The position numbers were made by a program, and so were the translations under genes. This document shows positions 1-57,474 of a stretch of 57,474 nucleotides of DNA, piece by piece (within the stretch, counting starts at the first letter, position 1; each line of letters opens with the position of its first letter). Source of the stretch: Thermoleophilia bacterium. Lineage in GTDB: Bacteria; Actinomycetota; Thermoleophilia; UBA2241. The notes under the pieces were generated by a model. That model did no database searches and was not told the DNA's origin. It was given only the letters and a program-made list of their open reading frames with translations. The stretch is from positions 1 through 57,474 of the forward strand of contig JAFGAW010000279.1 of assembly GCA_016933475.1 (NCBI GenBank). The letters are read 5' to 3'.

Positions 1-702
1 GCCTTCGGCGATACGGCCGGTTACCTCGAGGCGCCGCGCCTCATCGCTTCGGGTGAGGGGTACGGTGCCGAGCTGGCGCTCGGCACCCGCGCCCTCGCCG
101 CCCTGACGGGCCGGCCCGACCTCGCCGCCGAGGTCAAGGGCCTCGAGATGCCGGCGTACGACCCCCGCGGCACGTTCGGCATGGGCCTTGCCTACGCGAC
201 CTCCGACCGCGGGGCGTGCCACATGCGCGCCTTCACCGCCGGCGACGACATACTGGGAGGGTCGGCCGCCGCCGACTCCCTGACTGGGCGAGCCCGGCTC
301 GTCGTCGACCAGCAGGACTTCACCTCCATCGCCTGGAGCGGCGTCTGGTGCGCCAATATGGCCTTCGACCTCGGCTTCCTCGCCGCCCACTTCCGCTACC
401 TCTGGGGGCGCGAGACGACGGCCGACGAGCTGCTGACCGCCGGGGCGCGTGTCTGGAACCTCGGCCGCCTGCTGAACCTGCGCGAGGGCCTGAGCCGCGC
501 CGACGACCGGCTCCCCGAGCGCATCCTCGAGGCAGCTCACCCGGACGGCGGCGCCGCCGGCAAGGTGATCGGAGCCGGCGCCTTCGACGCGGCCCTGGAC
601 GAGTACTACGCGCTGCGCGGCTGGGATCCGGACGGCGTCCCGACCGACGCCACGCTGCGCCGGCTCTCGCTCGACGGACTGCGCGAGGGAGGACGGGGTT
701 GA
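1..702 (+). CDS. Aldehyde:ferredoxin oxidoreductase (tungsten AOR family), C-terminal part; 5'-truncated by window edge
   Basis: Frame open from base 1. Motifs VKGLEMPAYDPRG, GLAYATSDRGACH, DDRLPER and EYYALRGWDPDGVPT are typical of AOR domain 3. Confidence 0.9.
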   Translation, partial: AFGDTAGYLEAPRLIASGEGYGAELALGTRALAALTGRPDLAAEVKGLEMPAYDPRGTFGMGLAYATSDRGACHMRAFTAGDDILGGSAAADSLTGRARLVVDQQDFTSIAWSGVWCANMAFDLGFLAAHFRYLWGRETTADELLTAGARVWNLGRLLNLREGLSRADDRLPERILEAAHPDGGAAGKVIGAGAFDAALDEYYALRGWDPDGVPTDATLRRLSLDGLREGGRG

Positions 703-768
703 GCGACGGCGTGCGCGGCCGGGGCGCGAGGCGCCGTCCTTCGACCGGCGGGTCCGAGGGAGGTCCTC

Positions 769-1920
769 GTGGCCATTGACGAAGCGATCCGGCGGCAGAT
801 CGCCTTGGATCCCGCGCGCTTCCAGCTCACCGGCGAGGCGCCGCGCATGATGGCCGTCGTGACCACCGGCAACGGGGGTCTCGACCGGCTCGACTATCGC
901 GCCGTGCCGCGGCCCGTCCCCGCCGCGGGCGAGGTCCTGCTGCAGGTGCTCGCCGCCGGCGTCAACACGACCGAGATCAACACGCGCCTCGGCTGGTACT
1001 CCGCTGCTGTCGACGGGAGCACGGAGTCCGCGTCCGCGGCCGAGGAGCGTCGGGCGACGGCCAAGGAAGACGGCGGCTGGAGCGCCGCGACCCCCTTCCC
1101 CTTCATCCAGGGCACCGACTGCTGTGGGCGGGTCGTCGAGGTCGGACCGGGCGGCGACCGGAGCACGCTCGGGCGTCGCGTCCTCGTGCGTCCCTGCATG
1201 CGGCTCGAGAGCTTCGGCTCACTGGAGACCGTCTGGATGGGCTCCGACTTCGACGGCGCCTTCGCCCAGTTCGTGCGCGTGCCGGCATCGGAGGTCTTCC
1301 CTGTCGACTGCGACTGGAGCGATGCCGAACTCGGCGCGATCCCCTGCGCCTACGGCACGGCCGAGAACATGCTGGAGCGCGCCGCCGTGGCCAAGGGAGA
1401 GCAGGTCCTCGTCACCGGCGCCTCCGGCGGCGTCGGCTCGGCCGCCGTCCAGCTCGCCAAGCGCCGCGGCGCCGTCGTCACGGCGGTGGCGAGGCCGGTC
1501 AAGGCCGGGCAGGTCGCCGCCCTCGGCGCCGACCGGGTCATCGGAGGCCGCGACGACATCGCCGACAGTCTCGACGACAAGGTCGACGTCGTGGTCGACA
1601 ACGTCGGCGGGCCGGCCTTCGCCGGGTTGCTGGGCTCGCTCCACCGTGGCGGGCGCTACGTCACGTCCGGCGCCATCGCCGGCCCGCTCGTGACGTTCGA
1701 CAAGCGCACGCTCTACCTGAACGACCTCACTCTGATCGGGTGCACCGCGTGGGACGAGCCGGTCTTCCCCACCCTCGTCGGCGTGATCGAACGCGGCGAG
1801 ATCAGACCGGTGATCGCCGCGACCTATCCGCTGGCGAGGATCGCCGACGCACAGCGCGACTTCCTCAAGAAGCGGCACGTCGGCAAGTTCGTGTTGATGC
1901 CCGAGGCGCCGCAGGGCTGA
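769..1920 (+). CDS. MDR-family (zinc-binding alcohol dehydrogenase/quinone oxidoreductase-like) protein
   Basis: GTG start after GGAGG. PFIQGTDCCGRV, VLVTGASGGVGSAAVQLAK Rossmann motif, C-terminal HVGKFVL. Confidence 0.88.
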   Translation: MAIDEAIRRQIALDPARFQLTGEAPRMMAVVTTGNGGLDRLDYRAVPRPVPAAGEVLLQVLAAGVNTTEINTRLGWYSAAVDGSTESASAAEERRATAKEDGGWSAATPFPFIQGTDCCGRVVEVGPGGDRSTLGRRVLVRPCMRLESFGSLETVWMGSDFDGAFAQFVRVPASEVFPVDCDWSDAELGAIPCAYGTAENMLERAAVAKGEQVLVTGASGGVGSAAVQLAKRRGAVVTAVARPVKAGQVAALGADRVIGGRDDIADSLDDKVDVVVDNVGGPAFAGLLGSLHRGGRYVTSGAIAGPLVTFDKRTLYLNDLTLIGCTAWDEPVFPTLVGVIERGEIRPVIAATYPLARIADAQRDFLKKRHVGKFVLMPEAPQG

Positions 1921-1929
1921 TACCGGAGG

Positions 1930-1975
1930 CGCCGATGGGGCGCGCCGGACGGTCGTCCGGCGCGCCCCATCGGCG
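1930..1975. terminator. Perfect 21-bp stem hairpin between convergent genes (bidirectional terminator)
   Basis: CGCCGATGGGGCGCGCCGGAC-ggtc-GTCCGGCGCGCCCCATCGGCG. Confidence 0.75.
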
Positions 1976-2028
1976 ATCCTGCCGCCGACGAACTCGGCGC
2001 CACCGGCGCCGCGCCGCCGACTCCGGCC

Positions 2029-3195
2029 TCAGCCCTTCCAGCCCTGCGCCGCCAGCGCCGAGCCGAGCGCCTCGAGGCACGCGGTCACGTTCTCCTCGCG
2101 GCTCGCGTAGCCCATCAGCCCGACGCGCCAGACCTTGCCGGCCAAGGCGCCCAGACCGGTGCCGATCTCGATGCCGGACTCGCCGAGCAGGTGCCGGCGC
2201 ACCGCGGCTTCGTCGACGCCGTCGGGGACGACGACCATGTTGAGCTGTGGCAGGCGGTACTCCTCGGCGACGAGCAGGGCGAGGCCGAGCTCCCCGAGTC
2301 CCGCGGCGAGCGCGGCGTGGTTGCGCCGATGCCGCTCCCAGGCCGCCTCGAGGCCCTCCTCGTGCAGCATGAGCAGGGCCTCGTGCAGCCCGTAGAGCGC
2401 GTTGACCGGCGCCGTGTGATGGTAGGTCCGCGCGCCCGACGACCAGTAGCCGAGCTGCAGGCCGAGATCCATGAACCAACTCTGGCACGGGGCCGTGCGC
2501 GCCTTCACCCTGTCGACCGCGCGCTGGTTGAAGCTCACCGGCGAGAGCCCGGGCGGGCAGGAGAGGCACTTCTGGGTGCCTGAGTAGACGGCGTCGATCT
2601 CCCACTCGTCGACCCTGACCGGCACCCCACCGACGGCGGTGACGGTGTCGACGATCGCGAGGCAGTCATGGGCGTGGGCGAGCGCGACGAGGGGGGCCGG
2701 GTCGGTATGCGCTCCCGTCGAGGTCTCGGCCTGGACGAAGGCGACGAGGCTTGCCTCGGGGTGCTCACGGAGGGCCGCCTCGACCTTGTCGACGGACACC
2801 GGCGTGCCCCAGTCGTCGTCGACGACGACCGGCACGCCACCGCAGCGCCGCACGTTCTCGAGCATGCGCGCGCCGAACACGCCGTTGCGGCAGACGACCA
2901 CGGTGTCGCCCGGCTCGACCAGGTTGACGAAGCAGGTCTCCATGCCGACCGAGCCGGGTCCCGAGACGGGGAAGGTGACCTCGTTCGCGGTCTGGAAGGC
3001 GTAGCGCAGGAGCTCCTTGAGCTCGTCCATCATGGCGACGAAGGCCGGGTCGAGGTGGCCGATGGTCGGCCGCGCCGTGGCGTCGAGCACGCGCGCGTGA
3101 ACGTCCGAGGGACCCGGCCCCATGAGGATGCGGGCGGGCGGGGTGAAGGAGGAGAAAGTCGCGCCCGGTGCCGGGCCTGCTGCGCTCTTGGTCAT
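2029..3195 (-). CDS. Alanine--glyoxylate/serine--pyruvate aminotransferase (class V PLP)
   Basis: RILMGPGPSDV, QAETSTG, YSGTQKCLSCPPG (PLP Lys), YHHTAPVN, WRVGLMG. ATG at 3195 with GGAGG RBS. Confidence 0.92.
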   Translation of the reverse strand: MTKSAAGPAPGATFSSFTPPARILMGPGPSDVHARVLDATARPTIGHLDPAFVAMMDELKELLRYAFQTANEVTFPVSGPGSVGMETCFVNLVEPGDTVVVCRNGVFGARMLENVRRCGGVPVVVDDDWGTPVSVDKVEAALREHPEASLVAFVQAETSTGAHTDPAPLVALAHAHDCLAIVDTVTAVGGVPVRVDEWEIDAVYSGTQKCLSCPPGLSPVSFNQRAVDRVKARTAPCQSWFMDLGLQLGYWSSGARTYHHTAPVNALYGLHEALLMLHEEGLEAAWERHRRNHAALAAGLGELGLALLVAEEYRLPQLNMVVVPDGVDEAAVRRHLLGESGIEIGTGLGALAGKVWRVGLMGYASREENVTACLEALGSALAAQGWKG

Positions 3196-3247
3196 GGTCT
3201 GCGGTCCTCCGTGATCGGTGTCGCGGCCGTCGCCGACCGGCCGGGTC

Positions 3248-5131
3248 CTATCGTAGTCGCTCGGCGTCTGTGGACGCGCTGTCGAAGGTGGCTGCTGTGT
3301 CCGGGACGGGCGCGGCGTCGGAGGCGGGCGCGACGGCTGCGACGGCCGCCTCATCCGCGGCCGACAGCCTCACGTCGCGGACCGCGGAGCGGGCCGAGTC
3401 GGAGGCGGCGTCGTCGAGCATCGCCTGGGCGGCACGCTCCGCATCGAGGCGCGCGTGGTAGTGGCCGACCTCGCGCTCCACGGCACTCTGGTCCCACCCG
3501 AGCAAGGGAGCCATCAGGGCGGCCACGACCGCGGCCGCCTCGCGGCCGCGGTCGGCCGCCTCGAAGGCGATATGCGTGCGCCGGGTCAGCACGTCGTCGA
3601 TGTGGAGCGCGCTCTCGTGCAGGGCGGCGTAGGCGGCCTCGGCCGACACGTAGCGCTCGGCCCCCGGCAACGGCGCCGCCAGGTGCGGCTCGTCGGCCAC
3701 CAGATCCAGGACCGTCGCCGCGAGGGCCCCGTAGCGCCGCACCAGGTGCCGCAGATGTCCCGGCGCAAGCAGCGGCGCGGCGGGGTGCGATCTCAGCCGC
3801 TCCTCGGCACCGGCGGCACCCACCGCGCCGAGGAGCGGCGTGTCGGCGGTGCGCGTGGCGTCCACGGTGAAGGGCAGGTCGGCGACCGCCGCGTCGACCG
3901 CGTCGCGCGCCATCAGCCGGTAGGTCGTGTACTTGCCGCCGGCGACGCTCACGAGCCCCGGAGCGCTGCGCCGCACGGCGTGCTCGCGCGACACCTTGGC
4001 CGTGTCGTCGTCGCCTCCCCCGAGCAGCGGCCGCAGACCGACGTAGACGGCGATGATGTCGTCGTACGTGAGTGGGTCGGCGAGGACGGCGTTGACGTGG
4101 TCGAGCAGGTACTGGATGTCGGTGTGGGTAGCCGAGGGGTGGTCGAGACCGAACCGCCAGTCGGTGTCGGTCGTCCCGATGATCCACTGGTCGCCCCAGG
4201 GAAGCACGAAGAGGACGCTCTTCTCGGTGGGGATGATGAGCGCGTACTCGGAGTCGATGCGCGCCTTGTGCACGACGACGTGCACGCCCTTCGACGGCCG
4301 CACGACCATCGGCGACTCGACGCCGGCCAGACGCTCCATGTGCGTCGTCCACACGCCGGTCGCGTTGACGACCGTGCGGGCGCGCACCTCGAATTCGCCG
4401 CCCGCCTCGAGATCGCGAGCCTGCACGCCGGCGATCCTGTCGCCCTCGCGCAGGAAGGCGACGACCTCGACGGCCGGGGCGCAGACGGCACCCTGGGCCA
4501 TCGCCGTGCGCGCCAGCATCACGGAGAAGCGGGCGTCGTCGACCTGGGCGTCGTGATAGCGGATGCCGCCGGTGAGCGCGTCGTCGCGGAGCGACGGGAC
4601 GGCGCGCAGGCAGGCGGCGTGCGAGAGGTGACGGTGGCGCGGCATCGCCGGCCGGCAGCCCGCGAGGGTGTCGTAGAGCAGGAGTCCGGAGCCCATGTAC
4701 AAGCGGTCCCGGAGCCCGTGCTGCAGAGGGAGGAGGAAGGGCGTCGGGTGGACCATGTGCGGGGCGAGCTTCTCCACGAGGAGGCGACGCTCGTGGAGCG
4801 CCTCCCTCACCAGCCCGAGGTCGAGGCGCTCCAGGTAGCGGAGCCCTCCGTGGATCAGCTTGCTCGAGCGGCTCGAGGTGCCGGCAGCGAAGTCGCGCTT
4901 CTCGACGAGGGCCACGGAGAGACCGCGGGTCGCGGCATCGAGAGCGGCGCCGCAGCCGGTCACGCCGCCGCCGACGACGAGCACGTCGAAGGTCTCGCCG
5001 GCCAGGCTTTCAAGAGCGCGCCGGCGCTCCTGGAGCGCCGGCGCCACGACCATGGTGCCCTCGCCGACGGGGGTCGCGCCGCTCGGGTATCTCTGCCGTC
5101 GAACGGAGTGAGTCCCGGTCTCGTCGCTCAT
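3248..5131 (-). CDS. glpD: FAD-dependent glycerol-3-phosphate dehydrogenase/oxidase
   Basis: VVGGGVTG, GTSSRSSKLIHGGLRYL, GGKYTTYRLMA, DDVLTRRT. ATG at 5131 lies 7 nt after AAGGAG. TAG stop. Confidence 0.9.
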   Translation of the reverse strand: MSDETGTHSVRRQRYPSGATPVGEGTMVVAPALQERRRALESLAGETFDVLVVGGGVTGCGAALDAATRGLSVALVEKRDFAAGTSSRSSKLIHGGLRYLERLDLGLVREALHERRLLVEKLAPHMVHPTPFLLPLQHGLRDRLYMGSGLLLYDTLAGCRPAMPRHRHLSHAACLRAVPSLRDDALTGGIRYHDAQVDDARFSVMLARTAMAQGAVCAPAVEVVAFLREGDRIAGVQARDLEAGGEFEVRARTVVNATGVWTTHMERLAGVESPMVVRPSKGVHVVVHKARIDSEYALIIPTEKSVLFVLPWGDQWIIGTTDTDWRFGLDHPSATHTDIQYLLDHVNAVLADPLTYDDIIAVYVGLRPLLGGGDDDTAKVSREHAVRRSAPGLVSVAGGKYTTYRLMARDAVDAAVADLPFTVDATRTADTPLLGAVGAAGAEERLRSHPAAPLLAPGHLRHLVRRYGALAATVLDLVADEPHLAAPLPGAERYVSAEAAYAALHESALHIDDVLTRRTHIAFEAADRGREAAAVVAALMAPLLGWDQSAVEREVGHYHARLDAERAAQAMLDDAASDSARSAVRDVRLSAADEAAVAAVAPASDAAPVPDTAATFDSASTDAERLR

Positions 5132-5166
5132 CGACACGCTCCTTGGCCGCGCGTGGCGGTCGCTCT

Positions 5167-5198
5167 CTGGTATGTACCACGCGAACTGGTATGTACCA
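5167..5198. promoter_or_regulatory. Tandem GntR/HutC-type (DasR/NagR-like) operators CTGGTATGTACCA x2
   Basis: Identical 13-mers at 5167-5179 and 5186-5198 in the glpD/FAD-oxidoreductase divergent region. A minus-strand TTGACA is at 5219-5224. Confidence 0.75.
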
Positions 5199-5413
5199 TG
5201 AACCCTGCGCTATGCTCTTGTCAAACGTCGGGCGGCGATCGCGAGCCGACTGGGGAGCCCCGGTCGGCGGCCGAAGGTACCGAGAGCCCGCGGGGGTCGC
5301 CCTCGAGTCGGCGCTCCCCGCGGATCCGCCGGGCGAGCGGTCAACGGCGCTTCGCGCGAGCGCCGCGAGACACGCCGACGATGAGAAGCGCCGCCGGTGC
5401 CCCGGGAGGTCGA

Positions 5414-6772
5414 ATGAAGCACATCGCAGAGCCGGCGAGGAGCATCCCCGTCCTCGCCGAGACCGAGGTCCTCGTCGTGGGCAGCGGCCCCGGCGGCCTC
5501 GCCGCCGCCATCGCCGCGGCACGCGAGGGGGCGCGGACGATCCTGCTCGATCGCTACGGGTGCTTCGGCGGGCTCATCACCCAAGCAGGGGTGGAGACGA
5601 TCGCCTGGTACAGGCACGACCATACGGTCGACACCGAGGGTATCGGCATCGAGTTCGAGCGGCGCGCCGCCGCCATGGGCGCGACCCAGCCGGAGTCCCA
5701 ATCCTGCAGCGAGGCGCTCGACACCGAGCTCTTCAAGCACGTCGCCGACGAGCTCGTCCGCGAGGCCGGCGTCGAACCGCTCCTGCACTGCCTCGCCGTC
5801 GCCCCGCTCGTCGACGACGGCCTCGTCACCGGCGTGGTGACCGAGAGCAAGTCCGGGCGGCAGGCGATCCTCGCATGCCGCGTCATCGACGCCACCGGCG
5901 ACGCCGACCTCGCGGCGCGCGCCGGGGCCCCCTGCCGGGCGACACCTGCGGCCGAGAGGATGGGCGTCAGCATCGTGTTCTCGTGCGTGGGCGTCGACCG
6001 GCAGCGCTTCCTTGAGTACATCACCGAGCAGGCCCCGACCTACGGGGACTGGCGGCGACGCTGGAAGGTCGAGACGACGGGCAAGGAGGACGCGCTCTTC
6101 AGTCCCTACCTCCAGGAGCCTTTTGACCGCGCCCGCGAGTCCGGCCTGATCCCGGCCGACGTCAGGGGCCTCGGCGGCACGTGGGGTCGCCTTACGGCGG
6201 CGGGCGAGGCGACCTGCCTGAACATGGTCTACATCGCCGACTGCGACTGCACCGACGTGCGGGACCTGACGCGAGCCGAGATGGAGGGCCGACGACGCGC
6301 CCTCATGGCGCTCGAGGCCCTGCGGCGCTTCGCCCCCGGTTTCGAGGCGGCGCGGCTCCGGGACTTCGGCATGGCCGTCGGCGGGCGTGACTCGCGCAAG
6401 ATCGCCGGCCGTCACGAGCTCACGGCGGCCGAGGTCACCGGCGAGGCGCGGTTCGCCGACTCGATCGGCATCTTCCCTGAGTTCATCGACGGCTACGGCC
6501 TGCTCGTTCTGCCGACCACCGGACGCTACTTCCAGGTGCCGTACGGGATCCTCGTCCCTCGCGACGTCGACAACTTGCTGGTCGCGGGGCGCTGCGTCGC
6601 CGGCGACAAGGTCGCGCACGCAGCGACGCGCAGCCAGGTGTGCTGTGCGGTGACGGGACAGGCCGCCGGCGTGGCCGCCGCGGTCTCGCTCAGGGACGGC
6701 GTGACCACCGGCGGCGTGGACGTCGCCCGGGTGCAGACGGCCCTCCGGCGGCAGGGCGTGCGGCTCTTCTGA
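5414..6772 (+). CDS. FAD-dependent oxidoreductase (FAD_oxidored/PF12831-like)
   Basis: ATG after GGGAGGT. VLVVGSGPGGLAAAIAAAREG, IDATGDADLA, YFQVPYGILVP, NLLVAGRC. Confidence 0.88.
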   Translation: MKHIAEPARSIPVLAETEVLVVGSGPGGLAAAIAAAREGARTILLDRYGCFGGLITQAGVETIAWYRHDHTVDTEGIGIEFERRAAAMGATQPESQSCSEALDTELFKHVADELVREAGVEPLLHCLAVAPLVDDGLVTGVVTESKSGRQAILACRVIDATGDADLAARAGAPCRATPAAERMGVSIVFSCVGVDRQRFLEYITEQAPTYGDWRRRWKVETTGKEDALFSPYLQEPFDRARESGLIPADVRGLGGTWGRLTAAGEATCLNMVYIADCDCTDVRDLTRAEMEGRRRALMALEALRRFAPGFEAARLRDFGMAVGGRDSRKIAGRHELTAAEVTGEARFADSIGIFPEFIDGYGLLVLPTTGRYFQVPYGILVPRDVDNLLVAGRCVAGDKVAHAATRSQVCCAVTGQAAGVAAAVSLRDGVTTGGVDVARVQTALRRQGVRLF

Positions 6773-6778
6773 CCGCCG

Positions 6779-7567
6779 TCAGCCGGGGCCGTCGTCCACC
6801 GGAGCGGACACGGAGAACTCCGCGCGGTCGCCGCGGTACACGTCGCGGGCGAGCTCGACGACGCCGCCTTCGGTGTCGAACACCGTGCGCGACAGGACGA
6901 TGGCGACGCTACCCGGCACAACGCCCAAAGCCTCGGCCTCGAAGCGATCGAGAGTCACGGCCACGACCCGGGCGTCGGCCCTGACCGGATGGACATCATA
7001 GCGGGCACGCAGGAGCTCCCAGAGCGACCCGGTGAGGTCGTGCTCGAGCAGGTCGGGGAAGCGGGCCGCCGACAGATGGATGTTCTCGATCGCTACCGGC
7101 TCGCCCTTCGCCGTCCGCAGGCGCTGCAGCAGGTGGACGCGGCCACCGGAGGGGATGCCGAGCACCGTCGCCATGACGGGGTCTGGATCGAGCGTGGTGG
7201 CCGCCAGCACCTCGGTACCCGGCGTGCTGTCGGCATCGCTCATCACCCGTGTGAAGCTGCCGACGCTGAAGCGCAGCCTGGGCTCGGCGACGAACGTGCC
7301 GCGGCGGGCGCTGCGGTAGACGTAGCCCTCGCGGGCGAGCGTCTCCAGCGCGTGCCTCGCGGTCATGCGGCTGACCTTGTAGCGCTCGCTGAGGGCGCGC
7401 TCGGACGGCACCGACCCGTGCGGGTCGAGGCGCCCAGCCTCGATCTCGTCGCGCAGCAGCGCTGCGACCCACGAGTACAGCGGGCTCGACCGGGCCGGCC
7501 GGCGTGGTCGACTCCCCAAGCACACCACCCCCCTGCGGACCGCCGCCCGAGCCGCCGACCCGCTCAA
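6779..7567 (-). CDS. GntR-family (HutC subfamily, UTRA domain) transcriptional regulator
   Basis: VPSERALSERYKVSRMTARHALETL wHTH. UTRA C-terminus with SLWELL and DVYRGDR. Start uncertain. Confidence 0.92.
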   Translation of the reverse strand: MSGSAARAAVRRGVVCLGSRPRRPARSSPLYSWVAALLRDEIEAGRLDPHGSVPSERALSERYKVSRMTARHALETLAREGYVYRSARRGTFVAEPRLRFSVGSFTRVMSDADSTPGTEVLAATTLDPDPVMATVLGIPSGGRVHLLQRLRTAKGEPVAIENIHLSAARFPDLLEHDLTGSLWELLRARYDVHPVRADARVVAVTLDRFEAEALGVVPGSVAIVLSRTVFDTEGGVVELARDVYRGDRAEFSVSAPVDDGPG

Positions 7568-7616
7568 CGCTCCAGCCCTTGCCGGGCGGGCGTCGCAAGC
7601 GTACCACAGCCCCTAG

Positions 7617-7630
7617 TGGTACATACCAGT
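7617..7630. promoter_or_regulatory. Third copy of the GntR operator (TGGTACATACCAGT)
   Basis: Exact reverse complement of ACTGGTATGTACCA (5185-5198). Lies between gntR and the ABC substrate-binding gene. Confidence 0.75.
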
Positions 7631-7911
7631 AATCGGGGCCAGAAGGTCTTATCCAGGGGGGCCGCGTACCCGGACTGCATATCTATCACCGAGTATCCGT
7701 GCCATCAGCATTTCATGCTGCTTCGCTGACTGCGTACCGAATCTTCGTGTGAAGATGCGTGAAGATTCTGCTAACTGACCGGTCAATCTCTCTTGCTCTC
7801 CAGCGTTGGAGGTTGTATGGTGCGCCAAATGTGTCGTCAGGGGCGGCAGCCGGCGTGGGGCGCCGCGACCGCCCGCACCGCCGCTCATGCGCGCGCCAAG
7901 GGAGAGCACAC

Positions 7912-9600
7912 ATGACCACCGACCAGTACCGCAGGGAGTACGCCGAGCACCTGATCGAGCAGTGCAAGAAGGGGCATATGACACGCCGCCAGCTGCTGGT
8001 GCGCGCCTCCGTGTTCGGCCTCTCCGCGACCGTCGCCGGCCAGATGCTGGCCGCCTGCGGCGGCAGCGAGGAGGAGACAACGGGCGGCGGCGACAGCGGG
8101 ATGCCCGATCCCGTGATGGGCGGCACCATCAAGCTCATCGGCCCGGCCCCGATCACCGACCCGGACCCGGTCACCATCTACGACCAGGGCGGCATCGTCC
8201 TCGTGTATCAGTTCCTCGAGTACCTGATCGACCTCGACAACAGCAACGGGCTCAAGCCGAAGCTCGCCGAGAGCTGGACGCCCGACGAGACCGGCAGTGT
8301 CTGGACGTTCAACCTGCGCCAGGGCGTCACGTTCAACGACGGCAGCCCGTTCGAGGCCGAAGACGTGATCACCAGCATCGAGCGCGTGCTCGACCCCGCC
8401 AACGGCTCGGGTGCGCTCTCCCAGCTGAGCGGCGTCCTCTCGCCGGGCGGCGCCCGCGCCGTCGACCAGTACACGGTCGAGTTCACCCTCGACAAGCCGT
8501 ACGCCGACTTCCCCTACATGGTCTCGTCGGGCAACTACAACACGGCCATCCTCTCCCGCAACTACACGGGCGACATCGTCAAGAACCCCGTGGGCACCGG
8601 CCCGTTCATGCTCACGGACTACGTGACCAAGCAGAAGGCCACGTTCGTCAAGAACCCGAGCTACTGGGGCAAAGACGCCGAGGGTCGCCAGCTGCCGTAC
8701 CTCGACGGCATGGAGTACGTCATGGTCGAGGACAACTCGGCCCAGAACCTCCAGCTGCAGTCCGGCGCCGTCGACGTGCAGCCGCAGACGGTGTTCCAGG
8801 GCGCCCAGGCGCTCTTCGGCGACCCCAACCTGCGTGTCGACATCTACCCCGGCACGGGCATCCGCGAGGTCGCGTTCAACATGAACGTCGAGCCGTGGAA
8901 GGACAACAAGGCCCTCCGTCAGGCGGTCGCCTACTGTCTCGACCGTGAGGCCATCAACCAGGCTCTCTACGACGGGCGCAGCAACCTCGGCTACGACACG
9001 TTCTGGGAGCCGACGGTGTTCCCCGGCAGCCCGGCGTCGACGCCGCGCGCGCAGGACTACGACAAGGCCAAGCAGCTGCTCTCCGACGCCGGCTACCCCG
9101 ATGGGCTCGACATCACGCTGACGCACGCCAAGTACCTCGAGAACCCGCAGTACGCGCAGCTCATCCAGGACCAGTGCAAGCCCGCCGGCATCAACGTCAA
9201 GCTCGATCAGCTGAGCTACGAGGCCTACTACGCTGGCGACGACGCCGACTACTACGGCACGACGCCGTGGCTCAACGCGCCCATGACGATCACCGAGTGG
9301 GGCAGCCGCCCGGCCCCCGGCATCTTCGCCGCGGCCATGCTGCTGCCGGACGCCGTGTGGAGCTCGTCGCACTGGAACAACCCCGAGTGGGTGAGCCTCT
9401 TCGACCAGTACCAGTCGACGGCCGATGAGGCGTCGCGCACGGACATCGCCGCGCAGCTGTCGAGCATCCAGCAGGACGACACGCCCATCCTGCTGGCCTT
9501 CTACATCACCCAGCTCCGTACGCAGAAGAAGAACGTGTACGGCATCCAGGGTCCCGGGTCGTTCTACTGCGACCTGAGCCAGGCCTTCATGACGGCGTGA
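7912..9600 (+). CDS. ABC transporter substrate-binding protein, family 5 (Dpp/Opp-like); probable Tat lipoprotein
   Basis: TRRQLL twin-Arg motif and LAAC lipobox. LAESW, FNLRQGVTFNDG, GTGPF. Confidence 0.92.
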   Translation: MTTDQYRREYAEHLIEQCKKGHMTRRQLLVRASVFGLSATVAGQMLAACGGSEEETTGGGDSGMPDPVMGGTIKLIGPAPITDPDPVTIYDQGGIVLVYQFLEYLIDLDNSNGLKPKLAESWTPDETGSVWTFNLRQGVTFNDGSPFEAEDVITSIERVLDPANGSGALSQLSGVLSPGGARAVDQYTVEFTLDKPYADFPYMVSSGNYNTAILSRNYTGDIVKNPVGTGPFMLTDYVTKQKATFVKNPSYWGKDAEGRQLPYLDGMEYVMVEDNSAQNLQLQSGAVDVQPQTVFQGAQALFGDPNLRVDIYPGTGIREVAFNMNVEPWKDNKALRQAVAYCLDREAINQALYDGRSNLGYDTFWEPTVFPGSPASTPRAQDYDKAKQLLSDAGYPDGLDITLTHAKYLENPQYAQLIQDQCKPAGINVKLDQLSYEAYYAGDDADYYGTTPWLNAPMTITEWGSRPAPGIFAAAMLLPDAVWSSSHWNNPEWVSLFDQYQSTADEASRTDIAAQLSSIQQDDTPILLAFYITQLRTQKKNVYGIQGPGSFYCDLSQAFMTA

Positions 9601-9642
9601 GGCCGGCGACCCACGACTGAGACGCGGACGTAGGGTCCCGGG

Positions 9643-10590
9643 ATGCTGCGCCTCATCGGGCGCCGGCTGCTCCTGATGGTGCCGACGCTGATCCTGGCGT
9701 CGATGCTCATCTTCGCGCTGGCCGAGGTGCTGCCCGGTGACGTCGCACGCTCCATCCTGGGGCCCTACGCCACGCAGGAGCAGGTCGACCTGCTCAACCA
9801 GCGGCTCGGCGCGGACCGGCCGGTCTACGAGCGCTATGTCGACTGGGCGGGCGGCTTTGTCACCGGTGACTGGGGAGACTCGCTGCTGTTCGACGAGGCG
9901 GTGCTGCCCCTGGTCATGAGGAGTCTCGGCAACTCCCTGCTGCTGGCGGGGTTCGCCCTCGTGCTCATCGTGCCGACCTCGATCGCCGTCGGTGTGTTCG
10001 CGGGCTTACGGCGCGACAGCCTCCTCGACCGGGGCATCACCGTCTCCACGCTGTCGATGACGGTCATCCCCGAGTTCGTGAGCGGCGTCGTCCTTCTGTA
10101 CGTGTTCGCCGTGTGGCTCAAGTGGCTGCCGGTGACCGCACTCCCGCCCAGCGGGTCACCGTTCGTGAGCCGCTTCTACTACCTGATCCTCCCGGCGATC
10201 CCGCTGATGCTCCTCGAGTTGGGCTACATCGCGCGCATGGCCCGCGTCGGCACCGTCCAGGTGCTGGCCATGCCCTACATCCGCACCGCGGTCCTGAAGG
10301 GCCTCCCTCGCCGGCGCGTGATCTTCGGCCACATGCTGCGCAACGCCATGGTGCCCACGGTGACGGTCATCGGCACCCAGATCGGCTGGCTCATCGGCGG
10401 CCTGGTCGTCGTCGAGGTGCTCTTCGCCTACCCCGGCATCGGCAACATCATGGTCCAGGCCGCCAAGAACAAGGACCTCCCCCTGCTCGAGGCGTCCGTC
10501 CTCATGGTCGCCATCCTGTACATGGTGTCGAACCTCATCGCCGACATCGTCGTCGCCCTGCTCAACCCGCGGATCCGGATGGGGGGCTGA
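9643..10590 (+). CDS. ABC transporter permease (DppB-like)
   Basis: PGD motif, YIRTAVLKGL EAA-like loop, VVEVLFAYPGIG, LNPRIR. Confidence 0.92.
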   Translation: MLRLIGRRLLLMVPTLILASMLIFALAEVLPGDVARSILGPYATQEQVDLLNQRLGADRPVYERYVDWAGGFVTGDWGDSLLFDEAVLPLVMRSLGNSLLLAGFALVLIVPTSIAVGVFAGLRRDSLLDRGITVSTLSMTVIPEFVSGVVLLYVFAVWLKWLPVTALPPSGSPFVSRFYYLILPAIPLMLLELGYIARMARVGTVQVLAMPYIRTAVLKGLPRRRVIFGHMLRNAMVPTVTVIGTQIGWLIGGLVVVEVLFAYPGIGNIMVQAAKNKDLPLLEASVLMVAILYMVSNLIADIVVALLNPRIRMGG

Positions 10591-10592
10591 CG

Positions 10593-11540
10593 GTGGACGT
10601 GCGCTCGCCCGACCTGCGCGAGCCCGACCCTGAGGCCGTCGAGACGCTGGCCGACGGTGAGGTCGGGCACCAGGAGCCGGAACTCGAGGCCGACGCGGCG
10701 GCAGCCGCCGAGCAACGCCGGCAGCGGCGCTTCCTGTTCACAGCGCTGCTGCGCAGCCCGACCTTCATGACCGGGCTCGTCATCGTGCTCTTCTGGGTCT
10801 TCATGGGTCTCTTCTCGACCGCCTTCACGCAGAGCCCGACAAGCATCGATGCCATGGCGACCCTTCAGGAGCCGAGCGCGGAGCACTGGTTCGGCACCGA
10901 CGACCTCGGGCGCGACGTGCTGGCGCGCACCATGGCCGGCGCCCGCACGGTACTGTACATCGCCCCGTTGGCGACGGTGCTTGCCCTCCTGTGGGGCAGC
11001 ATCGTCGGCCTCGTCTCGGGCTTCTACCGCGGCATCACCGACGAGATCATCATGCGCCTCGTCGACGTGCTGCTCGCCCTGCCCATCATCATCACCTCGA
11101 TCCTCATCCTCTCACTGCTGGGCAGAGGGATGGCGATCATCATCATCACCATCGGCGCGCTGTTCACGCCGCCGGTCAGCCGGACCGTGCGTTCGGCAGT
11201 CATCGGCGAGCGCGAGCGCGAATACGTCATGGCCGCCCGCCTGCGCGGCGAGCGCTCGGCCTTCGTCATGGCCCGCGAGATCCTCCCCAACATCAAGGAG
11301 CCGATCATCGTCGAGGGCACGATCCGCTTGGGCTACGCGGTGTTCACCGCTGCGACGCTGTCCTTCCTCGGGTTCGGCCTCGCACCCCCGTCGCCCGACT
11401 GGGGTCTCACCATCGCGACGCAGCGGGTGTTCCTGCAGATCGCCCCTTGGGCGGTCCTCTTCCCCGCGGCCGCCTTGGCCTCACTGGTCGTCGCAGTCAA
11501 CCTCATCACCGACGGCTTGGGGAGGGTGTTCTCGAAATGA
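10593..11540 (+). CDS. ABC transporter permease (DppC-like)
   Basis: PSAEHWFGTDDLGRD, EYVMAARLRG, LSFLGFG..PPSPDWG. GTG start inferred. Confidence 0.9.
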   Translation: MDVRSPDLREPDPEAVETLADGEVGHQEPELEADAAAAAEQRRQRRFLFTALLRSPTFMTGLVIVLFWVFMGLFSTAFTQSPTSIDAMATLQEPSAEHWFGTDDLGRDVLARTMAGARTVLYIAPLATVLALLWGSIVGLVSGFYRGITDEIIMRLVDVLLALPIIITSILILSLLGRGMAIIIITIGALFTPPVSRTVRSAVIGEREREYVMAARLRGERSAFVMAREILPNIKEPIIVEGTIRLGYAVFTAATLSFLGFGLAPPSPDWGLTIATQRVFLQIAPWAVLFPAAALASLVVAVNLITDGLGRVFSK

Positions 11541-13780
11541 GCATGCCGGAGCACCCGCTCGATCCCGCAGGCGCCGCGCCCGCGCCCGGCAACGCCCCGC
11601 CCGCGCTCGACGTCCGCGACCTCGAGGTCAGCTTCCACCGCCGCGGCCGTGCCCTGCGCGTGCTCAAGGGCGTCACCATGACCATTGGACAGGGCGAGGC
11701 CTACGGCCTCGTGGGCGAGTCCGGCTGCGGCAAGACCACCCTGGCCATGGCCGCCATGCGCTACCTCGCGACCAACGGCACCATCGACGCCGGCAGCGTC
11801 GCCGTCGAGGGACAAGACGTGAGCACGCTGAGCGAGGAGGCCCTCCGCAAGTGGCGCGGCGGCAAGATCTCCATGGTCTACCAGGATCCGGCCACGGCGC
11901 TGAGCCCTGCGATGCGCATCGGCGACCAGCTCGCCGAGGTCTTCCACTACCACGAAGGCATGGGTAAGACCGAGGCGCTCGAGAGGGCCCGCGAGAGCCT
12001 GCGCAGAGTCGCCATCCCCGACCCGGACGCCACCCTGAAGCGCTACCCCTTCGAGCTCTCCGGCGGCCAGCAGCAGCGCGTCGTCATCGCCATGGCACTG
12101 GCCGTCGACCCGCAACTGCTGATCCTCGACGAGCCGACGACCGGTCTCGACGCGACCGTCGAGGCCGAGATACTCGACCTGATCGAGGAGCTGCGCGGGC
12201 GCATCAACGCCGCCATCCTCCTCATCACCCACAACCTCGGCCTGGTCGCGCGCCTCTGTGAGCGCGTCGGCGTGCTCTACGCCGGCCGCCTGGTCGAGGA
12301 GGGCCCGGCGCGCGACGTCTTCACTGACCCGCGGCACCCCTACACGATGGGCCTGCTGCGCTGCGTGCCGCGCTTCGGCATGAACAAGACCGACGCCGCG
12401 CTGCAGACGATCCCCGGCACCCTCCCCGCCCTCGGCGAGCCGCTCGAGGGCTGTGTCTACTCGGCGCGCTGCCCGATGGCCAAGCCGGTCTGCACGCAGC
12501 ACGAGCCCGACTTCTTCGCCTGGCCGAGCGACCTGGGCGCCCGTGCCGCAGCCGAAGCGGCGTCGAAGCCGCCCGACCCGGCCGCCTTCTCGCCGCACCA
12601 CGCCAATCCGGTCGGCGAGAGCGACCGCTACGCGCGCTGCTACTTCTCCCCCGAGGTGCCCGAGATGCCGCACATGACCCCGGTGCTCGCCACGAGCCTC
12701 GAGGCGCGCGGCGCCGAAGGGGGCAACGTCCTCGAGATCGACACCGTGCGGCGCACGTTCAAGGACGGCAAGAAGAAGCTCACGGCCGTGGCCGACGTCT
12801 CGCTCGACCTGCGCAAGGGCGAGACCTTCGGCCTCGTCGGCGAGTCGGGCAGCGGCAAGACGACCTTGGCCAAGTGCGTCACCGGCCTTCTGGCGCCTGA
12901 CGCCGGCACCATCACGTTCGAGGCCGGGGAGCTGCGCCCCACCGCCGCGCGCCGCTCGCAGGACGCCTTGCGCGCCATCCAGATGGTCTTCCAGAACCCC
13001 GACTCCACGCTCAACCCGGCGTGGAGCACGCGCTCCATCCTCACGCGCGCGGTGCGCAAGCTCGGCGGCGGCAAGGCGGGCTCGGTACGTGCCAAGGTCG
13101 ACAAGCTCTCGGCCGACGTGCGCGTCGAGCCACGCTTCCTCATGCAGAGGCCGACCGAGCTCTCCGGCGGTCAGAAGCAGCGCGTCGCCATCGCGCGCGC
13201 CTTCGCCGGCGACCCCACGCTGGTGATCTGCGACGAGCCCGCCTCCGCCCTCGACGTGTCGGTGCAGGCCAGCATCCTCAACCTGCTGGTCGAGTTGCAG
13301 ACCAACGAGAAGGTCTCCTACGTCTTCATCTCGCACGACCTCGCCGTGGTGCGCTACATCTCCGACCGGATCGGCGTCATGTACCTCGCCGAACTCATCG
13401 AGGTCGGGGGCGCCGAAGAGGTCTTCAACCCGCCGCACCATCCCTACACCGAGGCCCTGCTGTCCTCGATCCCCAAGCTCGACTTCGACAGCCCACGCCG
13501 CCGCATCGCCTTGCACGGCACCATGCCGAGCCTCAGTGACCCGCCGTCCGGGTGCCGGTTCCACACCCGTTGCCACCGCCTCCTCGGCGACATCTGCAAG
13601 GAGCAGGAGCCGCCGTTCCAGGAGTCGACCACCGGGCATCGCTACAAGTGCCACATCCCGCCCGACGAGCTCCTCGCCGCCCAGGTGGCCGACCGCCCCG
13701 GCCCCCATGCCGAGGCCGTTGCGCAGGCCACGGACGCTCCGGGCACCGACAGCGCGGACCCCCAGCCGGCCGCTTCCTGA
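11537..13780 (+). CDS. ABC transporter ATP-binding protein, fused DppD-DppF type
   Basis: Two Walker A motifs (GESGCGKT, GESGSGKT), two LSGGQ signatures, two HPYT/Cys-rich oligo_HPY tails. ATGA overlap with the permease. Confidence 0.93.
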   Translation: MSMPEHPLDPAGAAPAPGNAPPALDVRDLEVSFHRRGRALRVLKGVTMTIGQGEAYGLVGESGCGKTTLAMAAMRYLATNGTIDAGSVAVEGQDVSTLSEEALRKWRGGKISMVYQDPATALSPAMRIGDQLAEVFHYHEGMGKTEALERARESLRRVAIPDPDATLKRYPFELSGGQQQRVVIAMALAVDPQLLILDEPTTGLDATVEAEILDLIEELRGRINAAILLITHNLGLVARLCERVGVLYAGRLVEEGPARDVFTDPRHPYTMGLLRCVPRFGMNKTDAALQTIPGTLPALGEPLEGCVYSARCPMAKPVCTQHEPDFFAWPSDLGARAAAEAASKPPDPAAFSPHHANPVGESDRYARCYFSPEVPEMPHMTPVLATSLEARGAEGGNVLEIDTVRRTFKDGKKKLTAVADVSLDLRKGETFGLVGESGSGKTTLAKCVTGLLAPDAGTITFEAGELRPTAARRSQDALRAIQMVFQNPDSTLNPAWSTRSILTRAVRKLGGGKAGSVRAKVDKLSADVRVEPRFLMQRPTELSGGQKQRVAIARAFAGDPTLVICDEPASALDVSVQASILNLLVELQTNEKVSYVFISHDLAVVRYISDRIGVMYLAELIEVGGAEEVFNPPHHPYTEALLSSIPKLDFDSPRRRIALHGTMPSLSDPPSGCRFHTRCHRLLGDICKEQEPPFQESTTGHRYKCHIPPDELLAAQVADRPGPHAEAVAQATDAPGTDSADPQPAAS

Positions 13781-13983
13781 GCCGGCACGCGCGACCGTAG
13801 TCCGAGCACCCCCGGAGAGGCCATTCGAGAGGCCTGACTGCCGGGTTCTCTGACGTCCGAGCCCGCGCGCCACGGTGCGGTCACCGCCGACCGACTCGCG
13901 ACCGCCTTACGTCGACATCGCCGGCCGGCAGCGAACCAGACGCGGTGGCCGCCGGACCCGCGTCGTCGCGCGGAGCAGCGGTC

Positions 13984-15117
13984 TCAGCGCCCGGCCCAGT
14001 GCTCGTGGAGCTCGGCCGCCCGCGCGACGGCGTCGCGATCGAGCTCGACGCCCAGGCCGGGCGTCTCCCACCGTCCGAGCTTGCCGTGCGCCGGCGTCAG
14101 GTCCGGGGCGGTGATCAGATCCTCGACGAGGAGTTGGTGCATGATCTGGTTGCCGTCGGTGAGACTGGCAGTGCGGAGCCCGAGCTGGTGCTGGGCGGCG
14201 TCGGTGATGCCCGAGACGCCCTGCCCGTGCAGGCAGACCGCCACCCCGGCGGCCTCGACAATCGCGGCGGCCTTGCCGAAGGCGAGGAGGCCGCCCGCCT
14301 CGTGCGGCGAGAGGACGATCACGTCAGCCGCTCGCTGGCGACAGATATCGTAGACGTCGGCCGGCGTGAAGACGGCCTGATCGGCGGCGATGGGCACGCC
14401 GACGCTCTCCCTGACCTGACGCAGGGCCGAGATGCTCTCCAGCGGCGTCGGCTGCTCGATCCACTCCGGCTCGAACTCGCGCAGGCGCCCGATCATGTGG
14501 ATGGCTTCGGCCACGCTCCAGGCACAGTTGGGATCGAGACGCAGGCGCCGATCGCCGATCGCCTCGCGCACGGCGGCCGTGTTGCGCACATCGGCTTCTT
14601 CGCCGCGCCCGACCTTCATGTAGATGACCGCGTAGCCGGCGGCGGCGAGCTCGCGGGCATCTTCGGCGAGCTCCTCGGTCGTGTCGCCCTGCACGAAGCC
14701 GAAGTAGTCGACCTCGTCGCGCACGGCGCCACCGAGCAGGCGATGGACGGGCCATCCGACGGCCTTGCCGAGCAGGTCCCAGAGCGCCATCTCCACGCCG
14801 GCCAAGGTGAGCGCCGCGTACCAGGGCGTGTGGTTGAAGCTGCCGAGGTGGCGGGCAGCGGTGACGAGACGCTCGATGTCGTGCGCCGGCTGCCCGAGGA
14901 ACAGCGGCGTGACGGCCCGGATGGCAGCGAGCGTACCGTCCGCCGGGAGGGCGGCCACCGACTCGCCGACCCCCGTCAGCCCGCCCTCGGTCTCAACCTC
15001 GACCAGCACCACACCGGCGCCGTCGTCGACGCGACCGGCCCAGTGGTACGGCTCCTTGAACGCCAGCGCCAACGGCGTCGTGCGGATGGCGGCGATCCTC
15101 ATCCCGGACTCTGTCAT
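13984..15117 (-). CDS. Enolase-superfamily (mandelate racemase/muconate lactonizing enzyme-like) protein
   Basis: GLTGVGE, EMALWDLLGKA.G.PV..LLGG, DPN, EQP, PGLGVELD. ATG after GGAGG. Confidence 0.88.
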   Translation of the reverse strand: MTESGMRIAAIRTTPLALAFKEPYHWAGRVDDGAGVVLVEVETEGGLTGVGESVAALPADGTLAAIRAVTPLFLGQPAHDIERLVTAARHLGSFNHTPWYAALTLAGVEMALWDLLGKAVGWPVHRLLGGAVRDEVDYFGFVQGDTTEELAEDARELAAAGYAVIYMKVGRGEEADVRNTAAVREAIGDRRLRLDPNCAWSVAEAIHMIGRLREFEPEWIEQPTPLESISALRQVRESVGVPIAADQAVFTPADVYDICRQRAADVIVLSPHEAGGLLAFGKAAAIVEAAGVAVCLHGQGVSGITDAAQHQLGLRTASLTDGNQIMHQLLVEDLITAPDLTPAHGKLGRWETPGLGVELDRDAVARAAELHEHWAGR

Positions 15118-15169
15118 GGTCGTACCTCCGCTCTGCCGGCCGTCGAGACGGGCGACGCCCAAATACCGG

Positions 15170-16624
15170 TCACGCCCGCGGCTCGAAGCCGTCGACGAGG
15201 GCGTCGACCCGCTCCGCGATATCGGGGTCGAGTGGTGCGGGCTCGTGGCGCGCGAGCAGCTCGAGCGCCTTGCGCCGGGCGCGCTCGCGCAGGTCGAGCC
15301 CGCCCTCCTCCTCCCAGCGCGGCCGGCCCTGACGGTTCAGGATTGTCGGGCGCCACTGGGCCGTGCGCACGTGGCGGGCGGTGTGCCGCGAGGCGAGGAA
15401 ATCGCCGCCCGGCCCCACCTGCCGCACGGCGTCCAGGGCGAGCGTCTCCGGCGTCACGTCGATGCCGCCAAGGATGCGCCGGTTCATGCTGAGGTACTCG
15501 TCGACGATCACGACGAGCTCGAGCGAGGCGGTCAGGCCGAAGTCGAGGTAGCCGACGTCATGGTTGAGGTTCGACCCTGCAGTCATGCACAGCAGGGCGA
15601 GCTCGGCGATCTCCATCCCCGCCTGGGCGTCGACGAGCTGGGCGTCCGACGTGGCCCCGTACCCCCAGTTGGGCAGGTCGAGCCAGCGCGCCATGCCGAC
15701 GGCGCCGAGCAGGGCGGCGAGGTACTCGGGGGCGTTGTAGGAGGACTGCATGGTACCCATGTCGAGGACGGCCGGGCCCATCCCGAAGATGAACGGCGCG
15801 CCCGGACGGCGAAGCTGGTGGATCACCAGGCCGAAGAGCGACTCGGCCGTCCCTTGGGCGACGTGGCCCGCCGGGGTGAGCGGCGCCGTGCCGCCGGCCA
15901 GCGGCGCGGGGGAGTAAATGACGGGGATGCCCCGGTCGGCGCAGAAGAGCAGCTTGTCCAGGCTGTCCGTCGGGTGCCGCAGCGGGCTCGTGGGCTCCGC
16001 GTACACCGTGAAGTACGGCTTGGCACGGAGATCCTCGCCACCGCCGCGCAGCGCACCGGCGACCTCCCACATGATGCGCAGGTCGTCGAGCCCGCCGCAG
16101 GTGACCACCAGCGGCTTGGTCGTGTGCTTCACCATGGCGCGGAAGCTCTCGAGGTGGTTGCGCCGCGGCTCGACGTCGTTCGGGTAGGCGCTCGACATGA
16201 CGAAGTCGAGGTTCGGGAGCGCGTCGACGAGCCGAGCGGCGCGGCAGACGTCCGCGAGGGCGCTGCGACGGTGCTCGCCGGTCTCGAGGTCGTAGGTGCT
16301 CATGAGATCGGAGCCGGTGCCGAAGTAGCTCGCGTAGCCGCCCAGGGTCATCGCCGGCTCGCCGCCGCGGTCGAAGACCTCGATCGCCGCGGGAGCGCTC
16401 GCACGGGCCCGCTCAACGAGCTCGCAGGGGATGCGGACGAGGTCGGGCTCGACGACCTCGCACCCGGCGGCACGCAGCAGTTCGAGCGCCTCCGTCTGGT
16501 GCACGCGCATGCCGATGTCGGCGACGATCTCGAGCGCCGCCGCATACAGAGCCGCCGCGTCGTCGTCGCTCAGGTAGGTCAGGCGACCCGCTTGGGGCCG
16601 CGCGCCTGGCTCATGGGTCGTCAC
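15170..16624 (-). CDS. MttB-superfamily methyltransferase (non-Pyl), paralogue 1
   Basis: GTG start with AGGAGG. EPTSPL, GGTAPLTPAG, DAQLVDAQAG, HDVGYL, VGPGGDFL..HT. Confidence 0.9.
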   Translation of the reverse strand: MTTHEPGARPQAGRLTYLSDDDAAALYAAALEIVADIGMRVHQTEALELLRAAGCEVVEPDLVRIPCELVERARASAPAAIEVFDRGGEPAMTLGGYASYFGTGSDLMSTYDLETGEHRRSALADVCRAARLVDALPNLDFVMSSAYPNDVEPRRNHLESFRAMVKHTTKPLVVTCGGLDDLRIMWEVAGALRGGGEDLRAKPYFTVYAEPTSPLRHPTDSLDKLLFCADRGIPVIYSPAPLAGGTAPLTPAGHVAQGTAESLFGLVIHQLRRPGAPFIFGMGPAVLDMGTMQSSYNAPEYLAALLGAVGMARWLDLPNWGYGATSDAQLVDAQAGMEIAELALLCMTAGSNLNHDVGYLDFGLTASLELVVIVDEYLSMNRRILGGIDVTPETLALDAVRQVGPGGDFLASRHTARHVRTAQWRPTILNRQGRPRWEEEGGLDLRERARRKALELLARHEPAPLDPDIAERVDALVDGFEPRA

Positions 16625-17024
16625 GAAGCTCCTCCTGCGGGACGTTCGATGCCGACTCGCCCAGTCACGAGAGGGAGTCGGGCACGGGCCGGCCCGCCGG
16701 CCCGTGCCCGCTGAGTGTACGACAGGGTGGAGCGGCGTCACACCGAAGACCGGCACCTGCGGGGCTCGCGTCGGGCGTGCGCCCGGTGTCGGTGTCACGC
16801 GCGGACCGGGTCCTACGGGGGTGCACTGCAGCGCGAGGAGGCGACGCGGGGATGCGGCGCGCGGATGAGTCTCCCGCGGCGGTACGATGTCGGGCACGAG
16901 GCCGATCCATGTCTGGCGTGGGGCGTCTGACGCGAGGCCCCGGCGAGCATGCCGGCACGAGCCGGCCAGCAGACGCGGCGACGCCAGCCGGGGCGCGTGC
17001 GCCGACGGAGCGCGTGAGGTGAAG

Positions 17025-17101
17025 TGGCGGGAGCGACGAGACTCGAACTCGCGACCTCCGGCGTGACAGGCCGGCGTTCTAACCAGCTGAACTACGCCCC
17101 C
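17025..17101 (-). tRNA. tRNA-Asp(GTC)
   Basis: GGGGGCGTAGTTCAGCTGGTTAGAACGCCGGCCT-GTC-ACGCCGGAGGTCGCGAGTTCGAGTCTCGTCGCTCCCGCCA. Full cloverleaf with encoded CCA. Confidence 0.97.
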
Positions 17102-17344
17102 GCGTGAGGCACCGACGGCCGGCCACCACGCGACCGGCCGCACTGCAGCGAGACGGTACTGTAGCACACGGCCCGGGACGCGGCAAAGCGCAGACCGGGG
17201 CGCTCCGACACGGGTGCCACGCGGCCCCCGTCTGCGGCGCCGCCCGACCAGCGCCGCGGGCGGAGAGGCGCATCGAGCGCGCTCCCGCGGATACCATGCG
17301 GATCCAGCGCGCCCAACCGCAGGCCGGCGTGCGACGTGCGGCGG

Positions 17345-18055
17345 TTACTCCTCCGCCGGGTTCGCAGGCGCCGCCGGCAGACTGATCGTCGCCGCGAGGC
17401 CGCCACCCGGCCCGCTGCCCAACGACAGATCACCACCCATCTGGGCAACGAGTTCACCGGCGACGCAGAGCCCGAGCCCGAGTCCCGGGCGCTCGCGGCC
17501 GCGGCCGCGCTCGCCCACGTACCCGAACTCGGTCACGTGGGGCAGCTCATCCTCGGCAATGCCGGGCCCGTCGTCGCGCACCGTGAACTCCACCGCCGCC
17601 GGGGACGCCGCGACGTCCAGCATCATCGCCGCCTCGGCACCGGCGTGCGTCGCCGCGTTGTCGACGAGTGCATCGAGTACCTGCAGCAGTCTCCAGCGAT
17701 CGGCACGGACCGGCGGCAACCCGACGCCGATGCTGAGGCCGGGTACTCTCTCCCCGAGGCGCTCGCGCGCGGCGGCGTACTCACGCACGAGCGCGGCGGC
17801 ATCGAGCTCTTCGAACGTCAGCGGCCCGGCAGCGCAGTCGAACCAGCCGGTCGCCGATGCGCTGGCGATGGCGCCGTCCAACCGCCGCACGCTCCTCTCC
17901 AACGCGTCAAGGTACTCACGCTGTTTGGACGTGAGCGGTCCGGCCTGACCGGAGAGCAGCAGCTCGAGAGCGGGGTACATGACGGCGAGGGGCGCCCGCA
18001 GCTCGTGACGCACGAACGACTGGCGCTCGCGGCTCTGGTCGCGGCTCTCCGTCAC
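17345..18055 (-). CDS. Small sensor-less histidine kinase (HisKA + HATPase_c)
   Basis: H-box FVRHELRAPL, N-box LVDNA, G1 DDGPG, G2 GLGLGL. GTG at 18055 after AGGTGGAG. The longer ORF call runs through tRNA-Val. Confidence 0.85.
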   Translation of the reverse strand: MTESRDQSRERQSFVRHELRAPLAVMYPALELLLSGQAGPLTSKQREYLDALERSVRRLDGAIASASATGWFDCAAGPLTFEELDAAALVREYAAARERLGERVPGLSIGVGLPPVRADRWRLLQVLDALVDNAATHAGAEAAMMLDVAASPAAVEFTVRDDGPGIAEDELPHVTEFGYVGERGRGRERPGLGLGLCVAGELVAQMGGDLSLGSGPGGGLAATISLPAAPANPAEE

Positions 18056-18084
18056 CGGCTGTCTCCACCTCCGGCTGCATGCGA

Positions 18085-18159
18085 TGGTGGGCGATGCTGG
18101 AGTCGAACCAGCGACCCCCTGCTTGTAAGGCAGGTGCTCTACCTCTGAGCTAATCGCCC
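18085..18159 (-). tRNA. tRNA-Val(TAC)
   Basis: GGGCGATTAGCTCAGAGGTAGAGCACCTGCCT-TAC-AAGCAGGGGGTCGCTGGTTCGACTCCAGCATCGCCCACCA. Confidence 0.97.
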
Positions 18160-18220
18160 GAAGACCGGCAGTATATACCCGCGCGGGAGCCGGGCGGCGC
18201 GGTGGGATACGCTGTGCGGC

Positions 18221-19066
18221 GTGACCGATGACGCACATCCGCCAAAGCTCGCCGTCCACGAGCTCGGCGTCGTCGCGAGGCGCGGCGCCGAGGAGGGCCA
18301 ACGAATCGTCGACGCCGTGAGCTTCTTCGTCATTCAAGGGGGCGTGTTCACGGTCGTGGGGCCCTCCGGCTCCGGCAAGTCGACCCTGCTGCGCGCCGTC
18401 GTGAGGCTGATCGAGCCGGACGCGGGGAGGGTGCTGCTCGATGGGCGGGACGTGACGGCGTTACCCGTCGCTGAGCTCCGGCGGCGCGTCGGATTGGTGT
18501 TCCAGCGCCCCGCGATGTTCGAGGGCACGGTGGCCGACAACGTGCTCTACGGGCCGCGCCTTCGCCGGGAGTGCCCGGAGCGCGACGGCCCTGAGGCGCG
18601 GGACCTCGCCGTCCCCCTGCTCGAGCGCGTCGGGCTGCCGGCCGACTTCGCCGGCAAACCGGCCGACGAGCTCTCCGGGGGAGAGGCTCAACGCGTGGCC
18701 TTGGCCCGGGCGCTCGCCAACCGGCCCGAGGTGCTGCTGCTCGACGAACCGACCTCGTCACTCGACCCGACCGCGAGCCGTCGCATCGAGGAACTGCTGG
18801 CCGCGCTCGCGGAGTCGACCGACCTGACCTTCGTCTTCGTCACCCACGACCTGCACCAGGCACGGCGCATCGGCGACCACGGCCTGCTGCTGGTGGAGGG
18901 CCGCGTCGTCGAGCAGGGTCGTCTACCCGGGATGCTCGACGACCCGGCCCACGACCTCACGCGCCTCTTCGCCACCGGCCGTCTGAGCGGCCGCACGGGG
19001 GAGTCACTTCGCGACGAGCGCCCGGCTGCCGGCGCGGGCCCGGACGACACCGGCACACTGCCGTGA
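18221..19066 (+). CDS. ABC transporter ATP-binding protein (FetA/STAR1-like)
   Basis: [23 protein letters not shown]. Overlaps the following UPF0014 permease. Confidence 0.88.
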   Translation: MTDDAHPPKLAVHELGVVARRGAEEGQRIVDAVSFFVIQGGVFTVVGPSGSGKSTLLRAVVRLIEPDAGRVLLDGRDVTALPVAELRRRVGLVFQRPAMFEGTVADNVLYGPRLRRECPERDGPEARDLAVPLLERVGLPADFAGKPADELSGGEAQRVALARALANRPEVLLLDEPTSSLDPTASRRIEELLAALAESTDLTFVFVTHDLHQARRIGDHGLLLVEGRVVEQGRLPGMLDDPAHDLTRLFATGRLSGRTGESLRDERPAAGAGPDDTGTLP

Positions 19067-19833
19067 GCGGCGACCAGTTCACCTACGTCGACGTCGCCGC
19101 CGCCCTCGTGCTCGTCGCACTCGCCCTGGTGCTCTCCTGGCGGCAGCGGCTCGACCTCGAGAGGGACCTGCTCGTCGCCTCGGTGCGCGCCTTCGTCCAG
19201 CTCACGGCGATCGGCTTCGTCATCGCGTTGATCCTCGACGCCGACCGCGGCCTCTGGGTGCTCCTCATGCTCGCGGCGATGCTGACGTTCGCCGCCTTCA
19301 CTGCGGCGCGCAACGTGCGCGTGGTCCCCGGGGCGCTCTGGCTGATGGTCGTCGCCCTGGGGCTCGCCTCAGCCACGACCCTGGGAGTCATGGTCGTCCT
19401 CGGCATCATCCCGACCGGAGCCCGCTACGTGATCCCCGTCGGCGGCATGATCATCGGCAACACCATGAACGTGGCCTCGGTCACAGCTCTGCGCATCGTC
19501 CAGGACGCGGGCGCGCAGCGCGGCCGCATCGAGGCCGCGCTCGCCCTCGGCGCCGAGCCGCGCGCCGCCGCCCACGGCATCATCCGCAGGGCGGTGCGGC
19601 TGGCCATGGTGCCGGTCATCGACAGCACGAAGACGATGGGCATCGTCTTCCTGCCCGGGGCGATGACCGGCATGATCCTCGCCGGGGCGCCGCCGCTCGA
19701 GGCCGTGCGCCTGCAGGTCGTCGTCATGTTCATGCTCATCGCCGCCACCGGCCTCGCCGCCACGACGGTGACGTGGCTCATGCCGAGCCGCCTCTTCACG
19801 CCGCACCAGCAACTGCGGCGCTTCGACACCTGA
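19063..19833 (+). CDS. fetB: FetB/UPF0014-family ABC permease
   Basis: RAFVQL..IG, IPVGGMIIGN.MN, IEAALALGA, GIVFLPGAMTG.ILAG..P..AVRLQ. Confidence 0.85.
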   Translation: MSGDQFTYVDVAAALVLVALALVLSWRQRLDLERDLLVASVRAFVQLTAIGFVIALILDADRGLWVLLMLAAMLTFAAFTAARNVRVVPGALWLMVVALGLASATTLGVMVVLGIIPTGARYVIPVGGMIIGNTMNVASVTALRIVQDAGAQRGRIEAALALGAEPRAAAHGIIRRAVRLAMVPVIDSTKTMGIVFLPGAMTGMILAGAPPLEAVRLQVVVMFMLIAATGLAATTVTWLMPSRLFTPHQQLRRFDT

Positions 19834-20001
19834 GATCGGGCCGCGGCTGCACCGCCTCGTCCGTGAGCCGCCCCGTGGCTCGCAGGGGCCGGCCCGGCGG
19901 AGCACAGGCTCGCAAGACGGAGCACGGGCGGGCCGGGACAGGGTGCATGACGACAGAGACGAGCCGCTGGGGCGGGGCAGAGGCCGAGGCTGGGCGCATG
20001 T

Positions 20002-20039
20002 CGAGGGGGCGGGGAGCCTCTCGGCTCCCCGCCCCCTCG
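20002..20039. terminator. Perfect 17-bp stem hairpin between convergent fetB and pilin operon
   Basis: CGAGGGGGCGGGGAGCC-tctc-GGCTCCCCGCCCCCTCG. Confidence 0.75.
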
Positions 20040-20067
20040 TTCGATCTACGCCCGTCCTTTGCGACTC

Positions 20068-21228
20068 CTACTGCGGCTGGACCTCGCGCCACGTGTTGGG
20101 CACCCGCCGCGTCGCCGATGGGAACCGGTTGTCGAGGTTGGTGATGCAGTTGTCGTTGTAGCGGATGTCGGGCGTTCCCCGGAGCCCGTAGTCGGTGTTG
20201 ACCACGCACATGCCGTGGATGTCCGCCGTGCCGCGCGAAAAGTCGCATGTACCCTCGACGTAGATGACGCCGTAGAACTGCGCCGTGCCTCGCCAGTCAA
20301 GTGTGCTGCCACCGAGGACCATGAAGATGCCCGGCTGCTCCTCGGTGTTGAGCGTGGCACCGCCGGCGGCGACGATGGTCGTAGGCGTCGGGGGCTCGAT
20401 CACGCAGAGGCCACTGAGGCCGCCCCACGGGCTCCACACCGGGTCGACCGGGCTGTTCTCGGCGTCGTCGTACGACGTGAAGTAGCGGCCGTTGGCCTGC
20501 GCGGTCAGCTTGAGGGCGTCGACCAGCGTCTGGGGGAAGACCTCCTCGAGAGGGCTGATGTCGCCCCCCGTCACCTGGGCGATGCCCGGCTGCGTCACGG
20601 TGCCGACGCCATTGACGCTGATGTCCCCGCCGACATGGATCGTCGTGGTCGTGCCTTCTGGCGGAGCGACCTCGACGACGATCTTCGGCTGCACACCGAG
20701 GCTCTCGAGGTCGCCGCCGGCCCACAGCGGGATGCCGCGCGGCAGCGCCATCGTGAACCACGTGCGCTCGACCAAGGTGAGCACACGTGTCGACTGCGAG
20801 CCGACGCCAGCCTGCGAGACCAGCCACATGATGCCGTTGTCGTTCGAATCCCAGTGGACGTCCGGGTCCTCCGGGCTGAGGTCGTCGTACCAGTCCACGG
20901 CGATGAACTGGCCGCCGTCCGGGTCTGGGAAATCGTCGGTCGCGAACCGCTCCCTGAACGCCGCGGTATCGAAGGCGGCCGTACTGTCGACGGACACCGG
21001 CCAGCTCCCCGTGAGGAAGGCCATCCCGGATTCGAGACCCGCCTCGCACACCGCGAACGATTTCGTCTTCAGGCGCGTCTGAGAGGTGTTGTGCTGCACG
21101 TTGCCCGTGAACGTCACAATGGCGGCGGCCGAGACGGCGAGCGCCGCGACGACGCTGATGATGACGACCAGCCCCGCCCCCCGCTGGCGACGGGCCGCGG
21201 CCCCAGTGCCCCGGTTCGATGCTCTCAT
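20068..21228 (-). CDS. PilX/GspK-like minor type IV pilin
   Basis: Basic leader RRQRG|AGLVVIIS with no Glu5, followed by a hydrophobic helix and the PilX-like SFAVCEAG motif. Alternative start at 21297. Confidence 0.75.
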   Translation of the reverse strand: MRASNRGTGAAARRQRGAGLVVIISVVAALAVSAAAIVTFTGNVQHNTSQTRLKTKSFAVCEAGLESGMAFLTGSWPVSVDSTAAFDTAAFRERFATDDFPDPDGGQFIAVDWYDDLSPEDPDVHWDSNDNGIMWLVSQAGVGSQSTRVLTLVERTWFTMALPRGIPLWAGGDLESLGVQPKIVVEVAPPEGTTTTIHVGGDISVNGVGTVTQPGIAQVTGGDISPLEEVFPQTLVDALKLTAQANGRYFTSYDDAENSPVDPVWSPWGGLSGLCVIEPPTPTTIVAAGGATLNTEEQPGIFMVLGGSTLDWRGTAQFYGVIYVEGTCDFSRGTADIHGMCVVNTDYGLRGTPDIRYNDNCITNLDNRFPSATRRVPNTWREVQPQ

Positions 21229-21313
21229 CGCTCTCTCACCTCCACGGGGGCGTCGCCCTCGGTGGTGCCTGACTCGGTCGCCCGACTGACTCCGCATCCG
21301 TCATCCTCCTCGC

Positions 21314-22090
21314 TCACCGGGTGTTGCGCAGCTGCGCCGTCGCACGCAGATGCGTGTAGACCGGCGACTTGCCCGGGTTCATGTCGAGCAGCAGGTTGAT
21401 CTCGACCGCCCTGATCTGCGCCCGCACCGAGGTGCCGCGAACATCGACGGCAGTCTCGAAGGTGCCGTCGTCGTCGTAGCTCGCGTACGTGAACAGGGCG
21501 GTCGGCGAGGCCGTGCTCGGATTCGAGCTGTTGACCACGTTCTCGACCATCAGCTGCGCGCCCTCACCGGTGGTACGTTCGTCGAGCGGGAAGCTGATGG
21601 TGGGCCACGACTCAAGCGTGATGTTCACGCCGGCAATGCTGCCACTGCCGTCGGCGTCGTGGAAGCGCCACAGCTCCCCGTTGGAGTAGAGGCGGTACAT
21701 CACCAGGCGCGGCGGCGTGTCCGCCGACGTGTTGCCCGCTTCGTTGAAGGTAGTGAACAACACGACGTAGTAGGGGCGGGCGCGCACTATGCCCCCCTCG
21801 GCAATCGCCGGCGGCGGCTGCTCGACGTCGCGGATCTCACGTACCATGCGCGCTGTGGTGATCCGCGCCCAGTCGCCGGTCTTGCCGCGCTTGGTGGTGT
21901 TCGCGTACGAGCCAGAGAGCGCGAACCAGCTCACCAGGATGAGGCTGCTGATCACCAGGCTGATGGTCATGGCCGCGAGGAGCTCGATAAGCGTGATGCC
22001 CCGCTGGCTGCGGCTCCGCCCACGTCCGCGCGTCCGGTCTCTCCCGCTCGCTCCCGTCATCGTCGGACCTCGCTGTCGCTGGCTCATCAT
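21314..22090 (-). CDS. PilW/GspJ-like minor type IV pilin
   Basis: Prepilin site SQRG|ITLIELLAAM, RMVREIR motif, C-terminal AQLRN. Confidence 0.82.
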   Translation of the reverse strand: MMSQRQRGPTMTGASGRDRTRGRGRSRSQRGITLIELLAAMTISLVISSLILVSWFALSGSYANTTKRGKTGDWARITTARMVREIRDVEQPPPAIAEGGIVRARPYYVVLFTTFNEAGNTSADTPPRLVMYRLYSNGELWRFHDADGSGSIAGVNITLESWPTISFPLDERTTGEGAQLMVENVVNSSNPSTASPTALFTYASYDDDGTFETAVDVRGTSVRAQIRAVEINLLLDMNPGKSPVYTHLRATAQLRNTR

Positions 22091-23784
22091 GGGTACGCCG
22101 TCGTGCCGTTGCCGCTGCTGAGATCGATGGCCCTCGTGATCGCCACGTCGCTCCACGAGCTCGAGGTCGAGAAGTAGACGTTGTAGACCCCGGCCGGCAG
22201 ATCGCTCCAGGTGATGCTGTTGTTTCTCTTCAGCCACACACCGCTTGGGAGCGTCGGAGAAGAGGCGCCGCTGGTCCCGTACCAGAGCAGGGTCGTAGCG
22301 TGCTGCACCCAGACTCGAACCTGGTTGTTGGAGCTGTTGTTCGTCGCGGTGAACGTGCGCAAGGGCTGGACTCCAGTGCTCGCCGCCGCCGGGCCGGCCC
22401 ATGCCGACGCGTTGCCGACCAGGTCGACCGCGTTCACGCGGTAGTACCACGTGCTCGACCAGCCGGCGTTCGTGTCGTCGTAGTCGAGCGCCAGGATCAG
22501 ACTCGCGATCTGTGTCCAATCCGTGGCACCGTTGGGGCTGCGCTCGACGACGTAGCCCGCAAGCCCCACAGCGGGGTTGCCGGTGTCTATCGACTCACCC
22601 CATGTGAGCTGGATCGTCGGCTGATTGCTCAAGGCCGCCGCCGAGAGCGGCACCGGGACGCTCGGTGGCGCCGAGTCGCCGGCGACATCGGGGGTCGCCG
22701 CAACGGCCTCGGTGAAGACGCTGCTCAGACCCTCGGTATCGACCGTGAGGACCCTGTAATAGTAGGTCGTGCCGTTGCTCACGGCCGTGTCGGTGTAGCT
22801 CTCGGCCGGTGCGTCGTCCAGCTTGGCGTAGTTCACCGCGTCGGTCGAGCGCCACACCTCGTAGTGGGAGAGGTCGCCGATGGCGGGGGTCACCCAGGTG
22901 AGGAAGACGGCGCCGTCACCCGAGAGAACGGACAGGTTCGTCGGTGGCGACGGCTGGTTGCTGTGGTACCACATCGCGATCGACACCGGGGCGCCCTGGG
23001 TGCGTGAGCCGAAACCGGCTACGGCGACCGCCTGGAAGATGTAGGCGCCATCGGCGGCGGTCGAGTTGTCCCAGGTGGCTTGGTAGTGTCCCGGCTCGCC
23101 AGCGCTGACCGGCGAGTCGACCTTATGGGAGGCGACCACGGTGCCGTTGAGGCTGGTCACCGTGAACAGAACGTAGCCCCGGTTCTCCTCGGAGGCGTCC
23201 TGGTTCATGCTCAGGATATCGTCGGGCAAGAGATAGGCGTCGAGCACCACGGGTCCGGACACGATGCTGTAGGAGCTGCCGTCCTCCACGAGGATGTTCG
23301 GGGGTCCGATCTCGAAGCGCACGATCTGCGGCCCGGCGTACTGCTTCGACACCATCGTGCTGAGCACGACGGGCTTCGGCGTCGGCGGCGCCGTCCAGGT
23401 CACCGTCACGGTGACCTGCTTGTGCGACTCCGTGCCTTCCGCGGAGCCCTCGGGCAGCAGGTCGACCTGATACGCGACCGTGAACGCACGCTGGTTCCCT
23501 CCGCCGGTGGCCCACTGCACGGAGGTCCCGAACTGGCCACCCATGAAGGTGCCGCTGTCGAGGTTAGCCTGCTCGATCAGGTCGTAGTCGAGGGCGCGGA
23601 TCTTCTCGAGCTTGTCCTGTGCAAGCTGCAGCGCGGAGTTGCGCAGCTGGTCCCCCGCCACGGCGCTCTGAGTGCCCAGGAAGACCGGCACCATCGCCGC
23701 AAAGACGATGCCGGCAATGATGATGGTGACGAGCAGCTCGACGAAGCTGAAGCCCGCTTCGCGCCGTCGGTGAACCCTGTCCAT
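22087..23784 (-). CDS. PilV/GspI-like large modular minor pilin with two fibronectin type III domains
   Basis: EAG|FSFVELLV prepilin site and ALQLAQDKLEKIR. FN3 motifs PSPPTNL..LTW..YEVWRS..YTDTAVSNGTTYYYRV and a second repeat. Confidence 0.85.
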   Translation of the reverse strand: MDRVHRRREAGFSFVELLVTIIIAGIVFAAMVPVFLGTQSAVAGDQLRNSALQLAQDKLEKIRALDYDLIEQANLDSGTFMGGQFGTSVQWATGGGNQRAFTVAYQVDLLPEGSAEGTESHKQVTVTVTWTAPPTPKPVVLSTMVSKQYAGPQIVRFEIGPPNILVEDGSSYSIVSGPVVLDAYLLPDDILSMNQDASEENRGYVLFTVTSLNGTVVASHKVDSPVSAGEPGHYQATWDNSTAADGAYIFQAVAVAGFGSRTQGAPVSIAMWYHSNQPSPPTNLSVLSGDGAVFLTWVTPAIGDLSHYEVWRSTDAVNYAKLDDAPAESYTDTAVSNGTTYYYRVLTVDTEGLSSVFTEAVAATPDVAGDSAPPSVPVPLSAAALSNQPTIQLTWGESIDTGNPAVGLAGYVVERSPNGATDWTQIASLILALDYDDTNAGWSSTWYYRVNAVDLVGNASAWAGPAAASTGVQPLRTFTATNNSSNNQVRVWVQHATTLLWYGTSGASSPTLPSGVWLKRNNSITWSDLPAGVYNVYFSTSSSWSDVAITRAIDLSSGNGTTAYP

Positions 23785-23821
23785 GGCATGCCTCCGAGGT
23801 GCGTCGATACGCCTGATGGTT

Positions 23822-23849
23822 GTATCGGTCCCGCCGGAAGCAGGCTTGA
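23822..23849 (-). promoter_or_regulatory. Putative sigma28 (WhiG/FliA-type) promoter of the pilin operon
   Basis: TCAA-N16-ACCGATAC, ending 37 nt upstream of the ATG at 23784. Confidence 0.6.
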
Positions 23850-23961
23850 CGTTGACGCGGAGGCGTGATGACACGGCTGTGAGCCCGCCTAGGCTCGCGA
23901 GAGCCGGGTGTCGCCGGGCTTGGCGACGCTTTCGCCGTCGTCAGGCCGGGAATGGGCGGGG

Positions 23962-24123
23962 ATGGCCGCGCTACTGGAGGGACTGGAGCTGCTGGAGGGT
24001 CTGCTCCAGGGCGTCCAGCTGACGGCCATCTCTGCCGCCGCGAGGCGGACCGAGCATGGCCGCGCTACTGGAGGGACTGGAGCTGCTGGAGGGTCTGCTC
24101 CAGGGCGTCCAGCTGACGGCCAT
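23962..24123. repeat. 68-bp perfect direct repeat (23962-24029 and 24056-24123) duplicating the 3' end of the UPF0182 gene
   Basis: Both copies read ATGGCCGCGCTACTGGAGG...CAGCTGACGGCCAT. The unit ends are the inverted 7-mers ATGGCCG/CGGCCAT. Confidence 0.95.
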
Positions 24124-26971
24124 ACTCTGCCCAGTCCCCCACCCTCTGCGCCTCGAGCGCCGCGTCGTACTGCTGGTTGGCCTGCTCGATGAGCTGGGTG
24201 ACGGTGGCCGTCGCGCCGGGTGGCGTCTCGCCGGGGGCTTCACCGTCGGGCGCTTCACCGTCGGGCTGCTCGCCGTCGACCGGGCCGCCCACGGCCTCCT
24301 GGCCCTCCTCGGGCAGTGTGCCGAAGATGTCGGTGAGCGCCTCGCCCAGCGTGTTCTGCATGCTCACCGACTGGGAGGCCTGCACGCCCTCGGCCGCCGG
24401 CGCGCGGTAGAAGACGATGACGCGCTTGAGCTGCGGCAGCCGGGTCGACTCGGCCTCCAGGTAAAGCGGCTGCACGTAGAGGATCGAGTCGGCGACGGGC
24501 ACGACCAGCAGGTTGCCCATGATCACGTTGGAGCCCTGCTGGTTCCAGAGCGTGCGCTGGGCCGAGATTGCCGGGTCGGCGTTGATCGTCGCCTCGACTT
24601 GGCTGGGCCCGAACTGGGTGATCCCCTCGGGGAAGACGTAGTTGATCGAGGTGCCGTAATTGGGCGTATCGGAGCGGGCTCCGAGCCACGCCACCATGTT
24701 CGGCCGCTCGTTCGGGTTGAACGGGATGATCTGCAGGTACTCGTCGCGGTCTTCGTCGGGCAAGCGCATGATGACGTAGTAGCCGCGCATACGCCCCTCG
24801 CCGCCCATCTCCTCGAGCACGGGAATCTGCCACTGGTCGCCCTTGTTGTAGAGCACGTCGGGGCTCTCCACGTGGTACGTCGTCCAAGCCTCGGCCTGGA
24901 CGTTGAAGAGGTCTTCGGGGTAACGCACGTGGCTCATCAGGTCGGCGGACATCTCGTCCCGCGACACGAAGAGATCGGGGAAGACGGCACGATATGCCTT
25001 AAGGACCGGATCCTCATCGTCGAAGACGTGGAACCTCACCGAGCCGTCATAGGCGTCGACCACGACCTTCACCGAGTTGCGCACGTAGTTGGCGAGGCCG
25101 GTCGGCTGCGAGTACGGGAACCGCTCGGTGGTCGTGTAGGCATCGATGATCCAGACGAGGCGGCCTTCGGAGATGACCATGTAAGGGTCGTTGTCGTAGG
25201 TGAGGAAAGGCGCCAGGCGCTCGACGCGGCTCATGATGTCGTTACGGATGATGATGCGGCTGTCGTCGCGGATCGCCGAGGTGGTGAAGAACTTGATGGT
25301 GCCGAAGTTCCAGCCGAAGGCGAGCCGCCGAAGGAAGGGCGAGATCTCGATGCCGCCGGTGCCCTCGTACTCGGTGAAGACGTCGCCCGCCGACCCCGGG
25401 TAGTCGAACTCGCGCTCGGTCGTGCGCACGAGCTTGTAGTCGGCCGGCGTCTCGCCGAAGTAGATGCGCGGCTGCTCGATCTCGAGGCCCTCGACGGCGC
25501 GCGCCGGGACGTCCTGGATGAGGAAGTCGGGCGAGCCGTCGGCAAGGACCTGGTTCACCGCCGACATCGCCACACCGAAGCCGTGCGTGTAGGTGATGTG
25601 CTCGTTGACCCAGGTGCGCGCCTGTGGCGGCAGGCCCTCGAGGTTCAGTTCACGCGCGGCCAGCATCGTCTGGCGGTAGACGCCGTCGATGGTGTAGCGA
25701 TCGATGTCGACGTTGAGGAACGCGTAGTAGGGGCGCAGCTGCTGGAGTTGTGTGTAGCTGCGCCGCAGGGTCTCCGGGTCCCAGAGGCGGATGTTGCGCA
25801 GGGTGCCGGGGTCGTCGGCCAGGTCCTGGGAGTCGAGACGGCGCGCCGCAGGGAAGTCCTTCTGCTCGATGATGTCGAGGTTGAAGGCCGCGCGAGTGGC
25901 CTCGAGGTTACGCGTGATGTAGGGCCGCTCCCGGGCGAGCTCGTTGGGGTTGACGACCAACTGCTGCACGATCGCCGGCACGGCGCCACGAAGCACGACG
26001 AGGGCGACGACCCACACGGCCAGGGCGATGACCGGCCACAACTGACGCCGGCGCCAGACGTTGACGACGAGCAGCACCGCGAGGGCGAGGGCCAGCACGA
26101 GGGTGATGCGCGCCACGGGCAGCCGCACGTTGACGTCGGTCCAGGTCGCACCGAAGACGACGCCGCCCGGGCTGACGAGCAGATCCCAGGCCTTGAAGAG
26201 CTGGCCGACGCCGACGAGGGCGAAGACGGCGGCGAAGAGGGCCGACAGGTGGGCGACCGCGCGCCCGCCGAGCTTGATGTCGACGTTCGGGCGCTGGGGC
26301 GCAGCGACTGGGCCGTCGGCCGGCCGCGCCCTGCCCGCGTCGACGGTGTACTCGATGCCGCCCAGCACCAGGTGGACGATGCCGGCGGCGATGATGGCGG
26401 CCACGACGGCGCCGATCAGCAAGGTGAGAGCCGCCTGCAGCGCAGGCAGGCTGAAGACGTAGAAGGCGACGTCACGGCCGAACTGGGGGTCTGTCGCGCC
26501 CCACTCGTCGGCGCGCCACGCCAGAGCGTAGACCAGCCAGTCGGCGGACACGGAGTACCCGACCACCGCGCCGACGACGAGGGCGACCGCAGGCCCCGCC
26601 CGGCGAACGAGCTTCTTGAGCCGTTCGTCGCCGGGCTCGAGCAGGTCGCCCTCCTCGCTGACCCGTGGGTAGTCGGGAGCGAGCCGGCGGGCGATTTCGA
26701 TGTTGAGGTAGACGATGGCGAAGAAGAAGACGCCCACGACGAGCGCGACCACGACACGCCACGAGATCGCCGTCCAGAAGACCGCCCGCTGCCCGACCTC
26801 GTCGAACCAGAGCCAGTCGATGTAGAGGCCGACGAGGCGGCTCAGGAGGAAGACGCCGACCACGAGGACTGCGACGACGGCACCGAGGACCAGGCGTCTG
26901 CGGCGATCGCGCGCACTCGTGGCGCTCTTCTTGGGCCGGCCCCGCGGGGGGAAGTCGTGTACGGTCGCCAC
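24065..26971 (-). CDS. UPF0182 family membrane protein
   Basis: YIDWLWF, DPQFGRDVAFYVFSLP, RNIRLWD, TYTHGFG, NYVRNSVKVVVDAYDG, LYVQPLYL. GTG start 6 nt after TGnCATAAT. Confidence 0.95.
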   Translation of the reverse strand: MATVHDFPPRGRPKKSATSARDRRRRLVLGAVVAVLVVGVFLLSRLVGLYIDWLWFDEVGQRAVFWTAISWRVVVALVVGVFFFAIVYLNIEIARRLAPDYPRVSEEGDLLEPGDERLKKLVRRAGPAVALVVGAVVGYSVSADWLVYALAWRADEWGATDPQFGRDVAFYVFSLPALQAALTLLIGAVVAAIIAAGIVHLVLGGIEYTVDAGRARPADGPVAAPQRPNVDIKLGGRAVAHLSALFAAVFALVGVGQLFKAWDLLVSPGGVVFGATWTDVNVRLPVARITLVLALALAVLLVVNVWRRRQLWPVIALAVWVVALVVLRGAVPAIVQQLVVNPNELARERPYITRNLEATRAAFNLDIIEQKDFPAARRLDSQDLADDPGTLRNIRLWDPETLRRSYTQLQQLRPYYAFLNVDIDRYTIDGVYRQTMLAARELNLEGLPPQARTWVNEHITYTHGFGVAMSAVNQVLADGSPDFLIQDVPARAVEGLEIEQPRIYFGETPADYKLVRTTEREFDYPGSAGDVFTEYEGTGGIEISPFLRRLAFGWNFGTIKFFTTSAIRDDSRIIIRNDIMSRVERLAPFLTYDNDPYMVISEGRLVWIIDAYTTTERFPYSQPTGLANYVRNSVKVVVDAYDGSVRFHVFDDEDPVLKAYRAVFPDLFVSRDEMSADLMSHVRYPEDLFNVQAEAWTTYHVESPDVLYNKGDQWQIPVLEEMGGEGRMRGYYVIMRLPDEDRDEYLQIIPFNPNERPNMVAWLGARSDTPNYGTSINYVFPEGITQFGPSQVEATINADPAISAQRTLWNQQGSNVIMGNLLVVPVADSILYVQPLYLEAESTRLPQLKRVIVFYRAPAAEGVQASQSVSMQNTLGEALTDIFGTLPEEGQEAVGGPVDGEQPDGEAPDGEAPGETPPGATATVTQLIEQANQQYDAALEAQRVGDWAEYGRQLDALEQTLQQLQSLQ

Positions 26972-27116
26972 CTCCCCATTATGCCAGACTCCGGCTGATC
27001 TCAAGCCTTGGGGTCATCGGTGAGGGCTCGCGGGCCGCAGAGAACCGGGCCGCGGCGGTGGATCGGACGGCGGCGCAGCGGCCTGCGGCGATACAGCCCG
27101 CGGCAGCCGCGGGGCG

Positions 27117-29171
27117 CTACTGCGAGTCGACCTCCGCGGTGCGCACCATGCTGGTGAAGCGCTGCACCATGCGCGGGTCGTACTCGCGTGAGGCCTCGCC
27201 CCGCAGGCGGTCGAGGCCGGTCCCGTTGCCCTCGTGGAACCCGCGACAGACCGCGAACGCGCGCGCCACCCGCGGGATCGCGACACCCCGGCGACCCTCG
27301 GGGTAGCCTCCACCGTCCCAGCGCTCGCTGCCGTACAGGAGCGCGTCGAAGGCGTTCTGGCGGACCTCGTCGGCCGCCGGCCCGGGCTCGGCCACGGTCT
27401 CGCCGAGGATCGTCTGGACCTCGTCACTCACCCGCCCGCCCGATTCGTAGACGGCCAGAGCGGTGATGAGCCCCGCCGCCTCCTCGTCGGAGAGCCCGAG
27501 GCGGTCGGCGAAGCGACGCCCGAGCGCCACGAGGTCGCCGTCGAGAGCCGAGACGGCCGCCGTCTTGTCCTCGCTGAACAGGCAGACGCGGTTGCGCCCG
27601 CGGGCCTTGGCACGCAGCAGGGCCGCGTCGGCCGCGCCGAGCACTCCGTCGGTGTCGCGGGCCGACTCCGGGAACGACGCCACGCCGACCGATACGGTGA
27701 CGCGGAGGTCGCGCCCGCCGACGCCGACGGCGGCGACCTCGGCGCGCACACGCTCGGCCACGACCTGGGCCTCGGAGAGGCTCGTCTTCGGCAGGATCAT
27801 GACGAACTCCTCGCCCCCGTAGCGGGCAAGGTAGTCAGACTCGCGCGAGCAGCGCTTGAGCGCCGCGGCCACCTCACGCAGCACGTCGTCACCCTTCTGG
27901 TGCCCGATCGTGTCGTTCACGGCCTTGAAGTGGTCGAGGTCCATCATCAGCAGGCAGAAGGTCTCGCCGTAGCGCTCGGCCCGGCTGACGGCGGCGCGGA
28001 GCTCGTCCTGGAAGTGGCGGTAGTTGTGCAGCCCGGTCAGCCCGTCGCTGATCGCCTGCCGCTCCATCTCCTCGTAGCTCAGGGCGTTCTGGATGGCGAT
28101 TGCGGCGAAGTTGGCGAACAGCCTCACCGTCTCGAGCTCGTGCTCTTCGAAGACCCGACCGAAGAGCCGGTCGACGGTGAGGACCCCGGTGACCTTGCCG
28201 CGCACGTTGAGCGGCACGACGATCGACGCCTGCGGCTCCATCTCCGTGCCGGGGACGACGACGCCGCGCGGGTCTTTGGTCATGTCGTTGACGAGCTGGG
28301 CCTCGTTGTGGCTCACGACCCACCCGGTGACGCCTACGTCAAGCGGGCTCCTGAAATCGAGCATCACCTCGGCGTTCTCGTCGCGCGCGTAGATCGGGAC
28401 CAGTTCGTTGCGGGCCTCGTCGACCAGCCGGATGTCCATGGTGTCGAAGTCGACGATGCCTTTGAGCATGGTCGTGAGCTGCGGCAGGACGCTCTCCTGG
28501 TCGAGGGTGGAGAGCAGGACCGTGCTGAGATCGTGGAGGTCGTGCCACAGGGCGAGCTGGCGGGCGAGCTCGGCGCTCGTCTTCTCGAGCTCTTCCCACT
28601 GGCGGGCGTTCTCGATCGCCATCGCCGCGTGAGCCGCGAACACGTCGAGCGACTTGACCAGCTCGAGCGAGGGCTGGGCGCGGTCGACGGGGTCGTACAG
28701 GTCGAGCACCCCGAGCAGGCAATGGTGTTTGTCGAACAGTGGCAGGAACAGTGCATCCTCGGGGTGGAACTCGTCGTCCTGGCGCTCGCCGAGGTCGAGG
28801 GACGGGAGGTAGTGGAGCTGCTCGGGAGTCCAGTCGTGGCGCCGGTGATCGACGTAGAAGGACGAGCCCATCTGGAACTTCTCGAGCAGGAGCTCGTCCC
28901 AGATGCGCTGCGGGACCGGCCGCGAGAAGACGAGCTCGTCGTAGTCGGGCCGCTCGCTCACCGTCCCCAAGGCGCGGAACTCATCGGACCCCGGCTCGCG
29001 CAGGTAGAGGGTCGCCTCGCGGAAGCCGAAGGTCTCGGAGACGGCGGTGACGATGACGCGCACGACCTCGTGCAGCTCGAGGCTGCTCTGCAGATCGTTG
29101 GCGAGCTTGATGAGGCTGCGCAGCAGTTCGAGCTCGCCACGCTCGGACTTGCGGCTCTTCGCACCGAACAC
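27117..29171 (-). CDS. GAF-GAF-GGDEF diguanylate cyclase with degenerate HD-GYP-like C-terminus
   Basis: Two GAF domains, DGLTGLHN, DLDHFKAVND, RESD I-site and RYGGEEF. Tail contains ERWDGGGYPEG but no HD/HH ligands. Confidence 0.9.
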   Translation of the reverse strand: MFGAKSRKSERGELELLRSLIKLANDLQSSLELHEVVRVIVTAVSETFGFREATLYLREPGSDEFRALGTVSERPDYDELVFSRPVPQRIWDELLLEKFQMGSSFYVDHRRHDWTPEQLHYLPSLDLGERQDDEFHPEDALFLPLFDKHHCLLGVLDLYDPVDRAQPSLELVKSLDVFAAHAAMAIENARQWEELEKTSAELARQLALWHDLHDLSTVLLSTLDQESVLPQLTTMLKGIVDFDTMDIRLVDEARNELVPIYARDENAEVMLDFRSPLDVGVTGWVVSHNEAQLVNDMTKDPRGVVVPGTEMEPQASIVVPLNVRGKVTGVLTVDRLFGRVFEEHELETVRLFANFAAIAIQNALSYEEMERQAISDGLTGLHNYRHFQDELRAAVSRAERYGETFCLLMMDLDHFKAVNDTIGHQKGDDVLREVAAALKRCSRESDYLARYGGEEFVMILPKTSLSEAQVVAERVRAEVAAVGVGGRDLRVTVSVGVASFPESARDTDGVLGAADAALLRAKARGRNRVCLFSEDKTAAVSALDGDLVALGRRFADRLGLSDEEAAGLITALAVYESGGRVSDEVQTILGETVAEPGPAADEVRQNAFDALLYGSERWDGGGYPEGRRGVAIPRVARAFAVCRGFHEGNGTGLDRLRGEASREYDPRMVQRFTSMVRTAEVDSQ

Positions 29172-29268
29172 GTCGTACCCTCTCTCCCCGTGCCGCCGCC
29201 CGCGACCCCACCCCGTCTAGTTTACCCGCAGGGGAGGCGGGGACGGTGACTGGTTCTCTCACGTCATA

Positions 29269-29296
29269 TTGTCGACGGCTGGGTGGTGCAGCTTAA
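29269..29296 (-). promoter_or_regulatory. Putative sigma28-type promoter of the diguanylate cyclase
   Basis: TTAA-N16-GTCGACAA, same spacing as the other two candidates. Confidence 0.45.
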
Positions 29297-29439
29297 CGTG
29301 GCCGAGGCCTGATGTGTGTGTCGGCGCGCAGGTACGCCCGGCGTGGACACGCGAGCGGCGAGTGGGCGGGGCAGTCGGCGGCCGCTGTCAGGGGAGCGGG
29401 GGGGCGGCGCTCCGGTCGCCGCCGCACCCCGCCGACGCG

Positions 29440-30273
29440 TCAATCCCCGTCGTACGGGGCGAGCTTGAGGATTCGGCGCGCCTCGTCCGGAGTCGCGCAC
29501 TCTCGGCCCCACTCGGCGGCGAGGCGCGCGACGCGCGCCACGAGCTGGGCGTTGCCCTCGGCGAGCACACCCTTGTGGTAGAAGATGTTGTCCTCGAGCC
29601 CGAGGCGCACGTTGCCGCCCAGCGCGAGCGCCGTCATCGTCACCGGCATGTGCCAGCGGCCGATGCCGGTCGCCGTCCAGGTCGAGGTCTCCGCGGGGAT
29701 GCGGTCGACGAGGAAGGCGAGGTTGCGCGGCTCGCCGGTCATCGAGCCCGGCACGCCGAGCACGAAGTCCCAATGCATGAGCGGGCCCGCCGGGCCGAAC
29801 TGCTTCACCAAGCGCAGCGCGTTCTCGATCTGGCCGGCCTCGAAGATCTCGAACTCGGGGCGCACGCCCTTGGCCTGCATGCGCGTGTAGAACTCGCGCA
29901 TCAAGGCCGTGTCGTTGAAGAAGACCTCGTCGCCGAAGTTCGCCGTACCGGTCGTGAGCGAGGCCATCTCGGGATCGAGCTCGAGCGGCTGCAGGCGTTC
30001 GTCGGCGGTCATGCCCATGGCGCCGCCGGTGGACGTCTGGACGATGATGTCGGTGCGCGTGCGGATCTCGGTGAGGGCGGCGGCGAAGACGTCCTTGTCC
30101 TGGGTCGGGCTGCCGTCGGGCCGGCGCACGTGCAGGTGGTAGATGGCGGCGCCGGCTTCGCGACAGCGGGCCGCATCCTCGCCGATCTCCTGTGCCGATA
30201 TGGGCAGGTTCGGCTGCGCCTCCCTCGTCGTCTCGGCGCCGACGCCGGCGACGGTGATGATCAGCTTGTCCAT
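29440..30273 (-). CDS. kce: 3-keto-5-aminohexanoate cleavage enzyme (BKACE/DUF849)
   Basis: MDKLIITVA..GAETTREAQPNLP (keeps the Glu typical of true Kce), HLH Zn motif, STGG, GT.NFG, RLGLEDN. Confidence 0.9.
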   Translation of the reverse strand: MDKLIITVAGVGAETTREAQPNLPISAQEIGEDAARCREAGAAIYHLHVRRPDGSPTQDKDVFAAALTEIRTRTDIIVQTSTGGAMGMTADERLQPLELDPEMASLTTGTANFGDEVFFNDTALMREFYTRMQAKGVRPEFEIFEAGQIENALRLVKQFGPAGPLMHWDFVLGVPGSMTGEPRNLAFLVDRIPAETSTWTATGIGRWHMPVTMTALALGGNVRLGLEDNIFYHKGVLAEGNAQLVARVARLAAEWGRECATPDEARRILKLAPYDGD

Positions 30274-30314
30274 CGTCATCCCCCCCCTGCTCAGTCGGAC
30301 TGCGGCGGGCCGGC

Positions 30315-30355
30315 GGTGACGGGGCGGGCCGGCTGTGCCGGCCCGCCCCGTCACC
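30315..30355. terminator. Perfect 19-bp stem hairpin between kat and kce (terminator/attenuator or mRNA stabiliser)
   Basis: GGTGACGGGGCGGGCCGGC-tgt-GCCGGCCCGCCCCGTCACC. Confidence 0.6.
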
Positions 30356-30360
30356 CGGGG

Positions 30361-31629
30361 TCACGCGCCGTAAGGATACTCCTGCGCCACGTAAGCGAGG
30401 CTCTCCTCGACCACCTCGAGCGCCCGCGCCAGATCCTCCTCGGTGTGCCGGTAGGCGATGTACCAATGGTGGTACGGCTGCACGAAGAGGCCGCGACGGA
30501 TGCACTGCGTGTAGAACTCGGTGCGCCGCTCCTTGTAGTGGTCGTCGACCTTGTCGAAGGTGAGGAACGGCATGGGCGGGATGCCGCTCTTGGTGACCGG
30601 CACGCCGGAGGCGTCGACGATCTCGCCGAGGCGCTCGAGGAAGCGCGTGCCGCGCTCCCAGATCACGTTCTGCACGTCCTCGCGCTCGAGGATGTCCATG
30701 CACTTCATGGCGGCGACCATCTCGAGGCTGTTGGGGAAGAACGTCGAGCTGAGGAAGGCGACCTTCTCGTACATCGAGAGGACCTCGCGCTTGCCGACCA
30801 CGGCGGCGATCGGGTAGCCGTTGGCCATCGCCTTGCCCACGGTCGTCAGGTCCGGCGTGACGCCGTAGCGCTGCTGGGCGCCGCCCATGGCGACGCGGAA
30901 GCCGGTGCGGATCTCGTCGAAGATGAGGACGGCGCCGTTCTTGTGGGCGACGTCCTTGACCTTCTCGAGGTAGCCCTCGGGCGGCGGGATGATCGGCAGC
31001 GCCATCGGGTGCCCGACCGGGGTGATGATGACGGTCGCGATCTCCCCCGGGTTCTCGGCGAAGACCCGCTCGAGGTCGGCGATATCGCCGTACACGAACT
31101 CTTTGGTGAGGTCCTGGACGGCCTGCGGGATGCCGCCCTTGACCTCGACACACCAGTCACCCCAGCCGTGGTAGCCGCAGCGCGCGATCTTGTCGCGGCC
31201 GGTGTAGGCGCGGGCGGCGCGCACGGCGGCGTTGGTCGCGTCGGAGCCCGTCTTGACGATCATCGTCTGCTCGCCGCAGGGGAGGACCTCGACGAGGCGC
31301 TCCTCGAGCTCGTTCTGAACGGGCTGCACCAGGCTGAAACAGAAGCCCTGGTCCATGCGTGCCTTGACCGCCTCGTTGATCTCGGGCTCGACGTAGCCGA
31401 GGATGATCGGCCCGTAGGCGCAGAGCATGTCGATGTACTCGTTGCCGTCGACGTCGAAGATGTGCCCACCCTTGCCGTGCGTGATGAACACCGGGTACTC
31501 GCCGACCACGAAGTTGTACGGTCGCCGGATGCCGCCGACGCCGCCGGGCGTGAGACGGTAGGCGTCCTCGAGCATGCTCATCGACTTCGCGAGCTCGAGC
31601 TTGGGGGCGCTCTCGACGGGCTTCTTCAT
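30361..31629 (-). CDS. kat: 3-aminobutyryl-CoA aminotransferase (class III PLP)
   Basis: PGGVGGIRRPYNFV.GEYP, LCAYGPII, GYHGW.DWCVEVKGGIP, GKAMANG, FLSSTFFPNS, QPYHH resemble Kat of Ca. Cloacamonas acidaminovorans as recalled. Adjacent to kce. Confidence 0.82.
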   Translation of the reverse strand: MKKPVESAPKLELAKSMSMLEDAYRLTPGGVGGIRRPYNFVVGEYPVFITHGKGGHIFDVDGNEYIDMLCAYGPIILGYVEPEINEAVKARMDQGFCFSLVQPVQNELEERLVEVLPCGEQTMIVKTGSDATNAAVRAARAYTGRDKIARCGYHGWGDWCVEVKGGIPQAVQDLTKEFVYGDIADLERVFAENPGEIATVIITPVGHPMALPIIPPPEGYLEKVKDVAHKNGAVLIFDEIRTGFRVAMGGAQQRYGVTPDLTTVGKAMANGYPIAAVVGKREVLSMYEKVAFLSSTFFPNSLEMVAAMKCMDILEREDVQNVIWERGTRFLERLGEIVDASGVPVTKSGIPPMPFLTFDKVDDHYKERRTEFYTQCIRRGLFVQPYHHWYIAYRHTEEDLARALEVVEESLAYVAQEYPYGA

Positions 31630-31842
31630 CTGGGCTCCTTTCGACCGCGGGCGCGGAGAGGGTCAGGGTAGCGCGGAGCGGGGGACCCGCTGCGCGGGGC
31701 CCGGAGGACGCAGACGGATGGGAAGCTGCGCCGCATGGTGTACCTCCTCGGCCGGCCGCGGGCCGCCCTGCCCGCGCGCCGCGCGGGAGCGCGGCCGGCG
31801 CGCCGCGCGCCCGCCGAGGGCGGGCGCGCTACCGGCCCCAGC

Positions 31843-32880
31843 CTATCGAATCGGCGGCGCCTTGGCATCCCCGGTGAGGGGCGCAGCCGCCCCCGTCCCG
31901 GTGCCCGCCGCGCCCCCTGTGCCCGCCTCGGGCCCTGCGGCCACCTCGAGCGGCGGCCTCCCGGGTTCGGGTGCCACATCGGCGGCCCCGTAGCGCACGA
32001 TGAGCAGACCGGCCGCCACGATGAGCGCGCCGCCGCCGAGCGTGGTCACGGCCGGCGTCTCGCCGAGTAGCACGAGCGCGTAGAGCGGCGCGCTCACAGG
32101 CTCCAGGTAGCCGAGGATCGAGGCGTGCTCGACCCGCACGCGGCGCACGCCCTCGATGTAGAGCATGTAGGCGAGCGCGGTGGCGAAGAGGCCCATCGCT
32201 ACCGCCGAGACCCAGTCGCGTTGCGTGAGACCCTGGTCCATGCCCGCCGCCTGCCAGAGCGCCAGCGGCAGCAGGAAGACGATGACGCACGTCAACTCGA
32301 CCAGCACGATGGTCGAGCTGCGCACCTGGCGCGAGACCGACTTCACGATCAGCTGGTAAGCGGCGAAGAGGAGCCCGGTGGCGACTCCGCAGGCGAGCCC
32401 GGCAAGCGACACGTCACCGGCGCCGACGAAGGCCGGCAACAGGATCGCGACCATGCCGGCCAGTGCGACGACGAGGGCCGGCGCCACGATGCGGTCGGGC
32501 CGCTGCCCCATGATGCGCGGCGCCAGGAGGGCGACGTACACCGGGGCCATGAAGAGCAGGAACATGCCGATCGCCACATCTGTGAGCCGCAGAGTGACGA
32601 AGAAGAGCAGCAGGCAGGTCGGACTGATGACCCCCATCAGGAGAAGCCGGCCTCGCACCGCGCACGCACGGAGCTCGGTGAACGTCGCGCGCCGCGCGAA
32701 CAGTGCGCCGAGCACCGCCACCGCGATCGCCATGCGCACGACGATGAGGACGCTCTCGGGGGCGTCGGCGTACCGCACCAGCGCCCCGATCGATCCCCAG
32801 ACGAGGTAGGTGACGGCCAGCAGGGCGTAGCCCTCGAGCATGACGGGCGTCCGTCGTCCACCCTGAGCCGCGACCGTCAT
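31843..32880 (-). CDS. EamA/DMT family transporter
   Basis: About 10 hydrophobic segments, HASILGYLEPV motif. Confidence 0.85.
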   Translation of the reverse strand: MTVAAQGGRRTPVMLEGYALLAVTYLVWGSIGALVRYADAPESVLIVVRMAIAVAVLGALFARRATFTELRACAVRGRLLLMGVISPTCLLLFFVTLRLTDVAIGMFLLFMAPVYVALLAPRIMGQRPDRIVAPALVVALAGMVAILLPAFVGAGDVSLAGLACGVATGLLFAAYQLIVKSVSRQVRSSTIVLVELTCVIVFLLPLALWQAAGMDQGLTQRDWVSAVAMGLFATALAYMLYIEGVRRVRVEHASILGYLEPVSAPLYALVLLGETPAVTTLGGGALIVAAGLLIVRYGAADVAPEPGRPPLEVAAGPEAGTGGAAGTGTGAAAPLTGDAKAPPIR

Positions 32881-33857
32881 CCCTGGAGTTCCGGCTGGGT
32901 CTCGCCGCCGAAGGCGACGACCATGAGGCCGGCGAGCACGATGAGCGCACCACCGGCGATCGTCCACGACGAGGGGCGCTCGCCGAGGAAGACGAAGGCG
33001 TAGACGGGCGCCGTGACCGGCTCCAGGTAGCCCATGATCGGGGCGTGCTGCACTTTGATGTACCGGAGCCCGTCCATGAACAGGCTGAAGGAGAACGCGG
33101 TCGCGACGAGGCCGAGCAGCAGCCCGATCACGAGGTCGGTCGCCGTCGGCGTGTAGCGCCCGACCACCTCATACAGCCCGAGCGGCAGGACCGCCAGCGT
33201 GGTGAAGGCGCTCTGCACGAAGACGACCGCCGTGCTGGGGACGTGTCGCCGCTGCAGCGACTTGCCGAGCAGGAGATAGACGGCGTACAAGACCCCAGCG
33301 CCCCAGGCATAGAGCAGGCCGAGCACCGAGAGGCGAGCCTCGGCGAGCCCGGGCACGAGGATGAGAGCCATCCCGCCGAGACTCACGAGGAGGGCCACGT
33401 ACACCGCCGGCTCGGTCCGCTCGTGGAAGATGAGCGGGGCGACGACCGCGAGGTAGACCGGAGCCAGATACGAGAGGAAGATCGCCACCGAGACCCCGGC
33501 CTCCCTGATGGCGAAGAAATAGAGCAGCAGGTTGACGGCGAGGGTGGCGCTGATGCCGAGCACGCGGACGGGGACGCCGGGCGCGCGCAGCGTGCCAAGC
33601 AGACGGCGGGGCAGCACCACGCCGCCGAGGGCCAGAGTGGCGAACGCCATGCGCACGACCAGAAGCATGCTCGCCGGCATCGTCGCAGAACTGACCATCG
33701 TACCGATGGAGCCGTTGACGACCGCGGCGCCGCCCGTCTCGATGTAGCCGCGCAGGCGGCCGGGGCGCCCGTAAGCGGGCGCCCCGGCCGCTTCGTGATC
33801 GAGCGGTGCCGCCCCCTGCAGGCCCTGCGCCGTCGCGCTCTCAGGCCCGAGGGGCAA
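32877..33857 (-). CDS. EamA/DMT family transporter (tandem paralogue); start uncertain
   Basis: HAPIMGYLEPV motif and collinear with the neighbouring EamA. TTG at 33857 is assumed as start. Confidence 0.8.
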   Translation of the reverse strand: MPLGPESATAQGLQGAAPLDHEAAGAPAYGRPGRLRGYIETGGAAVVNGSIGTMVSSATMPASMLLVVRMAFATLALGGVVLPRRLLGTLRAPGVPVRVLGISATLAVNLLLYFFAIREAGVSVAIFLSYLAPVYLAVVAPLIFHERTEPAVYVALLVSLGGMALILVPGLAEARLSVLGLLYAWGAGVLYAVYLLLGKSLQRRHVPSTAVVFVQSAFTTLAVLPLGLYEVVGRYTPTATDLVIGLLLGLVATAFSFSLFMDGLRYIKVQHAPIMGYLEPVTAPVYAFVFLGERPSSWTIAGGALIVLAGLMVVAFGGETQPELQG

Positions 33858-35640
33858 ACTGCAACCGCCGCGTGAAGACCTCGTTGAAGCGCGCGTCGGT
33901 CGCCAGGTCGAGAAATTCGATACGTGCACGCAGGGCGGCCATACGCCGGCGCGCGCCCACGTCGATCAGGGCCATTTGCGCGCCGACGCCGGCAGCGTTG
34001 CCGACAAAGGCCACCCGGTCGCGCGACACCGGGGGCAGAAGGTCGAGGCGCAGGGCCGCGCCGACGTCGAGATAGTTGCCGAAGGCTCCCGCAACGTACA
34101 CACGGTGCAGGTCGCCCGGCTCCAGTGCGAGCTTCTCGAGCAGCAGGAGCCAGCCGCTGGCGATGGCGCCCTTCGCGAGCTGCAGGGCGCGCACATCGTG
34201 CTGGGTGAAGACGATCGGCCCGATGGCGCCCTCGGTCAGCAGGTACTCGAGACCGTTCTCGCCCCTGCGGACCAGCTCATGGGGCTGCATCCGGCCGGTA
34301 TGGTCGACCACTCCGCTGGCGACGAGCCCGGCGAGCAGGTCGACCACGCCCGAGCCACACAGACCCAGCGCGGGCTGGTTGCCGATGGTCGCGACCTCGA
34401 CGGGCAGGCCGGCGTCGTCGATGCGCACGCGCTCGATGGCCCCGGCGACGGCCTTCATACCGTGGGTGATCTGGTAGCCCTCGAAAGCCGGCCCCGAGGC
34501 GCAGCTCGTCGCCGTGACGCGGCCGTCGAGCGCTACGGCGATCTCGGTGTTGGTGCCGATGTCGACGGCCAGGCAGGGCCGGCGCTTGGAGGCCAGGCGC
34601 GTCGCCGCGACCACGGCCAGCGCGTCGGAGCCGACGAAGCCGGCGATCGGCGGCGGGAAGTGCACGCCGCCCTCGGGGTTCATCGCCAGCCCGAGCTCGG
34701 CCGCGCGCAGCGTGAGCGGGTCGGCCACGGCGGGCGCGAACGGCGCCGAGCCGAGCCCGACGGGTGAGAGACCCAAGGCGAGATGGTGCATCGCCGTGTT
34801 GCCGACCACCGTCATGTCGTAGATGTGCCGGGGATCGACGCCGTTGCGCTCACAGAGCTCCCCGAGGACCTGGTTGATGCCGTCGCGCACGGCCGTCGCG
34901 AGCTCGCGCGCGCCGTCCGCATCGACAGCGCGGGCGATGCGCGAGATCACGTCCTCGCCGTAACGCATCTGCGGGTTCTCGGTCGCCTCCTGGTCGACCA
35001 GGCGGCCGGCCTCGAGGTCGAAGAGGTAGGCGATGACCTTGGAGGTGCCGATGTCGACGGCGGCGCCGTAGGCGACCGCCTGCACCTCGGGCGGCTCGGC
35101 GTCGATGACGCGCCCGTCGTACGAGGTGACCATCGCTCGCCAGCCGTGTCGCCGCAGGAGGTCGGGCAGCTCGCGGGTCGCGCCGAGGGCCGCCTGTCGG
35201 CCGTCGCCGCAGGCGACGCAGACCGCGAGCAGGCGCTCCTGGTCGGCGCGCTTGTCCTCGAGCGTGGCCGGCGGCAGCTCCATCAGTCGGCGCACCACGG
35301 CCGTCTTCGCCCGGCCGTGGTGCAGCTTGGAAGCCGTGAGGATCCGCCGCCGCCCACCGGCCTGTCGCACCTCGATGCTGACGCGCGCCGACACTGGACG
35401 CGCCTGACAGGCGAGACGCCACCCGTCTTCGCGAAGGTTCGCCGGAAGGCGTTTGGACTCGACCTCGGTGACCTCGCTGAGCTCGCCCGAACCCAGGCGG
35501 ACGAGACACTTGCCGCAGGTGCCGCGGCCGGCGCAGTCACTGGGGATCGCGATGCCGGCCGCGAGCAGCGCAGTCAGCAGGTCCTGCTCCTCGCCGATCT
35601 CAAGTGTCACCCCGACGGGCTCGATGAAGACCTTCGCCAC
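33841..35640 (-). CDS. Reductive activator of corrinoid proteins (RACE/RACo, ASKHA ATPase with N-terminal [2Fe-2S])
   Basis: CAGRGTCGKC...RLAC ferredoxin domain. DIGTS, NPQ..YGEDVISRI, DIGTNTE, GPAFEG, CGSG, AGAFGNY. Confidence 0.93.
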   Translation of the reverse strand: MAKVFIEPVGVTLEIGEEQDLLTALLAAGIAIPSDCAGRGTCGKCLVRLGSGELSEVTEVESKRLPANLREDGWRLACQARPVSARVSIEVRQAGGRRRILTASKLHHGRAKTAVVRRLMELPPATLEDKRADQERLLAVCVACGDGRQAALGATRELPDLLRRHGWRAMVTSYDGRVIDAEPPEVQAVAYGAAVDIGTSKVIAYLFDLEAGRLVDQEATENPQMRYGEDVISRIARAVDADGARELATAVRDGINQVLGELCERNGVDPRHIYDMTVVGNTAMHHLALGLSPVGLGSAPFAPAVADPLTLRAAELGLAMNPEGGVHFPPPIAGFVGSDALAVVAATRLASKRRPCLAVDIGTNTEIAVALDGRVTATSCASGPAFEGYQITHGMKAVAGAIERVRIDDAGLPVEVATIGNQPALGLCGSGVVDLLAGLVASGVVDHTGRMQPHELVRRGENGLEYLLTEGAIGPIVFTQHDVRALQLAKGAIASGWLLLLEKLALEPGDLHRVYVAGAFGNYLDVGAALRLDLLPPVSRDRVAFVGNAAGVGAQMALIDVGARRRMAALRARIEFLDLATDARFNEVFTRRLQFAPRA

Positions 35641-35731
35641 GCCAGCCTCCTGTCTGTCGCCGTTCGTCGTCCCGCGCGCATGCGTCGCATCGCGCGTCAG
35701 TCTCTGTCGCCGGTCGGCCCGTGACGGTCAC

Positions 35732-37036
35732 TCAGTGCGCGACCCGGAACGGCTCGGTGTGGATGTCCGCCATCAACGCCTTGCGGTCCTCGACCTTCTT
35801 CCAGCGCGTCCCCCACACGTCCTCGAGCGTCGGACCGGGCACGTCGAACAACTTCGCCACGCCGAGGCGTTCCCGCTCGGCCTCGCAGTCCTCACAGTGG
35901 CACTCGAAGACATAATCGTCGGGCTCCGTGTACTTGGTGATGATGCCCTCGTAGTTGCGCAGGACGGTCTGATGCTGCGACTGGGAGATCACGTAGTTGG
36001 GAAAGACGGGCGTCTTACCGCCGCCGCCGGGCGCGTCGATGATGAAGGTGGGCACGGCGAAGCCGGTCGTGTGACCCCTCAGGCTCTCGTAGATCTCGAT
36101 CCCCTTGGCCACTGAAGTACGGAAGTGACCGATGCCCTCCGCGAGATCGCACTGGTAGTAGTAGTAAGGCTTGACGCGGATCTTCACCAAGCCGAGCACG
36201 AGGCGTTTCATGACCTTGGCGCAGTCGTTGATCCCCCTCATGAGGACAGACTGGTTCCCCAGCGGGATGCCGGCGTCGGCGAGCATCGCGCAGGCGCGCG
36301 TCGACTCCGGGGTGATCTCCTTGGGGTGGTTGAAGTGGGTGTTCAAGTACAGCGGGTGGTACTTGCTGAGCATCTGGCACAACTCCGGGGTGATGCGCTG
36401 CGGGCAGACCACGGGCATACGCGAGCCGATACGCACGATCTCGACGTGTGGGATCTCGGTGACCTTCTGCAGGAGCCACTCGAGCCGCTGATCGCTGAGC
36501 GTCAGCGGATCTCCGCCGCTCAGCAGCACGTCACGCACGTCCGGATTGCGGCGGATATAGGTGAAGGCGTTCTCGTAGTCCTGCTCCGACACCGGGCTCT
36601 CGCTCTCGCCGACGATGCGCCGCCGCGTGCAGTGCCGGCAGTACATCGAGCACATCTCCGTGGTGATGAACAGCACCCGGTCGGGATACCGGTGCGTGAG
36701 CAAGGTGGTCGGAGCATCGACCGTCTCTGTCAGCGCGTCCTTCATGTCGGCCGCGCTGACGATCAGTTCGTTGGATCTCGGGACACCCTGCAGGCGCACC
36801 GGGCAGGTCGGGTCGTCCTGATCCATGAGCGAGGCATAGTAAGGAGTCACGGCGACGCGGAACTTGCCCATGCAGGTCTGCAGATCCGCCCGCTGCTGCT
36901 CGGTGAGGTTGAGGACCTGCTCAAAGTCCTCGACCGTCGAGAGACGGTGGCGCACCTGCCAGTGCCAGTCGTTCCACTGCTCGTCGGTGACGTCCCTGAA
37001 GAGCGGTATGTCACGGTAGTGCCTCGTATCGGTCAC
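35732..37036 (-). CDS. kamA: L-lysine 2,3-aminomutase (radical SAM, PLP)
   Basis: HRYPDR, CSMYCRHCTRRR, YQCD and IDAPGGGGK (both lysine-binding Asp present plus PLP Lys), C-terminal CHCEDC Zn site. Confidence 0.95.
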   Translation of the reverse strand: MTDTRHYRDIPLFRDVTDEQWNDWHWQVRHRLSTVEDFEQVLNLTEQQRADLQTCMGKFRVAVTPYYASLMDQDDPTCPVRLQGVPRSNELIVSAADMKDALTETVDAPTTLLTHRYPDRVLFITTEMCSMYCRHCTRRRIVGESESPVSEQDYENAFTYIRRNPDVRDVLLSGGDPLTLSDQRLEWLLQKVTEIPHVEIVRIGSRMPVVCPQRITPELCQMLSKYHPLYLNTHFNHPKEITPESTRACAMLADAGIPLGNQSVLMRGINDCAKVMKRLVLGLVKIRVKPYYYYQCDLAEGIGHFRTSVAKGIEIYESLRGHTTGFAVPTFIIDAPGGGGKTPVFPNYVISQSQHQTVLRNYEGIITKYTEPDDYVFECHCEDCEAERERLGVAKLFDVPGPTLEDVWGTRWKKVEDRKALMADIHTEPFRVAH

Positions 37037-37052
37037 GGAGTGCTCCTTCCCC

Positions 37053-38426
37053 TCACTGAACGGTGGCGATGATCTCGTTGATGCGGTCGGCGACGGCGGC
37101 CTCGAGAGGCGCGACCGTGTGGCCGTCGAGCGTCGTCCTCACGAGCTCGGCGGCGGCCTCGGGCGCGCCCTTGCAGCCGCCGGCGACCCAGGCGTCCCAG
37201 GAGCTGCGGTCGAGCAGTCTGGGGCGCCAGACGTCCTTCATGTGGCGCCGGGTGTGGCGCTGGCTCAGGTAGTTGCCGCCGATCCCGACCGCGTGGATCG
37301 CCTCGGCGGCGAGCGTCTCCTCGTCGACGGGGATGCCGGCGGCTATGGCGGCGTTCCACGAGTGGATCTCGCTGTCGAGGGCCAGCGCGACCGCCGAGCA
37401 GACGGTGCCCCCGGCGAGTGTGCCGGCACCGGAGACGATGTCGGCGCCGGCGAGCACCGCGCTCATCGACGAGAAGGCGTTCTCGCTGCAGGCCTGCCAG
37501 TCGGGGGCCGGCGAGCGCGTGAGCATGGCCGGCGCCAGCGTCGGCAGGCCGGCGCGGGCGGCGAGCTGGGCGGCGGCGATCAGCGCGGCGGACGTCTGTG
37601 GGACCGCAGCATCCGCGGTCGCGTACATGAACGGCGCCCCGGGCGCGACCGCCTGCACGGCGACGCAGGCGGCAAGGATCCCGGCGTGGCGGCGGACGAC
37701 GGTCTCGCTCAAGCCGGGATCCCCCCATTTGGCGCCGGGCGCGAGCTCGGCCGTAGCCGTCACCGGCAGGCCGTGTGCGGCGAAGGCGAGGGCGTTCTCG
37801 AGCGATCCTCCGAGAGAGAGCGGCGAGCGGCGGCGAGCGGCATCTAAGCCACCGGCCACGGCGGCGGCGATGCGCGCCGCCGCCTCGGCTTCGGCGGCCG
37901 TGCGCAGAGTCGTCACGTGCACGTGCTTGCCCGCGGCAGCGAGGCACACCTGCAGCGCGCCCAGCGGCGTCTCTCGGGCGGGGCACAGCGGCGGGCCGTA
38001 AAGCACCGCCACCTCAGGCAGCGCGTCGGCGAGACGGCAGACGGCGGCGAGGTCTGCGCCGGTCGCGGGGCGCGGCTCCGCCGCGCCCGCCGCCAGCGTG
38101 AGCGCGGCCGGACCCCCGGTCGCGAGCCACGCGGCGCCGGAGGCGAGCTCGACGTCGCGGCCCTCGAGACGGGCGCCGAGGCTGAAGCGTGGCGGCGCCA
38201 CGTCGAGGGCCGCGTGGACGAGCCGCGGCGCGATCCGGCCGCGCCCGTCGGCGACGCGCGCGCCGGCGGCGACGAACGCCCGCGCCGTCACCTCTCCGGT
38301 GACCAGGACGCCGTCGTCCGCCAGCAGCCGGAGAGCCCGTTCGTGCAGGGCGGCAAGCTCGTCATCGCCGAGCACGCGCAGGTCGAGCCGCGCCGGCGTC
38401 GTCGTGGTCTCGGGCTTCGGGCTCAT
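37053..38426 (-). CDS. MttB-superfamily protein, strongly degenerate active-site loops (paralogue 2)
   Basis: N- and C-termini typical (VDEETLA, VGIGGNYL..HTRRHM). SPL, P.TLAG and DM/LxTG loops are absent. Confidence 0.8.
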   Translation of the reverse strand: MSPKPETTTTPARLDLRVLGDDELAALHERALRLLADDGVLVTGEVTARAFVAAGARVADGRGRIAPRLVHAALDVAPPRFSLGARLEGRDVELASGAAWLATGGPAALTLAAGAAEPRPATGADLAAVCRLADALPEVAVLYGPPLCPARETPLGALQVCLAAAGKHVHVTTLRTAAEAEAAARIAAAVAGGLDAARRRSPLSLGGSLENALAFAAHGLPVTATAELAPGAKWGDPGLSETVVRRHAGILAACVAVQAVAPGAPFMYATADAAVPQTSAALIAAAQLAARAGLPTLAPAMLTRSPAPDWQACSENAFSSMSAVLAGADIVSGAGTLAGGTVCSAVALALDSEIHSWNAAIAAGIPVDEETLAAEAIHAVGIGGNYLSQRHTRRHMKDVWRPRLLDRSSWDAWVAGGCKGAPEAAAELVRTTLDGHTVAPLEAAVADRINEIIATVQ

Positions 38427-39856
38427 GCCTCACCTCCGCTCGCCGTCGCCAGATCGGTGATGCGCCTTCGCACCGAGTCCTCGAGCCCGTACGAGCGCGG
38501 CGCCGCGCGGAGCTCCTCGGTACGCCGGAACACGCGTTCCTTCAGGGTCGTGGCCCCGGAGGACTGCCAGCGCTCGTAGGCGGACCGGTCGAAGAGGTCG
38601 GGGCGCCAGAAGTCGCGGTGGTGGTCGCGCGTGTAGGGCCGGCCCAGGTGACTGCCGCCGGGGCCGACCGCGGCGATCTCGTCGAGGGCCAGCGCCTCGG
38701 CGTCGACCGCCACCTCGGCCAGAAGGGCACGGGCGTAGCCCACCAGTTCGTCGCCGAGGACGATGGTCTCGTACGAGCTCTGGAGACCCGACTCGAGGTA
38801 CCCGACGTCGTGCAACAGCGTGGCCCGTGACAGTGCCCCGAGGACGGTCGTGATCGCCGCCTCGGCAGCCCACTGTTCGTCGAAGAGCTTGGCGTCGGCG
38901 ACCGCCGCGTAGGCGAAGCTGGGCAGGCCGTAGAGTCGCGCGAGATCGGTGGCGGCGGCGTTACCGAGGAAATGCTCGGGCGCCCCGTACACGTCGACCG
39001 CGGTGCGCATGTCGAAGGCGCCGCAGCCCACACCGTAGACGAAGGGCGCCCCCGGCGCGGCGAGCTGGTGGAGAACGAGGCCGCTCAGGGTCTCGGCGTT
39101 GCCGACGACCACGACCGCGGCCAGAGAGGCGGGCGCCGTGGTGCCGGCCGCCGGGGCCGGCGCGTAGACGAGCGGGACACCGAGCTCCGCGCAGGCGAGG
39201 ACCTTGTCGAGGGCCTCAGCCGAGTGCACGAGCGGCGGGTTCGGCATGGCGTAGCAGCCGAAGCTGCGCCCCTCGCCGGCGAGCTCGGCCATCGCCAGCA
39301 TGCGACGCAGCGAGCCTCCGTCGTGGGCCGTCGTGAGCAACGGCTTGCGCGTGCCGGCGAGCATCGCCGCGAACTGCGCGAGGTCGCCCGTCGCCGCGGC
39401 GGCGTCGGCCGGCAGCCCCATCGACATGACGAAGTCGATGTCGGGGAGCTCCTCGCAGAGCGCCGCCATGCCCTCGACATCGGCGGTCGTGGCTCGCCGG
39501 CGCTCTCCGGAGTCGGGGTCGCAGACGTAGACGCAGTCGGAGCCGGTGCCGAAGTGGCTGAAGCCGTCGGCGATCTCGAGCGGAGCCGGCTCGCCACGCC
39601 GCGAGTGCCCACTCCCCGCGACCTCGGGCCGCGACTTCAGGGCGAAGCGGCGCGGCACCGTGTGCAGGGCGCGGTCGACCAGCGCCGTCGGGATGCGGGC
39701 GCGCGTGCCGTCGAGGCGCGCGCCCGCCCCCGCCAGCAACTCGCGGGCGCGCGCCTCGCGCACCTCGACCCCGGTCTCCTCGAGGACGGCGAGCGTCGCG
39801 TCGTGGACGCGCCAGCAGGCGTCGTCGTCCCAGACCATGAGCCGGGCGCCGCTCAC
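38423..39856 (-). CDS. MttB-superfamily methyltransferase (non-Pyl), paralogue 3
   Basis: GTG overlaps the upstream stop. FGTGSD, GTTAPASLA, DMRT, DAKLFDEQ, HDVGYLESG, VGPGGSHL. Confidence 0.9.
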   Translation of the reverse strand: MSGARLMVWDDDACWRVHDATLAVLEETGVEVREARARELLAGAGARLDGTRARIPTALVDRALHTVPRRFALKSRPEVAGSGHSRRGEPAPLEIADGFSHFGTGSDCVYVCDPDSGERRRATTADVEGMAALCEELPDIDFVMSMGLPADAAAATGDLAQFAAMLAGTRKPLLTTAHDGGSLRRMLAMAELAGEGRSFGCYAMPNPPLVHSAEALDKVLACAELGVPLVYAPAPAAGTTAPASLAAVVVVGNAETLSGLVLHQLAAPGAPFVYGVGCGAFDMRTAVDVYGAPEHFLGNAAATDLARLYGLPSFAYAAVADAKLFDEQWAAEAAITTVLGALSRATLLHDVGYLESGLQSSYETIVLGDELVGYARALLAEVAVDAEALALDEIAAVGPGGSHLGRPYTRDHHRDFWRPDLFDRSAYERWQSSGATTLKERVFRRTEELRAAPRSYGLEDSVRRRITDLATASGGEA

Positions 39857-41322
39857 CGGCCCTCCGCGAGCTCGGCGTCGGCGCGCGCCACGATCGCGCG
39901 CAGCTCGGCGTGGACGTCTTCGGGCAGCGGAGCGGGGTCGTAGGTGTCGAGGATCTCGTCGGCGATCTCGGTCGCCCTCTCGAGAGCGCCCTGCTTGCCA
40001 CCCTGCAGCCACACGTCGTAGGGCGTACGGTCCCAGACCGTCGGGCGCCAGATCTCCTCCATGTGGCGACGGGTGTGCTTCTCGGCCAGGTAGGTGCCGT
40101 TGGGCCCGATGCGCTCGATCGCCTCGAGGGCCAGGGTCTCGTCGTCGACGACGACCCCGCCGGCGACCTTCTGCACGATGCCGTAGATCTCGCTCTCCAT
40201 CACCATGTGCGGGTAGGAGAGGACCTTCGAGCCGTTCAGCAGGCCACAGCCGTTCATCATGTCGGCGCAGGTCATGACGCTGGCAAAGGTCGACAGTGAG
40301 TCGTCGACCGCCGCCTGCCAGTCGGGCTCCTTGGCGCCGGTCGCCATCGTCCCCATCGCCATCGGCACGCCGTAGAAATGAGCGAGCTGCGTGGAGGCGG
40401 CGGCCAGGAGGTAGTCCTCGGGGCTGCCGCCCGTATAGCCGCCCGTCTTGAGGTCGATGACGCTCGGGGCGCCGGCGAAGAAGGCCGGGACTCCGGGGGA
40501 GGCGAGCTCGAGCAGGACCACGCCGGAGAGCGCCTCAGCGTTCTGCACGACTAGGGTGCCGGCGAGCGTCGCCGGCCCTGTCCCCGCGGCCAGCGGCATC
40601 GGCATGAAGCCGCTGGCGAGACCGTGCTCGGCGGCGACCAGGTTGGCCTCGAGGTTAGGGCCGTCGTGGGCCAGCGGGTCGACGGCGCACTGCATGAAGC
40701 TGAGGATCGGCCGGCGGCGCAGCTCGTCGCTGCCGCCGGCGATCGCCGCCGCCATCTCGACGAGGTAGCGCGCCGGCTTCTCGCCCACGGTCGTCACCGT
40801 CTGGAAGTGCTTGCTCGTGTTGGTGAGGACCGCCTCGGCGTCGTGCAGCGCCTTGGTCGCCGGCGGTACATCCTGCGAGGTGACGACCGGACCCCAGTAA
40901 TAGCTTACGTTGGGGAGGGCGTCGACGAAGCGCGCCGAAGTGGCCGCGTCGGCCTTCGTCGAGGGTCGCTTCTCCCCGGTGCGGTGGTCGTGGACGAAGA
41001 CACCGCTGCCGTCGTTGGAGAGGTAGCAGTGAGCGCGGTCGATGGTCATGTCGCACTCGGGGTCGCGCCCCGCGAGGAGGTACCGGGAGGGCACCTGCGC
41101 CACCGCCTCGGCGACGACGGCACGGGGCACCTTCACGACCTGCGTGGCGCGGTCGACCGCGCAGCCGCCCTTCTCCAGCACATCGAGGGCGCGCGTACTG
41201 GGGAAGCGGACGCCGGTCTCCTCGAGAACCTCGAGCGTCGCTTCGTGGATGCGCTCGAGCTCGCTCGACGAGAGGACGTCCCAGCGGAGACGCGGGATGA
41301 TGGGGTTGATCCTCGACGACAT
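39853..41322 (-). CDS. MttB-superfamily methyltransferase (non-Pyl), paralogue 4
   Basis: IHEATLEVLEETGV, GTGPATLAG, NAEALSG, DLKTG, IGPNGTYL..HTRRHM. Confidence 0.92.
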   Translation of the reverse strand: MSSRINPIIPRLRWDVLSSSELERIHEATLEVLEETGVRFPSTRALDVLEKGGCAVDRATQVVKVPRAVVAEAVAQVPSRYLLAGRDPECDMTIDRAHCYLSNDGSGVFVHDHRTGEKRPSTKADAATSARFVDALPNVSYYWGPVVTSQDVPPATKALHDAEAVLTNTSKHFQTVTTVGEKPARYLVEMAAAIAGGSDELRRRPILSFMQCAVDPLAHDGPNLEANLVAAEHGLASGFMPMPLAAGTGPATLAGTLVVQNAEALSGVVLLELASPGVPAFFAGAPSVIDLKTGGYTGGSPEDYLLAAASTQLAHFYGVPMAMGTMATGAKEPDWQAAVDDSLSTFASVMTCADMMNGCGLLNGSKVLSYPHMVMESEIYGIVQKVAGGVVVDDETLALEAIERIGPNGTYLAEKHTRRHMEEIWRPTVWDRTPYDVWLQGGKQGALERATEIADEILDTYDPAPLPEDVHAELRAIVARADAELAEGR

Positions 41323-41463
41323 GGACGGCGACCTCGCTCGTTGACCGACGACAGGGGTGGGGCAGGAGGAGGTCAGGCGTGGCCTGCCCCCTCAGGGCGC
41401 GGCCGAGCGAAGGTTACAGGCCGCAGGCGCGGTTGATCGTGCTGACGGAGTCCGCATGCACGC

Positions 41464-41476
41464 GGCTACTCTAGCA
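41464..41476 (-). promoter_or_regulatory. Extended -10 promoter TGCTAGAGTAGCC (identical copy at 44260-44272)
   Basis: The same 13-mer lies upstream of two minus-strand mttB transcription units. Confidence 0.5.
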
Positions 41477-41655
41477 CCGGCCCGTCGGCCGGTACACCTG
41501 CCGCGCGCGAGGACCGCGCGCCCCCCTCGCCCGCGCCGCTCGCGCGACGCGCGGGGCGCCGGTACAGTGAGCGCACGTGGCACGGAGAGCCGGCGGACGG
41601 CAGGTGCGGGCCAGCTCACTGTCTCCGCGACCGCGAGCCGAGAGGGGGCCGCAGC

Positions 41656-42741
41656 ATGAGGATCGTCTGCGACTGCGAGAAGGTCCGCCGCAACGCGGCG
41701 GCCGTCGTCGCGCTCTGCGCGCCCTACGGCATCGCCGTAGTCGGGGTCACCAAGTGCGTCTGCGGCGAGCCTGAGGTGGGCCGCGCGATGCTGGCCGGCG
41801 GCTGCACGATGCTGGCGGATGCGCGCCTCGACGACATCCGCCGCCTGCGTGCCGGCGGCATCGAGGCGCCTGTCATGCTGCTCCGCCTGCCCGCCTTGAG
41901 CGAAGTCGACGAGGTCGTGGTCCTGGTCGAGTGGAGCCTCGTCTCCGAGGTCGAGACCGCACGCGCTCTGGCGGTCGCGGCCGCGCGGCAGGGCCTCCTC
42001 CACCGCGTTCTGCTCATGGTCGAGACCGGCGACCGCCGGGAGGGCGTCATGCCCGCCGACGCGGTCGCCGTCGCGCGCGAGCTCGACGGCCTCCCGGGCC
42101 TGGAGCTTGCCGGGCTCGCCACCACCCTCAACTGCCTCTGCGGCGTGCTGCCGACGCCGCGTCACCAGCAGGAATTCGTCGAGACAGTCGAGATGGTCGA
42201 GGCCGCCCTCGGCCGCCGTCTCGAGATCGTCTCCGGCGGCCACACCGGCAACCTCCACCTCATCAAGGCCGGGCAGGTGCCGGCGCGCTTCGACCAGGTC
42301 CGCGTCGGCGAAGCGATCCTGACGGGCACCGACTTCTCCACCTGGGCCGACCTCGGCGTCCCCCACCAGGACGTTTTCAAGGTCTACGCCGAGGTCATCG
42401 AGGTCAAGGAGAAACCCTCGGCCCCCGACGGCGCCGTCGGTCGCGACGCCTTCATGCGCGTGCGCGAGTGGCCGGACCGCGGTGTGCGGAGGCGGGCGAT
42501 CCTCGCCCTCGGCGAGATCGACCTCGACACCGCGAGCCTCAGACCGTCGCGCCCCGGCCTCGAGGTCGTCGGCTCCAGCTCCGACCATCTCGTCCTCGAC
42601 GTCACCGACGCGCGACCGCCGGTACGACTCGGCGAGGAGCTCGAGTTCGACACCCTGTACCCCGCGGTATCGACCGGCTGGTCGAGCACGTTGACCACCA
42701 AGGTGGTACTGCCGATGCGGGACGCGGGCGCCTCCGGCTGA
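41656..42741 (+). CDS. Alanine/ornithine racemase-family PLP enzyme
   Basis: GVTK (PLP Lys), LMVETGDRREG, NCLCG, SGG, RVGEAI, SSDHL. Orr/YhfX-like fold-type III. Confidence 0.88.
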   Translation: MRIVCDCEKVRRNAAAVVALCAPYGIAVVGVTKCVCGEPEVGRAMLAGGCTMLADARLDDIRRLRAGGIEAPVMLLRLPALSEVDEVVVLVEWSLVSEVETARALAVAAARQGLLHRVLLMVETGDRREGVMPADAVAVARELDGLPGLELAGLATTLNCLCGVLPTPRHQQEFVETVEMVEAALGRRLEIVSGGHTGNLHLIKAGQVPARFDQVRVGEAILTGTDFSTWADLGVPHQDVFKVYAEVIEVKEKPSAPDGAVGRDAFMRVREWPDRGVRRRAILALGEIDLDTASLRPSRPGLEVVGSSSDHLVLDVTDARPPVRLGEELEFDTLYPAVSTGWSSTLTTKVVLPMRDAGASG

Positions 42742-42809
42742 CCGACGCCGCGGTGTCCGCACCGCGAGCGCAGACGTCACCGAGTCCGGCGCGCGCCGTC
42801 GGCGCCCGC

Positions 42810-44228
42810 CTACGAAGCGTGCGCCTCCCGCTCCTCCCCCGCTTTCGCGACCAGCACGGCCAGACCCGCGGCGACGTCCGCGTCGAGCTCGAACTCGCGC
42901 GGCTCGGCGAGCAGCGCCGCCGCGCGCTCCCGTGCCCTGTCGAGGAGGGTCTTCGAGCCCTCGGCCTGCCAGCGGTCGAAGACGCCGTGGTCGAAAAGGT
43001 CGGACTGCCAGATCTCGCGGAAGTGCTTCCTCGTGTAGGGCCGGGCCAGGTGGTTGCCGCCCGGCCCGACGGCGAGGATCTCCTCGACGGCGAGGGCCTC
43101 GTCGTCCACCGGCAGCTCGGCCATGAACGCCTTGGCGTAGCTCACCAGGTGGTCGCCGACGACGATCGACTCGTACGAGCTCTGCAGCCCCGACTCGAGG
43201 TAGCCGACATCGTGCAGCAGCGTCGCCCGCGACAGGGCGCCGAGCACGGCGGTGAGGGCGGCCTCGGCGGTCCACTGCTGGTCGAGCGTCTTCGAGTCAC
43301 AGCAGGCCGCGTAGGCGAAGCTCGGCAGGCCGTACCAGCGCGCGAGGTCGGTCTGCGCCTGGTGACCGGCGAAGACGCGCGCCGATGAGTACACGTCGAC
43401 CATGGTACGCATGTTCATGGCGCCGACGCCGGCGCCCCAGACGAAGGGCGCGCCGGCCTTCGCCGCCTGGCTCAGCACGAGACCGGCGAGCACCTCGGCG
43501 TTGGCGACGACGGCGACGGCGCCGATCGAGGCGGGCGCCGTCGTGCCGGCATTGGTCCCCGGGGCCCAGATGAGGGGTACGCCCAACTCGGCGCAAGCGA
43601 TGACTTTGCTCGCGCCGTCCTCGTCGAGCATGAGCGGCGGTGAGGGCATAGCGTAGATGCCGAAGCTGTCGGCGGCGCCGGCCAGCACGCACATCTCGCG
43701 GATCCTCGCCACCACATGGCCGTCGCGCGGCGCGACCAGGAGCGGCTTGCGCGTGCCACGGAGCATGGCCTCGACCTGGGCGACGTCGTCGACCGCCTGT
43801 GGCACGTCCTCGGGCAGGCCCATGGACATGACGAAGTCGAGGTTTTCGAGCTTCTCGCAGAGGACGGCCTGACCCTCGACGTCGGCCTTGCGCACGCGGC
43901 GGCGCTCGCCGGTCTCGAGGTCTCTCAGGTAGAGGACGTCGGAGCCGGTGCCGAAGTAGCTGTGGGCCACGTCGAGGACGAGCGGCTCGGTCGCGCCGGC
44001 GCGCGGCTTCAGCGACCAGGTGCGCGGCGCGATCTCGAGCGCGGTCTCGACCACGGGCGCGGGCAGGCGGACGCGCGTGCCCTCGACCCGCGCGCCGGCG
44101 GCGGCAAAGAACTCGCGTGCCGGCGCGTACTTGACCTCGACCCCGGACTCGGCCAGCACGCGCAACGTGGCCTCGTGCACCCGGTGGCACGCGTCGTCGT
44201 CCCACACCCTCAGCATCGCGCTGTTCAC
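42810..44228 (-). CDS. MttB-superfamily methyltransferase (non-Pyl), paralogue 5; close relative of paralogue 3
   Basis: VWDDDACHRVHEATL, FGTGSD, DSKTLDQQ, LSRATLLHDVGYLESGLQSSYE, VGPGGNHL. Confidence 0.92.
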   Translation of the reverse strand: MNSAMLRVWDDDACHRVHEATLRVLAESGVEVKYAPAREFFAAAGARVEGTRVRLPAPVVETALEIAPRTWSLKPRAGATEPLVLDVAHSYFGTGSDVLYLRDLETGERRRVRKADVEGQAVLCEKLENLDFVMSMGLPEDVPQAVDDVAQVEAMLRGTRKPLLVAPRDGHVVARIREMCVLAGAADSFGIYAMPSPPLMLDEDGASKVIACAELGVPLIWAPGTNAGTTAPASIGAVAVVANAEVLAGLVLSQAAKAGAPFVWGAGVGAMNMRTMVDVYSSARVFAGHQAQTDLARWYGLPSFAYAACCDSKTLDQQWTAEAALTAVLGALSRATLLHDVGYLESGLQSSYESIVVGDHLVSYAKAFMAELPVDDEALAVEEILAVGPGGNHLARPYTRKHFREIWQSDLFDHGVFDRWQAEGSKTLLDRARERAAALLAEPREFELDADVAAGLAVLVAKAGEEREAHAS

Positions 44229-44457
44229 ACCCGACCTCCTCTGCGGCTCCTCCGGCGGCGGCTACTCTAGCATCGTCCCGGGGCGCGCGTGGGCCCGCCG
44301 GCGCCGACGTCGCGCGGGCAGCGGCCAGGCGGCGGCGTCGTGAACGTCACGGCCGAGCCGCGGCGAGGCCTGCGGCGACGGGCGTGCGAAGTTCGCGCGG
44401 CGCCGCGACGAGCGTCGCCGATGCTTGGGCGAACCTCGGTCGCCGTGAGCCCCGCCC

Positions 44458-44486
44458 TTTACCCCACCCGGCGGCGGAGGTACTGT
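44458..44486 (+). promoter_or_regulatory. Putative sigma70-type promoter of the Pyl-mttB
   Basis: TTTACC-N17-TACTGT, followed by GGAGGT RBS and GTG at 44517. Confidence 0.5.
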
Positions 44487-44516
44487 GAGGTCGAAGGGGC
44501 TCCCGGAGGTGATCAC

Positions 44517-45986
44517 GTGAAACGCAACCTACACGCCGGACATGCGCGCAGCGGCGGCCTCAGCCTCAACGTCTTCACCGAGGCCGAGATGGACGACATC
44601 CACTTCGCGACCCTGGAGGTGCTCGAGCGCACCGGGGTCTGGGTCGAGGACGACGACGCGCTCGACGTCTTCGCCGACGGCGGCTGCCGTGTCGACCGCG
44701 AGACGCGCCGGGTCAACATCCCGCCGCACGTCGTCGAGGAGGCGATCCGCTCCACTCCGGCCAGCCTCGTGCGCGGGGCGCGCGACCCGAAGGACCGGCT
44801 CCTCCTCGAGCCGGGTCGCGTCTCGTTCTGCAACTTTGACGAGGGCATCATGGTCAACGACCTGCGGACCGGCGAGCATCGTGAGCCGGTCCTCCAGGAC
44901 GTCGCCGAGATCGCCCGCTTGGTCGACGCCCTCGACCACATCGACATGTACGAACCGGCGGGCAGCCCGACGGACCGACCGCAGGAGACCGCCGTGCTGC
45001 ACGGCACAGAGGCGGCGCTGCACAACACGACCAAGCCGGTGGGGACCGAGTCGACCTCCGCCTGGGAGGTGCGCAAGGTCCTCGAGATGGGGGCCGCGGT
45101 CGTCGGCGGCGTGGACGAGCTCCGCGAAAACCCGATCGTCGGTTTCGGCGTGTGCCCCGTCAGTCCGCTGAAGCTGCCGCGCGACGCCACCGAGGTCGTC
45201 ATCGAGTGCGCGCGGAACGGGATCCCCTGCGGCTGCCTGTCGATGGCGATGTCCGGCGGATCGTCGCCGGTCACGCTCATCGGCACCTTCGTGCAGCACA
45301 ACGCCGAGGTGCTCGCCGGCATCACGCTGGCCCAGCTCACGACCCGCGGCACCCCCATGGACTACGGCTCGTCGACGACCGCCATGGACCTGCGCCTGGC
45401 GGCGGCCAGCGTCGGCTCGCCGGAGCTGGCCCTGTTCAGCGCCGCGACGGCCCAGATGGCCAAGCGCTACCTCATACCGAGCTTCGTTGCGGGGTTGTAG
45501 GCGGATTCGAAGCTCGGTGACGCCCAGACCGGTCACGAGAAGACGCTCACCGGCCTGTTGGCTGCGTTGGCAGGGGCCAACCAGATCTACGGGGCCGGGA
45601 TGATCGAGTCGGGAGTCACCTTCGACTGCGCGCAGCTCGTCGTCGACGACGAGATCGCGGCGATGATCAAGCACACCGTGATGGGGATGCCGGTGGACGA
45701 CGAGCAGATGGCGGTGGAGGACATCGCCGCGGTCGGTCCGTTCGGTGACTTCCTCAGCCTCGAGGCGACCCTGCGCCACATGCGCGCGCTCAGCCAGCCG
45801 AGGTATCTCGACCGGCGCGTACGCGAAGACTGGAAGGAGCGCGGCGGGTCCGACCTCTACGAGCGGGCGCGGGCGGCGGCGCTGGAGATGATCGAGAGCC
45901 ACGCGCCCGAGCCGCTCGACCCCGACGCCGCGCGGCAGATCCGCGCCATCGTCGAGAGCGCGGATCGCGAGCGCGGCGTCGGCTGA
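44517..45986 (+). CDS. mttB: Pyrrolysine-containing trimethylamine:corrinoid methyltransferase MttB (489 aa; in-frame TAG at 45498-45500 = codon 328)
   Basis: ORFs 44289..45500 and 45558..45986 are in one frame. Readthrough gives IPSFVAGL-O-ADSKLGDAQTGHEKTL...AGANQIYGAGM, matching the Pyl context of Methanosarcina MttB. Also CPVSPL, SMAMSGGSSPVTL, HNAEVL, YGSSTT. Confidence 0.9.
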
Positions 45987-46088
45987 GCGCGGCCGCCGCC
46001 TGCCGGGGCCGGTCACTCGACGGGCGAGCGGACCGGCGCGACGGCGCAGTGTGCGTGGGTCTCGAGAGGCCGGCGGACCGTCCGTCGC

Positions 46089-46130
46089 ACGAGAGGGGCC
46101 GGGGTGCTCGCGCACCCCGGCCCCTCTCGT
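46089..46130. terminator. Perfect 19-bp stem hairpin between convergent mttB and ABC ATPase
   Basis: ACGAGAGGGGCCGGGGTGC-tcgc-GCACCCCGGCCCCTCTCGT. Confidence 0.75.
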
Positions 46131-46195
46131 CTCACCCCGGCCCCGAGGGCCCGAGAGCGGTCAAACGGATCGCGCAGCCTCGCGTGCGGGTGCGG

Positions 46196-47176
46196 TCACG
46201 AGTCGTCGGGCTCGCCCGGTCGGTCGGACGCGTCAAGCGGCATCTCGCCCCCCGGCCCCGGGCCGGTCGGCGTCTTCGGCAGATCGGTGCCGGGCTGGGC
46301 GATCGGGCTCGCGTCGTCGCCGGCCGCCTCGTATTCGTCCGTCATCTCAGTGATCCCGAGCTCGGCTGCGTGGCGCGGGTCGACCTCGGGCAGGATGTGG
46401 CGCAGGAACTGGCGCGTGCGCGGGTCCTTGGGGTTGAAGAAGACCTCGTCCGGCGGACCCTGCTCGATGAAGTAGCCCTCGTCCATGTAGACGACGCGGT
46501 CGGCCACATCGCGCGCGAAGCCCATCTCGTGGCTCACGACGATCATCGTCATACCGCCGTCGGCGAGCTCCTTCATCACCTTGAGGACCTCGCCGATGAG
46601 CTCCGGGTCGAGGGCGCTGGTGGGCTCGTCGAAGAGCATCAGCAGAGGGTCCATCGCCAGCGCGCGGGCGATGGCCACGCGCTGCTTCTGCCCGCCCGAG
46701 AGCTGGCTGGGGAAGTAGTCGACGCGCTCGGCCAGCCCGACCTTGGTGAGCAGCTCGTGCGCCTTCTTGACGGCGTCCTCCTTCTTCTCGCCCTTGACCA
46801 GGACCGGCGCCTCGATCACGTTCTCGGTCGCGTCCTTGTGCGGGAAGAGGTTGAACTCCTGGAAGACCATCCCGCACTTCATGCGGATCTCGTGGACGGC
46901 CTGCTTGAAGCCCTTGCCGTGGCCGCCGCACATCGCATGCACGCCGCCGATGCTGATGTCGCCGGTGGTCGGGTCCTCGAGGAAGTTGAGACAGCGCAGG
47001 AAGGTGCTCTTGCCTGAGCCGGACGGCCCGATGAGCACGATCACCTCGCCCTTGCGCACCTCGAGGTCGACGCCCTTGAGCACGTGCAGCTTGCCGAAGT
47101 ACTTCTGCAGGCCCTCGATCTTGACGATGACCTCGCGCTCGGCGAGCGGCACGCTTGCTGGAGACGGTGTGGCCAT
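46196..47176 (-). CDS. Polar amino-acid ABC transporter ATP-binding protein (GlnQ/ArtP-like) with acidic low-complexity tail
   Basis: [49 protein letters not shown]. Confidence 0.93.
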
Positions 47177-47180
47177 GCTG

Positions 47181-48386
47181 CTACTCCCTTGCCTTGTCGC
47201 GCTCCATACGGCGCTCGAGCTTCGCCTGCCAGAAACTGAAGAAGATGGTCAGGGCCCAGTAGAACGCCGCCGCGACGACCAGGGTCGAGAGGAAGTTGAA
47301 GGTCGCCGCTCCGGCGAGCTGGGCCCGTCGCAGCAGCTCCTCGACGGTGATCACCGACACCAGCGAGGTGTCCTTGATGAGGGCGATGAAGTCGTTGCCC
47401 ACTGCCGGGATCACGATCTTGAACGCCTGCGGCAGGATGATGCGGCGCTGGGTCTGCCAGCCGCTCAGGCCGAGCGCCCATGCCGCCTCGGTCTGGCCTT
47501 TCGGCACCGCCTGGATGCCGGCGCGGAAGACCTCGGTGAGGTAGGCCCCGTAGTTGAGCGACAGCGCCGCGACGCCGGCCCAGAACGCCGGCGGGTTGTA
47601 CTCGGGTGAGAAGCCGAAGCGCTGGATGACCTCGGGCGTGACCTGGTAGATGAAGATGATCTGCAGCAGGAGCGGGGTGCCACGGAAGAGTGAGGTATAG
47701 AAGGTCGCGATCAGATAGGGGATGCGGCCGAGCGCCATCCGCCACATATAGGCCCAGCTCCCGTAGCGCTCCCAGGCCTGTTTGAAGGTCATCTTCTTCG
47801 AGAGGCGACCGAGGGCGCCGAGGAGGGCGAGGATGCTGGCCAGCACGATCGAGATCACCGTCAGCGCGACCGTGTTGATGGCCCCCTCGGCGATGAAGCG
47901 GAACCACGTGCGCATGACGTTGAAGCTGAAGAGCTGGCCCGCTCCGGCGCGACCCTCCGAGGCGAAGCTCCACTCGTACTCCACGGTCTCGCCGGTCAGC
48001 GTGACCAGTTCCACCCTGAACTCGTAGTCGCCCTTCTCGTACCGCGTGTCCCACTTGAACTGGATGCCGGAGGTGGCCCGGGAGATCGCCGGCACCTCGC
48101 TCGGCGGGCGGATGAGCTCCTGCTCCTGACCGTTGATGAAGAGCCGGCACTGATCGAAGGCCAGCTCGGCCCCGTTGGGCTCGTAGTTGACGATGACCTG
48201 GGTGCCCGTCCAGGTGCTGACGCCCTTGGGGTCGTCGGGGTTCGGGATGACCCCCGTGACGACAGGCGTGCCCGGTGCCGGGCTGGCGGTCGTCTCCTGG
48301 CCCAGCGCCACCGGCGTGAGCGCGGTCACCGCCAAGGCGAGCGCCGCGGCGAAGAGAGCGACGCTCCGGTACAACCGTCTCTGCAT
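47181..48386 (-). CDS. Polar amino-acid ABC permease (HisM-like) with N-terminal signal peptide and extracytoplasmic beta-rich domain
   Basis: [41 protein letters not shown]. About 150 extra N-terminal residues. Confidence 0.9.
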
Positions 48387-48492
48387 GAGAGTGACCTCTC
48401 CTAGTGGCTTAGCGGCGGGGGGCCACTCCGGACCCCCCGCCGCCAGCGCTTCTGTCCGCGTCGATGACTCTAGCGCGCGACCGGAACGTCAG

Positions 48493-49374
48493 CTACTCAC
48501 GGACCGTCAGGTCGAGGCCGTTGTACCACTTCTTGGACATCTCCGTGAGCGAGCCGTCCTCGTGCATCGTGGCGATGGCGTAGTCGAGCAGCGCGACCCA
48601 GTCGGTCTCGCCCTCGGCGACGGCGAACGCGAGGTCCTCGTAGTACAGCGGCGAGCCCGAGAACTCGAACGCCTGGCCCTCGAGGATAGCCTGCTGGCCC
48701 GTGGGGCCGGCGGTCATCACGAAGTCGAGGTTGCCGTTGCGCAGGTCCGGGAAGGTGTCGGCGTCGGTCGTGTAGGTCTTGACCTCAGCCTCGCTCTCGC
48801 TCTTGAGGAAGTCGTAGTAGGTCGTCGCCGCGCCGACGCCGACCGTCTTGCCGGCGAGGTCTTCGACGCCGGTGATCTGCGGGCCGCCTTCCTTGACGAA
48901 CACCTGGCCGGACGTGAAGTAGTACGGCTGGGTGAAGTCGATGGTCTTATCGCGCTCCTCGGTGATCGTCATCGAGCCGATCGAGACGTCGAAGCGGCCC
49001 TGGTTGAGGCCGGCCGGGATGGTCTCCCACGCCGGGTTCTCGAACTGGACCTCAAGGCCGAGGATCTCGCCCATCCTGAGGGCGACGTCGACGTCGAAGC
49101 CGACGAGCTCGCCGGTCGCCTCGTCGATCGAGCTCTGCGGCGCGTAGTTGGCGTCGTTGGCGACGATCACGGTGCCGCGCTCGACGATCTTCTGCGCCAA
49201 GCCGGTGGGCTCGCGCCCGAGGATCTCGGCGGCACGCTCGGCCGCGCTCCCCGTCAGCGCCGTCTCCTCGGCGGCCGGCTCTTCGGCCTCGTCGCCGCAG
49301 GCGGCCAGGGCGAACATCGCCACGGCCGCGAGGAGGACGACCGTCCCCAAGATGAACCACTTCCCCTTGCTCAT
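48493..49374 (-). CDS. Polar amino-acid ABC substrate-binding lipoprotein (SBP family 3)
   Basis: LAAC lipobox, DANYAPQS, GFDVD, SMTITEER...DFTQPYY, DGSL..MSKKWY. Confidence 0.92.
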   Translation of the reverse strand: MSKGKWFILGTVVLLAAVAMFALAACGDEAEEPAAEETALTGSAAERAAEILGREPTGLAQKIVERGTVIVANDANYAPQSSIDEATGELVGFDVDVALRMGEILGLEVQFENPAWETIPAGLNQGRFDVSIGSMTITEERDKTIDFTQPYYFTSGQVFVKEGGPQITGVEDLAGKTVGVGAATTYYDFLKSESEAEVKTYTTDADTFPDLRNGNLDFVMTAGPTGQQAILEGQAFEFSGSPLYYEDLAFAVAEGETDWVALLDYAIATMHEDGSLTEMSKKWYNGLDLTVRE

Positions 49375-49586
49375 GCTCCGTCCTTTCGATGATCTTCATC
49401 CCGTCCGCGCGCGACGCGACCTGGGACGGCCGCCGCCGCGCGTGCGACCCCCGCCGCAGACCGGGACTTACCGTGCCGCCTCTCCCCCGAGCGGCATGTG
49501 TCTCGATTTATACAGCAAGGAGGCGAGAACACAACCGCAGCAGGCTCGCCGGCCCTGCGACGGCCGAGCCCGAGGCGGTTCATACC

Positions 49587-50987
49587 TCACCCCAGCAGGC
49601 GCCGCAGCCGACGGTCGACGGCCGGTGCAAGGGCAGGCGGCTCATGCGTGCGGAGCAGATCGAGTGCCAGTTGCGCAGCGCGCGCGCGCGACGTCGGTGC
49701 GGCGGAAGTGGGCTCGACCAGCGGCAGCGCGAGCGAGGCCGACGCGCGCCCCTCCTGCGCCGCGACCGCGGCCGGTGGCCCTCGCCGGGCGGGTCGCGCG
49801 AGCGCCGGCTCGGGCGTCGCGCCGCCGAGTCCCGCCGCCACGGCGCGGGCGCGCTCGGCGACATCGACCGCGAGCAGCAGTTCTTCGCAGCTGAAGATAC
49901 GCCCGCCGGAGACCATCCCCACGCCGGTCAGCATATCGACGCCGGCGAGCAGTGACAGGTACGTGGTCGTGGCGTCGTCGAGGGCCGACTGCCACGAGGG
50001 CTCCTTGGCGCCCGACGAGTTGACGCCGCACTGTGTCGGGAGGCCGTAGTAGCGCCCTATGTCGGCCGTGGCGGCGCCCATCACCGTGTCCTCGGGCGCG
50101 CCGCCGGTGAAGTCCCCGGTCTTCAGGTCCATGACGCTGGGGATGAGGCAGATGAAGACCGGGGCGCCTGGAGCCGTCGCCTGGACGGCGGCCACGGCGC
50201 CCAGCGTCTCGGCGATGCCGACGACGAGGGAGCCGGCCATCGTGATCGGTGTGGTCGAGCCGCCCATCGGCATGCTGACGAACCCGATGGGCACCCCGGC
50301 GGCGGCGAAGACCAGACCGGCCTCTAGGGTGCCCTCGTCGTTGCCCAGGGGGGTGACCGTGCCGAGCAGGGCCGAGACCGGCGGCTCCGCACGCAGGCGG
50401 TCGTCGTCGTCGCCACAGAGAGTGCGGGCCATCTCGACCGCGACCGCAGCCTCCTGCGGCTCCACGACCGTCACGGTCTGCACGTGCTTGCCGGTGTTGG
50501 CGACGGCCTCGTAGAGCTCGTGGAGCCCGCGGACCTCGGCCGGCCGGTCCTGGGCGCTCACCGCCGGCCAGCAGAAGTCGACCGCCGGCAGGGCGTCGAC
50601 GAGGCGGGCGATCGCCGCCACGTCGGCGGCCGTCGTCGCCCGCTTCTCGCCGCTCTCGGGGTCGTAGATCTCGACGCAGCAGCCGTCCGTGGTGAGCAGC
50701 GAGCCGGCACCGGTCACCAGGGGACTCCCGGCGCGGGCGCCGAGCGTCAGCCGACGCGGCGCCCGCCCGACGAGCTCGCGCACGACGCCGGGCGGGATCG
50801 TGACCCGAGCCCCGTCGGCCGCGGCGCCGGCGGCGACGAGCGCCTCTCGGGCCCGCGCCGAAGGCACGCTGAACCCGACGCCGGCGAGCACGTCGAGGGC
50901 GGCTGCGTCGAGACGTCGCAGGTCGTCGTCGCCGAGGATCCTGAGGCGCCCGGCCGCGCCCGCGGCAGGGCTCTGCGTGTGTGTCAT
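49587..50987 (-). CDS. MttB-superfamily methyltransferase (non-Pyl), paralogue 7; eroded C-terminus
   Basis: NTGKHVQTVT, VTPL, GGSTTPITMAG, DLKTG..GGAPED. The conserved GPGG..FL..HT segment is replaced by Ala/Pro/Arg-rich sequence. Confidence 0.85.
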   Translation of the reverse strand: MTHTQSPAAGAAGRLRILGDDDLRRLDAAALDVLAGVGFSVPSARAREALVAAGAAADGARVTIPPGVVRELVGRAPRRLTLGARAGSPLVTGAGSLLTTDGCCVEIYDPESGEKRATTAADVAAIARLVDALPAVDFCWPAVSAQDRPAEVRGLHELYEAVANTGKHVQTVTVVEPQEAAVAVEMARTLCGDDDDRLRAEPPVSALLGTVTPLGNDEGTLEAGLVFAAAGVPIGFVSMPMGGSTTPITMAGSLVVGIAETLGAVAAVQATAPGAPVFICLIPSVMDLKTGDFTGGAPEDTVMGAATADIGRYYGLPTQCGVNSSGAKEPSWQSALDDATTTYLSLLAGVDMLTGVGMVSGGRIFSCEELLLAVDVAERARAVAAGLGGATPEPALARPARRGPPAAVAAQEGRASASLALPLVEPTSAAPTSRARAAQLALDLLRTHEPPALAPAVDRRLRRLLG

Positions 50988-51183
50988 CGTCCACCCTCCA
51001 CCAGCACGGTGTCGGCGCGGGCTCGCGCGCGCCGTGCAGAGTACACCACGCCGGGCACGACGGCACCCGAGAGCGAGAGACGCGTAAGGGTCGTGCCGGA
51101 CCGGCTGGGTCCGGCCCGGGCGAAGGTGCTCAGCGTACTGCGCCGGCGGAGCCCCGCCGAGACCCTGCGGTACACTGGGCCGC

Positions 51184-51975
51184 GTGAGCCTGCCGGCACA
51201 GACATCGTCGCCGCCCCGCAGCGGTCGCCGCGCGCGGGCACGCCTCCTCGGCGACGTGCTGCTCCTCGTCGGCGGCCTGCTGCTCTCCTATCCTTACTGG
51301 TCGTCGGCCTACGCCCACGTCCAGCAGGGCCGTCTCGAGGACACGTACGAACGCGCGGCCGAGTCGTTCCGCACCACGGTCGCCGACCCCGCGGAGAGGC
51401 CGCGCGGCGTCAGCCAGGAGGAGCGTGCGCGCCGGCTTGCGATGGCTTTCGCCGACACGCTCGAGACCGGCGACCCGGTCGGGCGGCTCAAGATCCCGGC
51501 GATCGACATAAACCGGACGGTGCAGCACGGCGTTCGCGGCCCGCAGAGCCTCGACCCCGACGGCGACCGTGCTCTGCTGCGCAGCGGCCCCGTGCACTAC
51601 GGCGACACTCCGCTGCCCGGGGCCGGCGAGCCGTTCGCGGTCTCCGGGCACAGGACCACGTACGGCGCGCCCTTCAACCGCCTGGGCGAGCTCGAGCCCG
51701 GCGACACGATCTTCGTGGACACGCCATACGCGCGGTTCCGCTACACGGTCGCCAAGCTCACCGTCGTCGAACCGACGGACACCGGCGTGCTCCTCGACCG
51801 CGGCTATGGCCTGGTGCTCACCACCTGCACGCCGATGTACAGCGCCAGCCACCGCCTCATCGTCTGGGCGAACCTGCGCTCGTTCACCATCTACGGTGAG
51901 CGCTCGCGGCCCTCGGCGGGTACTGCCGGGCACCCCGTGCCGGGGTCGTCAGTCAGCCCCGCGGCCGGCCCCTGA
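51184..51975 (+). CDS. Sortase (class E-like)
   Basis: N-terminal TM, GRLKIPAI, SGHRTTYGAPF (His), LTTC (Cys), HRL (Arg). GTG lies 7 nt after TACACT. Confidence 0.92.
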   Translation: MSLPAQTSSPPRSGRRARARLLGDVLLLVGGLLLSYPYWSSAYAHVQQGRLEDTYERAAESFRTTVADPAERPRGVSQEERARRLAMAFADTLETGDPVGRLKIPAIDINRTVQHGVRGPQSLDPDGDRALLRSGPVHYGDTPLPGAGEPFAVSGHRTTYGAPFNRLGELEPGDTIFVDTPYARFRYTVAKLTVVEPTDTGVLLDRGYGLVLTTCTPMYSASHRLIVWANLRSFTIYGERSRPSAGTAGHPVPGSSVSPAAGP

Positions 51976-52093
51976 TGGGGGGGCGCCGCGGGCCATCGCC
52001 CCCACGCCGTCGGGCACATCACGGCCACCGCCCCGGCCCGGCATCTCCGCGCACGGCGGCGCCGGCCGCCGGGGGAGTCCACGGGCCGCGTTC

Positions 52094-53320
52094 TCAGGCG
52101 GGGTAGGGCGGCCGGTCTTCCGCAGAACCTTCGAGCAACTGCACGGTGAGCTCCTGCCCGGCCGGCCCCCCGGGGTGCCTCCCGGGGACGATGGCGAGGC
52201 CCTGGGCGAGGGCCATCGAGCGCAGGATCCCCGAGCCTTGGGGACCAGTGGTCGTGAACCGCCAGCCGCCGCCTTCGCGAGCGAGGCGGCAGCGGCGCAG
52301 CTCGGCGCGCTCCTTCGCCGCCTTGACCGGCTCGGCCGCCGCCGCCGTCACGTACGGCCGGTAGAGGTCGAGACGGCCCTGCAGGGCGAGCAGCGCCGGT
52401 CTGATGTAGAGTTCGAACGAGACCATCGAGGCGACCGGGTTACCGGGGACCCCGAAGACCAGCGTACCCTTGCGGACCCCGAAGGCGAGCGGCTTGCCGG
52501 GCTTGGTCTTGACCCCCCAGAAGCGCCGCTCGACGCCGAGGTCATCCTGGACCTGCTTGACGAAGTCGAACTCGCCGACCGAGACGCCGCCCGAGGTGAG
52601 CACGACATCCTGCTCCAGCGCGGCGGCCAGGAGCCGACGGGTCTCGGCGGCGTCGTCGCGGGCGATGCCGAGCAGGATCGGGTCGCCGCCGGCCTCGAGC
52701 ACCTGTGCGTACGCCGTGAACGAGTTCGAGTTGCGGATCTGGCCCGGCGCCAGCGGCTGGCCGGGCGCGACGAGCTCGCTGCCGGTCGCGAGGATCGCGA
52801 CGCGCGGGCGCCGCGCGACGGGCAGCGTCTCGACGCCCACCGAGGCGAGGAGCCCGATCTCCGCCGGCCCCACCCTGTCGCCCGGCCCGAGGAGCCGGTC
52901 GCCGGGCGCGAGATCCTCCCCGGCGAGACGCACGTTGGATCCGGGCGCCGGCGGATCGGCGACGAGGACGCCGGCCTCGAGAGCCACGGTGAGCTCGACG
53001 GGTACCACCGTGTCGGCGCCGGGAGGCAGCGGGGCGCCGGTCATGATCTTCGCCGCCTCGCCGGCGAAGAGATGCCGAGCACTCGGCCGACCGGCCGGGA
53101 TCTCGGCGACAACAGCGAACTCGCGACGGCCCTCGGCGAGGTCCTCGCCGCGCAGCGCGAATCCGTCCATCGCCGAGTTCGCGAAACCCGGTACCGCCTC
53201 GGGAGAGAGCACGTCCGCTGCGCAGGCACGCCCGAGCGCCTCGAGCAGGGGCACACGCTCGGCGCCCAAGGGGCGGACCTCAGCGAGCACCGCGTCGAGG
53301 GCTTCATCGATGCCGATCAC
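52094..53320 (-). CDS. moeA: Molybdopterin molybdotransferase MoeA
   Basis: NSAMDGFA, IMTGAPLP, TGSEL, SGGVSVGEFDFVK, KPGKP, PGNP. Confidence 0.95.
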   Translation of the reverse strand: MIGIDEALDAVLAEVRPLGAERVPLLEALGRACAADVLSPEAVPGFANSAMDGFALRGEDLAEGRREFAVVAEIPAGRPSARHLFAGEAAKIMTGAPLPPGADTVVPVELTVALEAGVLVADPPAPGSNVRLAGEDLAPGDRLLGPGDRVGPAEIGLLASVGVETLPVARRPRVAILATGSELVAPGQPLAPGQIRNSNSFTAYAQVLEAGGDPILLGIARDDAAETRRLLAAALEQDVVLTSGGVSVGEFDFVKQVQDDLGVERRFWGVKTKPGKPLAFGVRKGTLVFGVPGNPVASMVSFELYIRPALLALQGRLDLYRPYVTAAAAEPVKAAKERAELRRCRLAREGGGWRFTTTGPQGSGILRSMALAQGLAIVPGRHPGGPAGQELTVQLLEGSAEDRPPYPA

Positions 53321-53396
53321 GCGCCACCTCCGCCGTCGCCTCCGCGGCCTCCCCCGAGGGCCGACGCGCGGAGTCTCTTCTGCTTACACCAGCGAG

Positions 53397-53424
53397 TCAA
53401 CCACGCCTGAGGCACAACCGATAG
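53397..53424 (+). promoter_or_regulatory. Putative sigma28-type promoter
   Basis: TCAA-N16-ACCGATAG upstream of the FlgM-like small ORF. Confidence 0.6.
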
Positions 53425-53456
53425 CGGGAGCGAGGGGCATGGAGAGGAGGACGAGG

Positions 53457-53642
53457 ATGACGCTGCCCGACAGGAAGGACCCGCGCGTACACCGCGACCC
53501 TACCGGCTCGCGCACCTGTCGCGTCATCGCCTTGAAGCACCTCGTCTCCCGGCAGGCTTACGACGTGCCGGCCGAAGACGTGGCCGACCACATCATCCGC
53601 GACGCCCTCGTGCTGCCCGCGCCCCCGCGCCCCGACGACTGA
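53457..53642 (+). CDS. Small (61 aa) FlgM C-terminal-like protein (putative anti-sigma28)
   Basis: ATG after GAGGAGG. RVIALKHLVSRQAYDVPAEDVADHII resembles the FlgM sigma28-binding motif. Not called separately in the ORF track. Confidence 0.6.
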   Translation: MTLPDRKDPRVHRDPTGSRTCRVIALKHLVSRQAYDVPAEDVADHIIRDALVLPAPPRPDD

Positions 53643-53946
53643 CGAGGGCCAAGCCGACTGCGAGGCCGAGCAGGTCGAGCACGAGATCGCGCACCTCGAA
53701 GCTCCGCCACGGCAAGGCCGCCTGCAGGAGCTCGGTGCCCAGCGCGACCGCCACCCCCACCGCTACCGCACGGGTGAGGGCCTCGCGCGCGCCGCGATCG
53801 CGACGCGCGGCCGCCAGCACCAGCATTCCCAACACGATGAACTCGGCGAAGTGGGCGACCAGCGTGACCGTCGACTGACGATCGCCGACTGTCGCCTCGA
53901 GGGCGCCGCGGGTCGGCAGCGCGGCGAAGACCAGGACGGCGGCCAC
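53593..53946 (-). CDS. VanZ-family membrane protein (start probably further upstream)
   Basis: AHFAEF..LG, TELLQ..LPWR....RDL..D..G. Confidence 0.75.
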   Translation of the reverse strand: MAAVLVFAALPTRGALEATVGDRQSTVTLVAHFAEFIVLGMLVLAAARRDRGAREALTRAVAVGVAVALGTELLQAALPWRSFEVRDLVLDLLGLAVGLALVSRRGAGARAARGRRG

Positions 53947-54071
53947 GTACAGGCGGGCCGCAAGGACGACCGGGCCGGACTGCGCCCCGGCCGGCGGAGA
54001 GCCGCTGGCTGGAGAGCCGCCGGGTGGATAGCCGCCGGGTCGCGACGAGAGGGACGGCCGTTGGTGAGTGT

Positions 54072-54818
54072 TCAGCGGGGCTCCCGTCGCCGGCGCCCGA
54101 AGGTCTCTTCACCGTCGTGGACGAAGACCGCGACGACGCCGTCGTGCACGGTGATCCTCGCCTGGCCGGCCACGGCGTTGCCCAAGCCGAGACAGGCGTC
54201 GGCGGCTAGGACGCCCTCCCGCAGCGGGTAGGCGAGGCCTTCGAGGGTCACGCGGGCGTCACCCTCCAGCGGCGCCAGCGAGACCCTGGCGCCGGCCGCC
54301 GCGTCGAGGTCCACAGCGGCCGGCGCCACGAGGGCCGTCACACAAAGCCGGGGCGAGACGATGCGCGCCGCAGCTCCGCGACGGGCGGCGCGGCGCAGGA
54401 GAGCGAGGTGGCTTACGACGTGGTCGAGGCCGCCGCCGAGGGCCCCGGCGAGCATGAGCTCGCCGGGGCCCTCGGCCAGCGCGGCCTCGACCGCCAGCTC
54501 GCCGTCGGTCGCGTCCTTACGTACTGGATGACGCTCGACGCGCACGCCTGCCCGCTCGGCGGCCTCGACGTCGGCCGCGCCGAGCGAGTCGAAATCGCCG
54601 ACCAGTACGTCGACGCGGACGCCGTGCGCAAGCGCAAAGCCCAGCCCGCCGTCGGCGGCCACGACGAAGCGCGCCTCGGCGCACCGGCGCCGGTAATAGC
54701 CGGCGTCCTCGTAGTCGCCGTCGAGCAGGACGAGGGCGGCGACCGAGCCCCGGGGCGGGGGTTCAGCGGGGCGCCCGGTGGGCGCGCCAGACGCGCGAGG
54801 CCTGCTGCCAGCGGGCAT
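54072..54818 (-). CDS. thiN: Thiamine diphosphokinase
   Basis: VAADGG, VGDFDS, PVRKDATDGELA, GALGG.LDH. Downstream of thiT. Confidence 0.9.
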   Translation of the reverse strand: MPAGSRPRASGAPTGRPAEPPPRGSVAALVLLDGDYEDAGYYRRRCAEARFVVAADGGLGFALAHGVRVDVLVGDFDSLGAADVEAAERAGVRVERHPVRKDATDGELAVEAALAEGPGELMLAGALGGGLDHVVSHLALLRRAARRGAAARIVSPRLCVTALVAPAAVDLDAAAGARVSLAPLEGDARVTLEGLAYPLREGVLAADACLGLGNAVAGQARITVHDGVVAVFVHDGEETFGRRRREPR

Positions 54819-55450
54819 CACCGGCGATCCCCGGCGCGCGCCGGGTACGCAGCGTCGTAGGCGCGCAGCAGCGGCCACAGCAAGAGGGCCGAGAGAATGA
54901 CCTCAGGCACCAGGTAGAGCAGGTTGTAGGTGAGCGCGTAGAGCCAGGGAGCCTCCCAGTGCGGCGCGTACTCGGCGAAGAAGACGAGCCCTGAGAGGAA
55001 GTGGAAGAGGAGGCGCCCCGCGCCGGCGACGGCCACGGCCGCAAGGAGCTGGAGTGCGCCGCGTCGGCCGGCGACGGCGCCGACGCGCACCAGGCCGGCG
55101 AGCGAGACCGCCATGAAGGCCAGCGGATAGTCGAGCAGCGCCTGGGCGGGGTGGAGGACGTACGCCCCCGGCAGACCGAGCTGGAGGACGCCGTAGAGGA
55201 GCCCCGCGGTCAGCCCGGGGACGACCCCGCGCCGCACGGCGACGAAGACGAGCGGGAGCAACTCGAGGCTCACGGAGCCGCCCTGCGGCATCACGAAGAG
55301 GCGCACCTGGCCGAGCACGGCGGCGAGCGCCACCGCGACGGCGATCTCGGCGACCGCAGCGACCCCCCAGCGTGTCGGGTCGGCGTTGAGTCGACCCCGC
55401 GGCCCCGCCGGGGACCTACCCGTCAACGGGGCGTGGGTGGGGCTGGACAT
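54818..55450 (-). CDS. thiT: ECF thiamine S-component ThiT
   Basis: MPQGGSVSL, RRG...GL.AG, HPAQ.LLDY, HFLSGLVFF.EYAP, W.Y.L.YN..Y. Preceded by a TPP riboswitch. Confidence 0.93.
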   Translation of the reverse strand: MSSPTHAPLTGRSPAGPRGRLNADPTRWGVAAVAEIAVAVALAAVLGQVRLFVMPQGGSVSLELLPLVFVAVRRGVVPGLTAGLLYGVLQLGLPGAYVLHPAQALLDYPLAFMAVSLAGLVRVGAVAGRRGALQLLAAVAVAGAGRLLFHFLSGLVFFAEYAPHWEAPWLYALTYNLLYLVPEVILSALLLWPLLRAYDAAYPARAGDRR

Positions 55451-55457
55451 CACGATC

Positions 55458-55583
55458 ACTCCCTTCGCTGGCATTACCCAGCAACGCCCCGGAGGGCGCC
55501 GCCACCTCGCGGTGGTCAGGTTCGACGCGTCGGCGCTAGGAAGCGCCTTCTCAGCTCCTCGTCCAGGAGCTCCGCAGGACACC
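55458..55583 (-). ncRNA. TPP riboswitch (variant with two hairpins inserted between P4 and P5)
   Basis: GGAG...GCTGAGA...GAACCTGA-[CCACCgcgaGGTGG CGGCGCCCtccgGGGCGTTG]-CTGGGTAATGCCAGCGAAGGGAG. Its 3' end overlaps the thiT RBS. Confidence 0.88.
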
Positions 55584-55713
55584 TTGATGATACCCCCTCA
55601 GCCCACTTCGCGTCGTCGGCGTTCTCGCGGGCCCGGGGGTACGCTCCATGCAGCCCGCACCCTCGACAGCTCACGGGCACGTTCCACGCCGGCCGTGTTC
55701 TTCCGCGCCGTCC

Positions 55714-56037
55714 TGTGGAGAGTGTGGAGAAGTCGGGTTTCACGCGCACACAGGCTCACGACTGTCGTGGAAAAGAGGTTCACGACCATGGATGCACTTG
55801 ACAGCGGCATGCTCTCGCCGGGAGTGCCCAAAGACCGTTATTTCCAGGTGTTTTCTCGTGCGGGGCCCCGAATGTGGGGCGTTGCGACGGCATCCGGGTG
55901 CGAATCAACGCCGGCCGTGCGGCCCGACGACCGTCACCCCGTCGTGGAACGGGCTTATCCACAAGTCCCGCAAACTCCGCACGTCGGCGCGGTCTACGGG
56001 GAACGCTTTCCACACATCCTGAACAGGCTGTGGACAA
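55714..56037. other. DnaA-box cluster (oriC region)
   Basis: TTATCCACA 55955-55963, TGTGGACAA 56029-56037, TGTGGAGAA 55723-55731, TGTGGAGAG 55714-55722, CGTGGAAAA 55766-55774, CTTTCCACA 56006-56014. About 1 kb upstream of dnaA. Confidence 0.8.
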
Positions 56038-56125
56038 CCGCGCAGTTTCGCCTGCAAAGACTACTTCCGCGGGGTTCCACGAACGGCCGGGCGGCGGCGG
56101 CGGCTCTGCTATACTCACGCCCCTC

Positions 56126-57016
56126 ATGGAGTCGTTCCTCGACAGGCTGCTGACCGATACGGCGGCTCCGCCTGGCCCGGGCGCGGCCGTCGCGACGTCC
56201 CCCGGGGAAGTGGACCGCCGAGACGGCTCGCGTGGCGACCCCGAAGACCCGGGTCATGCTGCCGGGCAGGCGCCCGAGGACGGCGCAGGGCTTCCGCAGG
56301 CGCCCTCGGGCCCGGCCGCGCCGCGCATCGCGATCTACGACACGCTGACAAGCCCGCCGCGAGTCGTCGCCGTGGAGGAGGAGGACCTCCCCGCGCTCAT
56401 CGCCTCTCTGGCGGAGAAGACCTACCATCACTGCCGGGAGCAAGGCGGGCAGGTCCCCTACACCGTGATCCAGGAACTCATCGAGAACCTGCTGCACGCC
56501 TACTTCCGCGACGTCGTCGTGACCATACTCGACAACGGCCAGACGATCCGCATCTCGGACCACGGCCCAGGTGTGGACGACAAGGAGCGTGCCTTCCAAC
56601 CCGGCTTCACCACGGCGACGTCGCTGCAGCGGCGCGTGATCCGCGGGGTCGGCTCCGGGCTGCCGATCGCGCGCGAGTCGCTGCAGTTCCTTCGCGGCCT
56701 GCTGACCGTCGAAGACAACCTCGGCGGCGGCGCCGTGTTCACGATCCGACTCCCGCAACGCCAGGCAGCGGCGGCGCCCGAACCTGCCGCCCCGCCGCTT
56801 CCCCGCCTCACAACACGGCAGAAGAAGGTCCTCGTCCTCCTCATGGAACTGGGTACGGCGGGCCCGACGCAGGTCGGCCGCGAGATCGGGATCGCGCCCT
56901 CCACAGCCTTCCGCGAGCTCGGTTTACTGGAGGAGATGGGGTTGATACATTCGGTCGGCGACGGCAAGCGCGCCCTGCGCGAGGAGGGTCTCCGCCTCCT
57001 CGACACGCTCGTCTGA
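56126..57016 (+). CDS. HATPase_c (GHKL) ATP-binding protein with C-terminal winged HTH
   Basis: ELIEN N-box, DHGPG, FQPGFTT, GVGSGL and no H-box. wHTH LTTRQKKVL...GPTQVGREIGIAPSTAFREL..LEEMGLI. TGCTATACT lies 10 nt before the ATG. Confidence 0.85.
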   Translation: MESFLDRLLTDTAAPPGPGAAVATSPGEVDRRDGSRGDPEDPGHAAGQAPEDGAGLPQAPSGPAAPRIAIYDTLTSPPRVVAVEEEDLPALIASLAEKTYHHCREQGGQVPYTVIQELIENLLHAYFRDVVVTILDNGQTIRISDHGPGVDDKERAFQPGFTTATSLQRRVIRGVGSGLPIARESLQFLRGLLTVEDNLGGGAVFTIRLPQRQAAAAPEPAAPPLPRLTTRQKKVLVLLMELGTAGPTQVGREIGIAPSTAFRELGLLEEMGLIHSVGDGKRALREEGLRLLDTLV

Positions 57017-57072
57017 CAACACACCGCGACACGGGCTGAGCAGCGGCATCCCGGGAGACGACGAGGGCGGCG

Positions 57073-57474
57073 ATCGACGACCAACTGACACTCATCTGGG
57101 ACGAGGCGAAGACGCACCTTCGCGCCCAGGTCAACGAGCCCACCTTCCGCCTCTGGTTCGATCGCACCGTGCCAGTCGCCCTCGACGACACGATCTTCGT
57201 GCTGGGTGTCGCCAACGACTTCGCCCGCGAGTGGGTCGAGAAGCGCTTCACCGGCAAGGTGAGCGAAGCCCTCGGTGCCGTGCTCGGTCTCGAGGTCGGC
57301 GTGCGCGTCGTCGTCGACGAGCGGGCGGCCGCACTGCCGGTGGCGCCGGCGAGCGGTGCCCCGAGCGACGCGGCCGCCGCCACGCCCGGTGCCACCGAGC
57401 CCGGAAGCCCGGAGTCCGGCGCTCCCGCGGCGGGCGCCCAGAGGCCGCAGTCCGCGGCCCGCCGCGAGCGCCGC
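57073..57474 (+). CDS. dnaA: Chromosomal replication initiator DnaA, N-terminal part (3'-truncated; probable ATC start)
   Basis: IDDQLTLIWDEAKTHLRAQVNEPTFRLWFDRT...LGVANDFAREWVEKRF is DnaA domain I, followed by a Pro/Ala linker. Absent from the ORF track. Confidence 0.9.
   Translation, partial: MDDQLTLIWDEAKTHLRAQVNEPTFRLWFDRTVPVALDDTIFVLGVANDFAREWVEKRFTGKVSEALGAVLGLEVGVRVVVDERAAALPVAPASGAPSDAAAATPGATEPGSPESGAPAAGAQRPQSAARRERR

Follow-up and report, generated by a model that had tools for sequence, protein, structure and literature searches.

Genes for MttB-family methyltransferases lie directly upstream of genes for lysine fermentation in an uncultured Thermoleophilia lineage, a linkage that is real, conserved and undescribed. 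The best explanation is a catabolic island specific to a lineage of uncultured Thermoleophilia that are rich in MttB genes and use pyrrolysine. Within the window (the whole 57,474-nucleotide stretch analysed), positions 29440–50987 hold six MttB-family genes, kamA, RACo, two EamA genes, and genes for a HemL-like aminotransferase, a Kce-type BKACE, an Orr-like racemase and a polar-amino-acid ABC importer. Genes in this interval were placed with GC3-based gene calls and families were assigned with Pfam, giving the following features:

29440–30354, minus strand: Kce-type BKACE (NF052387 equivalog, 382.7 bits; cut-off 382)
30361–31629, minus strand: HemL-like class-III aminotransferase, candidate Kat (3-aminobutyryl-CoA aminotransferase; PF00202)
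31843–32880/32967, minus strand: EamA (DMT) transporter 1 (PF00892, two stretches)
32877–33857/33929, minus strand: EamA (DMT) transporter 2 (PF00892, two stretches)
33841–35640, minus strand: RACo-type ATP-dependent reductive activase of corrinoid proteins (Pfam Fer2, RACo_linker, Raco_middle and RACo_C_ter)
35732–37036, minus strand: kamA, L-lysine 2,3-aminomutase (radical SAM, PLP; TIGR03820 equivalog, 590 bits)
37053–38426, minus strand: mttB_c (Bc), divergent non-Pyl MttB (PF06253, 181 bits)
38423–39856, minus strand: mttB_b (Bb), non-Pyl MttB paralogue (PF06253, 259 bits, scored on the longer ORF 38423–40012)
39853–41322, minus strand: mttB_a (Ba), non-Pyl MttB-family methyltransferase (PF06253, 329 bits)
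41656–42741, plus strand, divergent from the operon: Orr-like PLP racemase (alanine-racemase fold; PF01168)
42810–44228, minus strand: mttB_d (Bd), non-Pyl MttB paralogue (PF06253, 243 bits)
about 44589–45986, plus strand: mttB_e (Be), pyrrolysine-type MttB (two in-frame MTTB Pfam halves, TAG and PYLIS)
46196–47176, 47181–48386 and 48493–49374, minus strand: ATPase, permease and SBP_bac_3 of the polar-amino-acid ABC importer (Pfam)
49587–50987, minus strand, heading the ABC importer unit: mttB_f (Bf), non-Pyl MttB (PF06253, 211 bits)

A seventh mttB lies outside this interval, at 15170–17167.

Three non-canonical non-Pyl MttBs, the KamA entry enzyme, the Kat-like and Kce exit enzymes, RACo and the EamA proteins are encoded in one co-oriented, tightly spaced string. 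The overlapping mttB genes and the 16-bp gap to kamA reported by the first-pass annotation are confirmed in the sequence: Bb begins at a GTG that overlaps the Ba stop within GTGA (an alternative ATG start lies 18 nt further in), the Bc ATG overlaps the Bb stop as ATGA, by which Bc is predicted to be translationally coupled to Bb, and 16 bp separate the Bc stop from the kamA GTG start. An ATG of EamA transporter 1 at 32880 overlaps the upstream stop, the true start of EamA transporter 2 is probably 33857 or later, and the aminotransferase gene sits 6 bp upstream of kce. Pfam identifies the 'RACE' placed after kamA as RACo on the same strand, and also recovers the racemase, the three further mttB genes (one of Pyl type) and the polar-amino-acid importer where that annotation had put them. 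Both EamA genes, 'kat' and kce do share the kamA strand, although 'kat' stands only as a HemL-like aminotransferase below every NCBIfam cut-off. No RNA contig spanning mttB and kamA was found.

Conservation was followed in two overlapping sets of loci, one centred on kamA (19 loci) and one from a Bc-profile scan (60 loci). A same-strand mttB lies just upstream of kamA in 16 of the 19. The scan found kamA at 54 of its 60 loci, these 54 being spread over 52 species-level MAGs, all within a single Thermoleophilia family, to which a lone record labelled 'Deltaproteobacteria' also belongs; these hosts are uncultured anaerobic actinobacteria of soil and sediment. At 51 of the 54, a same-strand mttB match ends less than 400 bp upstream of kamA, and at 48 RACo follows within 400 bp downstream; the mttB–kamA linkage claimed at first pass is thus conserved family-wide. 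The recurring order is mttB-kamA-RACo-EamA-aminotransferase-BKACE, around which Orr, Ba, Bb and the placement of the ABC genes vary, as do the number of upstream mttB genes (1 to 4) and of tandem EamA copies (about one to about seven, counted from tblastn matches); the Orr-like racemase and the Bb clade are each present in just part of the family. In one relative (L039), Bf, SBP, permease, ATPase, Ba, Bc and kamA through kce all lie on one strand. The arrangement is absent in G024 and in one of two G020 kamA copies (L045, L035), and at 15 kamA loci in 14 genomes from elsewhere in Actinomycetota, neither mttB nor RACo occurs within 1.5 kb. One relative (G019) retains kamA-RACo-EamA-BKACE with no MttB at all, another (G021) lacks kamA, kamD and every island-type MttB, and every Bc-type MttB for which downstream sequence was present came together with kamA. 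The dependence is therefore one-way: lysine genes occur without MttB, but Bc does not occur without kamA.

KamA exceeds the lysine equivalog cut-off (590 against 525 bits), falls below those of the glutamate and arginine aminomutase models, and is encoded once in the genome. It matches 2A5H at E 5.5e-170, has the CxxxCxxC motif and is conserved at the positions corresponding to D293, D330 and K337. The two aspartates presumably bind the primary epsilon-ammonium group, so this KamA should need fully demethylated lysine. The BKACE scores 285 bits against Kce (2Y7D) and 166 bits against the next BKACE structure. For the aminotransferase, the best NCBIfam and PDB matches are glutamate-1-semialdehyde aminomutases, all below cut-off; the available part of PMC3149608 describes Kat as a HemL-like gene at the kal locus. 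Genes for the middle lysine steps lie on other contigs of the genome: those for KamE and KamD equivalogs, KamB and a thiolase are on contig C232 and that for Kdd is on C244. No Kal passes its cut-off in the genome, which matches the Kat variant as set out in that text. These finds support the placing of KamA, Kce and the Kat-like gene in a complete Kat-variant lysine fermentation that the genome is predicted to encode. MttB genes elsewhere in the genome again adjoin PLP enzymes of basic amino acids: on C95 an MttB lies beside an Orr-like racemase and two LysA/DokD-like decarboxylases, and on C75 another accompanies a BKACE and a HemL-like aminotransferase, with no kamA.

The genome has 43 MTTB matches in 2.5 Mb (about 40 MttB paralogues), and eight relatives searched have 20–38 (six genomes), 2 and 0. 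At some 40 such genes per genome, some would be expected to lie next to any particular pathway. This contig makes up 2.3% of the assembly and carries seven of the 43, so clustering here exceeds chance; the gene order kept in relatives is the stronger support. In the tree, Ba forms its own clade, conserved upstream of kamA in most relatives and slowly evolving (dN/dS 0.09–0.11 in the two closest genome pairs), and the Bd clade is conserved near the island. The Bc clade is exclusive to the kamA-adjacent position (12–144 bp from kamA), contains no other paralogue of the genome and has Bf as its sister clade. Against solved structures, Ba scores 260 bits to MttB (7XCL) and 247 bits to MtgB (2QNE/9YCE), Bc 127 and 98 bits. 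Alignment to MtgB places G, A, N and S of Ba at Y97, R312, H348 and F356, with Ala at its Pyl column; in Bb the H348 column is still His and the R312 column is Phe, and Ba and Bc both lack His348 and Phe356. All seven window MttBs lack the R312 arginine in this alignment, which is informative because one paralogue elsewhere (C147) carries Arg at that column. The available text of PMC13080624 reports this arginine as conserved in every characterised acidic-betaine enzyme, including those for gamma-butyrobetaine and carnitine.

Reading one mttB as a pyrrolysine enzyme is backed by tRNA-Pyl and PylS in the genome and by a PYLIS_3 (Rfam) match at 45498–45597 (63.4 bits; gathering score 38). Be has a single in-frame TAG at 45498–45500, its MTTB Pfam halves being in frame and breaking at profile positions 334/359; its start is uncertain (44289–44619). 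It falls in a clade of five TAG-bearing paralogues, with TAG at the Pyl column, and is sister to the copy in a canonical MttB–corrinoid cluster (C54).

RACo is the sole copy in the assembly (a single tblastn match) and is retained at the syntenic site in G021, the relative without kamA or any island MttB. It is thus a general factor, and its adjacency is no evidence for MttB–lysine coupling. Neither a corrinoid protein nor a methyl-corrinoid:THF transferase is encoded within the window. Several neighbours resist finer assignment: EamA transporter 2 is below the TIGR00950 cut-off, the racemase reaches 306 bits against NF040742 (cut-off 480), and the ABC importer falls below all NCBIfam Lys/Arg/Orn, cystine and glutamine-type models, its best PDB matches being GlnPQ and basic-amino-acid binding proteins. 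The order Bf-SBP3-(permease-ATPase) recurs in relatives. A Bc clade exclusive to the kamA site and a sister, Bf, heading an amino-acid importer unit fit an amino-acid-like methylated substrate.

This operon co-occurrence suggests that the hosts feed on methylated lysine-like compounds, a plausible, guilt-by-association reading that yields a testable substrate hypothesis. By the same association, we tentatively assign an N-methylated lysine-type substrate to the island MttBs, at somewhat below even confidence. Import of such an amino acid would run through the neighbouring polar-amino-acid ABC system and/or the EamA proteins; the candidates are N-epsilon-tri-, di- or monomethyl-lysine and closely related basic compounds. 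MttB paralogues would move the N-methyl group or groups of the amino acid onto a shared corrinoid protein encoded elsewhere, held in the Co(I) state by RACo, and the methyl group would then pass to tetrahydrofolate. Freed lysine could run through KamA, KamDE, Kdd, Kce, Kat and thiolase to acetoacetate and acetyl-CoA. The full stepwise scheme we consider unlikely. To our knowledge, each characterised non-Pyl MttB takes off just one methyl group, so reaching lysine would need unprecedented chemistry. Nothing identifies either trimethyl-lysine as the substrate or the tri-, di-, monomethyl sequence that the first-pass annotation proposed.

The MttBs may instead act on methylated amines unrelated to lysine (betaines, methylated polyamines or other tertiary or quaternary amines), their placement reflecting shared regulation, B12 cofactor economy or a frozen ancestral arrangement. 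We regard this as a serious possibility, if not a probable one. It draws on the abundance of MttBs in this genome and in six of the eight relatives, the general role of RACo, the persistence of lysine genes in G019, the lack of a corrinoid protein in the cluster and the varying number and identity of upstream mttB genes; synteny extends to the flanking GGDEF and UPF0182 genes, and a linkage confined to one lineage may trace to a single evolutionary event. Simple co-localisation sits less well with a Bc clade found only beside kamA across 52 genomes despite rearranged surroundings, with tight or overlapping gene spacing, with the tie of Bf to an amino-acid-type importer and with G021, which lacks island MttBs and lysine genes together. 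A different division of labour, which we think improbable, has the lysine enzymes take the still-methylated compound as their substrate: KamA, aminotransferase and BKACE would turn trimethyl-lysine, via beta-amino and beta-keto intermediates, into acetoacetate and a gamma-butyrobetaine-type CoA ester, whose betaine the MttBs then demethylate, bypassing KamDE and Kdd. An operon that has these three enzymes and lacks KamDE and Kdd would suit it, as would the C75 group and an aminotransferase that passes no curated model. Against it, KamA passes the lysine equivalog and keeps both aspartates, the BKACE passes the Kce equivalog and is far closer to solved Kce than to other BKACEs, KamBDE, Kdd and thiolase complete the classical route, and the island MttBs lack the gamma-butyrobetaine/carnitine-enzyme arginine.

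Bc itself could have ceased to be a methyltransferase and now serve lysine catabolism in an accessory, regulatory or binding capacity. Its family scores are the weakest among island MttBs on both Pfam and 7XCL, its mapped pocket columns hold small, variable residues, its dN/dS (0.30–0.36) is 2–3 times its neighbours', and it is fragmented in some MAGs, assemblies that show frameshifts in many genes. Yet Bc is full length, its C-terminal region is strongly conserved and 62 columns are invariant across eight orthologues; its dN/dS, well below 1, indicates purifying selection, and the ATGA overlap ties it to Bb, so that we rate loss of activity very unlikely. Less credible still is a KamA that makes beta-lysine for an osmolyte or secondary metabolite. 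Its best match is a model named after AblA (TIGR03820), which in methanogens makes beta-lysine for N-epsilon-acetyl-beta-lysine, but Pfam finds no acetyltransferase in the operon, Kce and the Kat-like gene share the string, and KamBDE, Kdd and thiolase are present in the genome.

Among known systems, Eubacterium limosum has one corrinoid protein and one methyl-corrinoid:THF transferase common to several MttBs; the island's corrinoid proteins are likewise encoded elsewhere. Non-Pyl MttB systems, as covered in the available text of PMC13080624, comprise MtgB (glycine betaine), MtcB (carnitine), MtyB (gamma-butyrobetaine), MtpB (proline betaine) and MthB (phosphocholine); each works with a corrinoid protein, a methyl-corrinoid:THF transferase and a RamA/RACo-type activase, and those characterised act on quaternary amines. 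The island's non-Pyl MttBs share PF06253 above cut-off, the absence of an in-frame TAG and a RACo-type activase in the locus. They differ in their remote similarity to solved members (Ba 260/247 bits, Bc 127/98 bits), in lacking the R312 arginine throughout, and His348 and Phe356 in Ba and Bc, and in lying inside a lysine-fermentation operon, beside an amino-acid-type rather than a betaine-type importer.

Kat-variant lysine fermentation is described in the available part of PMC3149608 for 'Candidatus Cloacamonas acidaminovorans' and a digester Bacteroidetes contig. Its KamA, KamDE, Kdd, Kce, thiolase and HemL-like aminotransferase replacing Kal are all encoded here, and the 285-bit match of the island Kce is to the solved Cloacamonas enzyme; the island aminotransferase, being HemL-like, is a candidate Kat. 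Here, unlike in Cloacamonas, the pathway genes are scattered across three or more contigs, and its entry and exit genes are interleaved with three MttBs, RACo and EamA. Pyl-dependent stepwise demethylation of TMA, in methanogens and some bacteria, uses MttB, MtbB and MtmB with corrinoid proteins. Be resembles this system in its TAG and PYLIS, and the genome supplies tRNA-Pyl, PylS, a split (Pyl-type) MtbB and the C54 cluster. It differs in being a separate, island-linked paralogue with no corrinoid protein beside it and in belonging to a genome with five paralogues that have TAG in the Pyl column, a hint that some substrates may be tertiary amines other than TMA.

The window, at ~70% GC, is the whole of contig C272 from a Thermoleophilia MAG of 2.49 Mb in 295 contigs (80% complete). 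Genes were called by third-position GC, because raw ORF lists at ~70% GC are full of shadow frames, and were named from Pfam and NCBIfam. The calls bear out the genes that the first-pass annotation had read at 29440–50987, where one minus-strand string runs as follows:

39853–41322, minus strand: mttB_a (MttB family, PF06253)
38423–39856, minus strand: mttB_b (PF06253)
37053–38426, minus strand: mttB_c (PF06253)
35732–37036, minus strand: kamA
33841–35640, minus strand: RACo, with four RACo domains
between RACo and the aminotransferase, minus strand: two EamA genes
30361–31629, minus strand: class-III aminotransferase
29440–30354, minus strand: BKACE

The mttB genes overlap at GTGA and ATGA junctions, and gaps in the string measure 16 bp ahead of kamA, 91 bp ahead of RACo, 213 bp ahead of the aminotransferase and 6 bp ahead of BKACE. 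Upstream lie a divergent Orr-like racemase, mttB_d, the TAG-containing mttB_e, an ABC ATPase/permease/SBP_bac_3 unit and mttB_f. These six mttB genes stand where the first reading placed them; a seventh, non-Pyl and with a true start probably later than called, had been overlooked at 15170–17167. It is directly adjoined by an enolase-superfamily (MR_MLE) gene at 13984–15162 and accompanied by an Opp/Dpp-type ABC system (SBP_bac_5, permease and a fused double ATPase), and the whole of 7759–17167 has the look of a unit of its own for betaine- or peptide-type utilisation; proline and hydroxyproline betaines are racemised by enolase-superfamily enzymes. Elsewhere the window holds two tRNA genes, at 17028–17101 and 18088–18159 (minus strand), a protein that combines an fn3 domain with an N-terminal methylation motif like that of type-IV pilins (22087–23874, minus strand) and, directly after kce, a GAF-GGDEF(-HD) signalling protein (27117–29171, minus strand) that is syntenic in most relatives.

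Of 24 further genomes from the family, 21 have kamA; of 16 genomes belonging to the class but to other families, none does. A same-strand mttB sits just upstream in 16 of 19 kamA-centred loci, the exceptions being L035, L036 and L045, the last of which has no upstream sequence. A profile of the mttB_c clade retrieved 60 loci in 55 species-representative genomes, almost all of them MAGs labelled as Thermoleophilia, Actinomycetes or Actinomycetota; this set overlaps the kamA-centred one, and the two are therefore not independent. Of these 60 loci, 54 (52 genomes) contain kamA, with an mttB match ending <400 bp upstream of it in 51 (the other three have 430–516 bp between matches) and RACo <400 bp downstream in 48. 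In the six loci without kamA, either a contig end cuts the locus or the match is to other paralogues at 28–33% identity. The proposal that mttB is linked to kamA is thus upheld across relatives, within one family, at 51 of 54 loci, around a core whose surroundings vary in mttB_a, mttB_b, the racemase, the position of the ABC unit and EamA copy number. Among 74 MttBs placed in a tree, those next to kamA group in a single clade, from which every other paralogue of this genome is absent and which is sister to the clade of mttB_f, the gene heading the amino-acid importer. In the two closest genome pairs mttB_c has an omega of 0.30–0.36, against 0.08–0.17 for its neighbours, and is under purifying selection 2–3 times more relaxed than theirs.

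Two further features of these loci deserve record. Between RACo and the aminotransferase, EamA occurs in tandem in ~1 to ~7 copies (tblastn matches, L057–L116), an expansion unusual for a transporter inside one operon; higher counts tend to accompany the presence of all three of mttB_a, mttB_b and mttB_c, a tendency confounded by phylogeny. Two MAGs each have two separate contigs bearing the full mttB_a-mttB_b-mttB_c-kamA-RACo array (L074/L080 and L100/L104), which could reflect duplication, strain mixture or bin contamination.

Of the sequencing runs listed as containing the stretch, none is recorded as RNA. Two metatranscriptome runs belonging to the study of the likely source sample yielded nothing but short contigs of low depth, for which DNA carry-over is possible; exact matches fall within kamA, at the kamA 3' end, in the second EamA gene and at the ABC ATPase/permease junction, and no contig from these runs bridges mttB_c and kamA, a result that speaks neither for nor against co-transcription. 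A promoter and terminator scan of 29000–46200 found 0 promoter-like sites and 1 terminator-like site, outside the operon, and is uninformative because both counts lie below shuffle means in a 70% GC genome.

Outside the family the linkage was not seen in the genomes sampled. In a phylum sample of 400 genomes, 14 others carry kamA (40–59% identity), and none of these has mttB or RACo within 1.5 kb of it. Two candidates for independent linkage were rejected. The first, L083, comes from a MAG labelled 'Deltaproteobacteria' (G425) that apparently belongs to this Thermoleophilia family under a wrong label: all seven contigs examined are ~70% GC, the MAG has 28 MTTB matches, and its paralogues are 50–88% identical to those here and keep the mttB_d-mttB_a-mttB_b order. 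The second, a 'Chloroflexia' locus at 50% GC, has no kamA. Since the 14 other kamA genomes lack the linkage and G425 belongs to the same family, the linkage may have arisen once. Two near-complete relatives separate its parts. G019 (94% complete) has zero MttB, yet keeps kamA-RACo-EamA-BKACE, KamD and corrinoid proteins. G021 (98% complete) lacks kamA, kamD and any island-type MttB (its two MttBs are only 34–39% identical to paralogues here) and has RACo at the same syntenic site, in the order MoeA, sortase, SBP, RACo, GGDEF, UPF0182. Three relatives have a second, higher-scoring RACo, which in G015 has further MttB and corrinoid genes nearby. From its retention in G019 and G021 and from these second copies, RACo is a general factor. 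The mttB_c gene was never seen without kamA wherever downstream sequence existed, and the lysine pathway occurs without MttBs; such one-way dependence is what one would expect if a peripheral funnel fed a core pathway, though the independent events behind it are very few.

That core pathway is well represented. KamA exceeds the cut-off of the lysine 2,3-aminomutase equivalog TIGR03820 (590 bits, cut-off 525), with scores under the cut-offs of the glutamate and arginine mutase models. It matches the solved 2A5H at E 5.5e-170, with an intact radical-SAM motif CSMYCRHC (CxxxCxxC) and conserved equivalents of D293, D330 and K337; we take K337 to be the PLP lysine, and D293 and D330 the Asp pair that binds the epsilon-amino group. 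BKACE barely passes the Kce equivalog NF052387 (382.7 bits, cut-off 382), and it scores 285 bits with the solved Kce 2Y7D and 166 bits with the next BKACE structure. The aminotransferase immediately upstream of kce is HemL-like, falls under every cut-off and is only a candidate Kat, with no curated Kat model among the 25 families listed of 69. Passages of PMC3149608 describe Kat as first found as a HemL-like gene of this kind. Elsewhere the genome encodes KamE, KamD, a thiolase, KamB and Kdd, the last detected with a model first identified in relatives, and Kal gave no match over cut-off in this 80%-complete assembly. Because KamA, KamBDE, Kdd, Kce, a Kat-like gene and thiolase were found and Kal was not, the organism is predicted to encode a complete Kat-variant lysine fermentation with the HemL-like gene as candidate Kat, its first step and last two steps lying in the window operon. 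The genome also carries an ornithine-fermentation cluster. MttB recurs beside PLP enzymes of basic amino acids on two other contigs. On C75 (1717–5584, L053) its neighbours are another BKACE, Kce-like but below cut-off at 220 bits, and another HemL-like aminotransferase; on C95 (2977–10287, L054) two MttB copies accompany two LysA/DokD-like decarboxylases and a second Orr-like racemase.

Machinery for methyl transfer is spread over several contigs. The mttB_e gene has an in-frame TAG at 45498–45500 in the Pyl column, and a PYLIS_3 element starts at that TAG (45498–45597; 63.4 bits, gathering 38). C76 has a tRNA-Pyl(CUA) gene at its edge, and C103 encodes PylS (PylS_Cterm, 310.9 bits against 178). 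TAG occupies the Pyl column in five MttB paralogues, and a sixth match has TAG elsewhere in the gene. The tRNA-Pyl, PylS and PYLIS_3 support predicted Pyl decoding; TAG also serves as the stop in ~16% of confident ORFs, among them one EamA gene and mttB_d in the window. A canonical cluster on C54 comprises a split MtbB, a Pyl-MttB, a corrinoid protein and another MttB. The window has no match to a B12-binding protein; C54 and C103 encode small corrinoid proteins, and C161 has a 261-aa frame with a B12-binding match. RACo has N-terminal 2Fe-2S ferredoxin, linker, middle and C-terminal ASKHA ATPase domains, all over Pfam cut-offs, scores under the AcsV and RamA NCBIfam cut-offs and is the only RACo detected in the assembly. 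A search for acetyl-CoA synthase (PF03598) in the same assembly, which is 80% complete, gave no match. At gathering thresholds, riboswitch searches of the window gave nothing beyond the two tRNAs and PYLIS, and permissive RNA-family scans, run on three intergenic regions, turned up no match or one at chance level.

To our knowledge, most non-pyrrolysine MttB proteins have no known substrate. Here MttB_a, MttB_b, MttB_c, MttB_d and MttB_f match PF06253 over its full length (181–329 bits, gathering score 25) without internal stops, and MttB_a and MttB_c are only distantly similar to the solved structures of MttB and MtgB. Passages of PMC13080624 name five non-Pyl MttB proteins as characterised, give quaternary amines as their substrates, and assign Y97 and F356 of MtgB to cation-pi contacts and R312 and H348 to the carboxylate, with R312 conserved in every characterised member (acidic quaternary-amine enzymes). 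Mapped by sequence alignment, in which the Y97 column sits in a variable loop, the Y97/R312/H348/F356 columns read G/A/N/S in MttB_a, G/L/S/G in MttB_c and G/Q/T/G in MttB_f; MttB_b and MttB_d retain the His alone. All seven window MttBs lack Arg at the R312 column. Among ~40 full-length MttBs of the genome, a single paralogue, on C147, has the R312-equivalent Arg, with His and Phe close by, and serves as a positive control; the remaining paralogues fall into several motif classes without a characterised counterpart. Because the Arg is absent from the six MttBs of 29440–50987 (the island MttBs) and present in the control, they lie, as far as the alignment shows, outside the characterised acidic-betaine group.

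What the island MttBs do can be read in more than one way. We tentatively favour, as the best-supported explanation though one short of an even chance, that they strip N-methyl groups from a methylated lysine-type amino acid whose product is then fermented. The main rival is that the genes are co-localised, without a shared substrate, in a lineage rich in MttB; MTTB matches number 43 in this genome, 7 of which fall on the window contig, and a single origin may account for the linkage. Set against those figures are the retention of mttB beside kamA at most kamA loci of the family and the separateness of the kamA-adjacent clade, and we consider co-localisation somewhat less probable than the favoured reading, though not far behind it. 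The nearest solved structures to the importer's SBP are generic polar or basic amino-acid binders, which do not settle its ligand.

The first-pass annotation had gone further, to imported trimethyl-lysine demethylated stepwise. In the fullest form of such a scheme, protein-derived N-epsilon-methyl-lysines would lose all three methyl groups to a corrinoid protein through dedicated MttB paralogues: non-Pyl MttB_a, MttB_b, MttB_c, MttB_d or MttB_f would take the quaternary and perhaps the secondary amine, the island-linked Pyl enzyme MttB_e the tertiary amine, and the freed lysine would enter Kat-variant fermentation. We regard this route as possible but unlikely. Characterised non-Pyl MttBs take quaternary amines and each removes one methyl group, which argues against a tri/di/mono series; so does the absence of a corrinoid protein from the cluster. 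KamA, for its part, seems built for unmethylated lysine.

The literature searched (supplements excluded) yielded no description of mttB–kamA linkage or of a methyl-lysine demethylation pathway of this kind, nothing joining MttB to trimethyllysine, or trimethyllysine or methyllysine to anaerobic corrinoid demethylation, and no report of an actinobacterial family such as this one, with 20–40 MttB paralogues per small genome and working-looking pyrrolysine machinery. On the favoured reading of a methylated lysine-type substrate, the family-wide conserved association would point to methylated lysine-type amino acids as the substrate class of one new MttB clade or more. It would also give methyl-lysines set free from proteins a new anaerobic sink and, in the abundant but uncultured Thermoleophilia of soils, wetlands and sediments, would tie amino-acid fermentation to methyl-corrinoid one-carbon metabolism. 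Should the full route prove true, an amino-acid side chain would for the first time be seen to undergo corrinoid-dependent demethylation, the MttB superfamily would gain its first non-betaine substrate, and evidence would exist for the first time that multiple Pyl-MttB paralogues act on tertiary amines besides trimethylamine.

What the first reader, a model, noticed from the sequence alone, without database searches (positions are those of the whole stretch)
44517..45986. Pyrrolysine-encoding amber codon in an MttB of a probable actinomycete
Seen: two ORF-track entries are one reading frame interrupted only by TAG at 45498-45500 (codon 328), with intact MttB sequence on both sides (FVAGL*ADSKLGDAQTGHEKT). 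Established: methanogen TMA methyltransferase MttB has Pyl at the equivalent position (O334 in Methanosarcina barkeri) just before the D-x-K motif, and bacterial Pyl is best known from Firmicutes and Deltaproteobacteria. Inference: this high-GC, probably Actinomycetota organism uses a 22nd amino acid. pylTSBCD is not in this window, and I cannot confirm novelty for the lineage.
Basis: partly seen in the sequence, partly recalled or inferred. Interest (0 to 1): 0.92.

Follow-up and report, generated by a model that had tools for sequence, protein, structure and literature searches.

The report
Pyrrolysine-coding mttB in a Thermoleophilia genome
An in-frame amber stop codon in a trimethylamine methyltransferase gene of an uncultured soil or sediment actinobacterium almost certainly encodes pyrrolysine, the 22nd amino acid; the case is real and cleanly supported, but pyrrolysine use in Actinobacteria has already been noted briefly in print and in databases.

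Summary
Window 44517-45986 (+) is one MttB reading frame with a single TAG at 45498-45500 (codon 328). That TAG aligns exactly with pyrrolysine residue 334 of the solved Methanosarcina barkeri MttB.

- The MAG (2.49 Mb, 80% complete) carries pylSc, pylSn, pylB, pylC and pylD, all above curated cut-offs, and a tRNA-Pyl(CUA), on contigs C76 and C103.
- It has 5 mttB and 7 mtbB genes, each with one TAG at the family's Pyl column.
- All 16 fetched relatives (63-97% identical) keep the TAG.
- dN/dS downstream of the TAG equals dN/dS upstream.
- Records of relatives are titled Thermoleophilia (Actinomycetota).

PylSc is found in 51/55 sampled species of the own family and 9/55 of a second family. 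It was found in 0/190 genomes of the other sampled Thermoleophilia families, and a 401-genome phylum sample added no further holder. TAG remains a common stop codon, so decoding is ambiguous.

Novelty is limited. A 2022 census lists "two Actinobacteria" with PylRS, a 2023 peat study reports Actinobacteriota MAGs expressing Pyl-type mttB/mtbB, and NCBI already names such a PylS.

What appears undescribed:
- the scale of the trait in this lineage;
- the non-canonical pyl cluster order;
- a synonymous-site-constrained hairpin candidate after the UAG, which formal covariation does not support.

The parts
44517..45986 (+). mttB: trimethylamine:corrinoid methyltransferase gene, 489 codons, GTG start, TGA stop, one internal UAG
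   Evidence: Pfam MTTB E 6.7e-91. 378 bits to M. barkeri MttB 7xcm/7xcl over residues 2-488, against 223 bits to the non-Pyl MtgB 2qne.
45498..45500 (+). UAG codon 328, read as pyrrolysine
   Evidence: Aligns to X334 of 7xcl_A. Conserved in 16/16 relatives. Same column in 5 paralogues of the genome. dN/dS downstream is 0.09-0.56, upstream 0.09-0.54.
44505..44509 (+). GGAGG, Shine-Dalgarno-like, 7 nt before the GTG start
   Evidence: Read directly from the sequence. The start is supported by alignment of residue 2 with residue 3 of M. barkeri MttB.
45513..45539 (+). Candidate RNA hairpin (CUC-G-GUGAC, 10-nt loop, GUCAC-GAG) starting 13 nt after the UAG. Status: hypothesis only.
   Evidence: For: two of its pairs use the third positions of rare GGT codons. 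GGT stands at the +11 Gly in 19/19 rows (17 distinct genes), against 8.3% genome-wide, and it is the only one of 109 conserved four-fold-type columns with T3 at 0.9 or more. Against: the RNAalifold covariation term is +0.51, there are 0 compensatory double changes, and 173/500 shuffles score as high.
33844..35727 (-). RACo/RamA-type reductive activase of corrinoid proteins (2Fe-2S + RACo linker/middle/C-terminal domains); inferred helper of the methyltransferase systems
   Evidence: Pfam RACo_C_ter E 1.3e-73, Raco_middle 1.2e-52, Fer2, RACo_linker. Its link to this mttB is inferred from the known role of the family.
42840..44243 (-). Divergently oriented non-Pyl MttB-superfamily paralogue next to the Pyl mttB. 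It is one of six further MTTB matches in the window; the others are 15194-16648, 37062-38387, 38453-39916, 39868-41286 and 49827-50969, all on the - strand.
   Evidence: PF06253 matches without internal stops. They carry sense residues at the Pyl column.

Best explanation
The gene at 44517-45986 encodes a pyrrolysine-dependent trimethylamine:corrinoid methyltransferase (MttB). The organism is an uncultured Thermoleophilia (Actinomycetota) bacterium.

Decoding. UAG at codon 328 is decoded by a dedicated amber-suppressor tRNA-Pyl(CUA). That tRNA is charged by a split bacterial-type pyrrolysyl-tRNA synthetase (PylSc + PylSn) with pyrrolysine made from lysine by PylB, PylC and PylD. All of these are encoded elsewhere in the same genome.

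Enzyme function (inferred from the family). Pyl at this active-site position activates trimethylamine for methyl transfer to the Co(I) corrinoid of a partner protein. Corrinoid-protein genes exist elsewhere in the genome, and a RamA/RACo-type activase gene is in the window. The methyl group then most likely enters tetrahydrofolate-linked C1 metabolism in an anaerobic methylotroph.

Genetic code. UAG is used ambiguously. It still ends about one in six ordinary genes in this genome, so Pyl insertion competes with termination and is not a genome-wide reassignment.

Shown versus inferred. Shown: gene anatomy, alignment to Pyl334, presence of the machinery, conservation and selection. Inferred: actual Pyl insertion, substrate, the methyl acceptor and the physiology.
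For: TAG position:
- TAG aligns to X334 of M. barkeri MttB 7xcl_A, with the flanks P-S-(F/Y)-V-A-G and D-(S/A)-K ... D-x-Q-x-G-H-E-K-T conserved.

Machinery in the same MAG:
- pylSc 310.9 bits (cut-off 178.15). Its closest solved relative is D. hafniense PylSc, E 6e-92.
- pylSn 121.8 bits (cut-off 51.15).
- pylB 440.1 bits (cut-off 348.2).
- pylC 309.4 bits summed (cut-off 248.3).
- pylD 185.6 bits (cut-off 150.05).
- tRNA-Pyl(CUA) called by ARAGORN. It folds into a compact cloverleaf with a 5-nt D loop, one base between the acceptor and D stems, and a CUCUAAA anticodon loop.

Demand for Pyl:
- 5 mttB genes have TAG at the Pyl column.
- 7 mtbB genes have TAG at one shared column.
- No MtmB was found.

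Conservation and selection:
- 16/16 relatives keep the TAG.
- dN/dS downstream (0.09-0.56) matches upstream (0.09-0.54) in 12 orthologue pairs.

Not a binning artefact:
- In relatives with long contigs, pylSc and TAG-mttB share a contig: G041 C1, and G118 C33 about 5 kb apart.
- Contig GC is 0.708 (window contig C272), 0.716 (C76) and 0.710 (C103).
- pylSc is over the cut-off in 22 of 24 other family genomes.

TAG is still a stop:
- TAG ends 189 of 1207 confident ORFs (15.7%).
- Of the 28 in-frame TAG junctions outside the methyltransferases, 24 lie between two separate Pfam domains or just past a gene's last domain, 3 had no Pfam match, and 1 (PurE) was marginal.

Physiology:
- A heme-copper oxidase was found in 0 of 1 (G000) and 2 of 9 congeners; acetyl-CoA synthase in 6 of 9 congeners.
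- There is an aldehyde:ferredoxin oxidoreductase next to pylBCD and an MTHFR on C54.
- A corrinoid-protein gene directly follows the mtbB-mttB pair on C54, and another lies in the pyl locus.
Against: - No protein-level evidence exists. Pyl insertion is inferred.
- The MAG is 80% complete with 5% estimated contamination. The pyl genes are on contigs other than the window's, so their linkage in this very genome rests on binning plus the relatives.
- No corrinoid-protein gene or methylcorrinoid:THF methyltransferase gene lies next to this particular mttB.
- Acetyl-CoA synthase was not found in G000 itself, nor in 3 of 9 congeners, two of which are 95-97% complete. The downstream fate of the methyl group is therefore open.
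- RF1 gave only a partial match below the curated cut-off (374 bits, profile positions 130-357), so its status is unclear.
- The expression evidence is only contigs of about 95% identity from an RNA library, which may contain DNA.
Confidence: 0.92

Rival explanations
1. The TAG is a real stop. The gene is a pseudogene, or is split into a 327-aa product and a separate 3' ORF (TTG at 45558).
For: Under table 11 the ORF list shows two pieces, 44289-45500 and 45558-45986. TAG is an ordinary stop in 15.7% of confident ORFs.
Against: The TAG sits at the exact Pyl position of the solved enzyme. It is kept in 16/16 relatives down to 63% identity. The 3' part is under the same purifying selection as the 5' part. 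One Pfam domain spans the TAG. The full Pyl machinery is present.
Confidence: 0.03
2. Binning or assembly artefact. The pyl contigs (C76, C103) belong to another organism in the sample, and this actinobacterium cannot make or insert Pyl.
For: The MAG has 295 contigs and about 5% estimated contamination. The pyl genes are not on the window's contig.
Against: pylSc is over the cut-off in 22/24 other genomes of the family and in 51/55 in a second draw. In G041 and G118, pylSc and TAG-mttB lie on the same contig. In G012 and G015 the whole pyl set is in one cluster on long contigs. pylT is 99-100% identical in five congeners. GC of the contigs matches.
Confidence: 0.02
3. Genome-wide reassignment: every TAG is read as Pyl, as in the recently described archaeal code, and is not an ambiguous codon.
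For: The organism has a high demand for Pyl (12 genes). The RF1 model gave only a partial match below its cut-off.
Against: TAG ends 189/1207 confident ORFs. Of 28 TAG junctions tested, 24 lie between two separate Pfam domains or just past the last domain of ordinary genes (SecY/Adk, MreB/MreC, FtsX, MurB and others), 3 had no Pfam match, and 1 (PurE) was marginal. A Pyl-encoding relative uses TAG for 34% of stops, more than the Pyl-lacking relatives at 26-27%.
Confidence: 0.02
4. The UAG is read through, but with a standard amino acid (near-cognate or another suppressor tRNA) and not with pyrrolysine.
For: None is specific. It is only that no mass-spectrometric proof of Pyl exists.
Against: A dedicated tRNA with a CUA anticodon, PylS and the full biosynthetic set are all present. 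No other CUA tRNA is among the 37 tRNAs found. The site is the catalytic Pyl position.
Confidence: 0.01

Closest known systems
Methanosarcina barkeri MttB (Pyl334), structures 7XCL/7XCM/7XCN
   Same: Same family and length. The alignment runs over residues 2-488 (E about 1e-111). UAG is at the identical position, and the motif around Pyl is conserved. It is accompanied by Pyl-type mtbB genes.
   Different: The host is a high-GC actinobacterium and not a methanogen. No MtmB was found. The methyl acceptor is presumably tetrahydrofolate and not coenzyme M (inferred). There are five Pyl-mttB copies plus about 33 non-Pyl superfamily paralogues in a 2.5-Mb MAG.
Bacterial Pyl systems of Firmicutes/Deltaproteobacteria (e.g. 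Desulfitobacterium hafniense PylSc/PylSn, structures 3DSQ, 2ZNI)
   Same: PylRS is split into PylSc and PylSn genes. PylSc is most similar to D. hafniense PylSc: 311 bits, against 224 for archaeal N-terminal-less PylRS and 195 for Methanosarcina. TAG stays a frequent stop.
   Different: The gene order differs from the pylT-Sc-B-C-D-Sn order that I recall for D. hafniense; that order comes from no call. In relatives G012 and G015 the order is pylB-C-D-pylT ... pylSn - radical SAM - corrinoid protein - pylSc. In G000 and G008 the cluster is split in two, with a PorA-like gene between pylD and pylT.
Actinobacteriota MAGs of Stordalen Mire expressing Pyl-type mttB and mtbB (Ellenbogen et al. 2023, PMC10805028; passages read)
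   Same: Same phylum, same pair of gene families, and a soil or peat habitat. Two of the relatives fetched here are titled palsa_647 and fen_672.
   Different: In that paper's main text, Pyl genes were called by truncation at the amber codon. The words pylS, pylT and pylB do not occur in it.
Non-Pyl MttB superfamily (MtgB glycine betaine methyltransferase, 2QNE/9YCE)
   Same: Same fold family (223 bits). The window and the genome are full of such paralogues.
   Different: Those carry a sense residue at the Pyl column (Leu in 2QNE) and, by the literature, act on quaternary amines. The window gene belongs to the TAG clade (100/99 support).

Membership tests
Pyl-dependent trimethylamine methyltransferase MttB | Member of the MTTB family over its whole length | tested here: met
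   PF06253 E 6.7e-91, profile positions 30-494 of 500. 378 bits to M. barkeri MttB.
Pyl-dependent trimethylamine methyltransferase MttB | In-frame UAG at the position of Pyl334 | tested here: met
   Codon 328 aligns to X334 of 7xcl_A.
Pyl-dependent trimethylamine methyltransferase MttB | UAG and the 3' coding part kept by selection in orthologues | tested here: met
   16/16 relatives keep the TAG. dN/dS downstream is 0.09-0.56.
Pyl-dependent trimethylamine methyltransferase MttB | Pyrrolysine actually present in the protein; TMA:corrinoid methyl transfer activity | not testable with these tools
   Needs mass spectrometry and an enzyme assay.
Pyl-dependent trimethylamine methyltransferase MttB | Cognate corrinoid protein and reductive activase available | tested here: met
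   Six B12-binding matches in G000, including one directly after the mtbB-mttB pair on C54 and one in the pyl locus. A RACo-type activase lies in the window. None is adjacent to this mttB, so the pairing is inferred.
Pyrrolysine insertion system (pylT, pylS, pylBCD) | Pyrrolysyl-tRNA synthetase catalytic subunit and N-terminal tRNA-binding subunit | tested here: met
   TIGR02367 310.9 bits against cut-off 178.15. TIGR03912 121.8 bits against 51.15. D. hafniense PylSc E 6e-92.
Pyrrolysine insertion system (pylT, pylS, pylBCD) | Biosynthesis genes pylB, pylC, pylD | tested here: met
   All are over their NCBIfam cut-offs and adjacent on C76.
Pyrrolysine insertion system (pylT, pylS, pylBCD) | tRNA with CUA anticodon and the unusual compact tRNA-Pyl shape | tested here: met
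   ARAGORN calls tRNA-Pyl. The fold shows a 5-nt D loop, one base between the acceptor and D stems, and a short variable region. There is no match to Rfam at E up to 1. That this shape is the tRNA-Pyl hallmark is recalled, not from a call.
Genome-wide UAG-to-Pyl code (archaeal type) | TAG no longer used as a stop at gene ends | tested here: not met
   TAG ends 15.7% of 1207 confident ORFs. Of 28 TAG junctions, 24 lie at domain or gene boundaries, 3 had no Pfam match and 1 was marginal.
PYLIS-like recoding RNA element downstream of UAG | Conserved secondary structure supported by covariation | tested here: inconclusive
   Covariation term +0.51. 0 double changes, and 173/500 shuffles as high. 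Two synonymous sites are strictly kept so as to pair. Five TAG-mttB genes lack the stem.

The most novel reading that the evidence does not exclude
Two families of uncultured, mostly anaerobic Thermoleophilia may be one of the largest bacterial reservoirs of pyrrolysine decoding. PylSc was found in 60 of 110 sampled species of these two families, while a 2022 census counted 81 Pyl bacteria in total and only two Actinobacteria. These bacteria would run an unusually Pyl-heavy methylamine metabolism (at least 12 UAG genes in a 2.5-Mb genome) from a non-canonical pyl cluster. In one mttB clade they may use a short hairpin 13 nt after the UAG, held in place by two rare GGT codons, to favour Pyl insertion over termination in a genome where UAG is still a common stop.
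Probability: 0.3. Interest if true: 0.65.

Novelty: new member of a known kind. Interest (0 to 1): 0.45.

Why it matters
Pyrrolysine is the rarest natural expansion of the genetic code, and in bacteria it is usually discussed for Firmicutes and Deltaproteobacteria. This locus shows a complete, selection-maintained Pyl system in a high-GC soil/sediment actinobacterial lineage.

The trait is lineage-wide (51/55 and 9/55 sampled species of two families). It serves many genes per genome and coexists with frequent use of UAG as a stop.

Why that matters:
1. Annotation. These mttB and mtbB genes are split or truncated under table 11.
2. Carbon and nitrogen cycling. Bacteria that consume tri- and dimethylamine compete with methylotrophic methanogens in peat and sediments.
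3. Genetic-code engineering. This lineage offers a new, GC-rich clade of PylRS/tRNA-Pyl pairs.

It does not overturn anything. The phenomenon in Actinobacteria is already noted in the literature.

Tried and rejected
- Other Pyl proteins. A genome-wide screen looked for in-frame TAGs with a coding signature on both sides. It gave 41 junctions: the 12 methyltransferase sites, 1 mtbB/mttB gene junction, and 28 others. Pfam on the 28 showed no domain clearly spanning a TAG. L083 (PurE) is marginal, because the match runs 13 residues past the TAG into low-complexity sequence. Three had no Pfam match. The screen needs at least 60 codons on each side and strict GC patterns, so it can miss cases.
- The sixth '1 TAG' MTTB match (C258:1065-2540). 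Its TAG lies 359 alignment columns upstream of the Pyl column, so it is not a Pyl site.
- MtmB: no match in G000, which is 80% complete.
- Rfam search of the pylT region: nothing at E up to 1.
- Downstream RNA structure: RNAalifold and the count of structure pairs give no covariation support. The mtbB genes show no shared hairpin.
- TAG depletion as an adaptation: rejected. TAG share of stops is 34.4% in G041 (Pyl+), 27.2% in G042 and 26.2% in G030 (both Pyl-), and 15.7% in G000. The samples are small (130-224 ORFs) and come from my own crude ORF caller.
- RF1: only a partial match below the cut-off. Not followed up.
- Acetyl-CoA synthase and heme-copper oxidase: not found in G000. In an incomplete MAG, absence is not shown.
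- Reads. Only Logan contigs were available, so neither depth nor expression can be claimed. X1 may be the source sample. Parts without cover mean nothing.
- A named PylS phylogeny (donor lineage) could not be built.
- Literature. These searches found no paper describing the Thermoleophilia Pyl system:
  - 'pyrrolysine' + 'Thermoleophilia': 1 incidental paper.
  - 'pyrrolysine'/'mttB'/'Actinobacteriota'.
  - 'pyrrolysine'/'Actinobacteria'/'pylS'.
  - 'RBG-16-64-13'/'UBA2241'/....
  - 'pyrrolysine' + 'Actinomycetota'.
  The only relevant passages were those cited.
- Rows left out:
  - One search used 39 of the 43 MTTB matches; four short fragments were dropped.
  - The tree used 38 of those 39.
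  - One search used 24 rows. L099 was left out because my motif search failed on it. L105 and L052-L055 were left out because of frame breaks. L041 and L044 were left out as near-copies. L095=L046 and L096=L048 are the same places, so the 24 rows are 22 distinct genes and the 19-row subclade is 17.
Full report
OBSERVATION. Window 44517-45986 (+) reads as one frame from a GTG start to TGA at 45984-45986. A GGAGG lies 7 nt upstream of the GTG. The frame is interrupted only by TAG at 45498-45500, codon 328, in the context FVAGL*ADSKLGDAQTGHEKT. Both halves carry the strong third-position GC bias of real genes in this genome: GC3 0.91 and 0.92. Read through, the 489-aa product matches Pfam MTTB in one stretch that spans the TAG (E 6.7e-91, profile positions 30-494 of 500).

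DOES THE TAG SIT AT THE PYL POSITION? Yes. A search of all PDB chains puts the protein next to M. barkeri trimethylamine methyltransferase (7xcm_A 378 bits, 7xcl_A 375 bits, residues 2-488 on 3-495). Codon 328 falls on residue 334 of that chain. That residue is printed X in 7xcl (the pyrrolysine) and K in the variant 7xcm. The surrounding motif is conserved. Non-Pyl relatives score much lower (MtgB 2qne, 223 bits) and have Leu in that column.

IS THE MACHINERY THERE? The window is contig C272 of a MAG of 2.49 Mb in 295 contigs, 80% complete, 5% contamination, GC about 0.715. The following were found:
- pylSc on C103 (TIGR02367, 310.9 bits, cut-off 178.15).
- pylSn about 4.5 kb away on the other strand (TIGR03912, 121.8 bits).
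- pylB, pylC and pylD in a row on C76, all over their cut-offs.
- A tRNA-Pyl with anticodon CUA at the end of C76.
The tRNA folds into a compact cloverleaf with one base between the acceptor and D stems, a 5-nt D loop, a long anticodon stem with loop CUCUAAA, and a very short variable region. It does not match Rfam's families at E up to 1. That this shape is typical of tRNA-Pyl is my recollection. PylSc is a 288-aa bacterial-type enzyme. It is closest to D. hafniense PylSc (E 6e-92), ahead of archaeal PylRS.

IS THERE DEMAND FOR PYL?
- The genome has 43 MTTB matches. I aligned 39 of them and dropped four short fragments.
- Five have TAG exactly at the Pyl column with the MttB active-site motif. 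The sixth TAG-bearing match has its TAG 359 columns upstream and is not a Pyl site.
- Seven MtbB (dimethylamine methyltransferase) genes each carry one TAG, all in one column, motif DGL-O-VG.
- No MtmB was found.
- Three mtbB-mttB pairs are tandem (C54, C151, C248). On C54 a corrinoid-protein gene follows directly.
- In a tree of 38 paralogues, the five TAG genes form one clade (100/99). Their sister is a paralogue with Val at the Pyl column, 52% identical to the window protein and lying just upstream of a TAG-mttB on C191.
- A genome-wide screen for other in-frame TAGs flanked by coding signal recovered the 12 methyltransferase sites. Among the 28 other junctions, none had a Pfam domain clearly spanning the TAG (one marginal, three without a Pfam match).

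IS IT CONSERVED AND TRANSLATED? A scan of one genome per species found 16 full-length relatives, 63-97% identical. All are in records titled Thermoleophilia or Actinomycetota MAGs.
- Twelve show TAG at the same codon directly.
- The other four have single-base indels elsewhere, likely assembly errors, and show TAG in the same DNA column.
- dN/dS after the TAG (0.09-0.56) matches dN/dS before it (0.09-0.54) in 12 pairs.
- Contigs from a groundwater metagenome and from an RNA-seq library bridge the site, and no alternative letter was listed there. The table was cut, and contigs prove neither depth nor transcription.

IS IT THE SAME ORGANISM?
- PylSc is over the cut-off in 22 of 24 other genomes of the family.
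- In G041 and G118, pylSc and TAG-mttB share a contig.
- pylT homologues occur in 15 of 18 family genomes searched.
- In G012 and G015 the whole set forms one cluster of about 11 kb, ordered pylB-C-D-pylT ... pylSn - radical SAM - corrinoid protein - pylSc. In G000 and G008 the cluster is split, and a PorA-like gene sits between pylD and pylT.

DISTRIBUTION.
- In a 301-genome sample of the class, PylSc occurs in 51/55 genomes of the own family and 9/55 of a second family. It occurs in 0/190 genomes of ten other families.
- In a 401-genome sample of the phylum, only G000 and one genome of that second family have it.
- These are samples, so the statement is 'not found in those searched'.
- Four family members lack it. 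Two of them are small (1.7-1.8 Mb), 98% complete genomes.

HOW UAG IS USED.
- TAG ends 189 of 1207 confident ORFs in G000, against TGA 82.1% and TAA 2.2%.
- In 400-kb samples, TAG ends 34.4% of ORFs in a Pyl-encoding relative and 27.2% and 26.2% in two Pyl-lacking ones.
- TAG is therefore not avoided, and decoding must be ambiguous, as in other Pyl bacteria.
- The RF1 model gave only a partial hit below its cut-off, which I leave open.

PHYSIOLOGY (inferred).
- No heme-copper oxidase was found in G000 or in 7 of 9 congeners.
- Acetyl-CoA synthase is present in 6 of 9 congeners but was not found in G000.
- An aldehyde:ferredoxin oxidoreductase lies beside pylBCD, an MTHFR on C54, and a RACo-type corrinoid activase in the window.
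- This fits an anaerobic methylotroph that passes methyl groups from tri- and dimethylamine through corrinoid proteins into folate-bound C1 metabolism. The acceptor methyltransferase was not identified.

A SIDE OBSERVATION. Thirteen nucleotides after the UAG lies a hairpin candidate, CUC-G-GUGAC / GUCAC-GAG with a 10-nt loop (45513-45539).
- Formal covariation tests give nothing: covariation term +0.51, no double changes, and 173/500 shuffles as high.
- Two of its pairs depend on the third positions of two xGT codons. The Gly before His is GGT in 19/19 rows (17 distinct genes, down to about 60% protein identity), while GGT is 8.3% of Gly codons genome-wide.
- It is the only one of 109 conserved four-fold-type columns with T in the third position in 90% or more of the rows.
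- The five TAG-mttB genes that lack the 5' half use GGC or GGG.
- This may be nucleotide-level selection for a recoding aid in one clade, or inheritance plus an unknown constraint. It is not needed by all Pyl genes here.

WHAT IS KNOWN.
- Guo et al. 2022 (PMC9630628; passage read) counted 81 bacterial PylRS genomes, including 'two Actinobacteria'. A 2025 review repeats this.
- Ellenbogen et al. [quoted passage not shown] The genes were identified by truncation at the amber codon, and the main text does not mention pylS, pylT or pylB.
- NCBI names a 74%-identical protein 'pyrrolysine--tRNA(Pyl) ligase large subunit [Actinobacteria bacterium]'.
- Five literature searches found no description of the Thermoleophilia system itself.

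VERDICT. It is a clean, well-supported member of a known kind and not a first for the phylum. The scale in Thermoleophilia, the cluster layout and the possible hairpin are the parts that seem undescribed.

Noticed in passing
whole genome G000; window 15194-16648, 37062-38387, 38453-39916, 39868-41286, 42840-44243, 49827-50969 (all -): There is a very large MttB-superfamily expansion: 43 PF06253 matches in a 2.5-Mb, 80%-complete MAG. Seven of them are in this window, and most have sense residues at the Pyl column, so they are presumably methyltransferases for quaternary amines or unknown substrates.
   Followed up: partly
G000 contig C191:681-2156 (locus L019): This non-Pyl paralogue has Val at the Pyl column but the rest of the MttB active-site motif intact. 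It is 52% identical to the window protein, is sister to the TAG clade (100/100), and lies directly upstream of a TAG-mttB. It may be a Pyl-to-sense (or sense-to-Pyl) transition form.
   Followed up: partly
window 45513-45539: A hairpin candidate after the UAG is held by two rare xGT codons (GGT 19/19 rows against 8.3% genome-wide). It has no formal covariation support and is absent from five other TAG-mttB genes.
   Followed up: yes
G000 C103:19299-19988 and 20187-21203 (L012); L092, L094: A corrinoid-protein gene and a radical SAM gene sit between pylSc and pylSn, and they are kept there in relatives G012 and G015. They are possibly part of the pyl cluster in this lineage.
   Followed up: partly
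genomes G021, G042 (same family f1, genus g10): These are small (1.7-1.8 Mb), 98%-complete family members without PylSc. G042 also has an unusual 28.6% TAA stops at GC 0.67. This looks like loss of the Pyl trait together with genome reduction.
   Followed up: no
G000 C75:about 9570-10781 (L074): A protein matches bacterial archaeo-eukaryotic release-factor-like families (baeRF_family3, E 1.3e-37). No link to UAG decoding is shown.
   Followed up: no
window 35735-37138 (-) and 41446-42738 (+): A lysine-2,3-aminomutase-like radical SAM gene and an alanine-racemase-N-domain (PLP) gene are interleaved with the MttB paralogues. An amino-acid-type ABC transporter (46199-49395, -) lies just downstream of the Pyl mttB.
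   Followed up: no
G000 C128:6024-6707: The best RF1 (prfA) match covers only profile positions 130-357 in a 233-aa open frame and is below the curated cut-off. It may be a truncated gene, a frameshift or an assembly break.
   Followed up: no
L052-L055 (relatives' mttB loci): Four long-contig MAG records carry single-base insertions or deletions inside otherwise conserved mttB genes. They are probably long-read homopolymer errors and not true frameshifts.
   Followed up: partly
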